Shown here: positions 1 to 64,000 of the stretch, in pieces | Position numbering within the stretch: the stretch's first letter is position 1 | How the letters are laid out: the number at the start of each line of letters is the position of its first letter | Origin: Macrostomum lignano | Taxonomy: Eukaryota | Assembly: GCA_002269645.1 (NCBI GenBank) | Contig: NIVC01000048.1 | Coordinates: 62,001-126,000 of the forward strand | Length of the DNA stretch: 64,000 nt | Direction: 5' to 3' | The notes under the pieces: model-generated | What the model was told of the DNA's origin: nothing | Databases searched by the model: none | The model's input: only the letters and a program-made list of their open reading frames with translations | Program-made: the position numbers and the translations under genes

Positions 1-240
1 ATGGAGAAGCCGCTCTCGATGCCGTCGAGAATAAAATCAGCGTCGGGGTCGCCAACAAGCTCGGAGCGCCAGGCGTCGATGCAGAGATCGCCCACTGGCT
101 GCGTCAGATCGGACATCCGCACTGGAGGCTTGACGATGCAGGGCACGGGAGCGGGCTGAGCGAGGCAGTTAAAAGCAGGAGGGGTAAAATCGGTTTCGCG
201 CGCCGTGTCGGCGCGCTTGCTCAGTTTTTTGCGTGATTTT
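1..240 (-). CDS. N-terminus of YR-retrotransposon pol (RT) ORF, partial
   Basis: Manual translation ...VRMSDLTQPVGDLCIDAWRSELVGDPDADFILDGIESGFS runs off the window. It matches the W...L..xPD..F.L.GI..GF pre-RT motif of DIRS/Ngaro elements and overlaps the end of gag. Confidence 0.7.
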
Positions 241-1235
241 GCTCGGAGTGGCTGCCCTCACAGATTCGGCAGGCATGGAGGAATCGGCAGTTGCTCCTCA
301 TGCAGCCGTTGGTGCTGTTGAAGGACAAGCACAGCTCGCGGCCTGAGGATGTCCGCGGACCCATGACGCGGCTCTTGTTGCTAGGCTGGTTTCGCTTGGC
401 TGTCTGGTTGTACTGGTCCGTCTTAATGCTGAGCAGGTGCCTGATCGACATCTGGGCGCAGTCTTTGCCCCAGCGAAGGCTGTTGGCTGCGCGGTGCTGG
501 CGGTAGTCATGGTCGAATCTGATCACCCGGTGCGCTGGGAATCTGTCGAATAGCTCGGCCACCTGGACATTGTACTGGGCGTAATCTTTGACTTGCTCAG
601 TTGTGCTGTACACTTGGCCCTTGCTGGTCACCTGCGGCGCTGTGTCTTCAAGTATCTGAAGCAGGACCTTCATACTGCCGGCGAACCACTGCCCAATTGT
701 CATGCCGTCCAGCTTGGTCGTCGACTTTTTGAGCACGAGGCCGCCAGAGCTGCCCCTGGTGAGCAGCTCATCAGCCTGGCCTGACAGATCATCGACAAAG
801 TCTCTGACGAGTAGACACGGCTGCCCGACCGGCCGGGGTTGGCTCTAGCGGTGACGGGGCCTGTTGGGTTGATAAGTTCAGCGAAAAGATTTTGCTGCTC
901 ACCTGATTCTGTACGAGCAGTCACGACGGCGCGTTCCCGAAGCTCTCGCTCGCGTGTTTGAAGCTCTAGGAGCTGCAGCCGTTTCTGCGCCCGCCGAATC
1001 TCGCCGTCCAGGTCCGCCTCCCGTGGTCCCGGCCTTGGTCTTGGAGCTCCTCCTGCGCACAGGGCGATGCCGATGCCGATGTCAATGCCGATGTCCCGCC
1101 GTCTTGAAGCTGTGACTGCCCCTCGTGTTGTCTCAGTCTGGCTTGCAAGGCCGACTTATTGCCTGCGGTTGAGAGGCCTCGGCTACCCAGCTCACTCTTG
1201 AGTTGTTTGACTGTTAGTCGGTCTACACGATGCAT
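221..1235 (-). pseudogene. Gag-like ORF1 with N-terminal SAP domain and C-terminal zinc finger, frameshifted
   Basis: 966-1235 gives LTVKQLKSELGSRGLSTAGNKSALQARL (SAP motif). A coiled-coil (LDGEIRRAQKRLQLLELQTRERELRER) lies in a second frame. The 221-736 frame extends upstream to ~845 and ends CLSFNSTNGCMRSNCRFLHACRICEGSH. Confidence 0.7.
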
Positions 1236-1496
1236 GATAGCCAGAGCCAGAAAGTCGCAAAGAAAATTTTACGAGCCAAAAAAATTTTACGAGCCAAAGC
1301 GCTCTCGCAGCGCGCACGAGAGAGCGTGAACGCACAAATAAAAGGGGGCCGACGCAACCCACCCCCAACCCAACACCCCCGCCTGCCGGCCGGCACCCAG
1401 CACCCCACCTTGCGGCAGGGATGCACACGCGCGGGCCGCACGCACAGACGGGCGGAGGGGGCGGCCCCGTCGGCTAAACACGATTACAGAGCCGGT

Positions 1497-1846
1497 TAAA
1501 ACCGGCCCCTGAAATCGCAACCAAACAAGACACTGTCGAACTTAAGTCATCTCATAGAACAGACACCTCAAACTACCCTAAGCTTCCAGGAGTTGAATCA
1601 CCATACATACTGACAAACTCTGAGCTTCTACGCTTTTTATATCTACCTGGAGAGCTAGAGAAGGACACTAAAAGAAGAGCTACAGATCCATACTTCAGCC
1701 TTGATGTACATAAAATAGACAGACATTTTACCTCCGACTCTGGTGACTATTACTTTTTATCTCAGGCCTTTAACCCTAAATCCCCCACGCGGTCATTCAC
1801 TAGAGCTGAACTCCTAGTGATACCAGCTGACACGGAAATTAATTAA
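1497..1846 (+). pseudogene. Polinton retroviral-like integrase, C-terminal fragment (two +1 homopolymer frameshifts)
   Basis: Manual translation KPAPEIATKQDTVEL...LRFLYLPGELEKDTKRRATDPYFSLDVHKI...DYYFLSQAFNPKSPTRSFTRAELLVIPADTEIN*. This matches the YLYxPGELE..RRATDP / YYL...P.R.F.R.ELLV tail I recognise from Polinton integrases. It is absent from the ORF track. Confidence 0.8.
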
Positions 1847-1862
1847 AATATTAAAACAAAAA

Positions 1863-2309
1863 ATGACAAAGATAGAAACCAGAACCATCAGTAAACTCAA
1901 TAAAATCATTGAATCAAAGAAACCAGGTCTTATATCAATTAAAGGTATCAAAGTTAAGTTTGATCCCACACAGCAAATAGTTGAGTGTAATGAACAAAGA
2001 CACAGCATCACAGATGAAAAGTCAGGAGGAATCCTACCATTAGCAGCTCTTATTCCGATCATTGCAGGCGCTGTAAGTGCCGCAGGTGGTGTAGCTGGAG
2101 GTGTAGCAACTGCTGTTAAAGCTGGTAATGATAGAGCACACCAGCTTGAATTGCAAAAGATTGCAAGAGATAAAGGTATAACAATTAAGGCAGGAGATGG
2201 TTGCCCCGATCGTGATGATTGTGAGCATGAAAATTCTGTAAGCAAGTCTGACATTGTCAAAGCCATCATGACACTGCACAATGCTGGGTTTACAATAATG
2301 CGCATGTGA
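1863..2309 (+). CDS. Putative virion core/membrane-active protein with adenovirus pX (mu)-like segment
   Basis: 148 aa; GGILPLAALIPIIAGAVSAAGGVAGGVATAV resembles the adenovirus pX C-terminal GGILPLLIPLIAAAIGAVPGIA segment. A-run precedes the ATG. Confidence 0.7.
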   Translation: MTKIETRTISKLNKIIESKKPGLISIKGIKVKFDPTQQIVECNEQRHSITDEKSGGILPLAALIPIIAGAVSAAGGVAGGVATAVKAGNDRAHQLELQKIARDKGITIKAGDGCPDRDDCEHENSVSKSDIVKAIMTLHNAGFTIMRM

Positions 2310-2432
2310 TGAGGTTTAAAACCCCACTTTATCCAGCTTCATAAACCTAACACTACTTATAGGATGTAGAAACAGTTCAACTTTTCTACCAGGTTGGTCA
2401 CCCTCAATTTTTTTTATATTTTAGAGAAAAAA

Positions 2433-4171
2433 ATGCCAAAAGCCAATCCAGCAAAAGATTTAGTCAACAAATATTTTTCAAAAGGCGTCTCATTTCAAGA
2501 CAAAAGTAATTTACTAAGAGAAGCATGTAAACAAAAGTTTAACACCGACCCTGGTCACCTGGGAAGCTATGAAAAACAGTTGGAAATCATCAATCAATTA
2601 GAATCCAACCAGTATGCGCCTATAAAAAATCCTGCAAAGGAACACCAAGAGAGGAGTCGCAACTTAGTTAACAAATACGAAACTGTCACTGGTGAAAAAG
2701 CAAAGTACCCACAGAATAAGCAGGAACAAGAGAAATTAGAGCAATTAATCCATTTAAAAGAGTCGGAGCTTGCCATTGAAGAGATTAATTTTGCACAGAG
2801 GAAGTTTACAGAACATTACGTAGAGTACACAATCCAAATTAAGGATACCACCGCAAACATCTTCGACTATAAAGACAGCATCCAATCAGTTGTTGATCAC
2901 ACACTCAAAACACGCAAGACCTTTAAACTACAGATATCATTCAAGATTGCGTTTTATATGCCTGCAAAACCCACTGAGCATCTCGAGTATTACATGACAA
3001 CAAAGGCGAAGCCATTCACCCCTACAGACACACTAGATCCTTTCCTTCAAGATGTCACTAAGAAAATTGAAGCGTTTACATCCAGAGGTTCCGGATGGGT
3101 CGTGGGAGGGATTCAAAGAGCAACTGTCATGGTCATGAAATATGACCCACTTAAAGCCTCCTCTTATATAGAGCTCCCGCATAAGCTTGCCGGTAAAAAA
3201 GCTTGCATAAATGTTAAAAATAAAGACAATTGCTGTGCTCTATGGGCAGTTCTTTCTGCACTTCTTCATGATAGTGCCCTTCACCACCCTGAAAGAACCT
3301 CAAATTATCAAAATTATTTCAACTACTATCTCATTGAATGCGAAAAGAAGGGAATCAGGTTTGACAAAGGAGGCTTGGCGATCTCTCAGATCCCAAAGCT
3401 AGAAGAAGTGTTTAATAACAAAATTAGAATCACAGTCTTTGAATGGAGTGAAAAAACTGAGAAAGTTCAACCGGTCAGATGTAGCAAAGACGTTTTAGAT
3501 CCTGAGGGGAAAAGGCGGATTGAAGTGGATCTTCTAGTGATTGGTAATTTACTAGAGGAGGCTCACTATGTTTGGATTAAAGATCTTTCAAGACTCATTC
3601 ACAAGCAGTTGAATAATCATCACGAGGCTGTTGCCATCTGCCGCTTGTGCCTTAAACATTACAGTGGACCTGAACGCTTTGAAAAACTAGCAGAGCATGA
3701 ATTATCATGCGAGGATCACCCAACAAACTGCTCTCTTCCTTCAGCTGAAGAGAAGTATCTCCGGTTTAAGAACTATCATAAGATGGAGAAGCTCCCATTT
3801 GTTGTATATGCTGATTTCGAATGCTCAATCATGCCGGAAACACAAAAACAAACTCCAACTCAAAAACATATCCCTAATTCAGTAGCATATGCCTTTATTA
3901 ATACAGAAGGACTTGTTGAGTATAATTATTTCTTTGGAGAGCAGTGTGTGGAGCAGTTTATTGCCAGAATGTTAGAGTTGCAAAAAGTGATTAGCACCCT
4001 TCAACCTGTTCCAATAATGATGACTGAGGAGGATGAAAGCAATTTCCTATCAGCAACTCATTGTCACATCTGCAGGAAACAGTTAACTAGCACTAATATT
4101 AAAAACCCCACCGTTAGGGACCACTGCCACTTTACTGGGAAATTTAGAGGTGCAGCGCATAACACCTGTAA
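2433..4171 (+). CDS. polB: Protein-primed DNA polymerase B, 5' part (terminal-protein/vOTU-like region, ExoI, EndoVII-like insert); interrupted
   Basis: Motifs GSGWV, SSYIELP, INVKNKDNCCALW, HYVWIKD, FVVYADFEC, CHIC...VRDHCHFTGKFRGAAHNTCN. The frame is broken at 4171 by the Helitron stack. Confidence 0.92.
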
Positions 4172-6661
4172 TCCTATATACTAAAAATGAAATGTGTGTC
4201 TCTGTGAGATAGATTTCAGAAAAAACGGCTAAGCCGATTTTTTCAAACTTGCACCATTCGATCAGAAATTTTCCTGGGACGGTACATGCATCTTGGCTAA
4301 GAAATCGCTGAATGTAAAAGGGATTAAATATTCGAAAAACATGCTTTTTTGCAAAGGTCAAGCCAAATTTTTGACTTGAAATGCATTGTAAGAATGCTAG
4401 AGAAAAAACTAACTGACTGAATTTCAATTCTAATAAAGATTGCATCACAACAAGTTGAAAACAGTGCCGAAGAAATGCACACACGACATGATTGAAATTG
4501 CGTAACCATATTGCTAACTTAAATTGAGACTGATACTGGCTGACTGAGAAATTGATTGTGTCATAACTTTTTACTCTAACTGACTTGCTGAAAGTTTTGA
4601 ATTATAAGGGCGAGAGTTCATGTTCTCCGATTGAAACGAGATAGCCTAGATGCGAACAGACTGGACTGCTATTGTAGTGACCTGGGTTCGAATCTTAGTA
4701 GCGCAAAATGATTTTTTTATTAAAACACCTTAAAAGCACATAATGCTAAATATAAAAGGAGCGCAATGTCAAACATAAAAGAGCCACCATGTCAGATATA
4801 ATAGAGCCACCATGTCAAACGTTAAAGAGCCTCCATGTCGAACATTAAAGAGCTACCATGTCAAACATAAAAGAGCCACCATGTCAGATTTAATAGAGCC
4901 ACCATGTCAAACGTTAAAGAGCCTCCATGTCGAACATTAAAGAGCTACCATGTCAAACATTAAAGAGCCACCATGTCGAACATTAAAGAGCCACCATGCC
5001 AAACATAAAAGAGCCACCATGTCGAACATTAAAGAGCTACCATGCCAAACATAAAAGAGCCACCATGTCAAACGTTAAAGAGCCTCCATGTCAAACATTA
5101 AAGAGCTACCATGTCAAACATTAAAGACCTACCATGTCAAACATAAAAAAGGGCCATCATGCCAAACATAAAAGAGCCACCATGTCGATCATAAAAGAGC
5201 CACCATGTCGAACATATAAGAGCCACCATATCAAACATAAAAAAGCTACCATGTCAAACATAAAAGAGCCACCATGCCAAACATAAAAGAGCCACCATGT
5301 CGAACATTAAAGAGCCACCATGTCGAACATTAAAGAACCACCATGTCAAACATTAAAGACCTACCATGTCAAACATAAAAGAGCCACCATGTCGAACATT
5401 AAAGAGCCACCATGTCGAACATTAAAGAGCCACCATGTCAAACATAGAAGAGCCACCATGTAAAACATATAGGTGACTCCATGTCAAACATTAAAGAGCC
5501 ACCATGTCAAACATTCAAGAGCCACCATGTCAAACGTTAAAAAGCCACCATGTCAAACATTAAAGAGCCACCATGTAAAAATATAGGTGACTCCACGTCA
5601 AACATTAAAGAGCCACCATGCCAAACATTCAAGAGCCACCATGCCAAACATAAAGACCTACCACGTCGAACATAAAAGAGCCACCATGTCAAACATAAAG
5701 GAGGCATCATGTCAAAAATTAAAGAGCCACCATGTCGAACATTAGAGAGCCACCATGCCAAACATAAAAGAGCCACCATGTCGAACATAAAAGAGCCATT
5801 ATGCCAAACATAAAAGAGCCACCATGTCAGATATAATAGAGCCACCATGTCAAACGTTAAAGAGCCTCCATGTCGAACATTAAAGAGCTACCATGTCAAA
5901 CATAAAAGAGCCACCATGTCAGATATAATAGAGCCACCATGTCAAACGTTAAAGAGCCTCCATGTCGAACATTAAAGAGCTACCATGTCAAACATAGAAG
6001 AGCCACCATGTAAAACATATAGGTGACTCCATGTCAAACATTAAAGAGCCACCATGTCAAACATTCAAGAGCCACCATGTCAAACGTTAAAAAGCCACCA
6101 TGTCAAACATTAAAGAGCCACCATGTAAAACATATAGGTGACTCCACGTCAAACATTAAAGAGCCACCATGTCAAACATTCAAGAGCCACCATGTCAAAC
6201 GTTAAAGAGCCACCATGTCGAAAATTAAAGAGCCAACATGCCAAACATTCAAGAGCCACCATGCCAAACATTAAAGACCTACCACGTCGAACATAAAAGA
6301 GCCACCATGCCAAACATAAAAGAGCCACCATGTCGAACATTAAAGAACCACCATGTCGAACATTAAAGAGCCACCATATCGAACATTAAAGAGCCACCAA
6401 GTCAAACATAAAAGAGCTACCATGTAAAACATTCAAGAGCCACAATGTCAAACATAAAGGAGGCATCATGTCAAAAATTAAAGAGCAACCATGTCAAACA
6501 TTAAAGAGCCACCATGTCGAACATTAGAGAGCCACCATGCCAAACATAAAAGAGCCACCATGTCGAACATAAAAGAGCCCTATTTGTTATTTGTCTATTT
6601 GTTATTTGTGAAGAACAAGGATTCTATCCAGATGTCCCCCATCGGGGGCGAAGATTGCTAG
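4172..6661 (+). mobile_element. Non-autonomous Helitron unit 1 (subfamily A)
   Basis: 5' TCCTATATACTAAAAATG; 3' CCCCCATCGGGGG hairpin + CGAAGATTGCTAG; carries the 23-bp satellite A. Confidence 0.88.
4765..6578 (+). repeat. 23-bp minisatellite A (AAAGAGCCACCATGTCAAACATT)
   Basis: Directly visible tandem units of period 23 with variant units. Confidence 0.95.
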
Positions 6662-7284
6662 TCCTATATACTAAAAATGGTCTGTCTGTGTCTATCTATC
6701 TATCTATCTATGTGATCGATTAGAGAAAAAATGGCTGGACCGATTTTGTTCGAACTTGCACTGTTCGATCAGAAATTTTCCCGTGACGGTACATGCATCG
6801 TGGCTAAGAAATTGCTCGATGCTAAAGGCATTAAATATTCGAAAAACATGCTTTTTTGCAAAGGTCAAGCAAACTTTTCGACTTAAAATGCATTGTAAGA
6901 ATGCTAGAGAAAAAACTTACTGGTTGAATTCTGATTCTGAAATAGATTGCATCATAACTGAATTGTAACTCCGACTTGAATTGGAAATGCAGTGTGAAAG
7001 CGTAGCACCAGACTTGATTTAAATTGCGTAACCATATTGTTAACTGATACCGACTGACTGAAAAACTGATTATGTCATAACTGCTTCGTGTGATTTACTC
7101 TATGCTTGGATTTTAAAGTGTTGAATTATATAAGTGCAAAAGTTGATGTTATCAAAACGATGAGAGCTAGCCTAGAGGTGAACAAACTGAACTGCTAAAT
7201 GCAGCGACGATGGTTTGAATTTTCATAGAGTATAATTTTTTAATTAAATCTTTTCAACGTCAGGAAAACTAAAAGACTTTTTAA

Positions 7285-9355
7285 AAAGAAGCGTCATGTA
7301 AAAATCGTAGAAGCGTCATGTAAAAAATCATAGAAGCGTCATGTAAACAATCATAGAAGTGTCATGTAAAAAATCATAGAAGCGTCATGTAAACAATCAT
7401 AGAAGCGCCATGTAAAAAATCATAGAAGCGTCATGTAAACAATCATAGAAGCGTCATGTAAACAATCATAGAAGCGTCATGTAAAAAATCATAGAAGCGT
7501 CATGTAAACAATCATAGAAGCGTCATGTAAACAATCATAGAAGCGTCATGTAAAAAATCATAGAAGCGTCATGTAAACAATCATAGAAGCGCCATGTAAA
7601 CAATCATAGAAGCGTCATTTAAAAAATCATAGAAGCGTCATGTAAACAATCATAGAAGCGTCATGTAAAAAATCATAGAAGCGTCATGTAAACAATCATA
7701 GAAGCGTCATGTAAACAATCATAGAAGCGTCATGTAAACAATCATAGAAGCGTCATGTAAACAATCATAGAAGCGTCATGTAAACAATCATAGAAGCGCC
7801 ATGTAAAAAATCATAGAAGCGTCATGTAAACAATCATAGAAGCGTCATGTAAACAATCATAGAAGCGTCATGTAAAAAATCATAGAAGCGTCATGTAAAC
7901 AATCATAGAAGCGCCATGTAAACAATCATAGAAGCGTCATGTAAACAATCATAGAAGCGTCATGTAAAAAATCATAGAAGCGTCATGTAAACAATCATAG
8001 AAGCGTCATGTAAACAATCATAGAAGCGTCATGTAAACAATCATAGAAGCGTCATTTAAACAATCATAGAAGCGTCATGTAAAAAATCGTAGCAGCGTCA
8101 TGAAAAAATCATAGAAGCGTCATTTAAAAAATCATAGAAGCGTCATGTAAACAATCATAGAAGCGCCATGTAAACAATCATAGAAGCGTCATTTAAAAAA
8201 TCATAGAAGCGTCATGTAAACAATCATAGAAGCGTCATGTAAAAAATCATAGAAGCGTCATGTAAACAATCATAGAAGCGTCATGTAAACAATCATAGAA
8301 GCGTCATGTAAACAATCATAGAAGCGTCATGTAAAAAATCATAGAAGCGTCATGTAAACAATCATAGAAGCGTCATGTAAACAATCATAGAAGCGCCATG
8401 TAAACAATCAAAGAAGCGTCATTTAAACAATCATAGAAGCGTCATTAAAAAAATCGTAGCAGCGTCATGAAAAAATCATAGAAGCGTCATTTAAAAAATC
8501 ATAGAAGCGTCATGTAAACAATCATAGAAGCGCCATGTAAACAATCATAGAAGCGTCATGTAAAAAATCATAGAAGCGTCATGTAAACAATCATAGAAGC
8601 GTCATGTAAAAAATCATAGAAGCGTCATGTAAACAATCATAGAAGCGTCATGTAAACAATCATAGAAGCGTCATGTAAAAATCATAGAAGCGTCATGTAA
8701 ACAATCATAGAAGCGCCATGTAAACAATCATAGAAGCGTCATTTAAAAAATCATAGAAGCGTCATGTAAACAATCATAGAAGCGTCATGTAAACAATCAT
8801 AGAAGCGTCATGTAAACAATCATAGAAGCGTCATGTAAACAATCATAGAAGCGCCATGTAAACAATCATAGAAGCGTCATGTAAACAATCATAGAAGCGT
8901 CATGTAAAAAATCATAGAAGCGTCATGTAAAAAATCATAGAAGCGTCATGTAAACAATCATAGAAGCGTCATGTAAACAATCATAGAAGCGTAATTTAAA
9001 AAATCATAGAAGCGTCATGTAAAAAATCATAGAAGCGCTATGTAAACAATCATAGAAGCGTCATGTAAACAATCATAGAAGCGTCATGTAAACAATCATA
9101 GAAGCGTCATGTAAACAATCATAGAAGCGTCATTTAAAAAATCATAGAAGCGTCATGAAAAAATCATAGAAGCGTCATGTAAACAATCATAGAAGCGTCA
9201 TGTAAACAATCATAGAAGCGTCATGTAAACAATCATAGAAGCGTCATGTAAACAATCATAGAAGCGTCATTTAAAAAATCATAGAAGCGTCATGAAAAAA
9301 TCATAGAAGCGTCATGTAAACAATCATAGAAGCGTCATGTGAAAAATCATCGAAG
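7285..9355 (+). repeat. 23-bp minisatellite B (AATCATAGAAGCGTCATGTAAAC)
   Basis: Highly homogeneous tandem array of period 23. Confidence 0.95.
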
Positions 9356-9797
9356 TCTCATTTAAAAAGTAATGAAAGTGTCATTTAAAATATTAAGAAG
9401 CATCATGGTAGAATAAAAGAAGCGTCATGTCAGACATGAAGGGTGTCATGTAAAAATTAAATGAAGCTATAATGCTGTGCTGGGGAGAATTACTGAGATG
9501 TCAAGGCTCTCAGAGAATAACTTAGATTACGGGGGGGGGGGTTTCTGAGATGTCAAAGCAATAGTCAGAGGCTATTTCAAAGTTCATGTACTTTACTCAA
9601 TTTTTGATTGCATTCTTTGTTGGCTCGCCACGGGGGGCGCTGATAAAAAGCGTAATGTAAAAAATAAAAGAAGCTTCATGTCGAAGTTAAGAGATTCATT
9701 TGGGAATCCCTACGATGTCGAGGCTTGCAGGGAATCACTATAATGCTGTAGTAGTGCTATAATGACTCTCAGAGAGAATTACTGAAATTTCAATGCT

Positions 9798-9858
9798 TTA
9801 GGGTTAGGTTAGGGTTAGGGTTAGGCTAGGGTTAGGGTTAGGCTAGGGTTAGGGTTAG
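9798..9858 (+). repeat. Interstitial telomere-like (TTAGGG)n tract
   Basis: TTAGGG/CTAGGG/TTAGG units. Confidence 0.85.
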
Positions 9859-10721
9859 AAGGTTGACAGATATTTTTAGATTTCCAAGGCTTATTGGGGG
9901 CATTGCTGAGATGTCAATGGGGGAAGTTGATATGTTAAAGCTTGTGGGGGGGAGTTATTGACATGTCAAGGCTTACAAGGTTTGACAGGAGATTTTTTAA
10001 GATTTCAAGGAAATATGTACATGTAGCTTATTAAAAAACGTGTATTGCATTTCTTTGGCTCCCCAACGGGGGGCGTGGATTGCTAGTAAACATACTATAA
10101 TCCTATATCCTTAAAATTCCCATATACTAAAAATGAAAATCTTGCTTGCTTGTAATCGATTAGAGAAAACATGGCTTAACCAATTTTCATGAGACTTGCA
10201 CTGTTCGATCAGAAATTTTCCCGTGACGGTACATGTGTCTTGGCTAAGAATTTGCTCGATGCTAAAGGCATTAAATACTCGAAAAACATGCTTTTTTGCA
10301 AAGGTCAAGCAAACTTTTCAACTTGAAATGCATTGTAAGAATGCTAGAGAAAAAACTGACTGGTTGAATTCTGATTCTGAAATGGATTACATCATAACTG
10401 AATTGTAACTCCAACTTGAATTGCGTCACAGTATTGAAAATGCAGTGTGGAAGCGTAGCACCAGACTTGATTTAGATTGCGTAACCATATTCTCAACTTT
10501 AATTGAGACTGATACTGACTTGCCTGGGAAATTGATTATGTCATAACTGCTTCGTGTGTGAGTGTTTAATTATATAAGTGCTACAATTTCATTTATAAAT
10601 TCGATAATAGCTAGCCTATATGTGAACAGACTGGACTGCAAATGCAGCGACCTGGGTTTGAATCTTAGTAGTGAAAAGTTTTTTATTAAAAGCTTTTATT
10701 AAAGGAAAAATAAAGGACAAA

Positions 10722-11395
10722 AGGCGTCATGTAAAAAAGCATAGAAGCGTCATGTAAAAAAGCATAGAAGCGTCATGTAAAAAATCATAGAAGCGTCATG
10801 TAAAAAATCATAGAAGCGTCATTTAAAAAAATCATAGAAGCGTCATGTAAACAATCATAGAAGCGTCATGTAAAAAGCATAGAAGCGTCATATAAAAAAT
10901 AATAGAAGCGTCATGTAAAAAATCATAGAAGCGTCATGTAAAAATCATAGAAGCGTCATGTAAAAATCATAGAAGCGTCATGTAAAAAATCATATAAGCG
11001 TCATGTAAACAATCATAGAAGCGTCATGTAAAAAGCATAGAAGCGTCATGTAAAAAGCATAGAAGTGTCATTTAAAAAATCATAGAAGCGTCATGTAAAA
11101 AATCATAGAAGCGTCATGTAAACAATCATAGAAGCGTCATGTAAAAAATCACTGAAGCGTCATGTAAACCATCATAGAAGCGTAATGTAAAAAATCATAG
11201 AAGCGTCATCTAAAAATCATAGAAGTGTCATGTAAACAATCATAGAAGCGTCATTTAAAAAAATCATAGAAGCGTCATGTAAACCATCATAGAAGTGTCA
11301 TGTAAACAATCATAGAAGCGTCATGTAAACAATCATAGAAGCGTCATGTAAACAATCATCGAAGCGTCATCTAAAAGTCATAGAAGCGTCATTAA
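10722..11395 (+). repeat. 23-bp minisatellite B, shorter array
   Basis: Same unit as 7285-9355. Confidence 0.93.
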
Positions 11396-12296
11396 AAACT
11401 AATGAAAGTGTCATTAAAAAAATTAAGAAGCATCATGGTAGAATAAAAGAAGCGTCATGTCAGACATGAAAGGTGTCATGTAAAAATTAAATGAAGCTAT
11501 AGTGCTGGGCTAGGGAGAAAAACTGAGACGTCAAGGCTCACAGAGAATAACTGAGATTACGGGGTTGGGGTTTCTGAGATGTCAAAGCAAAAGTCAGAAG
11601 CTACTTCAAAGTTCATGTACTTTACTCAATTTTTATATTACATTCTTTGTTGGCTCGCCACAGGGGGGGGGCGCTGATAGAAGAAGAGTCATGTAAAAAA
11701 TAAAAGTAGCACTATGTATACATAAAAGAAGAGTCATGTCGAAGTTAAAAGATTCCTTTGGGAATTGCTACGATGTCAAAGCTTGGTGGAAATCGTTATA
11801 GTGCTGTGATTCTTAAAGAAGGAATCACTAAAATGTCAAGGCTTAGGGAAGAATAATTGCTGAGATTTTAAGACTTTAGGTTGGGTTAAAGTTAGGTTTA
11901 GGTCAGGTTTGGGTTGAGGGTTAGATTTTATCGGGTTTCAAGGTTAACGGGGGGGTTTTTAGATTTCAAAGTTTATTGAGGCCATCGCTGACATGTCAAG
12001 GCTTACGGGGGGAATAGCTGACATGTCAAGGCTCACGGGGGTATAAATGAGACTTTAAGGCTAAAGTCAGAAGCTACATGTAGTTTATTGAAAAATTTTT
12101 ATTACATTATTTGATGCCTCCTCAGGGGAGGGATCGCTGATAAAAAAAGCGTAATGTAAAAAATAAAAGAAGCTTCATGTCGAAGTGAAGAGATGCATTT
12201 GGGAATCCCTACGATGTCGAGGCTTTCAGGGAATCGCTATAATGCTGTAGTAGTACTATAATGACTCTTAGAGAGAATTACTGAAATGTAAATGCT

Positions 12297-12387
12297 TTAG
12301 GGTTATGTTAGGGTTAGGGCTAGGTTAGGTTAGGGCTAGGGGCTAGGGTTAGGGTTAGGGTTAGGGTTAGGCTAGGGTTAGGGTTAG
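12297..12387 (+). repeat. Interstitial telomere-like (TTAGGG)n tract
   Basis: TTAGGG/CTAGGG units; a degenerate copy lies at ~11878-11925. Confidence 0.85.
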
Positions 12388-12613
12388 AAGATTGACAGAT
12401 ATTTTTAGATTTCCAAGGCTTATTGGGGGCATTGCTGAGATGTCAAGGGGGGAAGTTGATATGTTAAAGCTTGTGGGGGGGGGAAATTACTGACATGTCA
12501 AGGCTTACAAGTTTTGACAGGAGATTTTTTAAGATTTCAAGGATACATGTAGCTTATTTAAAAAACGTGTATTGCATTTCTTTGGCTCCCCAACGGGGGG
12601 CGTAGATTGCTAG

Positions 12614-12963
12614 TCTAAATATACTAAATCTCTAATATTTGTTTGTATGCTTGAATGTCCATAACGCTCTAGAGATTGCAATTCTTCACCGATTTTCATC
12701 GCGTTTTCGCCAAAAGATTCAAAATTGTCTGGAAAGAAGACAGTTAAAATTTCTTGTATCTGCTTCAATGCTAAAGGGATTAAATATTCGAAAAACTGTT
12801 TTAAATGGCCTTTTTCAATGCAAATTTTATCAGCGAGAAACTTCACTGCCAATTTTAATTGATTGCGCCAGAGCCAACTGATAAGAAAACTCACTCCGCT
12901 CCACTTAAAGGGGGGCAATAAAAAAATTATTCTGGCTGCTGGCAGCCAGCTCTAATTAGCTAG
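12614..12963 (+). mobile_element. Short non-autonomous Helitron unit 4 (distinct family, 350 bp)
   Basis: Starts TCTAAATATAC; 3' perfect hairpin CTGGCTGC-TG-GCAGCCAG followed by ...AGCTAG. Confidence 0.8.
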
Positions 12964-15900
12964 TCCTATATACTAAAAATGAGTTGTCTGTATGTATGTA
13001 TGTATGTTTGTATATGGGTATGCGATAGATTTCAGAAAAAACGGCTCAACCGATTTTCTTCAAACTTGCACTATTCGATCAGAAATTTTCCTGGGACGGT
13101 ACATGCATCTTGGCTAAGAAATTGCTCAGTGTTAAAGGGATTAAATATTCGAAAAACATGCTTTTTTGCAAAGGTCAAGCAGCTCTTTCGACCTGAAATG
13201 CATTGTAAGAATGCTAGAGAAAAAACTGACTGACTGAATTCTGATTGTGATAAAGATTGCATCACAACAAGTTGAAAACAGTGCCGAAGAAATGCACACA
13301 CGACTTGATTTAAATTGCGTAACCAATATTGCTAACTCAAATTGAGACTGATACTGGCTGACTGAGAAATTGATTATGTCATAACTTTTTACTTCAATTG
13401 ACTTGCAGTAAGAATTGAATTATAAGGGCCACAATTCATGTTCTTCAATTGAAAAGAGATAGCCCTGATGCGAACAGACTGGAATGCTAATGTAGCGACC
13501 TGGGTTCGAATCTTAGTAGTGCAAAAAGATTTTTTTATCAAAACACCTTAAAAACACAACAAAACTGCTAAACTTAATAGAAGCGCAATGTCAAACATAG
13601 AAGAGCCACCATGTCGAACATTAAAGAGCCAACATTTCAAATATAAAAGAGTTACCATGCCAAACATAAAATAAGCACTATGTCAAATATATACGTGACT
13701 CCATGTCAACGATTAAAAAGCCACAATGTCAAACATTTAAGAGCCACCATGTCAAACATTTAAGAGCCACCATGTCTAACATTAAAGAGCCACCATGTCG
13801 AAAATTAAAGAGCCACCATGTCCAACATATATGTGACTTCATGTCAAACATTCAAGAGCCACTATGTCAAAACATAAAAGTGCCATCATGTCAAACCTAA
13901 AAGAGCCACCATGTCAAACATAAAAGAGCCACCATTTCGAAAATTAAAGAGCCACTTTGTCTAACATTAAAGAGCCACCATGTCAAACATAAAAGAGCCA
14001 CCATGTCAAACATAAAAGAGCCACCATGTCAAACAATAAAAAGCCACTTTGTCTAACATTAAAGAGCCACCATGTCAAACATAGAAGAGCCACCATGTCA
14101 GACATTGAAAAGCCACCGTATCAAACATAAAAGAGCCACCATGTCAACATAAAAGAGCCACCATGTCAAACATAAAGATACACAATTTCAAACGTAAAAG
14201 TAAGCGAATTTTAAAGGAGCCACTACAATGCTAAGGAAATTGTCGCACTAGCTACTTATTGTCTGGTGGATGCTTGCTATTTGGGGATGCTATCTATCTG
14301 GGGGATGCTTGCTCTCTGGAAGATGCTTGCTATCTGGGGGATGCTTGCTATTTGGGGGAAGCTTGCTATCTTGGGGATGCTTGCTTTCTGGGGGACGCTT
14401 GCTATCTGGGGGATGCTTGCTATCTGGGGGATGCTTGCTATCTGGGGGAAGCTTGCTATCTGGGGGATGCTTGCTATCTGGGGGATACTTGCTATCTAGG
14501 GGATGCTTGCTATCCGGGGGATGCTTGCAATCTGGGGGATGCTTGCTATCTGGGGGATGCTTGCTGTCTTAAGATGATTTCTTTTTGCATTGCACTTCAT
14601 TTAAGTATTTTGTCTGTTTTCTTTGTGATTGTGAATGCTTTATTTTGCTATCTTTTTGTCTAACCATGTCTAACATTAAAGAGCCACCATGTCGAAAATT
14701 AAAGAGCCACCATGTCCAACATATATGTGACTTCATGTCGACCATTAAAGAGCCACCATGTCTAACATTAAAGAGCCACCATGTCGAACATTAAAGAGCC
14801 ACCATGTCTAACATTAAAGAGCCACTATGTCGAACATTAAAGAGCCACCATGTCGAACATTAAAGAGCCAATATGTCCAACGTATATGTGACTTCATGTC
14901 AAACATTAAAGAGCCACCATGTCTAACATTAAAGAGCCATAATGTCAAACAATAAAGAGCCATCGTGTCGAACATTAAAGAGCCACCATGTCGAACATTA
15001 AAGAGCCACCATGTCGACCAGTAAAGAGCCACCATGTCAAACATTAAAGAGCCACCTTGTCTAACATTAAAGAGCCACCATGTCGAAAATTAAAGAGCCA
15101 CCATGTCCAACATATATGTGACTTCATGTCAAACATTAAAGAGCCATCGTGTCGAACATTAAAGAGCCACCATGTCTAACATTAAAGAGCCACAATTTCA
15201 AACATTAAAGAGCCATCATGTCGAACATTAAAGAGCCACCATGTCTAACATTAAAGAGCCACCATGTCGAACATTAAAGAGCCACCATGTCGAACATTAA
15301 AGAGCCACCATGTCTAACATAAAAGAGCCACCATGTCGAAAATTAAAGAGCCACCATGTCCAACATATATGTGACTTCATGTCAAACATTAAAGAGCCAC
15401 CATGTCTAACATTAAAGAGCCACCATGTCTAACATTAAAGAGCCACAATTTCAAACATTAAAGAGCCATCATGTCGAACATTAAAGAGCCACCATGTCTA
15501 ACATTAAAGAGCCACCATGTCTAACATTAAAGAGCCACCATGTCGAAAATTAAAGAGCCACCATGTCCAACATATATGTGACTTCATGTCAAACATTAAA
15601 GAGCCACCATGTCTAACATTAAAGAGCCACCATGTCTAACATTAAAGAGCCACAATTTCAAACATTAAAGAGCCATCATGTCGAACATTAAAGAGCCACC
15701 ATGTCTAACATTAAAGAGCCACCATGTCGAACATTAAAGAGCCACCATGTCGAACATTAAAGAGCCACCATGTCAAACATAAAAGAGCCACCATTTCTAA
15801 CATTAAAGAGCCACCATGTATAAAATTAAAGAGCCACCATGTCGAACATTAAAGAGCCACCATGTCGAACATTAAAGAGCCACCATGTCCAACATATTTG

Positions 15901-17253
15901 TGACTTAATGTCAAACATTAAAGAGCCACCATGTCTAACATTAAAGAGCCACCATGTCGAACATTAAAGAGCCACCATGTCCAACATATATGTGACTTCA
16001 TGTCAAACATTAAAGAGCCATCATGTCGAACATAAAAGAGCCACCGTGTCTAACATAAAAGGACCACCATGTCAAACATTAAAGAGGCACCATGTCAAAA
16101 ATTAACAGCCACCATGTCTAAGATTAAAGAGCCACCATGTCGAACATTATAGAGCCACCATGTCGAATAATAAAGAGCCACCATGTCGAACATTAAAGAG
16201 CCACCATGTCGAACATAAAAGAGCCAGCATGTCAAACATAAAAGGACCACCATGTCAAACAATTAAGAGGCACCATGTCGAACATTAAAAAGCCACCATG
16301 TCGAACATTAAAGAGCCACCATGTCTAACATTAAACAGCCACCATGTCTAACATTAAAGAGCCACCATGTCGAACATTAAAGAGCCACCATGTCTAACAT
16401 TATAGAGCCACCATGTCGAATATCAAAGAGCCACCACGTCAAACATTAAAGAGCCACCATGTCAAATATTAAAGAGCCACCATTTCAAACATTAAAAAGC
16501 CATCATTACAGACATTAAGGTGCCACCAGGTCAAACATTAAAGAGCCACCATGTCTAACATTAACCAGTCACCATGTCAAGTATATTCGTGACTCCATGT
16601 CAAACATCAAAGAGCCATCATGCCAAACATATAAGAGCCACCATGTCGAAAAAAAGCCACCACGTAGAACATTAAAGAGCCACCATGTCAAACATAAAAG
16701 AGCCAACATGTCAAACATTAAAGAGCCACCATGTCGAAGATTAAAGAGCCACCATGTCAAACATTAAAGAGCCACCATGTCAAATATTAAAGAGCCACCA
16801 TTTCAAACATTAAAGAGCCATCATTACATTAAGGTGCCACCAGGTCAAACATAAAAGAGCTGCCATGTAGAACATAAAAGAGCCACCATGTCAAACATAA
16901 AAGAGCCACCATAAAAGATACACAATTTCAAACGTAAAAGTAAGCATCATGCCAATTTTAAAGGAACCACTGTAGAGCTAAGGAAATTGTTGCACTAGCT
17001 ACTTATTGTCTGGGGGATGCTTGCTATCTGGGGGATGCTTGCTATCTGGGGGATGCTTGCTATCTGGGGGATGCTTGCTATCTGGGGGATGCTTGTTGTC
17101 TTGGGAAAATTTCTTTTTACATTACACTTTATTTGAGCAGTTTGTCTGTTGTCTTTGTGAAGGCTTTATTTGGCTGCATGTCTTTTTGTTACTTGTAGAG
17201 AACAGAGATTCTATCCAGATTTCCCCCAACGGGGGGGGGGCGAAGATTGCTAG
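12964..17253 (+). mobile_element. Non-autonomous Helitron unit 5 (subfamily A) with internally duplicated satellite module
   Basis: 5' ~600 bp homologous to unit 1; 23-bp A arrays at ~13585-14180 and ~14665-16910; 18-bp arrays at ~14260-14570 and ~17006-17100; 3' CCCCCAACGGGGGGGGGG + CGAAGATTGCTAG. Confidence 0.88.
14260..14570 (+). repeat. 18-bp minisatellite (GGGGGATGCTTGCTATCT)
   Basis: Tandem units; reverse complement of the unit forming the 52990-56020 array. Confidence 0.93.
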
Positions 17254-19349
17254 TTTAAAGCTAAAATCGAACATTCATGATCTAACAATATTTTGTCACA
17301 ACGCAAAGAACTATGACATGCATTTAATAGTTGAAAAAATCGGTATGATTCCAGACATACACCTTGACTGCATCGCAGAGAACAAGGAGAAGTTTAAGTG
17401 TGTTGATATTAAACAGGATAATTCGGGTACAGGTAAAATAAGACTGAAGGATTCATATCAATTTCTAGCTGCCAGTCTAGACGAACTAAGCAAGAATCTA
17501 AAAGATGAACAATGTACATATACAAAGATGTTTGCAAGTAAAATTTACAACAGTGATGAATCATTTAAACTCCTGAGAACCAAAGGCTTCTACCCCTATG
17601 AAAATATTACTGGGTATTACGGATTTGAAGAAGGTTTACCACCACAGGAGAAGTTCTTTTCAAAGCTAACAGACTCTGGAATCTCTGACAAAGACTATGA
17701 GCACGCGAAGCATGTCTATAATTACTTTAATTGTCAAAACTTCTTCCAGTATCACCTGCTTTACCTCTTCACAGATGTGTTTCTGCTGGCCGATGTGTTT
17801 GAAACCTTCAGATATACCTGGTACACAGCATATGGCCTCGATCCAGAACATTATGTGTCTCTGCCTGCCACTAGCTGGGAATCTTTGCTTAAAATGAAAG
17901 GGGATCAAGATCCAGATTGGTACATTGAACTTCTTACAGACATTGACATGTACAATTTTGTCGAATCGTCAAAGCGAGGGGGAATCTCAATTTGCGTTAA
18001 CAGGTATGCAAAAGCAAACAATCCCTACATTGAATCTTACAATAAGGAGCAGCCCTCAAACTACATTACTTACTTGGACGCTAATAATCTCTACGGGTGG
18101 GCGATGAGTCAAGATCTTCCAGTTAGAGATTTTCGATGGCTACCTTCATCAGAATTTAAATGGGACTTTTCATTGGCTGCCATTTATGAGGTTGATGTTT
18201 ACATTCCACCAGAGCTTCACGACTATTTCTCTGACTTTCCACCCTTCCCAGAGAACATCAAGTGCCCGAAAATAATCGAAACTCCCAATAGAACTTGGCA
18301 CCTGTCAGGAACAGAAAAAGAACATACAGAGAAACTAACACAGAATCTAAACAACAAGACACGTTACAAAATCCATTACAAACTGCTTCAGTATTTTATC
18401 TCACTTGGTTGTAGGGTCACCAAAGTTCACAGGGCTCTTACATTTACAGAGGAAGCGTGGATGAAACCCTACGTTGATAAGAATACCCAGTTTAGGACCA
18501 AAGCAACCAACGACTTTGACAAGAACCTCTTTAAGTTGGCCAACAACTCTGTCTATGGCAAGACTCTTGAGAATGAGAGGAAAAGAACAAACCTGAAACT
18601 TGTTACCTCATCAGAGCCTGCTGTTATTCAGGCAAATATGTCAAAACCAACATTCAAAGAACTCCATATCTTTAATAGCTACCTAGGTGTGATCATATTT
18701 TTACAAAACCAAGGTGACGCTGCGCAAGCCGATCTATACAGGTGTCACTGTACTCGACGAATCAAAACGTCTGATGTACCAATTCTTCTATGGCATGAAG
18801 CAGCAGTACAAGGATAAAATGAAACTCTTGTACACTGACACAGACAGTTTTATTATGGACATTCAAACAGAAGACATTTATCAGGACATGCTGCAGCAAA
18901 AAGATTTGTTTGACTTGTCTGAGTATGATGAATCTTTCAGGACACAGAATGGCGATCAAGTGTTTGACGCCACTAACAAGAAAGTGATTGGGAAAATGAA
19001 GGACGAGATTGCTGGTGACATAATCACTGAATTCATTGGGTTGAGAGCAAAGTCCTATTTTGTAAAATGTGAGTCGTCAGACCCAATTAAAAAATCAAAG
19101 GGAATTCTTAAACGCGTGGTTAGGAAGGAAATTAATGAAGTTGAATACAGAGACGCCTTGAATTGCAACAAAAAGACATCACATGAGTTCTCAAAGCTAC
19201 AATCTAAAAACCATATTATTCACACAATTCAGCAAAAGAAGATTGGACTGTCAGGTGCAGATAACAAGAGATTCATTTTTGATGACAATATTAACAGTCT
19301 ACCGTTCGGGCACTGGAGATTGGGTTTAGGAGGTGGAAGTTGGGTTTAG
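17254..19349 (+). CDS. polB: Protein-primed DNA polymerase B, 3' part (ExoII/III and polymerase domain); +1 frameshift at ~18700
   Basis: HNAKNYDMH, YLFTDVFLLADVFE, motif A YLDANNLYGWAM, motif B KLANNSVYGK, motif C LYTDTDS, KVIGKMKDE. An extra T in the T5 run at 18698-18702 shifts GVIIF to YKTKVTLRKPIY. Confidence 0.93.
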
Positions 19350-19402
19350 GAGGTGGAGGTTAGGTTTAGGTTTAAGAGAAAGTTTAATAAACCTTATAAA
19401 AA

Positions 19403-19803
19403 ATGACAACAAATAACTTTCTTGGAGATTTGGCTAACGAACTGGAAATCCCAAACTTTAGAGGAATATTTATGAGGGACACTCTGCCTGATTTTCCTCT
19501 AAGAAAAGAATGTGGCATCATGAACTTTGACACCACTGATAAGCCAGGATCTCATTGGGTTTGCTGGGTGATTGATCCCGATCGCAAGCACAAGTGTTAT
19601 TACTTCGATAGCTATGGGACGGCAGTACCAGAAGAGCTAATAAATTATATGAAGGGAAAAATAATAAAAACATTTACCACTCAGACTTTATTCTTCAAGG
19701 TCTTAGCAGTGATATTTGCGGTGAGCTGTGCATGACTGTTTTGTATGCAATGACCAAAACACGAAAGACCTACAAGGAAATTATTCTTGGCTGTGTTTCA
19801 TAG
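19403..19803 (+). CDS. Adenain-like cysteine protease (-1 frameshift at A run ~19657-19661)
   Basis: GSHWVCW (catalytic His) and YYFDSYG; after the frameshift NIYHSDFILQGLSSDICGELC (Gln and catalytic Cys); stop at 19801-19803. Confidence 0.9.
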
Positions 19804-19807
19804 GGGT

Positions 19808-20464
19808 TCATTGTGCATTTCTCGTTGTCCTTTTTACCGAATTTCTTGCCGCATAATGTTGAAAAACTTTCTCGAGTTCATTTTTCAGCTGACTCATGTC
19901 ATCAGTACCGACCATGTTCAAGTTCATTCGAATTGGTTGTTCATAAAGATCCTGAATGGTTTTGAACTCATCCTCTGAAATGAACTTATCCTCGATTGCC
20001 CTTGAAATGTACCCTATGATTGAAGTGTGCACTCCTTTCTCTTTTACTTGCTTCTCCTGTAGCTGCTTTAGTTTTTTTCGCCTGTTTCGCGCTAATGCTC
20101 CAGTAATTGCTGAAATAAGTCCACATGCAGCACCTACTGAACCAAGTGGAATTGCGATTGGGGCTGTGATGGCTGGCAACACTGAGACAGCTGCAGCAGA
20201 CCCAGTTAGAACAGACACAGTTCCTAGAATCATATTGCTGTAGTCGAAAAATTTACAGTGGCTGTCATAGCGCTTAATTTTCTTTGTGTTGTGGAAAATA
20301 TTTTTTTCAAGATCATCGCGCATTTTTTGAATCTCCACCAGTCGAAACTGTTGAGAGTTACAAGTAATGACGGGGTAGAGTTTTTGTTGCTCATATTGGG
20401 GTGCACTAGGTGCACTAGGTGTTGTGGGAGCATTCTGATCATAAAGAGAATTTTGAGCATCTAT
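19808..20464 (-). CDS. Polinton conserved membrane protein (two hydrophobic helices + ISRAIEDKFISEDEF motif)
   Basis: The open frame extends upstream of the track ORF to 20464 (…QKLYPVITCNSQQFRLVEIQKMRDDLEK…). An ATA sits after AAAA where an ATG is expected. Confidence 0.7.
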   Translation of the reverse strand: MDAQNSLYDQNAPTTPSAPSAPQYEQQKLYPVITCNSQQFRLVEIQKMRDDLEKNIFHNTKKIKRYDSHCKFFDYSNMILGTVSVLTGSAAAVSVLPAITAPIAIPLGSVGAACGLISAITGALARNRRKKLKQLQEKQVKEKGVHTSIIGYISRAIEDKFISEDEFKTIQDLYEQPIRMNLNMVGTDDMSQLKNELEKVFQHYAARNSVKRTTRNAQ

Positions 20465-20573
20465 TTTTAGGGAATTTTAAAAAAAAAATCGGCAACTAGT
20501 TGGTGGTGGTTAGATTTGTTTTACGTTTGGTTGCTTTGTCTGCAATCACGGCAACGGGTCCCTTCGAATCTGC

Positions 20574-21308
20574 CTATTCATTGTCTGTGAGCTCCATTCT
20601 ACGCCTGATCTCAAACAAGTCGGTTGGATCACTTATTTCCCTTGTGGTCTGTGGTGCCTCTTCAGCGTCAATGTTTTTGAGATTATGCAAGCGTTCAAGA
20701 CGACCGATTCTTCTCACCGATTTCTGCCATTCGGTAAAAAATAAATCTACAAAGACTTTATTTGCAGTAATTCTTACTTTGATTTGATCATGCAACGCTG
20801 TTGACTGATTCATGAACTCTTCTAAATTCCTCACTTTACATGTGTTGGTTGCGACGTTTTTTTTAATTCTATCATGCAACGCTGTTGACTGGTTCATGAA
20901 CTCTTCAAAATTCCTCACTTTAACTGTGTTTGTGAAAACTCCTTCTTCAAGAATGCGCATCCGCCTATCAATGGAGTTTCTCAGAAGATTAATTGTCGAT
21001 GCTAAATTTGTTCTTAAGCCGTTGATTTGCGAGACCGCCGAAGTTATTTCTGACCTTAGTTCATTAGTTGCGTTTAACAACGGCACATAAAGCTTATCAC
21101 TTTCAAACTTCTACCTAGCTACTTTAAGCCTGAGATCTTCCATGTTTATTTGCAACTGGTGCATGGAGCGCTCTAATTGTTTCAGTCTGTTTTTATTCAG
21201 TTTGATCTCTGGGATCTCTTCATCAGTGTTAATGTAGCGCTTATCAAGGAAGGAAGTTGTGAGAGTGCTGTTGCCTGTAGTTGACTCACCTGCAAAATTA
21301 ATAGACAT
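20574..21308 (-). pseudogene. Coiled-coil protein with 28-aa internal duplication; one in-frame TAG at 21111-21113
   Basis: Track ORFs 21111-21308 and 20574-21086 are in the same frame (VAR*KFESDKLYVPLL). An 84-bp direct repeat encodes NTxKVRNxEEFMNQSTALHD twice. Confidence 0.7.
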
Positions 21309-21324
21309 TTTTTTAAATAAAAAA

Positions 21325-22125
21325 TTAAAGTAAAATTCTTTTCTCCTTATTAATCATGACAAACTGATAGGGTTGGTTCCACTTTTCATAGCATATGTTA
21401 ACAAATTCCTCCTGTGATATTGTTCTGTTAGAGTTCTTAGCTGGATATGTAATGTGAGCTGGGGCAATGACCTCATTATAAAATCGTTTCAGTCGATCTT
21501 GTGGTATGGTTGGGAAAGGAGAATCAAATTACAGTTACCTCTAATTGTTTTATTTGGCAGTTCAAACCAGTTTTGGGCAATGTAAATAACATTGCAATTA
21601 TTATGTCTACCCCGGGTGAAATAATTTTCTATCTGTTTCTGGGGACTGGTCATGCAGTCATCAAAGACAATCAGGTGCTTTCTCCCCTTTTCTAGTTCAT
21701 CAGGTTGAGGTAAGAGTTTAGTTTTAGGATCTATCTGTGGATCTCCATAAGTGAAAACTTTAATGTTTTGCCATTTTTCATTGTCTGGGATGTGCTTTGC
21801 GTATTCAGTGGCTACAACTTCCGGGTTGCTGTTGAGGTCTTTTTGATGTCTAAAACATTGAATAATATCTTCCTTGTTGAGTTTGTTCTGTAGGCCCGCT
21901 ACTAGCATTTTATACTCATCTTGATACAGAGTGGGTGAATAGATATGTAGTGTGTCATAATCGAGGAATCCAGGTCTGAGGAGCATGTTAAAAAACTCTG
22001 AAGGTTTTCCCTGACCCAGATGAGCCAACAACAATGCATCGGAAGTGCCCTGGAATTATCTCGTTGTGAGCAAATTTTATCTGATTGCGTGTCCAGTGGG
22101 GATGAAAGTCGTTTGTGAAGTCCAT
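21325..22125 (-). CDS. A32/FtsK-like genome-packaging ATPase (two homopolymer frameshifts)
   Basis: ATG at 22125 gives ...FRCIVVGSSGSGKTFRVF (Walker A); shift at A6 21990-21995; HLIVFDDC (Walker B) and FTRGRHNNCNVIYIAQ; second shift at 21515-21517 to ...SQEEFVNICYEKWNQPYQFVMINKEKRILL*. Confidence 0.92.
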
Positions 22126-22323
22126 TTTTTTATGTAAAAAAACTTTTTCTTTTTAAACTTGTGTATTTAAGACGCGTGTGTCTTTTTTCGGGATGTGTAT
22201 GTGTGTGTCTCTTTGCGGGATGTGTGTGTCTTTTTTTCGGGTTGTGTGTGTCTTTTTTCGACTAGTCCTACATCCGACTAGTCCTACACCCTCACACCTC
22301 TTTTACCGTCAGGGTGCACCAAA

Positions 22324-22704
22324 TTAGTCAAATTTAAAACCGCCTCCTTTTTTATATTCAGCTCTCATCTTTGCGTAGATGGCTGGATCGACACTATCTG
22401 CACTCGGTGCAAGGGGTTGAATATCTGGTATTGATTTCCGGGTTTCATTAACCGTATCTTTAATTTTTTTGGCTGCTGTGGCTACACTGCCAGCCGCTTC
22501 GGCAACGTTCTTGATGTTCTCTTTGTTCTCTCCAATGACCTTAAAAATCTTGGCCCCCTGAGCGATCAAATCGGCAAGGCCATTCCCAGAGCGTTCTTTT
22601 CTTGGATAGTGGCCTGCAGGGAAAAGTCCAGATCCACGTTTAATAAGATTAAGTTCCTCTTTGTCATAGTATTTGTCAATGTCTTTTTCGAAAATAAGTG
22701 GCAT
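22324..22704 (-). CDS. Putative virion core protein with GxG protease sites and amphipathic helix
   Basis: Probable start MPLIFEK (AAAA before ATG); KRGSGL, RSGNGLADLIAQGAKIFKVI, KKGGGF. Confidence 0.6.
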   Translation of the reverse strand: MPLIFEKDIDKYYDKEELNLIKRGSGLFPAGHYPRKERSGNGLADLIAQGAKIFKVIGENKENIKNVAEAAGSVATAAKKIKDTVNETRKSIPDIQPLAPSADSVDPAIYAKMRAEYKKGGGFKFD

Positions 22705-22720
22705 TTTTACTTGAAATAAA

Positions 22721-23917
22721 TTATTTTTTGTTGAACCGCGAAAGCAGAAGCTCTCTCGCCCTCTTATCGATGTATTTTCTCTCAAGCATTTTATTGAGGA
22801 TGTTGACAAATTCTTTTCTATTCTCGTCTTTCATTCCGGTCTTTGCCGCTCCTAGAAGAACCGCTACTCGCTTGTAGATTTCAGAAATTCCTTTTCCAGT
22901 TGAGGGCGGTTGGTCTTGAGGTTGTGGAGTTGGTTGGGCTTGTGGCTGCTGGGGAGGTGATGCAAAAGACTGCTCACTTTCAGAGATGGAACTGTCATGT
23001 GGTGCCTGTCTTTGTTGAGGTGTGAAAACTCTTTGCTTGATTCTGTTCATTCGATCTGGAGAGTGTTGTTCTAAGTGTTGCCAATCTGTTGGGTTTTGTT
23101 TCTTATATTCAGCTACTTGAGTCGGATCTGCATTTTCCAGTTGCCTGAGTACTTCTGTGAAATGTTGCTGCTGCTGTGGTTGTGGTTGTTGTTGCTGTTG
23201 TTGTTGTTGTTCTAGATATTTTATGACTTCCGCCTGATCTGGCAAATCGAACCATTGTTTAAAGTGCTTGTACTTTTTGAATCTAGTCAGGTTGACACCG
23301 TTATCATACATAAGTCTCAGGACTTCTGGGGCCTTTAGTATTTCTATATCTCTAGCAAGAGCAAAAGTCACCAGATCTCTATAGTTCTTTAGCTGTTTGT
23401 CCGAGATTCTCTCTTGGTTCTTGGTCATAAAAGTCAGTAAGGTTTCTGTGAAAGGAATGCTCTTAGTTTCCGAGCCTTTGACAACAGAAATATGTTTCTT
23501 ATTTATGTCGATATAATATTCCACTGGTTCATTATAAATGTTTTTTCTCCACATACTTATTCCAAATACATATTTCCCATCATGTTCGACACGCTCTACT
23601 GGTCCAAAAATGTTATCTGTCACTTTTAGTTGTGATTGATGTGGTTGTGGTTGTTGTGGTTGCGGCTGTATCTGTGGTGCTTCTGGAATTTTGCCCAAAA
23701 CCTTTTGCACTTGGGTTTCCTGTATGTCGTCGATAGTTTCTTTGACCTGATCAATATTTTTCTTAGCTTCTCCATACCCGGGTTTATGAAACTCTGTGGC
23801 TGCTTGGACAAACTCATTGTAGGATTGTTGCTCCTTATTTATTAGCCCGGTAACTCGTTTCTCTGCTTGTGCTAGCTTCTCCAATTCAGATATCTGCTGT
23901 GTACTTTTCCGCTTCAT
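22721..23917 (-). CDS. Polinton conserved (putative core) protein, Gln/Pro-rich
   Basis: 398-aa intact ORF. The C-terminal STGKGISEIYKRVAVLLGAAKTG...EFVNILNKML resembles the G.G...RL.LL.G...AG...E...I...L domain seen in Polinton proteins. Confidence 0.7.
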   Translation of the reverse strand: MKRKSTQQISELEKLAQAEKRVTGLINKEQQSYNEFVQAATEFHKPGYGEAKKNIDQVKETIDDIQETQVQKVLGKIPEAPQIQPQPQQPQPHQSQLKVTDNIFGPVERVEHDGKYVFGISMWRKNIYNEPVEYYIDINKKHISVVKGSETKSIPFTETLLTFMTKNQERISDKQLKNYRDLVTFALARDIEILKAPEVLRLMYDNGVNLTRFKKYKHFKQWFDLPDQAEVIKYLEQQQQQQQQPQPQQQQHFTEVLRQLENADPTQVAEYKKQNPTDWQHLEQHSPDRMNRIKQRVFTPQQRQAPHDSSISESEQSFASPPQQPQAQPTPQPQDQPPSTGKGISEIYKRVAVLLGAAKTGMKDENRKEFVNILNKMLERKYIDKRARELLLSRFNKK

Positions 23918-23948
23918 TTCTTATTTTATTTTAATTTTTAGTTAAAAA

Positions 23949-25235
23949 ATGAACGACCCACTGACACCAGTTTTCTACAAAATTAACAAGCCTATTTTGA
24001 GTGATGATAGCACAATCAAAGCGACTCAGGTAAGAGTTCCCAGTCAGGAAAATCAGAATGAAACTAATCTTGGTCCTGGTCAAACACTGACATTTACATA
24101 CAATGGATGTTCGTCTTTGGTTAGTGTGCACAGTCTTAAGAGCGGATTCCATATGACATTTCAATTCAAGACAAAGGGTGGTGCGGATGCGGCTCGTGCT
24201 AACGTTGACAAGCATGATGCGGATGTGGCTCTGATCAGTAAATTTTGGGCGTACATGTTCAAGGAGTTTAGTGTATCGAATGGGAGCACAGAGTTGGAGC
24301 GAATCGCCAACTTTGGAATTGTCTATGACGCTCATTGTTTGATCGAGAATTCTGATTTTATTCAGTTGGGAAGTGGTGCGGGTTTTATTGCAGACGAAAA
24401 AGAAGGAGATATCAATGACAGTGGCTATAAAAATAGGAAGAAGAGATACAACTGTGCATTGCAAGGTGCAGATGATGCTGCTAAGAACCCGCTGTATCGG
24501 TCTGTTGATGTATTTGTACCATTGAGATTCATGAGTGGATTCTGTAATACATTTAATCGACTGACTAGTAACTTTAGCTACACATTTAGGATGACTAGAG
24601 TTGATCGCAGTAGAGTGTTGTGGACTGGGGCGGACCACACTGGGATGGAGGTGAAGCTAACCGGAATCGAGCTGTATTTGGAAGTCATTGAGCCAAAGAC
24701 TGCACTAAAAGCTGATTATCTCAAGGCAATAGAGAAGGACATTGATGTTGCATACACGGCCTACATGTGTCGAGATGAGCGAAACGAAACTAGAACAAAC
24801 ATCTGCATTAAAGAGGGATCATGCAGCAATCCAAGGTATATTATTATTAACATGAGAAACCCAAATAGCATTATACGCTACATGCATGGAGACGTGCGGT
24901 CCATTCAGCATGAAATCAGTGATAATCTTTACCCTGCACTGCCACAAAATGGAGATTTCAGTCAGAACAAGATTAGCAAATTTTACAACGAGTTGGTCGA
25001 CTTGGCTGTGAAAGAGAACAATGGAATTGCTATCACTGCTCTTCAATATGGAACTCTATATCCGATGTTTGGCGCTGATGTGTCTGCCAGACAAATGCCT
25101 ACTGATAACAGCCCTGTGAATATCGTGAATAACATTGAGAGGACTGCCGCAACACCTGTGGACTTGTACATTATCTATGCATTTGAGAGGAAGGTGAAGC
25201 TTAACATGATCAACAATTCATCCAGTAAAGTTTAA
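23949..25235 (+). CDS. Major capsid protein (double jelly-roll, PY)
   Basis: 428 aa, intact, directly upstream of the penton. N-terminal ILSDDST...P...N.G...TFT and C-terminal YPMFGADVS...LYIIYAFERK fit Polinton MCP patterns; beta-rich composition. Confidence 0.82.
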   Translation: MNDPLTPVFYKINKPILSDDSTIKATQVRVPSQENQNETNLGPGQTLTFTYNGCSSLVSVHSLKSGFHMTFQFKTKGGADAARANVDKHDADVALISKFWAYMFKEFSVSNGSTELERIANFGIVYDAHCLIENSDFIQLGSGAGFIADEKEGDINDSGYKNRKKRYNCALQGADDAAKNPLYRSVDVFVPLRFMSGFCNTFNRLTSNFSYTFRMTRVDRSRVLWTGADHTGMEVKLTGIELYLEVIEPKTALKADYLKAIEKDIDVAYTAYMCRDERNETRTNICIKEGSCSNPRYIIINMRNPNSIIRYMHGDVRSIQHEISDNLYPALPQNGDFSQNKISKFYNELVDLAVKENNGIAITALQYGTLYPMFGADVSARQMPTDNSPVNIVNNIERTAATPVDLYIIYAFERKVKLNMINNSSSKV

Positions 25236-25256
25236 ATATTTTTTTAGGACAAAAAA

Positions 25257-26120
25257 ATGGAAGCTATAGCCGAAAGACTAAATAACATTGTTTCACACTC
25301 TAAGGAGAGCATTCCTATTACAATAACCGGGCGAATTAATGACTCAAACGGGATATTTGTTGAAAAATTAGAGCAGGCGATTCGCCTGGATCCAGGTGCT
25401 AAATACCATGTCTATCTTAACGACTTCACTGGTTGGTCAAACGTTCCCAATGTGATGGCAGCAAATAATAAGTTTTATTACAAATGGAAAGGTGCAGCAG
25501 CAGACCCTGTGGTATTCCATGTGAGCACGCAAAGTGTGGATACCTACAATAACTTTCTAGAAAATGTCTTTACTAAGAGAGGCCATTTTGAGACACCTGA
25601 TGCGAGTAAGCCAGAGAAGAAACTGTTCCCTGTCAAACTAACCTATGATCTCACTGTAATGAGAGTGGTCATGCAAGTTCACAAAGATGCGGAGGTTGAG
25701 TTTAAAGATGACACTTGGTATAGGGAACTGGGATTCGAGAAGAAAGTTTATAAGGCAGAATCCGCGGCGCGGACCGCCACTCAAGCATCGGGGACTGTTA
25801 GAATGGTCCGGGAAAGTGTAAGCGGTTTGTTCTTAGCACCCAATATTGCAGACATTGTAAAGGGTTTGAATATTCTAATCAGAAGCAATCTCAGTCTTGA
25901 TTGGGTATTTAAGGGAAAGCGAACGAATATTTTGTACAATATCTCCAACTCTGTAGCTGGAGGACAGATGGTGGTAGAGAAACCAAATCCAGTGAAAAGA
26001 GTTGTATTGAGTAATAAGGAGATTCACGAGATTGTGCTACAGTTTGAGACTGAAGATGGGATGGGTGTTGATTTCAACGGTGAAGAGTTTGTATTGACGT
26101 TGATCATTGAGAGAATGTAA
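25257..26120 (+). CDS. Minor capsid protein (penton, single jelly-roll, PX)
   Basis: NVPNVMAANNKFYY, ILIRSNL, NILYNI...EKPNP, IHEIVLQFETEDGMGVDFNGEEFVLTLII: typical penton motifs. Confidence 0.88.
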   Translation: MEAIAERLNNIVSHSKESIPITITGRINDSNGIFVEKLEQAIRLDPGAKYHVYLNDFTGWSNVPNVMAANNKFYYKWKGAAADPVVFHVSTQSVDTYNNFLENVFTKRGHFETPDASKPEKKLFPVKLTYDLTVMRVVMQVHKDAEVEFKDDTWYRELGFEKKVYKAESAARTATQASGTVRMVRESVSGLFLAPNIADIVKGLNILIRSNLSLDWVFKGKRTNILYNISNSVAGGQMVVEKPNPVKRVVLSNKEIHEIVLQFETEDGMGVDFNGEEFVLTLIIERM

Positions 26121-26124
26121 GAAA

Positions 26125-26361
26125 TCACAATTGCTTAATGATTTCTGCAAAGTTATAGTAGCTGTCGTAATCGTTAATGACTACTCCATACTTATGAAAC
26201 CAGTGTCTTTGGAGAGCTAGATTAATATTAGGGACATTGATATCAACGTCGGGCCAATATTTTCTCATGTACTCGCTGCATTCAAGTTTGCATCGGTACT
26301 TGGATTTGTACAATGGATTAGGCTGAGTATAATAAGAACCTGGAGAGACAACTGGAAACAT
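26125..26361 (-). CDS. Small Polinton hypothetical protein (78 aa)
   Basis: A-run then ATG (MFPVVSPG...); converges on the penton stop. Confidence 0.5.
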   Translation of the reverse strand: MFPVVSPGSYYTQPNPLYKSKYRCKLECSEYMRKYWPDVDINVPNINLALQRHWFHKYGVVINDYDSYYNFAEIIKQL

Positions 26362-26519
26362 TTTTTTATTGAGAATTTTATTTTTTTTCAAAGGGTAAGG
26401 ACCCTGCGCTGATAATTTAAAGTCTTAGGGATTTGGTTTCATGTTGCGGATTGAATGTGGGGAGAAGAATTCAGATTATTTTCTGATTGTTTCGAAGATG
26501 CTATGGGTGGATTTCGAGC

Positions 26520-26828
26520 TGTTATGCTCAGAGCATAAACCCTCAGAGCATAACAGTAGGACACCTGTTATGCTCTGATTCTGTCAGGGATAAAATGGAT
26601 GGATTTAATGGGATTATGGAGGACGTTTTGTGAGCGAGTGCGACCCCCCTTTTTTCTGATTCTGTCGGGGATAATATGGATGGATTTAATGGGATTATGG
26701 AGGACGTTTTGTGAGCGAGTGCGACCCCCCTTTTTTTCTGATTCTGTCGGGGATAATATGGATGGATTTAATGGGATTATGGAGGACGTGAAAAATTTTG
26801 TCCCAGAAGCCCCCTCATGCCTTCTACT
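26520..26828. repeat. Putative right terminal-repeat region of the Polinton: hairpins + 81-bp tandem repeats
   Basis: Perfect 14-bp stem at 26543-26578; 81/82-bp units start at 26575, 26656 and 26738; AGTAG-like terminus. Confidence 0.7.
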
Positions 26829-27498
26829 GCGCCGAGCTCTGCACTGAGAAGCCGGCCTGCTTCGGCTTCAGCTGGCTGCAGGGTCTGTGCCGACTCTTTG
26901 ACTGGCTGGCATTCAGCAGCACGGATGGCTGACAGGCCTTGGAGCCATGCGATGTGTACACCAGGATTGTCGGTAAGATGTCCTGCACTAAGTATTTAGA
27001 ATTTGACTAATTCACTTTTGCGGATACTATTGTGCAATATTGGTCAAGTTCGAAGTGAAAAGCTCGTGTTACAAGTACTTTGACCGCATATAATTTCCAG
27101 ACCCGCAGGCGCAAACTCGGCTAAAACTTGAAAACTGCACGCAGAGCTCAACGTTGAAGTCAAGCGTTTGCGGACGAGCGATTGACGGAAACAGGAACCA
27201 ACACTATCGTGCAGGTTCCTGCACCCACACCGGCCGCAAGCCGTCCGAATGGTGGGAGGGGCAGCTGGCCGCTCCGTCGCTTGTCTCTTACGTCACCATC
27301 TACAATAGGCAAGACTGCTGCGCTGAAAGACTCAAAAAATTCTCGCTGCAGGTGGACGGCGTCGAGTGCAACCAAGTGAACCTGACGGAGCCGTTCTCCG
27401 TGGCCAACTTCAGCTGCAACGCCTTCGGCAGCCGAGTTCGAGTGACGAACCTGCTCAGCCACTTCTTGACCATTTGTGAGATCGAGGCTTACTGGTAA
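26828..27498 (+). pseudogene. Host PAN/apple + F-type lectin (fucolectin) gene, 5'-truncated by the Polinton
   Basis: Exon 26828-26972 CAELCTEKPACFGFSWLQGLCRLFD...DG*QALEPCDVY (TGA at 26930). GT-AG intron 26973-27100 joins in frame. Exon 2 has NCTQSST, AIDGN, SCTHT and an exact H-x26-R-x-D-x4-R fucose-binding motif. Confidence 0.85.
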
Positions 27499-27814
27499 GC
27501 TGAACTGGTGTTGGCGAGTGGTCGCGGCGGCGACCTCACAAGTGCAACTGCACTATGGAACTGCAAGCAGACTTTTGTGACATTTAAAAGCTACAATGGA
27601 AACAAGGAAATCAAAAAAACTTTCTAATCCATGTAGTTAGCTATAGGGAACTTCAAGCATTAAAAAAATTAGCATGACTTGAGACTTTGAATTTTTTTTG
27701 CTTTTTGGACGTCTGCGTTGGAGACGACCACAATGGCATTAGATAAACTGACCTACGAGTGAACACGCACTTCAGTAAAAGGGCGCAACATTCAAAATCT
27801 ACGGAAAAAGTTTT

Positions 27815-30243
27815 GAAAGCCACTTTTCGCCGAAAGAGACACTATGGAGATAGGAAGTTTTCATTTTTTCGTCACAAAAATTGTTATTGCTTTTGATAGG
27901 AAGCAGATCCAGTGTTCATCTTTTGATATGTTGTGCCTTTCTTATAACTCATTGATATCCATACAGCTTTCTCATTTCTATTTCTCATTCTACGTACAAT
28001 TGCATATGTCCTGTGCCTAGTAGCTAACCCTTAAAATGGCGCGGCTCAGCTCATTGGTTTATCAACCTTTTTTGTCATTCTTAGCTGACTGTGTAACAAT
28101 ATGTGTAACAGAGATGATAAAATCGATTCATAAACCCAAAGATTCGAGCTGTGCCACGCATTTTTATGACTTTAGGTACAGGAAATGTACGTAGAATAAA
28201 AAATGAACAAAGAATCCCAATTTTCTGAACGAAAAGCTTTCTGAATATCTGTAGCGTGCCTGAAAAATAAATGAGGCTTGAAAGCGGCGGTTCAATTATT
28301 TATTATCGATAATCGAGATTACCGGAAAAACACTTGCTTATTAGCTGGGTTTGCCTGGTGTATATTTATAGCAAAATTAACGGTGTTCTGGAAATTTCTT
28401 TAGAATTATAACAAAGATACAACGTTATAATGTAAACTGTAGCTAATACGGATAAATGCGTTGAATAAGAATATGGCTAATAATTAAACTATAAGATATG
28501 TAAAGGTTCCGCGTAGAAATATTTTGTTATGGAAATTCGAAGAAAAATGCAGAAATTTCTTTTACTTAATTTGGAAATTTTACTCGTATAGAATGCGCGA
28601 AGGGGAAAGGAAACTTCTAGAAACTAGGTACATTGGAATAACATCGCTACAACAGTTCCCCCGCCGGAGACGGAGTCACCTGGAGAAGTACAGGAAAAAG
28701 TGATATACATTAGATGATGAATTGGGGGGGCGTGGACATGTACGTTTGTACATGCAGATTTCAAACTGTTACAGCATAGGGGCGATGATGTACATATTCA
28801 ATAATAAGTGAAACGTTATTTCTGGTGAAGTCAAGCTGCTTGATTAATTAGTCATTTCGCAAATCAGACCTTACTGCGATGCCCCCGGTTGGCCGAATAG
28901 CAATGTACATAGACGGAATGTGCCAGGATGCAGACAGACGACACCCGGAACAAGATCGGTGCACCGTGAGTCGAGGCGGGCTGTCGCTCTGCTTCGGTAG
29001 GCATCTCGTAGCAGGTGGACACGCAACGCGCTTCTGGTAGGAGAACTTGGGATGCTTGTGGCACGCTCAGCCACACTCCAGGACGACGGATCGTCAGGCA
29101 GGACGACCTTTCGAATTGCAGGCAGACTCCCGAGACTAATATGAGGACGACGGCGGGCAGTCGCTGAATATTGCTGGGCATGGCTGATGGAGCGCACAAG
29201 GCGAACCGATTGACAGGCTGGGTTGCCCCTCGGGATGTCGATCACCTCGTGGAAGGTGTCATATAAAGACGATCGCCGAAGGTTTCAGCCGCGCGTTCCT
29301 TGGTCAATAGCAGCTTGGTTGACTGATGATATTTCGGCTTATTTTGGCGTAGAATTTGGTGGGGCTCACGGAAGACTCTATCGAACGGCCTGGTAATAAC
29401 CCGTGTAGGCATTTTCTGGCGGTCGTCGATTGAGATCCGTGCCAACTTCGGTACAGCGTTTGCAGAATTAGGTTTCGTATATGATGACTTCGGCAGAGAC
29501 AGTAGTTGGACGACGGCCGCGTGCAGACGACGATGATGAAGCATGGCGTTGATGGCGATGTCGATGATGGCGTTATGCTACTTACAGGCAGTATTTACAG
29601 CGGTATTTACACACACGTACGCGCTTCATCCATGCTTCGCCAGCGTAGCCCCCTTACTGGGGACTCAGATGAATGTTGGACGCCTCGCCGGACCAGTTGT
29701 AGCGTGCCTGAAAAATAAATGAGGCTTGAAAGCGGCGGTTCAATTATTTATTATCGATAATCGAGATTACCGGAAAAACACTTGCTTATTAGCTGGGTTT
29801 GCCTGGTGTATATTTATAGCAAAATTAACGGTGTTCTGGAAATTTCTTTAGAATTATAACAAAGATACAACGTTATAATGTAAACTGTAGCTAATACGGA
29901 TAAATGCGTTGAATAAGAATATGGCTAATAATTAAACTATAAGATATGTAAAGGTTCCGCGTAGAAATATTTTGTTATGGAAATTCGAAGAAAAATGCAG
30001 AAATTTCTTTTACTTAATTTGGAAATTTTACTCGTATAGAATGCGCGAAGGGGAAAGGAAACTTCTAGAAACTAGGTACATTGGAATAACATCGCTACAT
30101 ATCAATAGAGCAATAAGAAAGGCACAACATATCAAAAGATGAACACAGGGTCTGTCTCTTATTGAGAGCAATAAAAATTTTGTGCTGAAAAAATGAAAAC
30201 TTCCTATCTCCGTAATGTATTTTTCGGCGAAAAGTGGCCTTCA
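27815..30243. mobile_element. Degenerate inverted-repeat (MITE/foldback-like) element interrupted by the LTR element
   Basis: 27815-28015 is an imperfect inverted copy of 28155-28249 + 30100-30243 (GCCACTTTTCGCCGAAA...GGAGATAGGAAGTTTTCATTTTTTC...). Confidence 0.55.
28250..30099 (-). mobile_element. Non-autonomous LTR retroelement (TRIM/LARD-like, BEL/Pao-like signals)
   Basis: 402-bp LTRs at 28250-28651 and 29698-30099, TGTAGCG...CGCTACA, apparently identical by eye. TATC flanks both sides. Minus-strand PBS-like TGGTCC... next to the right LTR and PPT GGCGGGGGAA next to the left LTR. No pol ORF. Confidence 0.9.
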
Positions 30244-31207
30244 AAGCTTTAGTGGTCCTTGAGAGTGAACTTAATCTGACAATGACCTTGCTTGTTCTTT
30301 TTTGGTTGGTAGGTTTTCTTTTTTGTTGCAAGTTCGACTTTTCAACAATCGCCAAATGAGTCAGTCTAAGTTACTCATAGTAGTACTAATTCGAACATGC
30401 TAAACTTTAAAATCTAGTGAAAAAAAGGTTATATTTGACAGAAACAGGACACACGAAGAAGATTAAGAGTTGCTAGCTAAACTGCATGCTTATTATACAA
30501 CACACGTTCAATAAAACACAAAAATTAGGCTAAACAGAAGCTATGAAGAGTTTTTAATACTAAAAAACTAGAGTTGTTTATTTCTCGAGAGTAATATGTT
30601 TTTTTTAATATCATAGCATAAAAATAAATTCTCTAAAAAGTATCACAGTGTGCTTTTCTATTCGAAAGTTTTAGCATCATAAGATGAAATACTCGTATCT
30701 AATCAACTAATTTTGAAGTTAATTCAAGTAAGCTATAAAACTAAAAACATCATAATTAAAAGGTTAAAACTATATTCAGCCTGAAAAAATGTTTTCTTTG
30801 CTTGAGTATCGCACAACTATTTAAGATAAATAACTCATGTTTAAGAAAAAAACTCAGAAAAACTCAGAAGAAAAATAAACAAAAATAGTAAAAGCACCCG
30901 CCAGATTTAAGTTGCCAACAATGTTTTGTTGCAAGCATTTTCTAATTTTTGTAGTAATACATGTAGATCAGAAATTTCATCTACCAACCGTTATACCTGA
31001 TCGCATATACCTTAACCTTTGTATCCAGTTATTAAAGTAGTTTTAAAGCTTCAAAAAAGCTTTAACAAAACCCCAAATCAATTCTAAAACTTTTCTGATC
31101 AACTTAAACCTGAATCCAATCCATAAAAGTTAAAAGTTGAAAACGTAATTCGTTTCTAAAACTCAGAACCAATTCAAATCCAGTGAAATTCACCCAGTAT
31201 ATCAAAT

Positions 31208-34200
31208 TCAGTCAGTTTCAGCCGCTCTGACGTCTCGGTTCCCTACGGCCGCATCCGAGTGCTCAGTAGTTTGCGTCTTCTGTCGTCGGCGTCTCTTTTT
31301 CTGTTTCTTCTCAAGCAGCTCTGTGATGCCTTTAATCTGGTCTTGTATGCCTTTTATGCTCGATTCCATGGAAATTATCTTTTCCAGTGTCGCGTTGGTG
31401 TCAGACTGCTGTCTCTGCACTTGAGGTCGACCGCTCAGGTCTTCCCGGCTAGATTGAGCTGTCAGATTTCTTTCCGGCCTGATGTCATCTTGGGCGTCGT
31501 GACGTTTTAGCGGCGGTCGGCGGCTCGATCCGTCACCACTGCAAGCGATGTCGGCCAGCTTGTTGTCGAGGCCCTCCTCCAGCGACTTCAGTTCCTTCCG
31601 GCTCCAGTCCGGGTCGGTCAGCAGTTTCGGTCGGATCCGGCGGAACTGCATGGCTTGAAAGCGGAGAAACCTAAGGTAGCGCTCTGGGTAGTTCTTAGGG
31701 GTGAGCCACCATTTCTAAAAAAGGAAATTGTCGTAACGAGACAGTGAAAAAATGATATAAATACCGACACAAGTGACAAGTTTATAATGGGTTAACTGGG
31801 ATGTGGTAGTAGATAGATACACGCACCTTATTGTTGTTCTCGTCTTCAGCTCCGTGAGGGCTGATTTTGGTTTGGCAGCAAAAGCAGTCGCTGAGCATCT
31901 TATAGATGTAGTAGAGGCAGGACAGAGGAGGCGGCACGGGACTGAGGCTCTCGTACTCTCGTAGCATAGAAAAGTAGGTCTTGCGCCAGATCCCCAAGGC
32001 TTCGTTGGCCATGCGGCTGACTCGAAGGTTGAACAGAGCAATCAGCAGGTTCAGCATAACAATGTTCACGAGCCCCATGAATAGGAACAGCATCAGATTC
32101 TCGAACACGCCGATACCCTGCACGTGAGCAGTCTTGCCGATGGTAACGTTGGTCAGCGATGGCGGGTTGAAGTCGATTTTGTCGAAATTCGTAAACAAAA
32201 TGTTAAACGGCAAAGTCATAACTTGAGTGAACGCGTCCCATCCGTACCAACTGCTGTTATATTTTTCGAAGTCGTGTCCGTACTGGTCACCGGGAAAAGC
32301 AGGTTGAAGAAGAACACTCCAAAAGCGTAAATAAACACAGAAATGATGGCCATAAACGGGGCCAGATCGTTAAACAGCAGACTCCACAGCATTGATACGA
32401 TCGGCCCGATGACTCCCGAGTAGCTGAGGAAATGCACCCAGCGAAACATCAGCAGTCCGAAGGCGATGGTGAAGACCATCTGGGAGGGGTAGGCCTCTTG
32501 CAGAGGTCGATGCAATGCCAGCAGAGCCCACTTCCAAGCCAGGCCAACTATCATCGCCAAGATCACAGTGCAGTCGAAAAAGTTGAGCACCTGTTCGCAA
32601 TAGTTCGGGCATCTGCAAATGTGTGTTTCGCCAATAAGGTAAGTTCGAATCTTCTTCCGCCTGCGCATGTCGATAATCTCCTGCATAGTGAAGCTGATGG
32701 TGAACAGGACAATCACAATGTCGGAGTACCAGCCGGATTCGAAGCTTCTCTTGAAGTCGATAACGTACCAAGTAAAGAACAAGGTGAACGCTCCAAAAGA
32801 TGCGCAATGGAGCCAAAATTTTGATAGCGGAGAGAACGAACGGTACAGACAACTTCGAGAATTACTCGCCTCTGGTCCTGATGGATTGGAATTTTGATGC
32901 TGCGGCTGTTGCTGCTGACTCTCCTCTCCGCAGCAGCTGGGTTCGCGTCCTTGCTCGAAGTTTTTCTGTGCCAGGTTGAAGATACAGTCGGTAGCAAACA
33001 GCTCATTGCAATTGGCCATTTCTATCATGGCAATGATGGTGCCCTGTTTTACCACGCCTTTCTCATTTCTGAAAGGAAACAACGGACCCTTGACGCCCTT
33101 CTCGTCAGAGATTCGGCCTTGAATATAGTCGAAAAGCAGCTTTCTTTCGTCGGCGTCTGCGCTAGCAAACAACTCGTCGAGAGCGTTCACAGCGATGCTC
33201 AGTATTTTCTCGTGCAGCTGCTGCAACTTTGCATGCTTGCCGCGCGCCTTGGCTCGCATCTTGAGTATTTTCGGGCCCAGCTCAACCAGCAAGCTGATGC
33301 TGGCAGGAATTAGCTCGAACTGACGAGTGAGAACCAGGTCAGGAAGAATTTCGTCCTTCTTGAAGAATGCAGCCATGTCGATGATCAGCAGCTCAGAGGA
33401 CAAATCAAACCGCTCACGGCTGCAAAATTTCTGCTGCCGAGGGAAGTGCTTGGCGGCGCTTGGTTCTTGAATCTTCTCAATGAGATATTCAAACATTGCT
33501 GCTCCAATATTTGACGTGATGATATCGATTCGCAGGGCACTGCGCAAAATTTTGACCGAGTCCAACTCGATGATCTTGAAGAGAATCTCGCTGTCACGCT
33601 TACGGCGCCAGAGCGTCTCTGATTTTGGCTGCGGAGCGGAGAAATCCTTGTTATGATCGGCGACCGAAGTCAGCAACCTTTGAGCCGTTCGTCGGTCAGG
33701 AAGCTTTATCGATCGGCGAGCTGGGTCAATCAGCAGCAGAATTTCTGCATCTGGGGATTCCACCGCTGTCAGGAGTGCATCAGAGTCTTGCGCTCCATTG
33801 TTCTCACTTGTTTCTGTTTGTTTTTTGGAGAGTTCCTCGTAGAAGTTTTTTACTGCCTTTTCAGTTGTCTCCAGAGTTCCACGATCGATCGCGAAGTCGA
33901 TGCAAGACATACCGGCCTCCGTAAACTTTTGAAGCCTGAGGCCGTTTGATAGCAGATACCTAATGTTGGCCGTTTGGCCTCCTTCGCAGGCGAAATGGAG
34001 GCAGGTTGCGTTCTTGTTGGAGCCTTTTGGCACCGTCAGTTTCAGCAGCTCTGCATCCTTCTTATCAGACAATTCTGCCAGGGGTTGGATAATTTGCTTC
34101 AAATCGTACCTACTAGCAAATGTGTGCACGACATGCAAACTGTTTGAGCTGTAAAGCAATTTAACGAAATGTTCTTTGTAGCTGTGTGTCTTAGCTGCCT

Positions 34201-35534
34201 CATGGAGAACTTCGCGCAGCATAGTAGGATGCAGCTCTGCCGCGTGGAGACAATTTTGGCCCAGCTTGTTTTCCGCTTTGAGATCGACGTGTTTGCGAAT
34301 CTCATCAAATTTTAGAAAGAAATCCGTCACTTTTTTGGATAAGTCGTCAGCTTTCACCTCGGTTCGATAGCACTTGAATAAATAATGCAGCATGGTGTTT
34401 TTAAAGGTGTCAAGTTGGTACTTTTCTCTCGTTGGAGCTTGCTTTGGCACATTGGAACCGAAGACATCAAGAGCCAGACGGAAAGGCGATTGCCATCTTT
34501 CATTCAGCCGGAAAACAATTGCCCCATCATTTTGCTTTTGGATCGCAGCCTTTAGCACTGCGTCTGTACTTTGCCTATCTTTGTTGCTCCTAGCTACCAC
34601 ATGCAGACACATGTCACCGTTGCTGTCTTTCATCTCGATAACGGCATTGTCAACCGCTTCGATTAGAACTTTGCCCGTGTCAGGATTGCAGTTGTACATG
34701 GCATAGTGTAGCACAGTTTGTTGGCTTTTGTTTTTCCAAGCCAAGCATTTATTTCCGAGCAGCTTCACAGCGTCCTCGAGAATTGAGCCTTTCTCTTTGC
34801 CTAAAGCTGCCACATGGAGACAGGTGTTACCGTTAGAATCTCCAGGTTCAAGAAGAGCACGAAGCCAATTTTTTTAATTAAATTCTTGGATAAGTGGCCG
34901 CAAAGTTTTGGCGGTGCACTTTTCCATGGCAATGTGCAACGGAGTCTGCAATAAATTGTTTTTATCGACGAGGCACGCGGGTACTGAGTTGGATTTTATT
35001 GAATTCAGAACTTTTTCGCAGAAAGCCCCAAAGGCGTTTGGATTTTTAGCTGCGCTGTGGGCGGCTGTGTTGCCATCTACGTCCTTGTGACTCAGGCAAG
35101 AAAGTTCTACACCGCTCAGTAACTGCTCAGCGGTTTCTAATCTGCAGTGCTCCAGTGCCAACTGCAATGGTGTCTCACTCCGATCATTCTCATTCATCAG
35201 GTAGTTGGAATTTGTCATGCCAACTACTTCGAGAATAACGTCGTCATTTTTTAAGATTTCGAGCAGCGTAGTGGGCGACTGTGTTGCCATCGAAATCTCG
35301 CGTTGACAAGTTCGAAGCTCTCACTGTGTGAACTCCGCTAGCCTTCCAATCCTTACGAGAGAATGTCATAGCAGAGAGCTGCAGTGGTGTGGCTCCATTA
35401 CTGTTTGCTTTGAGCAGTACTGCAGTTCCGAGTGAGCTGACTGCGTCAATAAAATGTTTTGGACCGTTTTCAGGGTCCATTGCTGCTTTTTGAAGGTCAA
35501 AGGCTGGATTGGTCATCTTCGCTTGTCTGGTCAT
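31208..35534 (-). pseudogene. Ankyrin-repeat TRP cation channel (TRPM/TRPN-like C-terminus), ~1400 aa as reconstructed, with lesions
   Basis: Ankyrin motifs (GNTVAHYAA, ETPLQLA, GNTCLHVAA, ATCLHFAC); six TM segments; GPIVSML linker; IVMLNLLIALF, TRP box IWR...EY..PVPPPL. Intron 31715-31826 (GT-AG, in frame). Frameshifts at ~35248 and ~32292; in-frame TAA at 34874. Confidence 0.85.
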
Positions 35535-35734
35535 CTTCGCTTCGCTTGTCCTGGCGGATTGAACGGATCAGCTGGTTTCGTTTGTAACCTACTGAATTAT
35601 AAAAAGCAATAATTTGTATATGATTCGTTAAAACAAAATTTAAAATAATTTCTTAAATGGTATTTAGTGCAACTTAATTACTTTTTTGCTTGGCTTGACT
35701 TGAGCAGAAATCACCCGGTAAACAGCATTCCGTA

Positions 35735-35965
35735 GACAGCAACCCATAGACAGCAGCCCGTAGACAGCACCCCGGAGACAGCACCCCGGACACAGCACTC
35801 CGTAGACAGCACCCCGGAGACAGCACCCCGGACACAGCACCCCGTAGACAGTACCTCGTAGACAGCACCCCATAGACAGCACCCCATAGACAGCACCCCA
35901 TAGACAGCACCCCATAGACAGCACCCCATAGACAGCACCCCGTAGACAGCACCCCATAGACAGCA
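35735..35965 (+). repeat. 14-bp minisatellite (AGACAGCACCCCAT)
   Basis: Visible tandem units. Confidence 0.9.
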
Positions 35966-36769
35966 CCTCGAGGAAGACTGCACTCTAAAGATGTACAGCA
36001 CTCTAAATTCAGCACTTCTAAGACAGAACTCGCTCACTGGCAACATGCAGAGCATCAGACAGCAAAGAGAACAATCTTGACCCATTTTAATCTTACCCCT
36101 TCCAAATCGAAATCTCATCTCCAACTGTAATAATCTACGTATACAAGTACAAATATTATATAACAGATCGTACATCAAAGGAGGGGGTTGTCCTACCACT
36201 TCAAAGTACATACGGTCATTGATAGGGTAGTATCGAGTATAAAAATATTGCATATCTGATCGTTTGTCTCGTGCATGTGCATTTACTACAACAACATCTA
36301 ATACTATTATTTATTGCCAAAGAAAACAATTAATAAGACTATTTCATAACTTACAGCTGGAAAGTCCTGGCAGTTGAGCTCCTTGTTTACCATAAACTCG
36401 TGAAAAAAATATTAAAAACAGAATATTCTCTGCGACAAAAACGAAACCCAATAAAACTTGCTGCTCATCTATTTTATGGAGTGCCGCGATGGTCTGCCTC
36501 AAACTGTAAGATTGGTTGGTAAAGACTCGGTCCTGCCTCTCTACAATAGAAAAACCAGCAATATGAGACCTCTGTCCACATAGCCATGGAGAAGTAGCTA
36601 GCAAATGCTAAAAATAGTTCAAACCACGTACTCAGGTCTCTCACTGGTGGCCTGATTCTTTCGAATCTGAAACTAAACTCAAACAGAGTCTAAAATTATC
36701 TATTTTTAGTAGCTAATTTATTTTGAGTCAATTGGAATTGCAAAGTGTGATAGAATTCTACTAACGCTT

Positions 36770-37485
36770 CAGACACTAAAAGTCACTGAGACGCTTCAGA
36801 CACTAAAAAACACCCCAAACGCTCAAATTCACCAAGACGCTTTAGTCATGTCTACTTTACACTAGGACTGCTCGCTCCCTAGGCCTCAGCCTTCCAAAGT
36901 CTCCGAGACGCTTCAGACACTCAAAATCTACTAGACGCTTCAGTCACTCAAGTCACTAAGACGCTTCAGTCACTCAAAATCACCAAGACGCTTCAGTCAC
37001 TCAAAATCACCGAGACGCTTCAGTCACTCAAAGTCACCAAGACGCTTCAGTCACTCAAAATCACCGAGACGCTTCAGTCACTCAAAATCACCAAGACGCT
37101 TCAGTCACTCAAGTCACTAAGACGCTGCAGTCAACTAAAGTCACCAAGACGCTTCAGTCACTCAAAATCACCGAGACGCTTCAGTCACTCAAAATCACCG
37201 AGACGCTTCAGTCACTCAAAATCACCGAGACGCTTCAGTCACTCAAAGTCACCAAGACGCTTCAGTCACTCAAAATCACCGAGACGCTTCAGTCACTCAA
37301 AATCACCGAGACGCTGCAGTCACTCAAAGTCACCAAGACGCTTCAGTCACTCAAAGTCACCAAGACGCTTCAGTCACTCAAAGTCATCAGGACGCTTCAG
37401 TCACTCAAAATCACCGAGACGCTTCAGTCACTCAAAATCACCAAGACGCTTCAGTCACTCAAAGTCACTGAGACGCTTCAGACAT
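36770..37485 (+). repeat. 27-bp minisatellite (AGACGCTTCAGTCACTCAAAATCACCG)
   Basis: Visible tandem units. Confidence 0.92.
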
Positions 37486-37794
37486 TAAAAGTCCAAGCAG
37501 CACATTTTCCATGCACATAAAACCTGTATCTGTGTAAACGTATTAGCGTACGATTCAAATAGAAGTCTATAAAGCCTTTATTTTAACAATTTTTGGCACC
37601 AAAATATGAATTACTTTAGTTTCTCGATCGTTGCATTGGTAAGAAAAATGATATAGTTTAATGTTAGCTCATAAAAAGACAACTGGTTAATTAAAAATCC
37701 TGTCAGTGAGCAAATCTGTGTGTCGATCATGCGGAAATTCTTTTTAAGACAAAGATAAAATGCAGCAGCATAAGTCGGAAAAGAGTATTCTGTT

Positions 37795-41124
<3,330 letters not shown>

Positions 41125-41844
41125 GAATCGTCACAGAGACACTTTCATCGCTCCAGAGTCGTTTCAGACTTGTTGCAGGTAACACAGGTAAAATAGGATA
41201 GAAGTGACTCTAAACAACTCTTAAGCGATGAGATTTCACGTAAAAGTCGCAAAAAAGTCGTCAAAGAATCGCATAAGAGTCACTTTGAGGTGCTTTATTG
41301 TCTGCGACTCTGAAACGACTTTGGGGGACGCAAGTGACCCCGGGGCCTTAGAGTCGTATTTGAAGCGTGCCAGAGTCTCAGTAAAAGCACTGAGTTGTGT
41401 TTGAAGCGCATTTGCGTCGTTTGAAGACTAAGAGTCAGCTCTCCAGCAAAAGTAAGTTAAGCGCCAACACAGTGACTCTTGGACGACTCTTTTAGTATTC
41501 TAAAACTCACTTGACGGGCTTGCGACACAACAGTCGCTTCTCAGTCGTTTTTGAGTTCTTAAAAAGCCCTAAGAGTCGTCCCATGGTCGCTAGTGTCACT
41601 AAAGAGCTGTTAGCCACTCTCTCTCCGACTTTACGACCGCCTGTTGCTAAATTTAGCTTCAAGTGTTAGTTCATTCCTAGTTAATTTGTCCCACTAGCAA
41701 TTGGACAATTTGGTAGCAGAGCGTGGTTAAAGACCTGCCAACCAGCCCGTCTTATAAGATTCACCACAACGATCTTCCTAGCAGAGAATGACTACGCGCA
41801 TTATCTTCATCAAAGACTCTACTCTGTGCAGATGTCTCTCGCCC

Positions 41845-42090
41845 CTCACTCAGACCTGGGCAGCAGCCGCAGCTTCCTGCTCGTCAGCAGATAGTCAACG
41901 CAGCGAACCAGCAGGATAGCAAAAATGAACACGCAGGTGCACAGAAAGGTCTCGTAGTACTTTGACCTGGGCGGCATGTTCGTCAGCTCTCGGGTGAACG
42001 GTGGGCGAGGTAGAGAGTCCACTCGGAAGTAGTTTAGGATGAACAGGTGCGGCTTCCACTGTTCTGGAAGGGGCAGGTGCAGAGCTCTGG
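41845..42090 (-). CDS. Possible terminal coding exon of an unidentified membrane-anchored protein
   Basis: Open frame ALHLPLPEQWKPHLFILNYFRVDSLPRPPFTRELTNMPPRSKYYETFLCTCVFIFAILLVRCVDYLLTSRKLRLLPRSE*; GC-rich, with a hydrophobic helix and basic tail. Confidence 0.45.
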
Positions 42091-42104
42091 TTAGGGGTTG
42101 TGTC

Positions 42105-42962
42105 TAGGAGCGATTCAATGTTGGGCGACTTTTTATACGACGATTCTCTCTGTGGTAATTCTCTCTGGAATGATTCTTTCTGAAGTGATTCTCTCTAGGG
42201 CGATTCTCTCTGGTGCGATTATTAATTATCTATGGGGCGATTCTCTCTGTGGTGATTCTCTCTGGGGCGATTCTATCTGGGGCGATTATCAATTATCTAT
42301 GGGGCGATTCTCTCTGTGGTGATTCTATCTGGGGCGATTCTATCTGGGGCGATTATCAATTATCTATGGGGTGATTCTCTCTGTGGTAGGTTCTCTGGAA
42401 TGATTCTTTCTGGGGGATTCTCTCTAGGGCGATTCTCTCTGTAGTGATTCTCTCTGGAGCGATTCTCTCTGAGGCGATTCTCTTTTGGGCGATTTTCTCT
42501 ACGGCGATTCTCTCTATGGCGATTCTCCCTAAGGGCAATATTATCAATTATTTATGGGACCATTCTCTCTGTCGTGATTCTCTCTGGGGCGATTCTCTCT
42601 GAGGCGATTCTCTCTGAGGCGATTCTTGTTTGGAGTGATTTACTCTGGGGCGATTCTCTCCGTGGCGAATTTCTCCAGGCGATTCTCTCAGGGGCGAATT
42701 TCTCTGGGGCGATTCTCTATGGGGTGATTCTCTCTGAGGCGATTCTCTTTAGGGCGATTCTCTCTAGTACGATTCTCTCAGTGGTGATTCTCTCTGGGGC
42801 GATTCTCTCTGGGGCGATTCTCTTTGGGGCGATTCTCTCTGGTGCGATTCTTGTTTGGAGTGATTTACGCTGGGGCGATTCTCTATGGGGTGATTCTCTC
42901 TGGGGCGATTCTCGCTAGTACGATTCTCTTAGTGGTGATTCTCTCTGACGCGATTCTCTCTG
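42105..42962 (+). repeat. 15-bp minisatellite (GGGGCGATTCTCTCT)
   Basis: Visible tandem units sharing the GATTCTC core with the 16-bp array. Confidence 0.9.
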
Positions 42963-44239
42963 TAACAAATTAAATCAAACTTAAAAAATGCAACTCACTT
43001 TTCACCGCATCGATCAGATCCTGGTCAGTAGCCAGCCTTGAGCCAATCTGCAGTTGCTGATGCCGCTTATCATGCAGCATCAGCGCTTGCCGCAGTTCTG
43101 GCGGCAGGTTCTGCTGAATAACTGCTGGCAGAGTTGGCATCGCACCTTAAAATTGGCTGTCAGACAGTTTCTGAGATATTCTCGTAGCAACCATGGAGCA
43201 GTGTGTGGTTATTTATGAGCTCTCCGTCTCTCTCGTGAGAGTTTTGTGTGGAGCTGAAAACGCACACAATATTCACGCACGCCCCCTTCTCCCTTCCTCT
43301 CCTTTCGCCTCTTTCTCTTGCTTGAGCAGCCCTGAGTAATACACAATAGCTACGGCTGAAATGGCTTCTCAGACCCTACAGGCAACTGCAAACCACCTCA
43401 CTTGGCAAAGTGTACACTGCCGTCGCAATGCAATAGGGAGTGCATGTGGCTTATAATACAGGTATGAAATGAATGAATGCTAGCTAGCTGTGTTCTTCAG
43501 TGTACACCAGGGGGGGGACAAGATTGCTGTACAATAGCTAAGTACATTTGTATATACGGCTCTTTGCATGAAGCGTGTTGAAGTGAATAAACACATAAAC
43601 GGTATTTGCGCAGGTGAATCAGTTAAATTACATTACAAGCAGGTAGATAGCTAAATAAATATTGGATAAACCAATTTACTGCGCTTTCTATTTGTTTTAG
43701 ACAATGTGTTCGATTTTAATTGTTAAGATCTGGCATTATTCAACCGCTTAAATTTTTCCAGGCCTTATTAAAAGCTTTCGGACGCAAATTAATACACTGT
43801 ACACTATTGTTACACTCGTGAATGTAAAAATTATCCATCGTAAATTATTTTGATTGGTTTTGCTCCAATATATGAAAAATGAAACAATGAATCATAAGTG
43901 TCAAGAAACTTTGATGAAAACTTTTTATGAATCAGAGTATAGTAGAGGAATAACTGATGTCAAATATATTTAAATAGCTTATCCACATATTTTTAAAAAG
44001 AAACAGCTTTGTTTTTTAAGAGAAGGTTTGCTTGAAAATCAAAAGTAAAAGCTTCCATGGCTAATAAACTGCAGCATAGAGTTTAAACAAATGTGACTGC
44101 ATTTTTCATTGTACCTTTTTTTTCAAGTACTTACAGACGGTTATTAACAGTCACTTTAACAACGATAGAAATATGATTTTGTGTATAAATGTCTCCATGC
44201 GCGGTTCCTGTTGTCAGGCGGTCCCTGCAGCTTCTCGAA

Positions 44240-44980
44240 TCAATCAAATGGCGACGGGCACTCGCACAGAACATTGGAAACAGCACCGTACGTGCCGCCG
44301 ATATCCGTAAGACCCACTGGGTCCTGATATTTTCCAATTGCATTGTCTCCTCCGAAGTAGTTATCGGGCTGGTCAGTGGCCCAAAAAGCGGAATCAACGC
44401 TGATGTTGCAGCCGACCCAGTACCAGCCGCCGGCTGGCTCAGCACTGCCTTCTGGCTGGAGGCCTCCGAGCCAGAATTTCGAATTACTATTGGTGAAGAT
44501 CCAGTCCACGTGCCTCATCTCCTGGGCGCTGGTCACGTCGGCCATGATGACCAGACCGCTCTCTGACTCGCACTTCTGCCTGCTCGGCCACCACGTCCCG
44601 ATGCCAGAGTACAGCCTGTACTTCACTCCACACAGGTGCATGCCGTAGCCAGACGGACACAGCGCGCCCGGCTCGAGTCCTGGCCGCTGCTTGACAAACA
44701 CCCGGCCTCTCCTGGAGCAGCCGCAGCTCCTCACCGACTTGCTGCACTTGTCGAACACGAACAGCTGGCACGGACCGTCAGCCAGGCTGAACGCCTGACA
44801 GCGCAGCTTCCGGGAGCACAGAGAGGCGCAGCCAACATTGCTGACTTCGTTTGGGTAGGACTGAACAAACTCATCGTTGATGCAGAGGCTGCCGTCAATG
44901 AGGGTGTACACCTGCTGACTGGCAGCGGTGAGGCTGAGGACAAGACTTATCCAGGCCACAATGTTCGATACGCTGACCAT
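44240..44980 (-). CDS. Secreted PAN/apple + C-type lectin, copy 1 (QPD)
   Basis: Signal peptide; CASLC..KLRCQAFS....CQLF (PAN); W..SRQKC, FWLGG...EP.GGWYW, FWATDQPDN, VLCEC (C-type lectin domain); intronless. Confidence 0.88.
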   Translation of the reverse strand: MVSVSNIVAWISLVLSLTAASQQVYTLIDGSLCINDEFVQSYPNEVSNVGCASLCSRKLRCQAFSLADGPCQLFVFDKCSKSVRSCGCSRRGRVFVKQRPGLEPGALCPSGYGMHLCGVKYRLYSGIGTWWPSRQKCESESGLVIMADVTSAQEMRHVDWIFTNSNSKFWLGGLQPEGSAEPAGGWYWVGCNISVDSAFWATDQPDNYFGGDNAIGKYQDPVGLTDIGGTYGAVSNVLCECPSPFD

Positions 44981-46149
44981 TTTTGCTCGTGTAGCTGTCG
45001 GTAGCCTGCTAGGTTTTTTCTAAATTTGTCGAAGTAATAACCAGAGACGATGCAAATTGCTTAAACTTGAAAATTTCCAACAAATAACCGATTATATTTG
45101 CTTTTTCCGACCAATCGTGGGGCTAGCTCATCGGAGAATTTCTTATTGGTGGAAAATTTTAACTCCCAGATGTGATTGCCACACCATGTTGACTTAAGCC
45201 CTAGCGACCACGGGCAGATGGTGCTGCGCAAAGAGATCCGGTGGTGCTGGTGTCCGCAGCGGGTGCCCCTTCGGAGAGTCCATGAGGTGGATGGCCGCTC
45301 GCCGGCTAGCCCTTAGGTAGGTTGCTTAAGAGCTGGCAGAAACTCTCAGGCCTGAAAAGGTCCGAGTTTAGGCCCGAGGTACGCTCGTAGGTGAGCCTGG
45401 CCTGAGTAAAGGATGAACAGTCACCGATAAAGTGCTCCGCATTCTCGACACCGGAGTCTCTTGGTGGGCGCCGCTTTTGCGATTCCCCCCAAGCCTTGAC
45501 ATCTCGAAAATTTCTTCAGCAAGCTTTGACATCTTGCAGCGATTCCCCTGAGAAAGTACTCCTAAGATAGCAAGCATCCCTAGAAAGCAAGAACCGCCGC
45601 CTCTCCCAGAAAACAGTTTCCCCAGCTAGTGCAATCGCTCGTAATTCCTTTTTCGTCTAGTGAAATAATCCTTTCCTCATATGTATTGCAATCATCAATT
45701 TTTCAGCCAGTGCAATAATCCATGCCTCAGCTACTGCAATAGTCTTTTTCTCAGCTAGTAAAGAATTTAACTTATTTTATGACACTTTATGCTGTACTAT
45801 TTTATCATAAGTAAAAATGAACTACAAGGTATAGATCTTTTGCTCCAGATTTTCATAAGTCATTTTTTGGCAATTTATAATCCTACTTAGCGATCAGACT
45901 TATCTTTATCAGCATTTTTTTCATATTTTTATACACTTTACAATGCATTTTAATGTGTTTAATATGCGCTACTCAAAATAGTACGCAGTAGCGCGTGAGA
46001 AAATACAAAAATCGCAAGTCCACAGCCGGGTCCACGGTGGGTCCACGGTGGATCCACTTGGCTAGCCAGGGATCTCAAGTTGCAGTGCCAGCCGTGCATT
46101 GAGTCCGACACACAAACTCAGGTCAGGACTGAGGTCTGAGGACCTCGAC

Positions 46150-46375
46150 GGTGGCGAATCAGTGGCCATCGTGACAGCTTCATGACATCCACATGGAACG
46201 TTGGCCAGGGCGTACGTTGCGACGTCCAAGACGTGAAAAGGAGGACTGAGGCATTAAGGATGAACAAAACAAACCTGTGCAATATCAAGAAGAACAGCGC
46301 ACTACCAGAGTATTGCAAGCCTGCAAGCTTATTGTCTGGGATGAGGGTACCATGTCCCACAAATTGGCTTTGCAA
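46150..46375 (+). pseudogene. Helitron Pif1-type helicase fragment
   Basis: NLCNIKKNSAL / RVLQACKLIVWDEGTMSHKLA (motif II), frameshifted. Confidence 0.8.
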
Positions 46376-46884
46376 TTCCCTCTAACGAGTCTTGACATCG
46401 CAAAGATCCCCATAAGCCTTGAAACAACGCATTTTAGCAATATAACCACGGTGAGCCTTGAAAAATCCCACGGCAATTCCCGCATGCATACATTATGGTT
46501 GACATGGCGCTTCTTTTATCGATTCGATCCATACCTCAGTGGTCTTCGCTGAAGCATCTTCCCATATGGCGGAAATGCTATCATTTATTTCCATCAGTAA
46601 CTTATTCAATCGAGGCTGCAATGAATTCAATGAAGGAAGAGTTATCAAGGGCGCTGGAGCATTAAACGAAAAGTCGTCGGAGTTTACCCTTGGGTTGGTA
46701 CGTTGCTACTACATACTACACGGATGCAATACATTTATGAATACGAGCCAATGCAGCAAATAGTTTGGAATTCCTTCTTCCGAAAAGAAAACAGTAGTGC
46801 TTCAAAGCAGCAATTCAGGCACTGAAACGGTAAACGTACGCCTAACTTCCTTCTCTGTATGAATTTTGCTGTAGTAATGCAGAC

Positions 46885-46988
46885 TTAAGCGTCTTGCTCA
46901 AGGACACAAATTTTTTCTAGTGGGTCCAAAATCGAACTCCTGACCTTTCAGTTGTGAGTCCGACGCTCTAACTACAAGGCTAAAGCCA
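46885..46988 (-). mobile_element. tRNA-derived SINE, head only
   Basis: Reverse complement TAGCCTTGTAGTTAGAGCGTCGGAC...GGAGTTCGATT (A and B boxes) + GTGTCCTTGAGCAAGACGC. Confidence 0.75.
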
Positions 46989-47019
46989 TTAGATAAGGAG
47001 GCTTCTGCCAACTGCCAAA

Positions 47020-47320
47020 GTGGTTGTAGCTTAGTGTTGATAAAGCGTCGGACCCACGATTGAAAGGCATAGGTTCGATTCTCGACCGACTCGGAACAAT
47101 TTATGTCCTTGAGCAAGACGCTTAACTCTGCATTGCTTCAGTTCACCCAGCTGTAAAATGGGTACCAGCATTAGCTGGGGTAATTCAGGGTGTCTGTGGT
47201 GACCCCACAGTTTTTGGACGGAGAAGCCGTACGCAGCCTTCAGATGCGCCGCGCAATAGCTGCGGCTAAGCTGTCGGTTGCGAATCTGGCCCAATAGGAC
47301 AGGTGCAATCAGTTATTAAC
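47020..47320 (+). mobile_element. tRNA-derived SINE with Nin/Deu-like core
   Basis: A and B boxes, GTCCTTGAGCAAGACGCTTAAC, CACCCAGCTGTAAAATGGGTACC. Confidence 0.8.
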
Positions 47321-47629
47321 TATTTTTCTGTAGTCAACTACATGTAAAACCAATCACTCTAAACAGCTGCAACAGCAAGCAGAGCCAACTAAGCGCAGTG
47401 GTGCCTGACCCGAGTAAGCGCATTTATCATCTGGCTTAGTCTGCAAAAAAACAAATGAGACATTTGCTGTGACACTAAATGCATACGGAATTTATTAATT
47501 TTTTCATTTTACATTCGCCACGTCATACATTTTGGACAGAGCACAGAAAATCCTCTGTGTGATACATGTGGGATTTACTGTGAGACAGATTGAGACCGGT
47601 GAGTTTGCTCCAATCAGCGAAGTTTGGCT

Positions 47630-47792
47630 TCTTCGTGGTTGACATGGCGCTTCTTTCATGGTTGACATGGCGCTTCTTTTATGGTTGACATGGCGCTTCT
47701 TTCATGGTTGACATGGCGCTTCTTTCATGATTGACATGGCGCTTCTTTCTTGGTTGACATGGCGCTTCTTTCATGGTTGACATGGCGCTTCT
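47630..47792 (-). repeat. 23-bp minisatellite (reverse complement AGAAGCGCCATGTCAACCATGAA), same family as the Helitron satellites
   Basis: About seven units; core AGAAGCG.CATGT.AA shared with satellite B. Confidence 0.85.
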
Positions 47793-47797
47793 TTGTC

Positions 47798-48045
47798 GGG
47801 GGTTCGATTCCCAATCCCATTGGAACGATTGGTGTCCTTCAGTAAGAAGTCACTTAACTCTGCATTTCTTCAGCTCACCCAGCTGTAAAATGGATGCCAG
47901 CTTTAGCAGGGGTAATTGAGGGTGGGTGTGTGGCGACCCCCAGTCCTTGGACTGAACAGCCGTACGCAGCCTTCAGATGCGCCAAGCAGTAGCTGCGGCT
48001 GAGCAGTCGGTTGCACACCTGTCTAATATGGTAGGTTTAATCAAT
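47798..48045 (+). mobile_element. 5'-truncated copy of the same SINE
   Basis: Starts at the B box GGTTCGATT; body matches 47070-47320. Confidence 0.75.
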
Positions 48046-49088
48046 TATTATTCATTAAATTATAATTCATTAAAAAATATTTTAATAAAAACATTTACAT
48101 CAAACTACGAAATCAGCGACCTCCATTAGGGAGGCAACAAAGAAAATAAAAAATAAAAAAACGACATGTAGCTCTTAAGCTTGAGCTTTTACAGTCGCTA
48201 TTGTTAGTATCCTTTGAAAAAAGATGTTTAAAGCAAAATGCATCAGCCCTAAAAGACAGCTATCTAAGCATAAAGATATCAGCATCCCCTGTGAGATTTG
48301 ACTTCAAAGCTTCCCTTTAAGCCATGGCTTAACCCTATCTGTCCCTTTGAAATACTTGTACCTTTGGCTTGGCCTACCAAAAACTTCAAATTGACCCCTT
48401 GGCATCTTAACAAATCCCATGAGCCACAGCTTTTCTGTAATTCCCTGACAAGTAACTTTTGATGGGAACTGTTTATGCATCAGGGTATAACTGAGGTCAA
48501 ATCTATTTAAATAGCTTAAACAAATCTGCAACAAAAAGGTGACAGTTTTGTTTATTTCAGAGAAAGTTAGGTTGAAAATAGCAGTAAAATCTTGGCACTG
48601 CTGCATAAAGTTTCAATAGCTGAACTTTTCATTACTACTCAATTCACACTCGACAACAGTGACAAAGTAACCTGCTAAAGCTCTTAAACGCTCGTATTAA
48701 AGATTTTTGCTTTTTTACGTCGGTATAGCTCGTAAAATTAGACAAATATTCCAAACTTGATTTCATAACAAACAGACAAGAGATCCACAGACACACTACA
48801 TTCGAGCCCTTTTAAACGTGTCCTCGAGCAGTTATTGATTTTTATTTGCCATTATTATTGGATTGTTAAATACATAATTTTGTTGTTGCTTACGGAGTCA
48901 GAGGGTTGCACTGAGAAATTTAACAAAAATCTGTCTACTGTAAACAGAACTAGGGAATCTTTGCATTAATAGTTAATCATTTTTGGATACCTACCCACCG
49001 TTATTGACGTCACTTTGATACCGTTAAAAATATTATAATTTGTGAATCAATCTGGAACGGCTCCTGTTGTCTGGCGCTGCCTAGTTTC

Positions 49089-49252
49089 TCAGAATAAAGC
49101 AAAAGGCGACAGGCACTCGCACAGAACATTGGAAGAAGCACCGTACGAGTCGCCGATATCCGAGAGACCCATGAAATTGAGGTATCTTCCTCACCGACTT
49201 GCTGAACTTGTCGAACACAAACAGCTGGCATGGATCGTCAGCCACGCTGAAC
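49089..49252 (-). pseudogene. PAN/C-type lectin copy 2, internally deleted and 5'-truncated
   Basis: FSVADDPCQLFVFDKFSKSVR is joined directly to the YLNFMGLSDIGDSYGA...VLCECLSPFA tail. Confidence 0.85.
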
Positions 49253-49258
49253 GACATA

Positions 49259-49905
49259 AACAATGAGGCAGCCAAGACAATGGAATCCTAAAGCTTTAGT
49301 TAACTAAAGCTCAAAGATGAGGCAGCTGACAGGCAAAGGCGGCTTTGGCCGGAAAATATTAGATGAGCCGGGCACGGACGCCGCTTCTGTGGAGGAGCCA
49401 GCGGGCGCGCCTAAGACCGATGGCCAACTCCGAGGAGGTTAGCAACCGAGGGATAAACGCGCGGACCGGGCCGCACAAGAGGACAGTGAAGAATTCAGGA
49501 CTGACTTCCCCCAAATACTCTAACTCAACCAGAGTAAACTGATGAGTCTAACCGCATCACCCTCACCCCCGTAGCAACTCAACGTGTTGAATGCTAATCT
49601 TATTGCAAGCGCTGTTTGTGTCAAACTTGACGTCGTGACGTGACATCCCACCCCATCGACGGCAGGGGATGAACTTGTGGGTACGAGTATTTTTTTAAAT
49701 AGACGAAAGTTCAGCCCCGAGAGGCACTTCTTTCTTCCTCGCTTTTAAAGAACTTAATTCAAAAACTGAAGTCCTATCGTTTATTTGAGTTAACGACAAA
49801 GTTGAGACAAGGAAGAATTTAACCAACCGCGATCTCGGTTGTAAGGTCTCAAGAACACAGCAGAATCCGTTCGAATTAGAAGATGGCATAGCATTAGAAA
49901 AGGAT
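49259..49905. repeat. Interspersed repeat of unknown class, copy 1 (copy 2 at ~58497-59150)
   Basis: Shared blocks AATGAGGCAGCCAAGACAATGGAATCC, CCAAATACTCTAACTCAACCAGAGTAAA and CTTCTTTCTTCCTCGCTTTTAA. Confidence 0.7.
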
Positions 49906-50725
49906 TGTAAAGGACATTAGATCGTATGTAATATGTTCTGCGAATTCTTTTTCGCAATTTTTTTCAGGCCTTTAAACGGATGAACTTTTGACAAGTAACT
50001 TGGTGGAAACTGCATGTTCATGCATCAGAGTACAAGTATACTAAGGTCAAAAATATTGTGATGGCTCAAACTGAATTTTATTTAAAAAAACTAACAGTTT
50101 TGATTTTCAGGTTCGGTTGCAAATCGAAGTAAAAGCTTGGCTAATGAACTGCAACATAAAGTTTAAATAGCTGAGTTTTTATTGTGACTTCGTGCTCGAC
50201 GATGGTGAATAAGTAAACTGTATTGAACGCTCGTATCAAAGATTTGTGCTTTCACAAAGTCGCACATATGTAGGTAATATCTATCAGGTCGTAATAAAAT
50301 TGGGTAATAATTCCAAACTAGATTTGATAAAATCAATGGACAATAGATCCACTGACACTACTCTAAAATGAAGCCTGAATCCTAAGTGACAATAAACTTT
50401 TGATGGAAACCGTTTATGCATCAGAGTATTGGAGTAAGTGATGTCAAATATATTTGAAAGCTCAAACAGATTTTGGAAAAAAAAACAGCTTGTTGTTGTT
50501 GTTGTTGTTGTTAAATACATTGTTTTTCGGTGTCAAAATGTTGCATTGAGAAATTTAACAAAATTCTGTGTACTGTAAACAGAGAGGGGATGTTTTCATT
50601 ATTAGTTGATCAGTTTTAGACACTTACACACGGTTATTGACGGTCACTTTAATAGCTTCAGAAATATAGTTTTGTGGTTAAATCTCTCCATCATGTTCAT
50701 CTTGTCTATCGGTACCTGCAGTTTC

Positions 50726-51469
50726 TCAAGCAAAAGGCGACAGGCACTCGCACAGAACATTGGAAACAGCACCGTACGTGTCGCCGATATCCGTGAGACC
50801 CATGAAATTGAGGTATTTTGCAATTGCATTTTCTCCGCCACCGTAGTTGTTGGGCTCGCCAGCGGCCCAGAAGCCGCCGACGCTGTTGTTGCAGCCGATC
50901 CAGTACCAGCCGCAAGTCGGCTCCGCACTGCCTGCTGACTGGAGGCCTCCGAGCCAGATCGATTGACCAGAGCTGTAGTTCGAGTAAATAGAGTTCATGT
51001 GGCTCATCTCCTGGGCGCTGGTCACGTCGGCCATGATGACCAGACCGCTCTCTGACTCGCACTTCTGCCTGCTTGGCCACCACGTCCCGATGCCAGAGTA
51101 CAGCTTGTACTTCACTCCGCACAGGTCCATGCCGTAGCCAGACGGACACAGCGCGCCCGCCTCGAGTCCCGGCCGCTGCTTGACGAACACCCGGCCTCTC
51201 CTGGAGCAGCCGCAGCTCCTCACCGACTTGCTGCACTTGTCGAACACGAACAGCTGGCACGGACCGTCAGCCAGGCTGAACGCCTGACAGCGCTGGTTTT
51301 GGGCGCACAGAGCGGCGCATCCGACTTTGTTCAGTGCGCTTGAGTAGGTCTCAACAAACTCGCCGTTGATGCAGAGGCTGCCGTCAATGAGGGTGTACAA
51401 CTGTTGGCTGGCAGTGGTGAGGCTGAGGACAAGACTCATCCAGGCCAAAATATTCGATACGCTGGTCAT
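50726..51469 (-). CDS. Secreted PAN/apple + C-type lectin, copy 3 (EPN)
   Basis: Likely start MTSVSNILAW at 51469; paralog of copy 1; FWAAGEPNNYGG. Confidence 0.88.
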   Translation of the reverse strand: MTSVSNILAWMSLVLSLTTASQQLYTLIDGSLCINGEFVETYSSALNKVGCAALCAQNQRCQAFSLADGPCQLFVFDKCSKSVRSCGCSRRGRVFVKQRPGLEAGALCPSGYGMDLCGVKYKLYSGIGTWWPSRQKCESESGLVIMADVTSAQEMSHMNSIYSNYSSGQSIWLGGLQSAGSAEPTCGWYWIGCNNSVGGFWAAGEPNNYGGGENAIAKYLNFMGLTDIGDTYGAVSNVLCECLSPFA

Positions 51470-52799
51470 TTTTGCTTGTAGGCTGCTGGGTTTTTGTCTA
51501 AGTAATAAAAGAGAGACGATGAAGATCGCTTCTAACATAAAATTTCCTATAACAAGCCGATTATATTTGCTTTTTTCTGACCAATCGGGTGCTTGCTTTT
51601 CGGTAAATTTTTCATTGGCGGAAATGAAAATGGGGTGAATGATAAACCATGTTGACTGTGTCTTGGCCCTAGCAAACCACGGGCAGCTAGTGCTGCGCAG
51701 GAAGATCCGGTGGTGCCGGTGTCCCAATTGGGTGCCCCTTCGTAGAGTCCGGGACGTGGATGGTCGCTCGCCCGGTAGCCCTTGGGTAGCGGACGAGCTG
51801 GCAGAGCTGAAAATGTCGGGGAGGTCAGGCTTACTTTGGTCCGAGGTAGGTGAGCCTGAGCCTCTAAAGGCTGGGCAGTCACAGACGAAGTGCCTCTCGA
51901 CACTGGAGAAGCAAAATGGGCATTCCTCACAGCAGATTTGCCTCGAGTAGTAGCGTTACTTAGCGAATCATCCGTAACCTGAGAAGGCCATTTGCTACCG
52001 CCTTGATGTCCCTGCGGTTGAGTCCAAGCAGGGCCCTTTGGGGGGCAGAAAAAGGACAGGAGATGACGCACAGAGGCACTGCTATTTCAATGTAATCAGA
52101 AGAGGGCAATGCCCCCTATCACAATCTTACTGGTTCGTCATCCAAAGGGGTCAATAAGCTGGCATTCATTTTTAGTACGAAGAAGAAACGTCCCAATTAT
52201 CCACAGGGAGAGGAACTTTTTTATTACCCTAAAGCAAAATTCAGAGTTAAAATTTTAAGTTGAAAAAATTTTCCCCCAAGAGTCATGCAGGGGTCACGAA
52301 GACTGGAGGCTCAGCTGTCGAACTGACAGAACAATACTGTATAAGGCAATTCGTTACAATTGTTAAACTTTTGGCCGCATTTTGAGCATGCTTTGACAGT
52401 CAGGCCTTGAAGCCTTTCTATTCATGGTTTCATCATTCTAAAGACTTACAAGAGCATTTACAGCATCAATCATCAGGTCAACAGCAGCTAGCGCTAGAAC
52501 CCGACCCATCACTGCAATCACTGTCTAGAATTCAAACACCTGACATTCCTGACAGGTTGAACTTATTTAGACGAATAAGTTGAGAAGGTAATAGTTGATA
52601 GATATGATAGAGTAATACACGTTAAAAGTACCAAAATTCTGTCGTCGCCTCTTTAGGCCAAGCATGCGGTGACTTCCCCTGCCAACACCCAGAAGTTTTA
52701 TCTGACGCTCCTGACCGGACGAATTCAGAGAAAAAATGCTATCGTTGAACTGTATCATTTGGGGTTCGCAAGAGTTTTAATTGGAGAGGCTGTCTTGGT

Positions 52800-52930
52800 T
52801 GGTGTCCCTGTCTCTTTGTTGGTTGGTTGTCGCCCCTGTGTCAACTGCATGGTGGGCGCCCCTGTCTCTTGGTGGGCGCACCTGTCTCTTGGTGGGCGCA
52901 CCTGTCTCTTGGTGGGCGCCCCTGTCTCAA
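52800..52930 (+). repeat. 20-bp minisatellite (CCTGTCTCTTGGTGGGCGCA)
   Basis: Visible tandem units. Confidence 0.8.
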
Positions 52931-52989
52931 TTTGTGGGCGCAGTTATTCCAATTCCCTTCGTAAGCCTTGACATCTCAGCAATTCAATT

Positions 52990-55900
52990 CCTCCAAGCAA
53001 ACATTCCCCAGATAGCAAGCATTCCCCAGATAGCAAGCTTTCCTCAGATAGCAAGCATTCCCCAGATAGCAAGCTTTCCTCAGATAGCAAGCATTCCCCA
53101 GATAGCAAGCTTTTTTCAGATAGCAAGCATTCCCCAGATAGCAAGCATTCCCCAGATAGCAAGCATTCCCCGGATAGTAAGCATTCCCCAGATAGCAAGT
53201 ATTCCCCACATAGCAAGCATTCCCCAGATAGCAAGCATTCCCAGATAGCAAGCATTCCCCACATAGCAAGCATTCCCCAGATAGCAAGCATTCCCCAGAT
53301 AGCAAGCATTCCCCAGATAGCAAGCTTTCCTCAGATAGCAAGCATTCCCCAGATAGCAAGCTTTTTTCAGATAGCAAGCATTCCCCAGATAGCAAGCATT
53401 CCCCAGATAGCAAGCATTCCCCGGATAGTAAGCATTCCCCAGATAGCAAGTATTCCCCACATAGCAAGCATTCCCCAGATAGCAAGCATTCCCCAGATAG
53501 CAAGCATTCCCCAGATAGCAAGCTTTCCTCAGATAGCAAGCATTCCCCAGATAGCAAGCTTTTTTCAGATAGCAAGCATTCCCCAGATAGCAAGCATTCC
53601 CCAGATAGCAAGCATTCCCCGGATAGTAAGCATTCCCCAGATAGCAAGTATTCCCCACATAGCAAGCATTCCCCAGATAGCAAGCATTCCCAGATAGCAA
53701 GCATTCCCCACATAGCAAGCATTCCCCAGATAGCAAGCATTCCCAGATAGCAAGCATTCCCCACATAGCAAGCATTCCCCAGATAGCAAGCATTCCCCAG
53801 ATAGCAAACTTTTTTCAGATAGCAAGCATTCCCCAGATAGCAAGTATTCCACACATAGCAAGCATTCCCCAGATAGCAAGTATTCCCCAGATAGCAAGCA
53901 TTCCCCACATAGCAAGCATTCCCCACATAGCAAGCATTCCCCACATAGCAAGCATTCCCCAGATAGCAAGCATTCCCCACATAGCAAGCATTCCCCAGAT
54001 AGCAAGCATTCCCCAGATAGCACGCTTTTTTCAGATAGCAAGCATTCCCCAGATAGCAAGCATTCCCCAGATAGCAAGCATTCCCCAGATAGCAAGCATT
54101 CCCCAGATAGCAGGCATTCCCCAGATAGCAAGCATTCCCCAGATAGCAAGCATTCCCCAGATAGTAAGCATTCCCCAGATAGCAAGCATTCCCCAGATAG
54201 CAAGCATTCCCCGGATAGTAAGCATTCCCCAGATAGCAAGTATTCCCCACATAGCAAGCATTCCCCACATAGCAAGCATTCCCCAGATAGCAAGCATTCC
54301 CCAGATAGCAAGCATTCCCCAGATAGCAAGCATTCCCCACATAGCAAGCATTCCCCAGATAGCAAGCATTCCCCAGATAGCAAGCATTCCCCAGATAGCA
54401 AGCATTCCCCAGATAGCAGGCATTCCCCAGATAGCAAGCATTCCCCAGATAGCAAGCATTCCCCAGATAGCAAGCATTCCCCAGATAGCAAGCATTCCCC
54501 AGATAGTAAGCATTCCCCAGATAGCAAGCATTCCCCACATAGCAAGCATTCCCCAGATAGCAAGCATTCCCCAGATAGCAAGCTTTCCTCAGATAGCAAA
54601 CATTCCCCAGATAGCAAGCATTCCCCAGATAGCAAGCATTCCCCAGATAGCAAACATTCCCCAGATAGCAAGCATTCCCCAGATAGCAAGCATTCCCCAG
54701 ATAGCAAGCATTCCCCAGATAGCAAGCATTCCCCAGATAGCAAGCATTCCCCAGATAGCAAGCATTCCCCAGATAGCAGGCATTCCCCAGATAGCAAGCA
54801 TTCCCCAGATAGCAAGCATTCCCCAGATAGCAAGCATTCCCCAGATAGCAAGCATTCCCCAGATAGTAAGCATTCCCCAGACAGCAAGCATTCCCCAGAC
54901 AGCAAGCATTCCCCACATAGCAAACATTCCCCAGATAGCACGCTTTTTTCAGATAGCAAGCATTCCCCAGATAGCAAGCATTCCCCAGATAGCAAGCATT
55001 CCCCAGATAGCAAGCATTCCCCAGATAGCAGGCATTCCCCAGATAGCAAGCATTCCCCAGATAGCAAGCATTCCCCAGATAGCAAGCATTCCCCAGATAG
55101 CAAGCATTCCCCAGATAGCAAGCATTCCCCAGATAGCAAGCATTCCCCAGATAGCAAGCATTCCCCAGATAGCAAGCATTCCCCACATAGCAAACATTCC
55201 CCAGATAGCAAGCATTCCCCAGATAGCAAGCTTTCCTCAGATAGCAAACATTCCCCAGATAGCAAGCATTCCCCAGATAGCAAGCATTCCCCAGATAGCA
55301 AGCATTCCCCAGATAGCAAGCATTCCCCAGATAGTAAGCATTCCCCAGATAGAAAGTATTCCCCAGATAGCAAGTTTTTTTCAGATAGCAAGCATTCCCC
55401 AGATAGCAAGCATTCCCCAGATAGCAAGCATTCCCCAGATAGCAAGTATTCCCCACATAGCAAGCATTCCCCACATAGCAAGCATTCCCCACATAGCAAG
55501 CATTCCCCACATAGCAAGCATTCCCCAGATAGCAAGTATTCCCCACATAGCAAGCATTCCCCACATAGCAAGCATTCCCCAGATAGCAAGCATTCCCCAG
55601 ATAGCAAGCATTCCCCACATAGCAAGCATTCCCCAGATAGCAAGTATTCCCCACATAGCAAGCATTCCCCAGATAGCAAGCATTCCTCAGATAGCAAGCA
55701 TTCCCCAGATAGCAAGCATTCCCCAGATAGCAAGCATTCCCCACATAGCAAGCATTCCCCAGATAGCAAGCATTCCCCAGATAGCAAGCATTCCCCAGAT
55801 AGCAAGCATTCCCCACATAGCAAGCATTCCCCAGATTGCAAGCATCCCCCAGATAGCAAGCATTCCCCAGATAGCAAGCATTCCCCACATAGCAAGCATT

Positions 55901-56020
55901 CCCCAGATAGCAAGTATTCCCCACATAGCAAGCATTCCCCAGATAGCAAGTATTCCCCACATAGCAAGCATTCCCTAGATTGCAAGCATTCCCCAGATAG
56001 CAAGCCTCCCCCTCCCCCAA
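52990..56020 (-). repeat. ~3-kb 18-bp minisatellite (CATTCCCCAGATAGCAAG)
   Basis: Homogeneous tandem array with higher-order variant blocks; same unit as the 18-bp arrays in Helitron unit 5. Confidence 0.97.
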
Positions 56021-56442
56021 TAGCAATCTAGTACAACAATTTCCCCAGCTAGCGCAATACTCTTTTACTCATCAGGAGCAAAAATCCCTTTATATCATGT
56101 AGTGCAACAGTCTTTTTCTCTGCTAGAGATAAATAGCTTGTAATTTAAATTCTTCATAAAATGACGCTTATTCGTTACTGTTTTAGCTCGTATTATTAGT
56201 AAAAACAAACTATAACGATTCGATCTTCTGATCCTGCTTTTCTCGGCAAGTCGGCAGAAAAGTCTTTTTTCGGCAATCTATAAGCTTACTTAGCAATCAG
56301 ACTATTCCCTATTAGCAATTAATTTCATATTTGTGTACTCAGTATAATGAATTTTGTTATTTTTTATGCACTACTCAAAATAGTACGGAGTAGCGCATGA
56401 GAAAATACAAAAATCGAAGTCCACTGTCAAGAAGACCAGTGG

Positions 56443-56755
56443 CAAGCCTGCAAGCTTATTGTCTGGGATGAGTGTACCATGTCCCACAAACTGGCTTTCG
56501 AAGCACTTAACCTGACGCTAAAGGATCTGCGCAGCAACAACCAGCTCATGGATGGTGTCACCCTGCTGCTCTCTGGAGACTTTAGACAGACGTTGCTTGT
56601 AATTCCGCGGCACCCCAGCCCAAGATGAGATCAATGATTGCCTCAAATCTTCGCATCTGTGGCCATCAGTTGAAAAGCTGCACTTGCGAACCAACGTCAA
56701 GGCTGCAGTTTATGGCGATGAAACGGCTCATCAATTTTCTATTAATCTCTTGGAG
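56443..56755 (+). pseudogene. Helitron Pif1-type helicase fragment (motifs II-IV)
   Basis: QACKLIVWDECTMSHKLAFEALNLTLKDLR...LLLSGDFRQTLLVIPR / DEINDCLKSSHLWPSVEKLHLRTN; one frameshift. Confidence 0.9.
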
Positions 56756-58496
56756 GTCTGTCCTGTTGTGAATTTGTAACTCAATGTACTTGCCCATACG
56801 GTAGCTCTCTCTCTCCCTCTGCCAACCCTCCCCGCCCTTCCATGCTAACAACTTATTGTGAGCTATTTTCATAAAAACTTACTTAATTTTGGGTACCACT
56901 GCACTAGACCTAATCAATTGATGAATTATTATTGTAGTTGTTTAGCCTTTGTCTGCGATTTTCTCACCCCTGATTATTATTATCCCTCCCCCTCCGTGCC
57001 CTCTCATTGGCTGTCACCGTTATCTGCAATTCTTGTTTTCAACCCCCAGTCGCGTTCTGTGTGGCTGCAGCCAATCCCCGCTCGCTCTCTCTGCATACCC
57101 CGCCTTTTCTCTTACCCTGCAGCTTTTGCCCCACCCCATGTTGTACTGACATATTTATTGGTGTGCGCTCCTGTCCCCTCCCCCTCGCTGACCTTTTGAT
57201 CGTTTCTCCTCTGGCTCCTTCGCCGCTCCGACCATAACCAATAAAAACAATATACAATCGTGCTAGCAATCGTATCCAAACATAGACGCTTTGAGCACCG
57301 AGTGAGCAACCTACGCCCCAGTAAGTATCGTTTTGCTTTTGTTATTTGGGCTCTAGCGCCATTGGGTCATCGTCACCAGGGCCTGTGCGTTCGCTGCGAC
57401 CCTGGTTGCCGGCCTTCTGCCCGCGCGTTTGTGCGACAGTGGGTTGGCAAGCAGCAGGACTGGGGCTGAGTTTCCCTGCTCGTACAGAGCGCGAGACGAA
57501 GCTGGCTGGTCCGTCTCGGGACACAACAGTCCCGAGGATGGGCTGTCACCAATTGCTGCATTCGGTACAATCGTATCTTCTGTGCAGGAGCTCTCAGAGT
57601 ACAGAGTAGCGCATGGGAAAACACAAAAAATCGCAAGTCCACAGCCAGACCGGAAACAGGTGGCCGGAATCAACTTGGGGTCATCCCGTTTCTCTCACAT
57701 GGCCAACTTTATGTTGCATGCTCACGCGTTGAAATCTACAGCTAGCCTCTTCCTCTTTGCTCCTTGGGGGGGGGGGGAATTTGGTGTATCTTCAAGCACT
57801 GCGATAAGCATCTGTGAAAGTCATTACAACTGGACTATATTCACAAACTGCATGGACTATAATATAGAAAATTTTCTAAGTCCAAGTTTTTTACGAGCTA
57901 CATTTATCAGAAATACAAAGTTCCCTACTTTAATACGAGTAAATTTCTTGGTTACTAAGTTTTCAAACGTTCTTGACACAAGGGACCAACCCCAGAACAC
58001 GAAACTCAAAGACATTGGTTGAACTATTTGTTGCGAACCTTCTGAAGCAAGCATCAAGTAACCTTCCCTGCAGACCGGAATAGAAATTTGGCTTTGATTT
58101 GCTAAGAAATTGGCAACTTCAATACTAAATATCATTTTATCACTCCTCACACATGTTCCCTATCCAATTTTGCATTGTCTAGCATATTTACTCTGCTTAG
58201 CTTCTCTATAGTACTTAGACACTATTGTTAATTTTTCCGATTTCTCGATGTTGGGAGTCTCATATTCTATTCTACGAGCTATTCTAGAAGTATACTTTTT
58301 AAAGCGAGTTTTCTCCAAGTTTTGTTTAAGTCTATTAACAAGTTCTTGTTTGAGTATGATTTTAGATTCGAGAATGTATGCAAAAATAGTTCCGGGGATC
58401 GGAATTCTGCGGGTTTCAACGGCTTATAGACTTATAATGAAGAAAAGCCAAGGGAGGCAAGAGAGGCAAGGCTGGAGAAAACTTAAGCATGCACAA

Positions 58497-59150
58497 ATAA
58501 TGAGGCAGCCAAGACAATGGAATCCAGCAAACATGTAGGGACCTCCAGTGGAATGCAGCAACGTAGGAAAAATTTACAGTAGCCATTAACCATTTCAAAG
58601 TTAATTGAAGCTCACCGGCGAGGCGGCTGACAGGGGAAGGTGGCTGCAGCCGGAGAATATTTGATGAGCCCAGCACAGGGGCCACTCTTGTGGAGGAGAC
58701 CGACGGCCAACCCCGAGGAACGTAGCAACCGAGGGATGGACGCGCGGACAAGAGGGCAGTGAAAGACTTCCCCCAAATACTCTAACTCAACCAGAGTAAA
58801 TTGATGAGTCTAACCGCCTCACCCTCGCCCCCTCCCCGTAGCAACTCGCGTGTTAAATGCTAATCCTATTGCAAGCGCTGTTTGTGAAAAACTTGCCGTC
58901 GCTAACCACGCGACATCCAACTCAACGGCAGGGGATGGGGGTATTTTTGAGAATAGACGGGAGCTCAGCCCTAGGGGCACTTCTTTCTTCCTCGCTTTTA
59001 AGGAGCTTAATTCAAAAACTGAAGTCCCATGCTCTATTTGAGTTAACGACAAAGATGAGACAAGGAATTAAGAATATAAAAAACCGCCATCTCGGTTGTA
59101 AGCTCTCAAGAACACAGCAGAATCCACTAGAACTAGAAGATGGCATAACA
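58497..59150. repeat. Interspersed repeat of unknown class, copy 2
   Basis: Homologous to 49259-49905. Confidence 0.7.
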
Positions 59151-60235
59151 TTAGAAAATAGAGTCTTGCATGAGCGATTCCCCCTATGAGTCCATTTCAG
59201 TAATTACCCATGAGCCTTGAATCTCAACAATTACCCATAATAAGCCTCATAAATTCCCGCCCGAGCCTTGACAGCAAAACAATTTACCCTGTGAGTCTCA
59301 TGACATCTTAGCAATTTACAATGAGTCATTTATGTTGGACAGGGTGAAGTCAAGTCTCAGTTGCAATGCAGTCTTGTTCGAATGTAATTTGTTGTTCGAA
59401 TTGTTAATTTTTCGATAATTAAAATTAAATGCACTCATACATTCATTTGAGCAATCTTTGACCCGCGAAGCCACTTGGTGGGGTAATGCGAACCGGCCTT
59501 ACACGGATCGCTTCTCAGAAATGATCCATCATCGAGTACACAGTGTTGCTTGGCGTTGTATAAAAACTCCAAACTACGAAAGAATGATTACAAGTAGCTT
59601 TTGATGCAAACTGTTTGTGCATCAGACTATTACTGAGCTGAGGTCAACTATATTTAAGAAGATCAAACAGATTTTAAATTAAAACTGACTGCAGTTTCGT
59701 TTATGGCAGAGATTTGTTTAAAAATTGAAGTAGAAGCTTGTCTCATGAACAAGCTGCAGCATCAAGTTAATAGCTGGATTTTTAATTGTGGCTTCACGCT
59801 CGACAAGTGCCGAAGAAAACTGTATTGAATGCACGGTACTAGGGATTTGTGCTTTTAAAAAAGTAAATGTATGTATGAGCAAGGTAGTAGTATCTAGTGC
59901 GTCGTAATAAAATTCGTTAATAACTATAAAAAATTGATTTGATAAAACCAACAGACAGAGATCCACAGACACTACAATGGTGCCCTTTTAAACATCTGCC
60001 TTCCGGCAGCTATTGATTATTATTCGGCCCTTATATTAGAGTATTTTGAATACATTGCGTAAGGTTTGTTAATAATTTAACAAAAATCTGTGCACTGTAA
60101 GCAGACGGGATGTTTGAATTATGACATGCGGTTATATAAAAAATTTGGACGCTTACACACAGTTGTGACGAGCACTTTTGATTAAATCTGTCCATCCGGT
60201 TCCTCTTACTTGGCGGTGCCTGCAGTGTCTCAGAA

Positions 60236-60982
60236 TCAGTTAAAAGGCGACAGGCACTCGCACAGAACATTCGGAACAGCACCGTATGTGTCGCTACTAT
60301 CCGTGAGACCCATTTTATTGACTTGTCTCGCGATTACATTTTCTCCGCCACCGTTGTTATTCGGCTGGTCAGTGGCCCAAAAAGCGGGATCAACGTTGAT
60401 GTTGCAGCCGACCCAGTACCAGCCGCCCAGAGGCTCCGCACTACCTTCTGGCTGAAGTCCTCCGAGCCAGAAGTTCGAATTACTACCATTGGTGAAGATC
60501 CAGTCCACGTGGCTCATCTCTTGCTCGCTGGTCACGTCGGCCATGATGACCAGACCGCTCTCTGACTCGCACTTCTGCCTGCTCGGCAACCACGTCCCGA
60601 TGCCAGAGTACAGCCTGTACTTCACTCCGCACAGGTCCATGCCGTAGCCAGACGGACACAGCGCGCCCGCCTCGAGTCCCGGCCGCTTCTTGACGAACAC
60701 CCGGCCTCTCCTGGAGCAGCCGCAGCTCCTCACCGACTTGCTGCACTTGTCGAACACGAACAGCTGGCACGGACCGTCAGCCAGGCTGAACGCCTGACAG
60801 CGCAGCTTCTCGGAGCACAGAGAGGCGCAGCCAACATTGCTGACTTCGTTTGGGTAGGACTGAACAAACTCATCGTTGATGCAGAGGCTGCCGTCAATGA
60901 GGGTGTACACCTGCTGACTGGCGGTGGTGAGGCTAATTAGGACAAGAGTCATCAAAGCCACAATGTTCGATACGCTGACCAT
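60236..60982 (-). CDS. Secreted PAN/apple + C-type lectin, copy 4 (QPN)
   Basis: Likely start MVSVSNIVAL at 60982; FWATDQPNNNGG. Confidence 0.88.
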   Translation of the reverse strand: MVSVSNIVALMTLVLISLTTASQQVYTLIDGSLCINDEFVQSYPNEVSNVGCASLCSEKLRCQAFSLADGPCQLFVFDKCSKSVRSCGCSRRGRVFVKKRPGLEAGALCPSGYGMDLCGVKYRLYSGIGTWLPSRQKCESESGLVIMADVTSEQEMSHVDWIFTNGSNSNFWLGGLQPEGSAEPLGGWYWVGCNINVDPAFWATDQPNNNGGGENVIARQVNKMGLTDSSDTYGAVPNVLCECLSPFN

Positions 60983-62089
60983 TTTTGCTCGTAACTGTTG
61001 GGTAAACTTTTGGGTTTTGAAGTGTGTCAAAGTAAATTACGAGAGACGATGCAAATCGCTTTTAGCATAAAAATTTCCATTTACTAACCGATAATATTTG
61101 CTTTTTCCTGACCAATCGTGTGCTACCTTTTCGGGAAATTTTTCATTGGTGGAAATGGAAAAGAAAATGAGGTGAGTGTCACACCATGTTGACTGTGCCT
61201 TGGCCCTGGCAACCACGTGCACCGATGCCGCGCAGGGGGATCCGGTGGTGCCGGTGTCCGCAGCGGTGTGCCTCTCTGGAGAGTCCTGCAGGTGAATGGT
61301 CGCTCGCCCGGTAGCCCTAAGGTATCGAGGCCGAGCTGGCAGATATTCTCGGGTCTGAAAACGTCAAAGAACGTCCGGGTTTGTGCCCGAGGTAGGCGGG
61401 GCATTCACAGATGAAGTGCTGCACATTCTTGACACCGGAGATGCAGAATGGGCATCCTCACTGCAGATTTTCCCATGGAGGTAGCGTTTTTTAGCAAAGC
61501 ACCCATGACCTGATAGGGTCATTGCTACCGGGCCTTGGTGTCCCTGCCGTTGAGTCCTAGCAGGGTCCTACGGAACGGGAGAGGGACAGGGGATTGCAAC
61601 AAAGACTCCCCCAGTGGGAGCCAGAGAAAGAAATATTTTAGCTTCAGAGTGCCCCAGACGAGACCTTACCAAACGAAAATTTAATTCTTTTCTGGGTTCT
61701 TTTGACCACTTTGACATCCCCGATATGGGTCCCCCATTTCAGTTGAGCCTTGACATCTTAGCAATTCCCCCAGCCTTAACATCTCATGTTATATGTGCGC
61801 TATATGAACTATTGCGTATAAGACGCACGTTAAATTTCATCAATTCATTATGTGCTAGAATTGAGAGCTCTTAATGAGCCGCCACTAAAAGAAAGAGAAA
61901 GAACAAGCCACTGCTGCAGGATAAAAAAGAAAGTACGTTGGTAACTCGCTACAATTAAACAATCACATACTTCGACTTTAATGTCGTTAATCTAGAAGAG
62001 TCCATCGAAACGGAAATAATAGTCATAGAAGATGCAGAAGACATAACATCTCAAGAATTCCCTCCGAGATATTTGAAATCTCAGCAATT

Positions 62090-62612
62090 CGATCCCCCAA
62101 TAGCAAGCACCCCCAGATAGCAAGCATCCCCCAGATAGCAAGCATCCCCAGATAGCAAGCACCCCCAGATAGCAAGCATCCACCAGATAGCAAGTACCCA
62201 CCAGATAGCAAGTACCCACCAGATAGCAAGCAATCCCCCAGATAGCAAGCACCCCCAGATAGCAAGCACCCCCCCCCCCAGATAGCAAGCACCCCACTCC
62301 AGATAGCAAGCACCCCACCCCAGATAGCAAGCACCCCACCCCAGATAGCAAGCACCCCACCCCAGATAGCAAGCACCCCACCCCAGATAGCAAGCATCCC
62401 ACCCCAGATAGCAAGCACCCCCTAGATAGTAAACACCCTCCAGATAGCAAGCACCCCACCCCAGATAGCAAGCACCCCACCCCAGATAGCAAGCACCCCC
62501 TAGATAGTAAACACCCTCCAGATAGCAAGCACCCCACCCCAGATAGCAATCACCCCACCCCAGATAGCAAGCACCCCCTAGATAGTAAACACCCTCCAGA
62601 TAGCAAGCACCC
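62090..62612 (-). repeat. 18/19-bp minisatellite variant (CCCCAGATAGCAAGCACC)
   Basis: Same core AGATAGCAAGCA as 52990-56020. Confidence 0.92.
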
Positions 62613-63617
62613 TAGCACCCCAGCGTTGCTTGTGCAATAATCCTTTTCTTAGCTAATGATAAAGAATTTAACTTATTTTATTTTATGACATTTTATGTGT
62701 CCCAGGGCTCTTATTTATTCCTTTGTCTAGCCATACTTGCTGCCACCAAAGTTGTAACAGGTCTTTTGACTCCCTATGAGAATCCCACTAAATGCCACCA
62801 AAGTTGTAATAAAGCTATTTCTCCTTAATAATTCTACTGGTTATTAATTGTCTTTCTACTGGTAGCGCATGTACTTCTATCGGTAGTGTATGTACTTCTA
62901 TTGGTAGCGTATGTACTTCTATTGGTAGCGTATGTACTTCTATTGTACTTTCTGGCCTGAGCGGTCTAATAGCACTGTCTATTCTATTCCTATGCTTCCC
63001 CTAATATTATTCTCTCAGTCCTGGGCGTTCCCTGGATCAAAGGGTCACAGCTTATGCTCTTTCTCTGCCCTGAGGCGATCTTCTCTCGTTTTGAGGCGGT
63101 TCTCCTGCCCTGAGGCGAATTTACAATTTACTGCCCTGAGGCGGTTTCTCGCTTGTAGCGGTTTCTGATACTCCCAATTGGGGTTCTTATACTCTAAGAA
63201 ATGATTAAGTCTTTAAGCGATTTCAATATTTAGAACGAACTAAATTTGCTTATCGAAAACCGAGAGGCAGCAAACGGTTGCTTCCTCAAGTCTGCTCAGC
63301 GTGTCTATTTATACCCAAAATTCGTTATAGTTTAAACAAAATAATAATTGCAGAAATATTTTTGCAAACCACAACATTCAAACAAATATTTCGCGCAGAT
63401 TTGAATAAAGGTTTTTCTAAGAAAGGCAAACATAAAACGAGTAAAAATTCAAAAGTATTAGAGCTATTATTAATGCCTGTCTCATATGCTTTACTATTTT
63501 AATATTCGTAAAAATACGTTATAACAATAAGATATTTAGCTCCTGATTTTCCTAAAAGTCATTTTTTGCCTATCTATAATCCTACTTAGCGAACGGAATA
63601 ATGGGGAGTACGAAATC

Positions 63618-64000
63618 TGCTATAGCAGGAAATCTGCTAGCCGAAATCTGCTAGCCGAAGTTTGCTAGCGAGAAATTTGCTTGCCGAAATCTGCTAGCCG
63701 AAGTTTGCTAGCCGAAATCTGCTAGCCGAAGTTTGCTAGCTGAAATGTGCTAGCCGAAATGTGCTAGCCGAAGTTTGCTAGCCGAAATCCGCTAGCCGAA
63801 ATCCGCTAGCCGAAATCTGCTAGCCGAAATGTGCTAGCCGAAATCTGCTAGCCGAAATCTGCTAGCCGAAATCCGCTAGCCGAAATCTGCTAGCCGAAGT
63901 TTGCTAGCTGAAATGTGCTAGCCGAAATGTGCTAGCCGAAATGTGCTAGCCGAAATCTGCTAGCCGAAGTTTGCTAGCTGAAATGTGCTAGCCGAAATGT
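63618..64000 (+). repeat. 14-bp minisatellite (TGCTAGCCGAAATC), runs off the window
   Basis: Visible tandem units. Confidence 0.93.

What the first reader, a model, noticed from the sequence alone, without database searches (positions are those of the whole stretch)
1497..26828. Near-complete, divergent endogenous adintovirus/Polinton genome in an invertebrate host
After removing the 13,082-bp Helitron stack, about 12.2 kb of viral DNA remains. It has a full replication and morphogenesis set (pPolB ~1277 aa, protease, ATPase, MCP, penton, three putative core proteins, membrane protein), and MCP, penton and the core genes are uninterrupted. It looks virion-competent in origin and may be an unclassified lineage if the host is a flatworm (inference).
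Basis: partly seen in the sequence, partly recalled or inferred. Interest (0 to 1): 0.72.

Follow-up and report, generated by a model that had tools for sequence, protein, structure and literature searches.

The report
Broken Polinton virus copy in animal
This is a damaged copy of a Polinton, a known kind of DNA virus that inserts itself into animal chromosomes; it belongs to a young family with many copies and an unusually distant capsid protein, but this copy is cut short and broken.

Summary
The element is real. It is an integrated Polinton (Maverick, adintovirus type). Exactly 13,082 bp of Helitron-like units interrupt the polymerase, leaving 12,250 bp. The major capsid protein folds as a double jelly roll (pLDDT 92.9; Z 25 to PBCV-1). 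Penton, ATPase, protease and a protein-X core gene are supported by profiles.

It is less complete than stated. No left terminal repeat is present. Polymerase, protease, ATPase and one more gene are broken, so this copy is dead. Contigs from 4 runs show a young multi-copy family whose other copies differ at those breaks.

The host was not established. Flatworm Polintons with full capsid sets were already catalogued in 2014. Verdict: new member of a known kind; modest interest.

The parts
1..1495 (-). Flank: 5' part of a GC-rich retroelement (SAP domain, CCCH finger, gag-like frames) that abuts and cuts the integrase; DIRS/Ngaro-like by recalled resemblance
   Evidence: SAP 49.7 bits, zf-CCCH weak; GC 0.60 against 0.395 for the viral part; the family label is recalled, not tested
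1496..1846 (+). C-terminal third of an rve integrase; catalytic core absent; no chromodomain
   Evidence: 6 homologues of 326-346 aa, all PF00665, 58-74% identical; tblastn matches start at residue 218 or later, and nowhere else in the window; Pfam finds only rve in 2 of 2 homologues scanned
1863..2309 (+). Protein-X-like core protein, 148 aa, open, with GG motifs
   Evidence: PF05829 30.1 bits, above the cut-off of 25; GG motifs listed
2433..4171 (+). pPolB, N-terminal part (terminal-protein and OTU-like region, exonuclease I motif, start of the endonuclease VII finger)
   Evidence: 30-35% to full-length Polinton pPolBs; Endonuclease_7 below cut-off; OTU Cys/His motifs read by eye
4172..17253 (+). 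Stack of five head-to-tail non-coding Helitron-like units with 23-bp, 18-bp and TTAGGG arrays, inserted in pPolB
   Evidence: Unit ends at 6661, 10086, 12613, 12963 and 17253; TC...CTAG termini; mutual similarity 73-90%; arrays; 3' hairpins predicted but not beyond shuffles, z -0.5 to -1.8
17254..19349 (+). pPolB, catalytic part; frame change near 18,700
   Evidence: PF03175 58.6 bits; 39-46% to the best 120 hits; polymerase motifs A, B and C read
19403..19803 (+). Adenain/Ulp1-type maturation protease; frame change near 19,660
   Evidence: Profile of 8 Polinton proteases hits both pieces, E 5e-32 and 7e-7; Pfam C5/C48 below cut-off
19808..20476 (-). Conserved Polinton hydrophobic (membrane-type) protein; first ATG lies inside the homologous region, so probably damaged at its start
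   Evidence: Profile of 3 homologues E 1.4e-16; homology begins at residue 25 of the 217-aa stretch, first Met at residue 48
20574..21308 (-). Coiled-coil ORF of unknown role, split by an in-frame stop at 21111-21113; 84-bp internal duplication
   Evidence: only sub-threshold coiled-coil Pfam matches
21325..22125 (-). A32/FtsK-type packaging ATPase; frame changes near 21,990 and 21,510
   Evidence: Profile of 12 Polinton ATPases hits two pieces, E 8.5e-33 and 3e-6; Pox_A32 weak on the Walker A piece
22324..22704 (-). Small open ORF, 126 aa, with GG motifs; possible core or membrane-lytic protein (inference)
   Evidence: No significant match; motifs
22721..23917 (-). Open ORF, 398 aa, Gln/Pro-rich; role unassigned
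   Evidence: No significant match
23949..25235 (+). [quoted passage not shown]
   Evidence: pLDDT 92.9, pTM 0.91 with a 109-row alignment; Sputnik MCP TM 0.64; PBCV-1 Z 25.0, rmsd 3.6, 343 aligned; 101 of 109 alignment members match PF21738
25257..26120 (+). Penton / minor capsid protein (Polinton PX family), 287 aa, open
   Evidence: Profile of 9 Polinton ORFs, E 2.3e-23 over residues 16-288, sole hit among 340 ORFs; 20-24% identity in alignment A4; fold not modelled
26121..26828 (+). Right terminal region with an 81-bp tandem repeat, ending CTTCTACT; probable right terminal inverted repeat
   Evidence: Repeat 26574-26789; summed contig depth falls 9- to 50-fold after the bin 26730-27099 in 4 of 4 runs; the end resembles the (ACT)2 motif of vertebrate Mavericks

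Best explanation
A defective integrated copy of a Polinton (Maverick; class Polintoviricetes) from a young, multi-copy family in an animal genome. How the family works (from established knowledge of Polintons, not shown here): the linear genome with terminal inverted repeats is copied by its own protein-primed polymerase, whose N-terminal terminal-protein domain primes at the ends and is released by the OTU-like domain; the rve integrase inserts new copies in the chromosome; MCP trimers and penton vertices can form an icosahedral particle that the ATPase fills and the protease matures by cutting core proteins at GG motifs. What happened to this copy (shown unless marked): a retroelement now abuts the middle of the integrase gene, and the left arm is outside the window or lost (which of the two is unknown); Helitron-like units piled up inside the polymerase; small lesions broke the polymerase, protease, ATPase and one further ORF. 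The copy cannot move or package itself. Its open capsid genes most likely reflect young age (about 1-3% from sister contigs) rather than host use (inference).
For: Gene set. Polymerase halves are colinear with one reference across the insert. Integrase truncation. Right end: depth step and AG/CT-type terminus. Multi-copy family: 20 of 24 listed runs, one organism, 8 studies, hold 54-65% of the sampled words; run X1 lays 14,044 contigs, of them 5,187 at 99%+, 4,719 at 95-99, 2,990 at 90-95 and 1,148 under 90. The longest viral contigs in X15 and X17 differ from the window by about 0.5-3% (table 8). At three listed sites the share of X1 depth that agrees with the window is 80-104, close to the 82.5 of a flank contig, as expected for changes private to one copy (table 3; inference). 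Most Mavericks in vertebrate genomes are likewise degraded (PMC8097293).
Against: The left terminal repeat and the target-site duplication were not seen, so the two structural hallmarks rest on the right end alone. The host genome was not available, so copy number and the existence of unbroken copies are inferred from short contigs, whose depth is not a copy number. At the in-frame stop and at many other listed sites no contig carried the window's letter, so some lesions may be assembly errors. The penton fold was not modelled, and a PDB sequence search with its alignment found only chance hits.
Confidence: 0.88

Rival explanations
1. The copy is essentially whole: the left arm lies beyond the inserted retroelement, outside the window, and the small breaks are assembly errors, so only the two insertions disable it.
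For: All four frame changes lie in or beside single-base runs. Contigs differ from the window at three of them in 4 of 4 runs, at the protease break in 3 of 4, and at the in-frame stop in 4 of 4. The flanking element runs off the window's left edge.
Against: At the ATPase break near 21,990 a remainder of about 81 depth units in X1 agrees with the window, close to single-copy flank depth. Even without the small breaks, the two insertions split the integrase and the polymerase.
Confidence: 0.3
2. The family now spreads only inside the genome as a self-synthesising transposon; the capsid module is a passenger that is being lost.
For: A joint skipping 24274-25399 (parts of MCP and penton) is seen in 4 of 4 runs, and a joint from 19364 to 26786 in X1. 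No relative of MCP or penton was found in IMG/VR.
Against: MCP keeps a complete, confident double jelly-roll model. Relatives from independent collections at 69-77% and 43% identity keep open frames. The deletion joints have low depth (229 and 165 in X1).
Confidence: 0.3
3. An integrase-free adenovirus-like (MELD) or polinton-like virus that was captured by accident.
Against: An rve integrase tail sits in the same orientation directly before protein X and pPolB. The polymerase groups with animal Polinton polymerases.
Confidence: 0.03
4. Two unrelated fragments brought together by the Helitron stack.
For: The halves are 13 kb apart, and no laid contig was tested across the stack.
Against: The polymerase stretches on either side end and resume 10-13 residues apart in the same references; both halves have the same GC, 0.395 and 0.399.
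Confidence: 0.02

Closest known systems
Alpha adintoviruses (Adintoviridae, renamed Eupolintoviridae, order Amphintovirales; PMC8502044, PMC12451622), e.g. Corynactis coral adintovirus
   Same: Polymerase class (39% identity over the core to Corynactis PolB), rve integrase, adenain, FtsK/A32 ATPase, hexon, penton, protein-X domain.
   Different: Polymerase on a long branch (1.18 against a median of 0.069) with no supported group. No PLA2 domain in the window. MCP falls outside the group holding the MCPs of three PLA2-bearing elements and Hydra. Integrase lacks the chromodomain. Gene order differs from L006, L007 and L016.
Schmidtea mediterranea Polintons of Repbase (Polinton-1_SM, Polinton-2_SM; PMC4028283 Table S1)
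   Different: No sequence comparison was possible (sequence file not readable), so relatedness is unknown; the host of this window is not established.
Vertebrate Mavericks (PMC8097293)
   Same: Core gene set, genes on both strands, ACT-type right end, mostly degraded copies.
   Different: Different gene order; the end is CTTCTACT, not a perfect (ACT)2; fails their definition of 'intact'.
Unnamed environmental relatives P0001-P0010 (MCP) and P0159-P0164 (integrase)
   Same: MCP 69-77% and 41-43% identical, integrase tail 58-74% identical.

Membership tests
Polinton/Maverick (Polintoviricetes) | Protein-primed family B polymerase | tested here: met
   PF03175 above cut-off; colinear with full-length pPolBs; gene broken in this copy
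Polinton/Maverick (Polintoviricetes) | Retrovirus-like (rve) integrase gene | tested here: met
   C-terminal third present, 58-74% to six PF00665 proteins; catalytic core not in the window
Polinton/Maverick (Polintoviricetes) | Double jelly-roll MCP | tested here: met
Polinton/Maverick (Polintoviricetes) | Penton (PX family) near the MCP gene | tested here: met
   Profile E 2.3e-23; adjacent to MCP. Homology to Polinton ORFs is shown; the label of those ORFs as pentons rests on position and recalled motifs
Polinton/Maverick (Polintoviricetes) | Single jelly-roll fold of the penton | not tested
   Both fold jobs went to the MCP; PDB sequence search gave only chance hits
Polinton/Maverick (Polintoviricetes) | Packaging ATPase and adenain-like protease | tested here: met
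   both genes broken in this copy
Polinton/Maverick (Polintoviricetes) | Terminal inverted repeats | tested here: inconclusive
   No pairing of 901-2400 with 26001-28000, but the left end is cut off; the right end is defined by a depth step and terminal motif
Polinton/Maverick (Polintoviricetes) | 5-8 bp target-site duplication | not testable with these tools
   Left end outside the window; no genome held
'Intact' Maverick as defined in PMC8097293 | All core ORFs open, both terminal repeats and target-site duplication | tested here: not met
   Integrase, polymerase, protease and ATPase broken
Eupolintoviridae (former Adintoviridae), Alpha class | Alpha-class (pfam03175) PolB with N-terminal OTU domain | tested here: met
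   PF03175; 39% to Corynactis PolB, shown in the Alpha panel of Fig. S2; OTU Cys/His read by eye only
Eupolintoviridae (former Adintoviridae), Alpha class | PLA2X gene of the Alpha virion module | tested here: inconclusive
   A PLA2 profile matches only the protein-X part of 1863-2309; the missing left arm could hold it
Eupolintoviridae, Beta virion module | GasderminX and cupiennin-like genes | tested here: inconclusive
   No gasdermin match among 22 ORFs scanned; cupiennin likeness of 22324-22704 is a recalled resemblance with no match
Eupolintoviridae | Hexon clusters with the Mayetiola or Terrapene reference | not testable with these tools
   Neither reference was returned; 1 of 30 MCP relatives looked up bore an organism name (Hydra vulgaris), outside this clade
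Eupolintoviridae | Animal host | tested here: inconclusive
   Flanks hold an ankyrin/TRP-like gene and an F5/8 lectin domain; named polymerase hits are all animal; the organism name is coded
Helitron (insert 4172-17253) | TC...CTRR termini, insertion between A and T, 3' hairpin | tested here: inconclusive
   Termini and site met; hairpins not beyond shuffles in 5 of 5 ends; no Rep-helicase gene in the stack

The most novel reading that the evidence does not exclude
Organism A, an animal sequenced by at least eight studies, carries a young and still active Polinton lineage of family rank. Its capsid clade has no named member, and it pairs an Alpha-type polymerase with a chromodomain-less integrase and a virion module of neither described class. 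Unbroken sister copies still make particles, and the close relatives in environmental collections are the same lineage circulating in the wild. It would be a natural animal Polinton whose virions can be observed in its own host.
Probability: 0.15. Interest if true: 0.75.

Novelty: new member of a known kind. Interest (0 to 1): 0.33.

Why it matters
By itself a broken Polinton copy is ordinary: one survey counted 20,702 integrase-linked pPolB1 genes in 960 genomes, with multiple copies in 17 of 23 invertebrate phyla (10.1101/2023.08.22.554363, section 8). Two things lift it a little. The capsid belongs to a clade with no named member among those looked up, which adds a branch to Polintoviricetes taxonomy. 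And the family looks young and numerous in an organism that many groups sequence, while Maverick particles had not been observed as of PMC8097293 (abstract). If sister copies are expressed, that open question could be approached by observation in this host.

Tried and rejected
Single-sequence fold of the MCP failed (pLDDT 30.9); the alignment-based fold replaced it. PDB sequence searches with MCP and penton profiles gave only chance hits. No genome was held, so other copies could not be read. No MCP relative in IMG/VR (0 of 11 and 0 of 44 candidate stretches), none in JGI metagenomes (0 of 83), and no penton relative in IMG/VR (0 of 11); these scans need exact words, so absence is weak. Expression: no RNA holder listed. 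Two runs guessed to be RNA hold the element, but in X17 the ratio of viral to flank contig depth (49-204 against 4.9) is of the same order as in DNA run X1 (1,608 at a one-contig site against 82.5), so carried-over DNA explains it; no claim either way. Lower depth over 20.4-23.8 kb in all four runs was not used, because contig depth cannot rank genes. Atlas searches gave only unnamed viral-type clusters (penton 0.98, membrane protein 0.94, both below the recognition threshold). Assigning 22324-22704 and 22721-23917 as core proteins found no support. The first IQ-TREE run timed out; the trees used are FastTree and quick IQ-TREE LG+G4, without bootstrap. Rows left out: MCP hits outside 370-520 aa (97 rows kept); 41 hand-picked hits plus 6 locus ORFs and the window MCP. 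The polymerase search covered only proteins of 841-2400 aa, so closer relatives on short contigs could not appear. Earlier findings: 3 look-ups, nothing returned. Host: Macrostomum was my recalled guess and served only as a search term; it was not tested.
Full report
Observation. The stretch 1497-26828 holds two AT-rich, ORF-dense halves (GC 0.395 and 0.399) around a non-coding insert. The insert runs 4172-17253, exactly the 13,082 bp stated, and leaves 12,250 bp. It is made of five head-to-tail units that end in CTAG, four of them starting TC, with long 23-bp, 18-bp and TTAGGG arrays. It sits between an A and a T. These are Helitron marks by recalled convention. The predicted 3' hairpins did not fold better than shuffles in 5 of 5 ends, and no Rep-helicase frame is present, so the label rests on termini and site.

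Genes. The three in-frame polymerase stretches, each compared on its own, total 1,274 aa and match consecutive parts of the Corynactis adintovirus PolB and of seven other references. PF03175 scores above cut-off. The MCP folded badly alone but well with 109 rows (pLDDT 92.9, pTM 0.91). The 16 best of 48,161 solved chains are all double jelly-roll capsid or scaffold proteins (top Z 25.0, rmsd 3.6, 343 aligned; first other fold Z 7.8). Foldseek agrees, and 101 of 109 alignment members match PF21738. Profiles built from Polinton loci found through the polymerase (14 loci) hit the penton ORF at E 2.3e-23 as the only hit among 340 window ORFs, and also the ATPase, protease and membrane-protein ORFs. 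The ORF at 1863 carries the adenovirus protein-X domain above cut-off. The ORFs at 22324-22704 and 22721-23917 matched nothing; calling them core proteins is inference.

The frame 1478-1846 is the tail of an rve integrase. Six proteins among 233 candidates match it, all with PF00665. Against the whole window they align only from residue 218 or later, starting at 1496; the rve core lies at residues 65-156. Left of 1496 the GC rises to 0.60 and the minus strand carries a SAP domain and a CCCH finger, which I read from memory as the start of a DIRS/Ngaro-like retroelement. No inverted repeat pairs the two ends. The right end is real: summed contig depth falls 9- to 50-fold after the bin 26730-27099 in 4 of 4 runs, and the sequence ends CTTCTACT at 26828, close to the (ACT)2 end reported for Mavericks (PMC8097293, passages). 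Besides the two insertions, the polymerase has a frame change near 18,700, the protease near 19,660 and the ATPase near 21,990 and 21,510; ORF 20574-21308 has an in-frame stop; and the membrane-protein frame lacks an ATG before its homologous part. This copy is a fossil.

The family. 20 of 24 listed runs, all organism A, from 8 studies, hold 54-65% of the sampled words; one of them may be the window's own source. X1 gave 14,044 contigs over a range of likeness, which fits many copies; contig depth is not a copy number. The longest viral contigs of X15 and X17 differ from the window by about 0.5-3%. Contigs differ from the window at three of the frame changes and at the stop in 4 of 4 runs, and at the protease break in 3 of 4 (a minority of depth in two). 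So these breaks are not shared by the family. Some are probably private to this copy (a remainder near single-flank depth agrees with the window at several sites); others may be assembly errors (no agreeing contig). The main X15 contig ends at 17255, at the insert's edge, a weak hint that most copies lack the insert. Joints show copies with internal deletions (24274-25399 in 4 of 4 runs). Nothing here shows expression.

Placement. The polymerase core is 39-46% identical to the 120 best full-length hits, of 4,298 passing among 8,000 scored. All 14 hits with an organism name are animal: corals, an anemone, molluscs, snakes and a butterfly. In a FastTree of 121 rows it sits on a long branch with no supported group. 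Corynactis is in the Alpha panel of Starrett's Fig. S2. The MCP has 9 close relatives among 4,943 candidates (43-77%) and 485 distant ones. In a 97-row tree it lies in a 9-row clade (support 100) within a 28-row group (98). With MCPs of three PLA2-bearing elements and a Hydra protein added, those fall elsewhere. Of 30 MCP relatives looked up, one bore an organism name, outside the clade. The Mayetiola and Terrapene exemplars were not available, so genus or family rank is untested. Mixed polymerase and virion modules are already described (PMC8502044; 10.1101/2023.08.22.554363).

Mechanism. Shown: the gene set, the folds and homologies above, the lesions and the multi-copy state. From established knowledge: protein-primed replication with a terminal-protein domain cut off by a vOTU domain (PMC11161782, passages), integrase-driven insertion, and a capsid of MCP and penton filled by the ATPase and matured by the protease (PMC4028283, passages). 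Inferred: the family spread recently in the germ line, and this copy was then disabled by two insertions and small lesions. Whether sister copies make particles is open.

Host and novelty. The host could not be determined: no genome was held and names are coded. An animal is likely from the flanks and the polymerase hits. A flatworm host would not make it new: Table S1 of PMC4028283 lists four Schmidtea Polintons, two with MCP, penton, ATPase and protease. I found no description of this lineage in these searches, seen as listings only: Macrostomum + Polinton (1 paper, unrelated title), adintovirus + flatworm (0), Macrostomum + Maverick (2, unrelated titles), Polinton/Schmidtea/Platyhelminthes and planarian + Maverick + Polinton + transposable elements (7). 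Repbase and most subscription papers are not covered.

Papers seen: PMC8502044, parts 1-3 of 6 of the text, part 1 of its supplement and a term search of the held, cut text, which does not include Table S1. PMC4028283, passages and Table S1 rows; its sequence file was not readable. 10.1101/2023.08.22.554363, passages and section 8; its extended tables, not seen, list pPolB-bearing genomes and could already include this host. PMC11161782, PMC12451622, PMC8097293 and PMC10175614, passages only.

Verdict. A real, divergent but dead copy of a known kind of element. New member of a known kind; interest 0.33. The live question is the family, not this copy.

Noticed in passing
window 28250-30099: Small LTR element with two identical 402-bp LTRs (TG...CA), flanked by TATC on both sides and without a long ORF: a very recent non-autonomous insertion.
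   Followed up: partly
window 32216-35320, minus strand: Long ankyrin-repeat frame followed by membrane segments, TRP-channel-like by recall, with an in-frame stop at 34874-34876 and few or no introns.
   Followed up: no
window 27094-27498: F5/8 type C lectin domain 270 bp from the element's right end; joints suggest several similar copies in the genome.
   Followed up: no
window 52850-56068: 3-kb array of the same 18-bp unit found in the Helitron stack, on the opposite strand, with the same adjoining sequence: probably another member of that Helitron family; it creates stop-free frames of up to 1,030 codons that are not genes.
   Followed up: partly
window 9798-9858 and 12297-12387: Degenerate TTAGGG arrays inside two Helitron-like units.
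   Followed up: no
window 24274-25399 and 19364-26786: Joints in run contigs point to internally deleted sister copies, one lacking parts of MCP and penton (4 of 4 runs), one possibly lacking the whole virion module (X1 only; orientation not given).
   Followed up: no
L001, L003 (integrase and polymerase tail to tail) and L004: Integrases of the same chromodomain-less type (31-43% identity) occur next to pPolB in another arrangement; in L004 the neighbouring frame did not match this polymerase.
   Followed up: partly
window 1858-1865, 2427-2435, 19398-19405, 23943-23951, 25251-25259: Most viral ORFs start with an A-run directly before the ATG, often after a T-run: a shared start context.
   Followed up: no
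window 38072-39059: (AGAC)n microsatellite of 247 units.
   Followed up: no

What the first reader, a model, noticed from the sequence alone, without database searches (positions are those of the whole stretch)
4167..17260. A 13-kb Helitron stack splits viral polB at a single A|T; clean excision restores the gene
Left flank TGTAA|TCC and right flank CTAG|TTTAAAG rejoin as TGT AAT TTA AAG CTA (C-N-L-K-L), in frame and with no gain or loss. The inserted DNA is longer than the remaining viral genome. Stacked satellite-rich elements could inactivate and heterochromatinise an endogenous virus. Whether Polintons are preferred targets is open.
Basis: seen in the sequence. Interest (0 to 1): 0.78.

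Follow-up and report, generated by a model that had tools for sequence, protein, structure and literature searches.

The report
Helitrons stacking on their own ends
Five different rolling-circle jumping elements (Helitrons) sit nose-to-tail, 13 kb in all, inside the polymerase gene of an integrated DNA virus; genome-wide this family lands at a short DNA motif and about a third of the time exactly at the start of another Helitron, so the pile likely grew by the elements reusing their own left end as a target rather than by aiming at the virus.

Summary
Real, but the interesting part is not the virus. The insert is 4172-17253 (13,082 bp): five different non-autonomous Helitrons joined CTAG|T head to tail, at an A|T site that is empty, with no gain or loss, in 39 of 39 sibling Polinton copies. 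Two claims fail. The provirus extends left of the window and holds about 15.8 kb of viral DNA, more than the insert. polB has a second, independent frame break, and the integrase and protease are broken too. Stacking is a family trait: 284 of 927 exact 3' ends abut base 1 of another Helitron (0.1-0.2% expected), as do 28 of 30 ends of a 350-bp subfamily. Host targets carry an extended motif, A|T-N5-7-CTA(A/T), in 39 of 59 flanks, resembling the element's own left end; the polB site fits it. Best reading: RepHel uses resident left ends as targets, so stacks grow by sequential insertion (order inferred, not shown). No sign of Polinton targeting. Tandem Helitrons and self-insertion are in print; the motif and these rates I did not find. 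The scan earlier noted this family's telomere-like cargo elsewhere in the genome, not the stacking.

The parts
4172..6661 (+). Unit E1: non-autonomous Helitron, subfamily A (23-bp satellite at 4766-6579)
   Evidence: TC start, hairpin + CTAG end; ends 87-88% like the autonomous element
6662..10086 (+). Unit E2: non-autonomous Helitron, subfamily B (other 23-bp satellite, TTAGGG-like tract at 9798-9858)
   Evidence: joined CTAG|TCC to E1
10087..10117 (+). Two short left-end-like stubs (about 14 and 17 bp) in front of E3
   Evidence: this junction has no close match among 40 scored of 1,644 candidates
10118..12613 (+). Unit E3: non-autonomous Helitron, subfamily B, 86-91% like E2
12614..12963 (+). 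Unit E4: 350-bp mini-Helitron; its subfamily nearly always ends on another Helitron's left end
12964..17253 (+). Unit E5: non-autonomous Helitron, subfamily A (23-bp and 18-bp satellites); its 3' end abuts the viral T
   Evidence: first 28 bp identical, next 259 bp 96%, last 160 bp 91% like a 9.1-kb RepHel element
2433..4171 (+). 5' part of the Polinton polB frame, cut in an endonuclease-VII-like zinc motif
   Evidence: PF02945 E=0.0013, below cut-off
17254..19349 (+). 3' part of polB, with a second frame break near 18.7 kb; its first bases fit the family's target motif (T, six bases, CTAA)
   Evidence: PF03175 E=6e-16
19403..19800 (+). Adenain-like protease gene, frame broken near 19.66 kb
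   Evidence: PF00770 E=0.004, below cut-off
1821..2309 (+). pX (mu)-like virion core protein gene
   Evidence: PF05829 E=5e-7
23946..26120 (+). Probable major and minor capsid genes
   Evidence: Atlas neighbours include double-jelly-roll clusters, recognition score weak; the minor capsid label is from gene order and recall
26328..26828 (.). Right terminal inverted repeat of the Polinton, followed by the 6-bp target duplication at 26829-26834
1..1522 (-). In-window part of a roughly 3-kb retroelement (gag-like CCHC frame; RT/RNase H just left of the window) that splits the Polinton integrase
   Evidence: 32-bp duplication starting at 1523

Best explanation
Five different non-autonomous Helitrons lie head to tail in a Polinton polB gene at a site that is empty in sibling copies, and they likely arrived one after another because this family's RepHel transposase is inferred to treat its own left end as a preferred target. 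Shown: host targets read A|T-N5-7-CTA(A/T); the element's left end reads T-N7-9-CTAAA; about a third of 3' ends abut base 1 of another Helitron; 9-10 kb RepHel-coding copies with the same ends exist and stack too. Inferred: a first element (likely E5) hit a motif site that happens to lie in polB. RepHel nicks resident left ends just before their first T, as it does to start copying; the freed 3'-OH takes up an incoming element, whose CTAG is then sealed to that T. Each round recreates the target, so stacks grow at left ends, and early termination leaves 5'-anchored stubs. The virus is a bystander that was also hit by a retroelement.
For: 769 of 927 are followed by T-N5-8-CTA, against 14 for the TCA control; without the 284, 485 of 643 (75%) against a 4.7% background. 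In the 90 fetched of the first 100 listed places: 29 left-end joins of 17 different types and 59 unique host flanks, all starting with T, 39 with CTA at +7 to +9 against 3-6 in five control windows. The base after CTA is A 24, T 13, C 2, G 0, which argues against pairing with the element's own GCTAG end. 350-bp subfamily: 28 of the first 30 of 179 ends run into a left end. 27 of 138 left ends of that type are preceded by a 17-200 nt left-end prefix; only 4 of 26 such stubs end in CTAG, and 9 of 17 informative stubs are a different variant from the unit behind them, so neither an upstream 3' end nor local duplication is needed. Helraiser is cut in vitro between flank and 5'-TC, and its targets are most AT-rich on the 3' side (PMC4778049, passages).
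Against: Spacing does not match fully: host CTA starts at +7 to +9 (0 of 59 at +10), while the main left ends have it at +10 or +11, so the motif alone does not explain the joins. Direction of growth was not shown: an apparent age gradient along arrays proved to be internal homology of a longer element. Junction counts can be inflated when ready-made stacks are copied by end bypass, and array members are not independent (the 30 mini-element ends lie on 9 contigs). 8 of 17 stubs match the unit behind them. Reported de novo insertions of bat and wheat Helitrons show AT preference without such a motif in the passages read (PMC4778049, PMC13286980). No biochemical test was possible.
Confidence: 0.6

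Rival explanations
1. The stack, or most of it, was built elsewhere and entered polB in one event, copied from E1's left end through to E5's right end by bypassing the inner stop hairpins.
For: End bypass is an established Helitron behaviour (PMC4778049, PMC5148889, passages). Some mini-element arrays share the same tail and stubs between contigs (L330/L331).
Against: No second copy of the E2|E3 junction among 40 scored candidates and no near-identical copy of E3|E4|E5 (best 92-97%). It would need four bypasses over 13 kb, and it still needs a way to make the junctions.
Confidence: 0.14
2. New elements insert just after a resident 3' end (CTAG|T), because the hairpin-CTAG plus downstream motif mimics the circle junction; stacks grow rightward.
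For: 76 of 138 mini-element-type left ends and 15-18 of 30 main left ends follow a Helitron 3' end. The host motif stays in place after each insertion.
Against: Stub|left-end joins occur with no 3' end upstream (for example L222). The mini-element almost never ends on host DNA (2 of 30), whereas rightward growth would leave it there. It needs G|T targets.
Confidence: 0.1
3. Junctions come from rolling-circle concatemers, or from recombination of excised circles with resident copies.
For: Circles with head-to-tail junctions are demonstrated (PMC5876387, PMC13286980, passages), and plant tandem arrays are attributed to this (cited in PMC11934779). Runs of similar 350-bp units exist (L341).
Against: The five units differ (77-91% alike in shared parts). 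One 3' type joins 17 left-end types in 29 junctions. Tandem autonomous copies differ in length and 5' variant. It does not explain the host motif.
Confidence: 0.09
4. Helitrons prefer Polintons and act as a silencing or inactivating defence against them.
For: Three further Polinton copies carry insertions of this Helitron group among 282 loci fetched around Helitron ends.
Against: The sites all differ. 1 of 59 unselected flanks is viral (P=0.27); 0 ends in 0.41 Mb of siblings, about 1 expected; 39 of 39 siblings are empty here. The motif is no denser in the virus (33 in 12 kb) than in nearby host DNA (71 in 28 kb).
Confidence: 0.04
5. The stack is a misassembly of satellite-rich repeats.
For: No listed contig bridges the junctions; the units are satellite-rich.
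Against: Both outer junctions are base-exact against 39 siblings and fit the family's target motif; inner junctions are at exact element ends, as in hundreds of other places.
Confidence: 0.03

Closest known systems
Canonical Helitrons (HLE1), e.g. bat Helraiser, Xenopus Heli1Xen1, wheat Xuan-Feng (PMC4778049, PMC12001565, PMC13286980, PMC11417382; passages read)
   Same: 5'-TC with an AT-rich left end, hairpin + CTAG, A|T insertion without target duplication, RepHel partner, non-autonomous derivatives with minisatellite cargo.
   Different: An extended target motif (CTA[A/T] at +7 to +9) and about 30% base-exact joins to other Helitrons. In the passages read, those systems report only AT plus general AT-richness.
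Tandem Helitron arrays in plants and bats, attributed to rolling-circle concatemers (as cited in PMC5876387 and PMC11934779; the original plant paper was not seen)
   Same: Head-to-tail CTAG|TC junctions.
   Different: Units here are mostly different subfamilies, including autonomous with non-autonomous, which points to sequential insertion rather than one replication run.
Self-insertion and multiple 5' termini of Fusarium FoHeli elements (PMC5148889, passages)
   Same: Short duplicated 5' ends (under 200 bp), one element inserted 2 bp upstream of another's 5' end, self-insertion proposed.
   Different: A few cases in non-canonical elements. Here there are hundreds of base-exact joins in a canonical family, and a subfamily that almost always does it.
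Maize Helitrons inserting near other Helitrons (Yang and Bennetzen 2009, seen only as cited in PMC12477314; the paper was not held)
   Same: Clustering of Helitrons.
   Different: Proximity there, as cited; exact joining at base 1 here. Whether that paper reports a downstream motif I could not see.
Polinton / Alpha-type adintovirus (PMC8502044, passages)
   Same: pPolB (PF03175), rve integrase, PLA2-like and pX-like genes, protease, probable capsids, terminal inverted repeats.
   Different: This copy is disabled at several genes; PLA2-like and pX-like frames are separate here; the OTU domain of polB was not tested.

Membership tests
Canonical Helitron (HLE1) | 5' TC terminus | tested here: met
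   E1, E2, E4, E5 start TC; E3 starts TC after two stubs
Canonical Helitron (HLE1) | 3' CTRR after a short hairpin | tested here: met
   All five end in CTAG with a G/C stem shortly before it; the folding z-scores alone are weak, -0.2 to -1.75
Canonical Helitron (HLE1) | Insertion between A and T, no target duplication | tested here: met
   39 of 39 siblings empty with adjacent flanks; 59 of 59 host right flanks start with T
Canonical Helitron (HLE1) | Autonomous partner encoding RepHel with the same ends | tested here: met
   9.1-9.9 kb elements with PF14214 and PIF1 matches and matching ends; the coding region is in pieces (introns or breaks not resolved)
Canonical Helitron (HLE1) | HUH/Y2 catalytic motifs and placement in the HLE1 clade by tree | not tested
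   No motif check or tree was made
Canonical Helitron (HLE1) | Circular intermediates and current activity | not testable with these tools
   Needs eccDNA or de novo insertion data
Helentron / HLE2 (DINE-1-like) | Subterminal inverted repeats, T|T target | tested here: not met
   TC...CTAG ends; 9 of 12 left flanks not following a Helitron 3' end finish in A; self-comparison showed no inverted repeat in the units
Rolling-circle concatemer array | Units are near-identical copies of one element | tested here: not met
   Five different units
Polinton/Maverick | Terminal inverted repeats and 6-bp target duplication | tested here: met
   About 500-bp inverted repeats and the same 6 bp on both sides
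Polinton/Maverick | Protein-primed PolB and rve integrase | tested here: met
   PF03175; PF00665 E=3e-9 left of the window; both interrupted
Polinton/Maverick | Capsid proteins, packaging ATPase, protease | tested here: inconclusive
   Capsid: weak Atlas support; protease below Pfam cut-off; ATPase candidate 21489-22055 has no Pfam or PHROG hit and is labelled from recall

The most novel reading that the evidence does not exclude
A Helitron family whose transposase reads an extended target motif that mimics its own left end and uses resident left ends as integration hot spots. Mixed head-to-tail stacks would then grow by sequential, site-directed insertion, with a 350-bp subfamily living almost only on other Helitrons' left ends: an 'origin as target' rule that could explain Helitron tandem arrays without concatemers.
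Probability: 0.45. Interest if true: 0.72.

Novelty: new variant of a known kind. Interest (0 to 1): 0.55.

Why it matters
How Helitrons choose targets beyond 'AT', and how their tandem arrays form, are open points. This family gives a countable motif, hundreds of exact junctions, stubs from different donors and RepHel-coding partners, so both questions can be tested with oligonucleotides or allele comparisons. Self-targeting would also be a safe-haven strategy that piles satellite DNA at single base positions. The hit on the endogenous virus is useful mainly because dozens of empty sibling copies prove the target sequence and the absence of duplication.

Tried and rejected
1) Age gradient along arrays of the 350-bp unit (identity falling toward the 3' side): rejected as a test of direction, because the low-identity pieces are internal homology of a longer element with the same left end. 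2) Pairing between the element's GCTAG end and the target CTA: no G after CTA in 39 cases. 3) My early impression that no Helitron end lies in viral DNA was overturned by the wider check: three cases. 4) Mismatch counts for stubs came from a faulty alignment and are not used; redid the test on diagnostic sites. 5) Read laying: unitigs only, no listed bridge of the junctions. One contig in run X1 shows an empty site carrying the window's own right-flank variant, which may be an empty allele or another copy; not used as evidence. 6) Clustering the 282 loci into independent sites failed, as no places are stored with the files, so no P value is given for the three cases. 7) Literature: nine searches ran. 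None listed a paper on this family or on a CTA target motif; two relevant papers were not held, the plant tandem-array paper was seen only as a citation, and no supplements were read, so published logos may bear on novelty. 8) Earlier-findings look-ups by words and by sequence were empty.

Full report
The insertion. Viral sequence stops at A 4171, a Helitron 5' end starts at 4172, the last Helitron ends in hairpin + CTAG at 17253, and viral sequence resumes with T. Inner junctions at 6661|6662, 10086|10087, 12613|12614 and 12963|12964 divide the 13,082 bp into five units, E1-E5, all on the + strand. E1 and E5 share one 23-bp satellite, E2 and E3 another plus TTAGGG-like tracts, and E4 is a 350-bp unit. 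Shared parts are 77-91% alike, so the units are not copies of one another. The longest stop-free frame in the stack is 143 codons. A search with the left flank gave 261 candidates, 40 scored. In 19 of 19 loci tested directly, and in all 39 non-self hits by alignment coordinates, the two flanks are adjacent with nothing gained or lost.

The virus. The host element is a Polinton/adintovirus-type provirus: PF03175 polB, a pX-like gene and a weak protease match in the window, rve integrase and a PLA2-like gene left of it, and a probable capsid with weak support. Its right end is 26,828; its left end lies at L117:927, 5.1 kb before the window, with about 500-bp inverted repeats and a 6-bp duplication on both sides. 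Viral DNA adds up to about 15.8 kb, so the insert is not longer than the virus. The copy has further lesions: a roughly 3-kb gag/RT/RNase H retroelement in the integrase, a frame break in polB near 18.7 kb that 34 of 34 covering siblings lack, and a broken protease frame. Since only 2 of 36 siblings are stop-free over 680 codons after the site, small indels are common in these copies and may partly be assembly noise. The claim that the stack is the only lesion in the gene is not supported by the assembled sequence.

The Helitron family. PF14214 hits (150 scored of 301 candidates) include 9.1-9.9 kb elements with the same ends and PIF1 helicase matches; three lie in tandem on C853 and differ in length and 5' variant. 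These are the likely source of transposase.

Stacking is general. 284 of the 927 3' ends are joined directly to TCCN{0,1}ATATACTAAA. In 90 fetched of the first 100 listed places, 29 were such joins, to 17 different left-end types. Of the first 30 exact left ends, 15 follow a CTAG end directly and 3 more follow a slightly altered or stub-padded one. For the 350-bp subfamily, 28 of the first 30 of 179 ends run into a left end, directly or after short stubs; these lie on 9 contigs, include the window's own unit and are not independent.

An extended target motif. 769 of 927 ends are followed by T-N5-8-CTA and 14 by the control T-N5-8-TCA; backgrounds from 28 kb of nearby DNA are 4.7% and 7.3%. Among 59 unique host flanks (2 duplicates dropped; one or two may be variant left ends) all begin with T and 39 have CTA at +7 to +9, against 3-6 in five windows further out; the next base is A or T in 37 of 39. 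The polB site fits: T, six bases, CTAA. The empty siblings prove that this motif is target DNA, not part of the element. The left ends themselves read T...CTAAA with CTA at +9 to +11: similar, but shifted. The motif alone predicts 0.1-0.2% of insertions at left ends; 31% are seen, so left ends are favoured more than a hundredfold beyond it.

Stubs. 27 of 138 left ends of the 350-bp type are preceded by a 17-200 nt prefix of a left end, and many more by 3-6 nt prefixes. Only 4 of 26 long stubs end in CTAG. In 9 of 17 informative pairs the stub is a different variant from the unit behind it, in 8 the same. Chains of stubs also follow host A with no 3' end upstream (L222). This fits repeated, often abortive, insertion just in front of base 1 of a resident left end, by donors from elsewhere. 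The two stubs before E3 are of this kind, and that junction has no close match among 40 scored candidates.

Mechanism. Shown: ends, target dinucleotide, motif, junction rates, mixed units, partner elements. From the literature (passages only): Helraiser is cut between flank and 5'-TC, needs the left end more than the right, makes circles, truncates or bypasses its 3' end, and prefers AT-rich DNA on the 3' side of the target (PMC4778049, PMC5876387). Inferred: donor and target are both cut before a T, so one binding site could read both; host sites are weak mimics of the left end, and real left ends, nicked as origins, are strong targets. Each insertion recreates the target. The order in this window (E5 first) is an inference; my test of direction by age failed. 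Whole-stack transfer by end bypass, insertion after 3' ends, and circle-derived tandems remain as rivals and may contribute.

Is the virus targeted? One of 59 unselected flanks is in this Polinton family (L257; P=0.27 at a share of at most 0.54%, estimated from 261 candidates). None of four Helitron-end probes matched in about 0.41 Mb of sibling viral DNA, where about one left end is expected. Among 282 loci fetched around Helitron ends, three lie in Polinton copies, each at a different site. The motif is about as dense in the virus as in host DNA. There is no sign of targeting; a modest excess is not excluded. Chromatin effects were not testable.

Comparison and novelty. The units are canonical Helitrons by ends, target and partner (criteria as in PMC11417382, passages); catalytic motifs were not checked. 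Tandem Helitrons (cited in PMC5876387, PMC11934779, PMC12001565), insertion near other Helitrons (cited in PMC12477314) and self-insertion with multiple 5' ends (PMC5148889) are in print; for each I read search-term passages only. De novo wheat insertions are described as preferring AT (PMC13286980, passages). Nine searches listed nothing on a CTA motif or on base-exact left-end targeting at this rate; subscription papers, two unheld papers and all supplements were not seen. PMC10288648, PMC4588551 and PMC8502044 were read as passages for context. Verdict: a real insertion in an ordinary, multiply disabled Polinton; the notable feature is a Helitron family with an extended, left-end-like target motif and strong self-stacking. 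New variant of a known kind, interest 0.55.

Noticed in passing
L117:4542-6000 and window 1-1522: A roughly 3-kb retroelement with DIRS/Ngaro-like gag, RT and RNase H frames (family label recalled) sits in the Polinton integrase, flanked by a 32-bp duplication; no tyrosine recombinase was seen.
   Followed up: partly
window 9798-9858 and 12297-12387: TTAGGG-like tracts inside units E2 and E3, near their 3' ends.
   Followed up: no
L183 (G000:C40:95636-104728) and eight similar loci: The autonomous Helitron carries a weak OTU-like frame upstream of RepHel (E=0.008) and an internal left-end-like sequence on the opposite strand about 1.4-1.7 kb before its 3' end.
   Followed up: partly
L334 (G000:C1316:36001-46000): Nested series: a Polinton hit by a mini-Helitron stack plus a longer Helitron, which is itself interrupted by a second Polinton.
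   Followed up: partly
L081-L116: Sibling Polintons are mosaics: the ATPase region or the capsid region drops to 77-83% identity in some copies while polB stays at 96-98%, suggesting module exchange between two lineages.
   Followed up: no
L101 (G000:C975:126963-136962): Two polB segments face each other in an inverted arrangement, with much of the virus missing; rearrangement or misassembly.
   Followed up: no
L107 and L096: Other sibling copies carry unrelated insertions of about 7.7 kb (in polB) and 1.7 kb.
   Followed up: no
window 52996-56005, 62094-62612, 47627-47794: Arrays related to the stack's 18-bp and 23-bp repeats lie outside the virus on the opposite strand, without the family's end motifs in my scan.
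   Followed up: partly
window 44240-45019, 50726-51955, 60236-61036 (minus strand): Three paralogous secreted-protein frames that look like C-type lectins (label recalled, not tested), 80-85% alike at the DNA level.
   Followed up: no
window 28250-28651 and 29698-30099: An exact 402-bp direct repeat 1.45 kb apart, LTR-like.
   Followed up: no
window 31782-35320 (minus strand): Long frames with ankyrin-like repeats and transmembrane segments, resembling a TRP-type channel (recalled, not tested).
   Followed up: no
L194 (G000:C99, near 565,050): Two Helitrons 16 bp apart, the spacer itself fitting the target motif.
   Followed up: no
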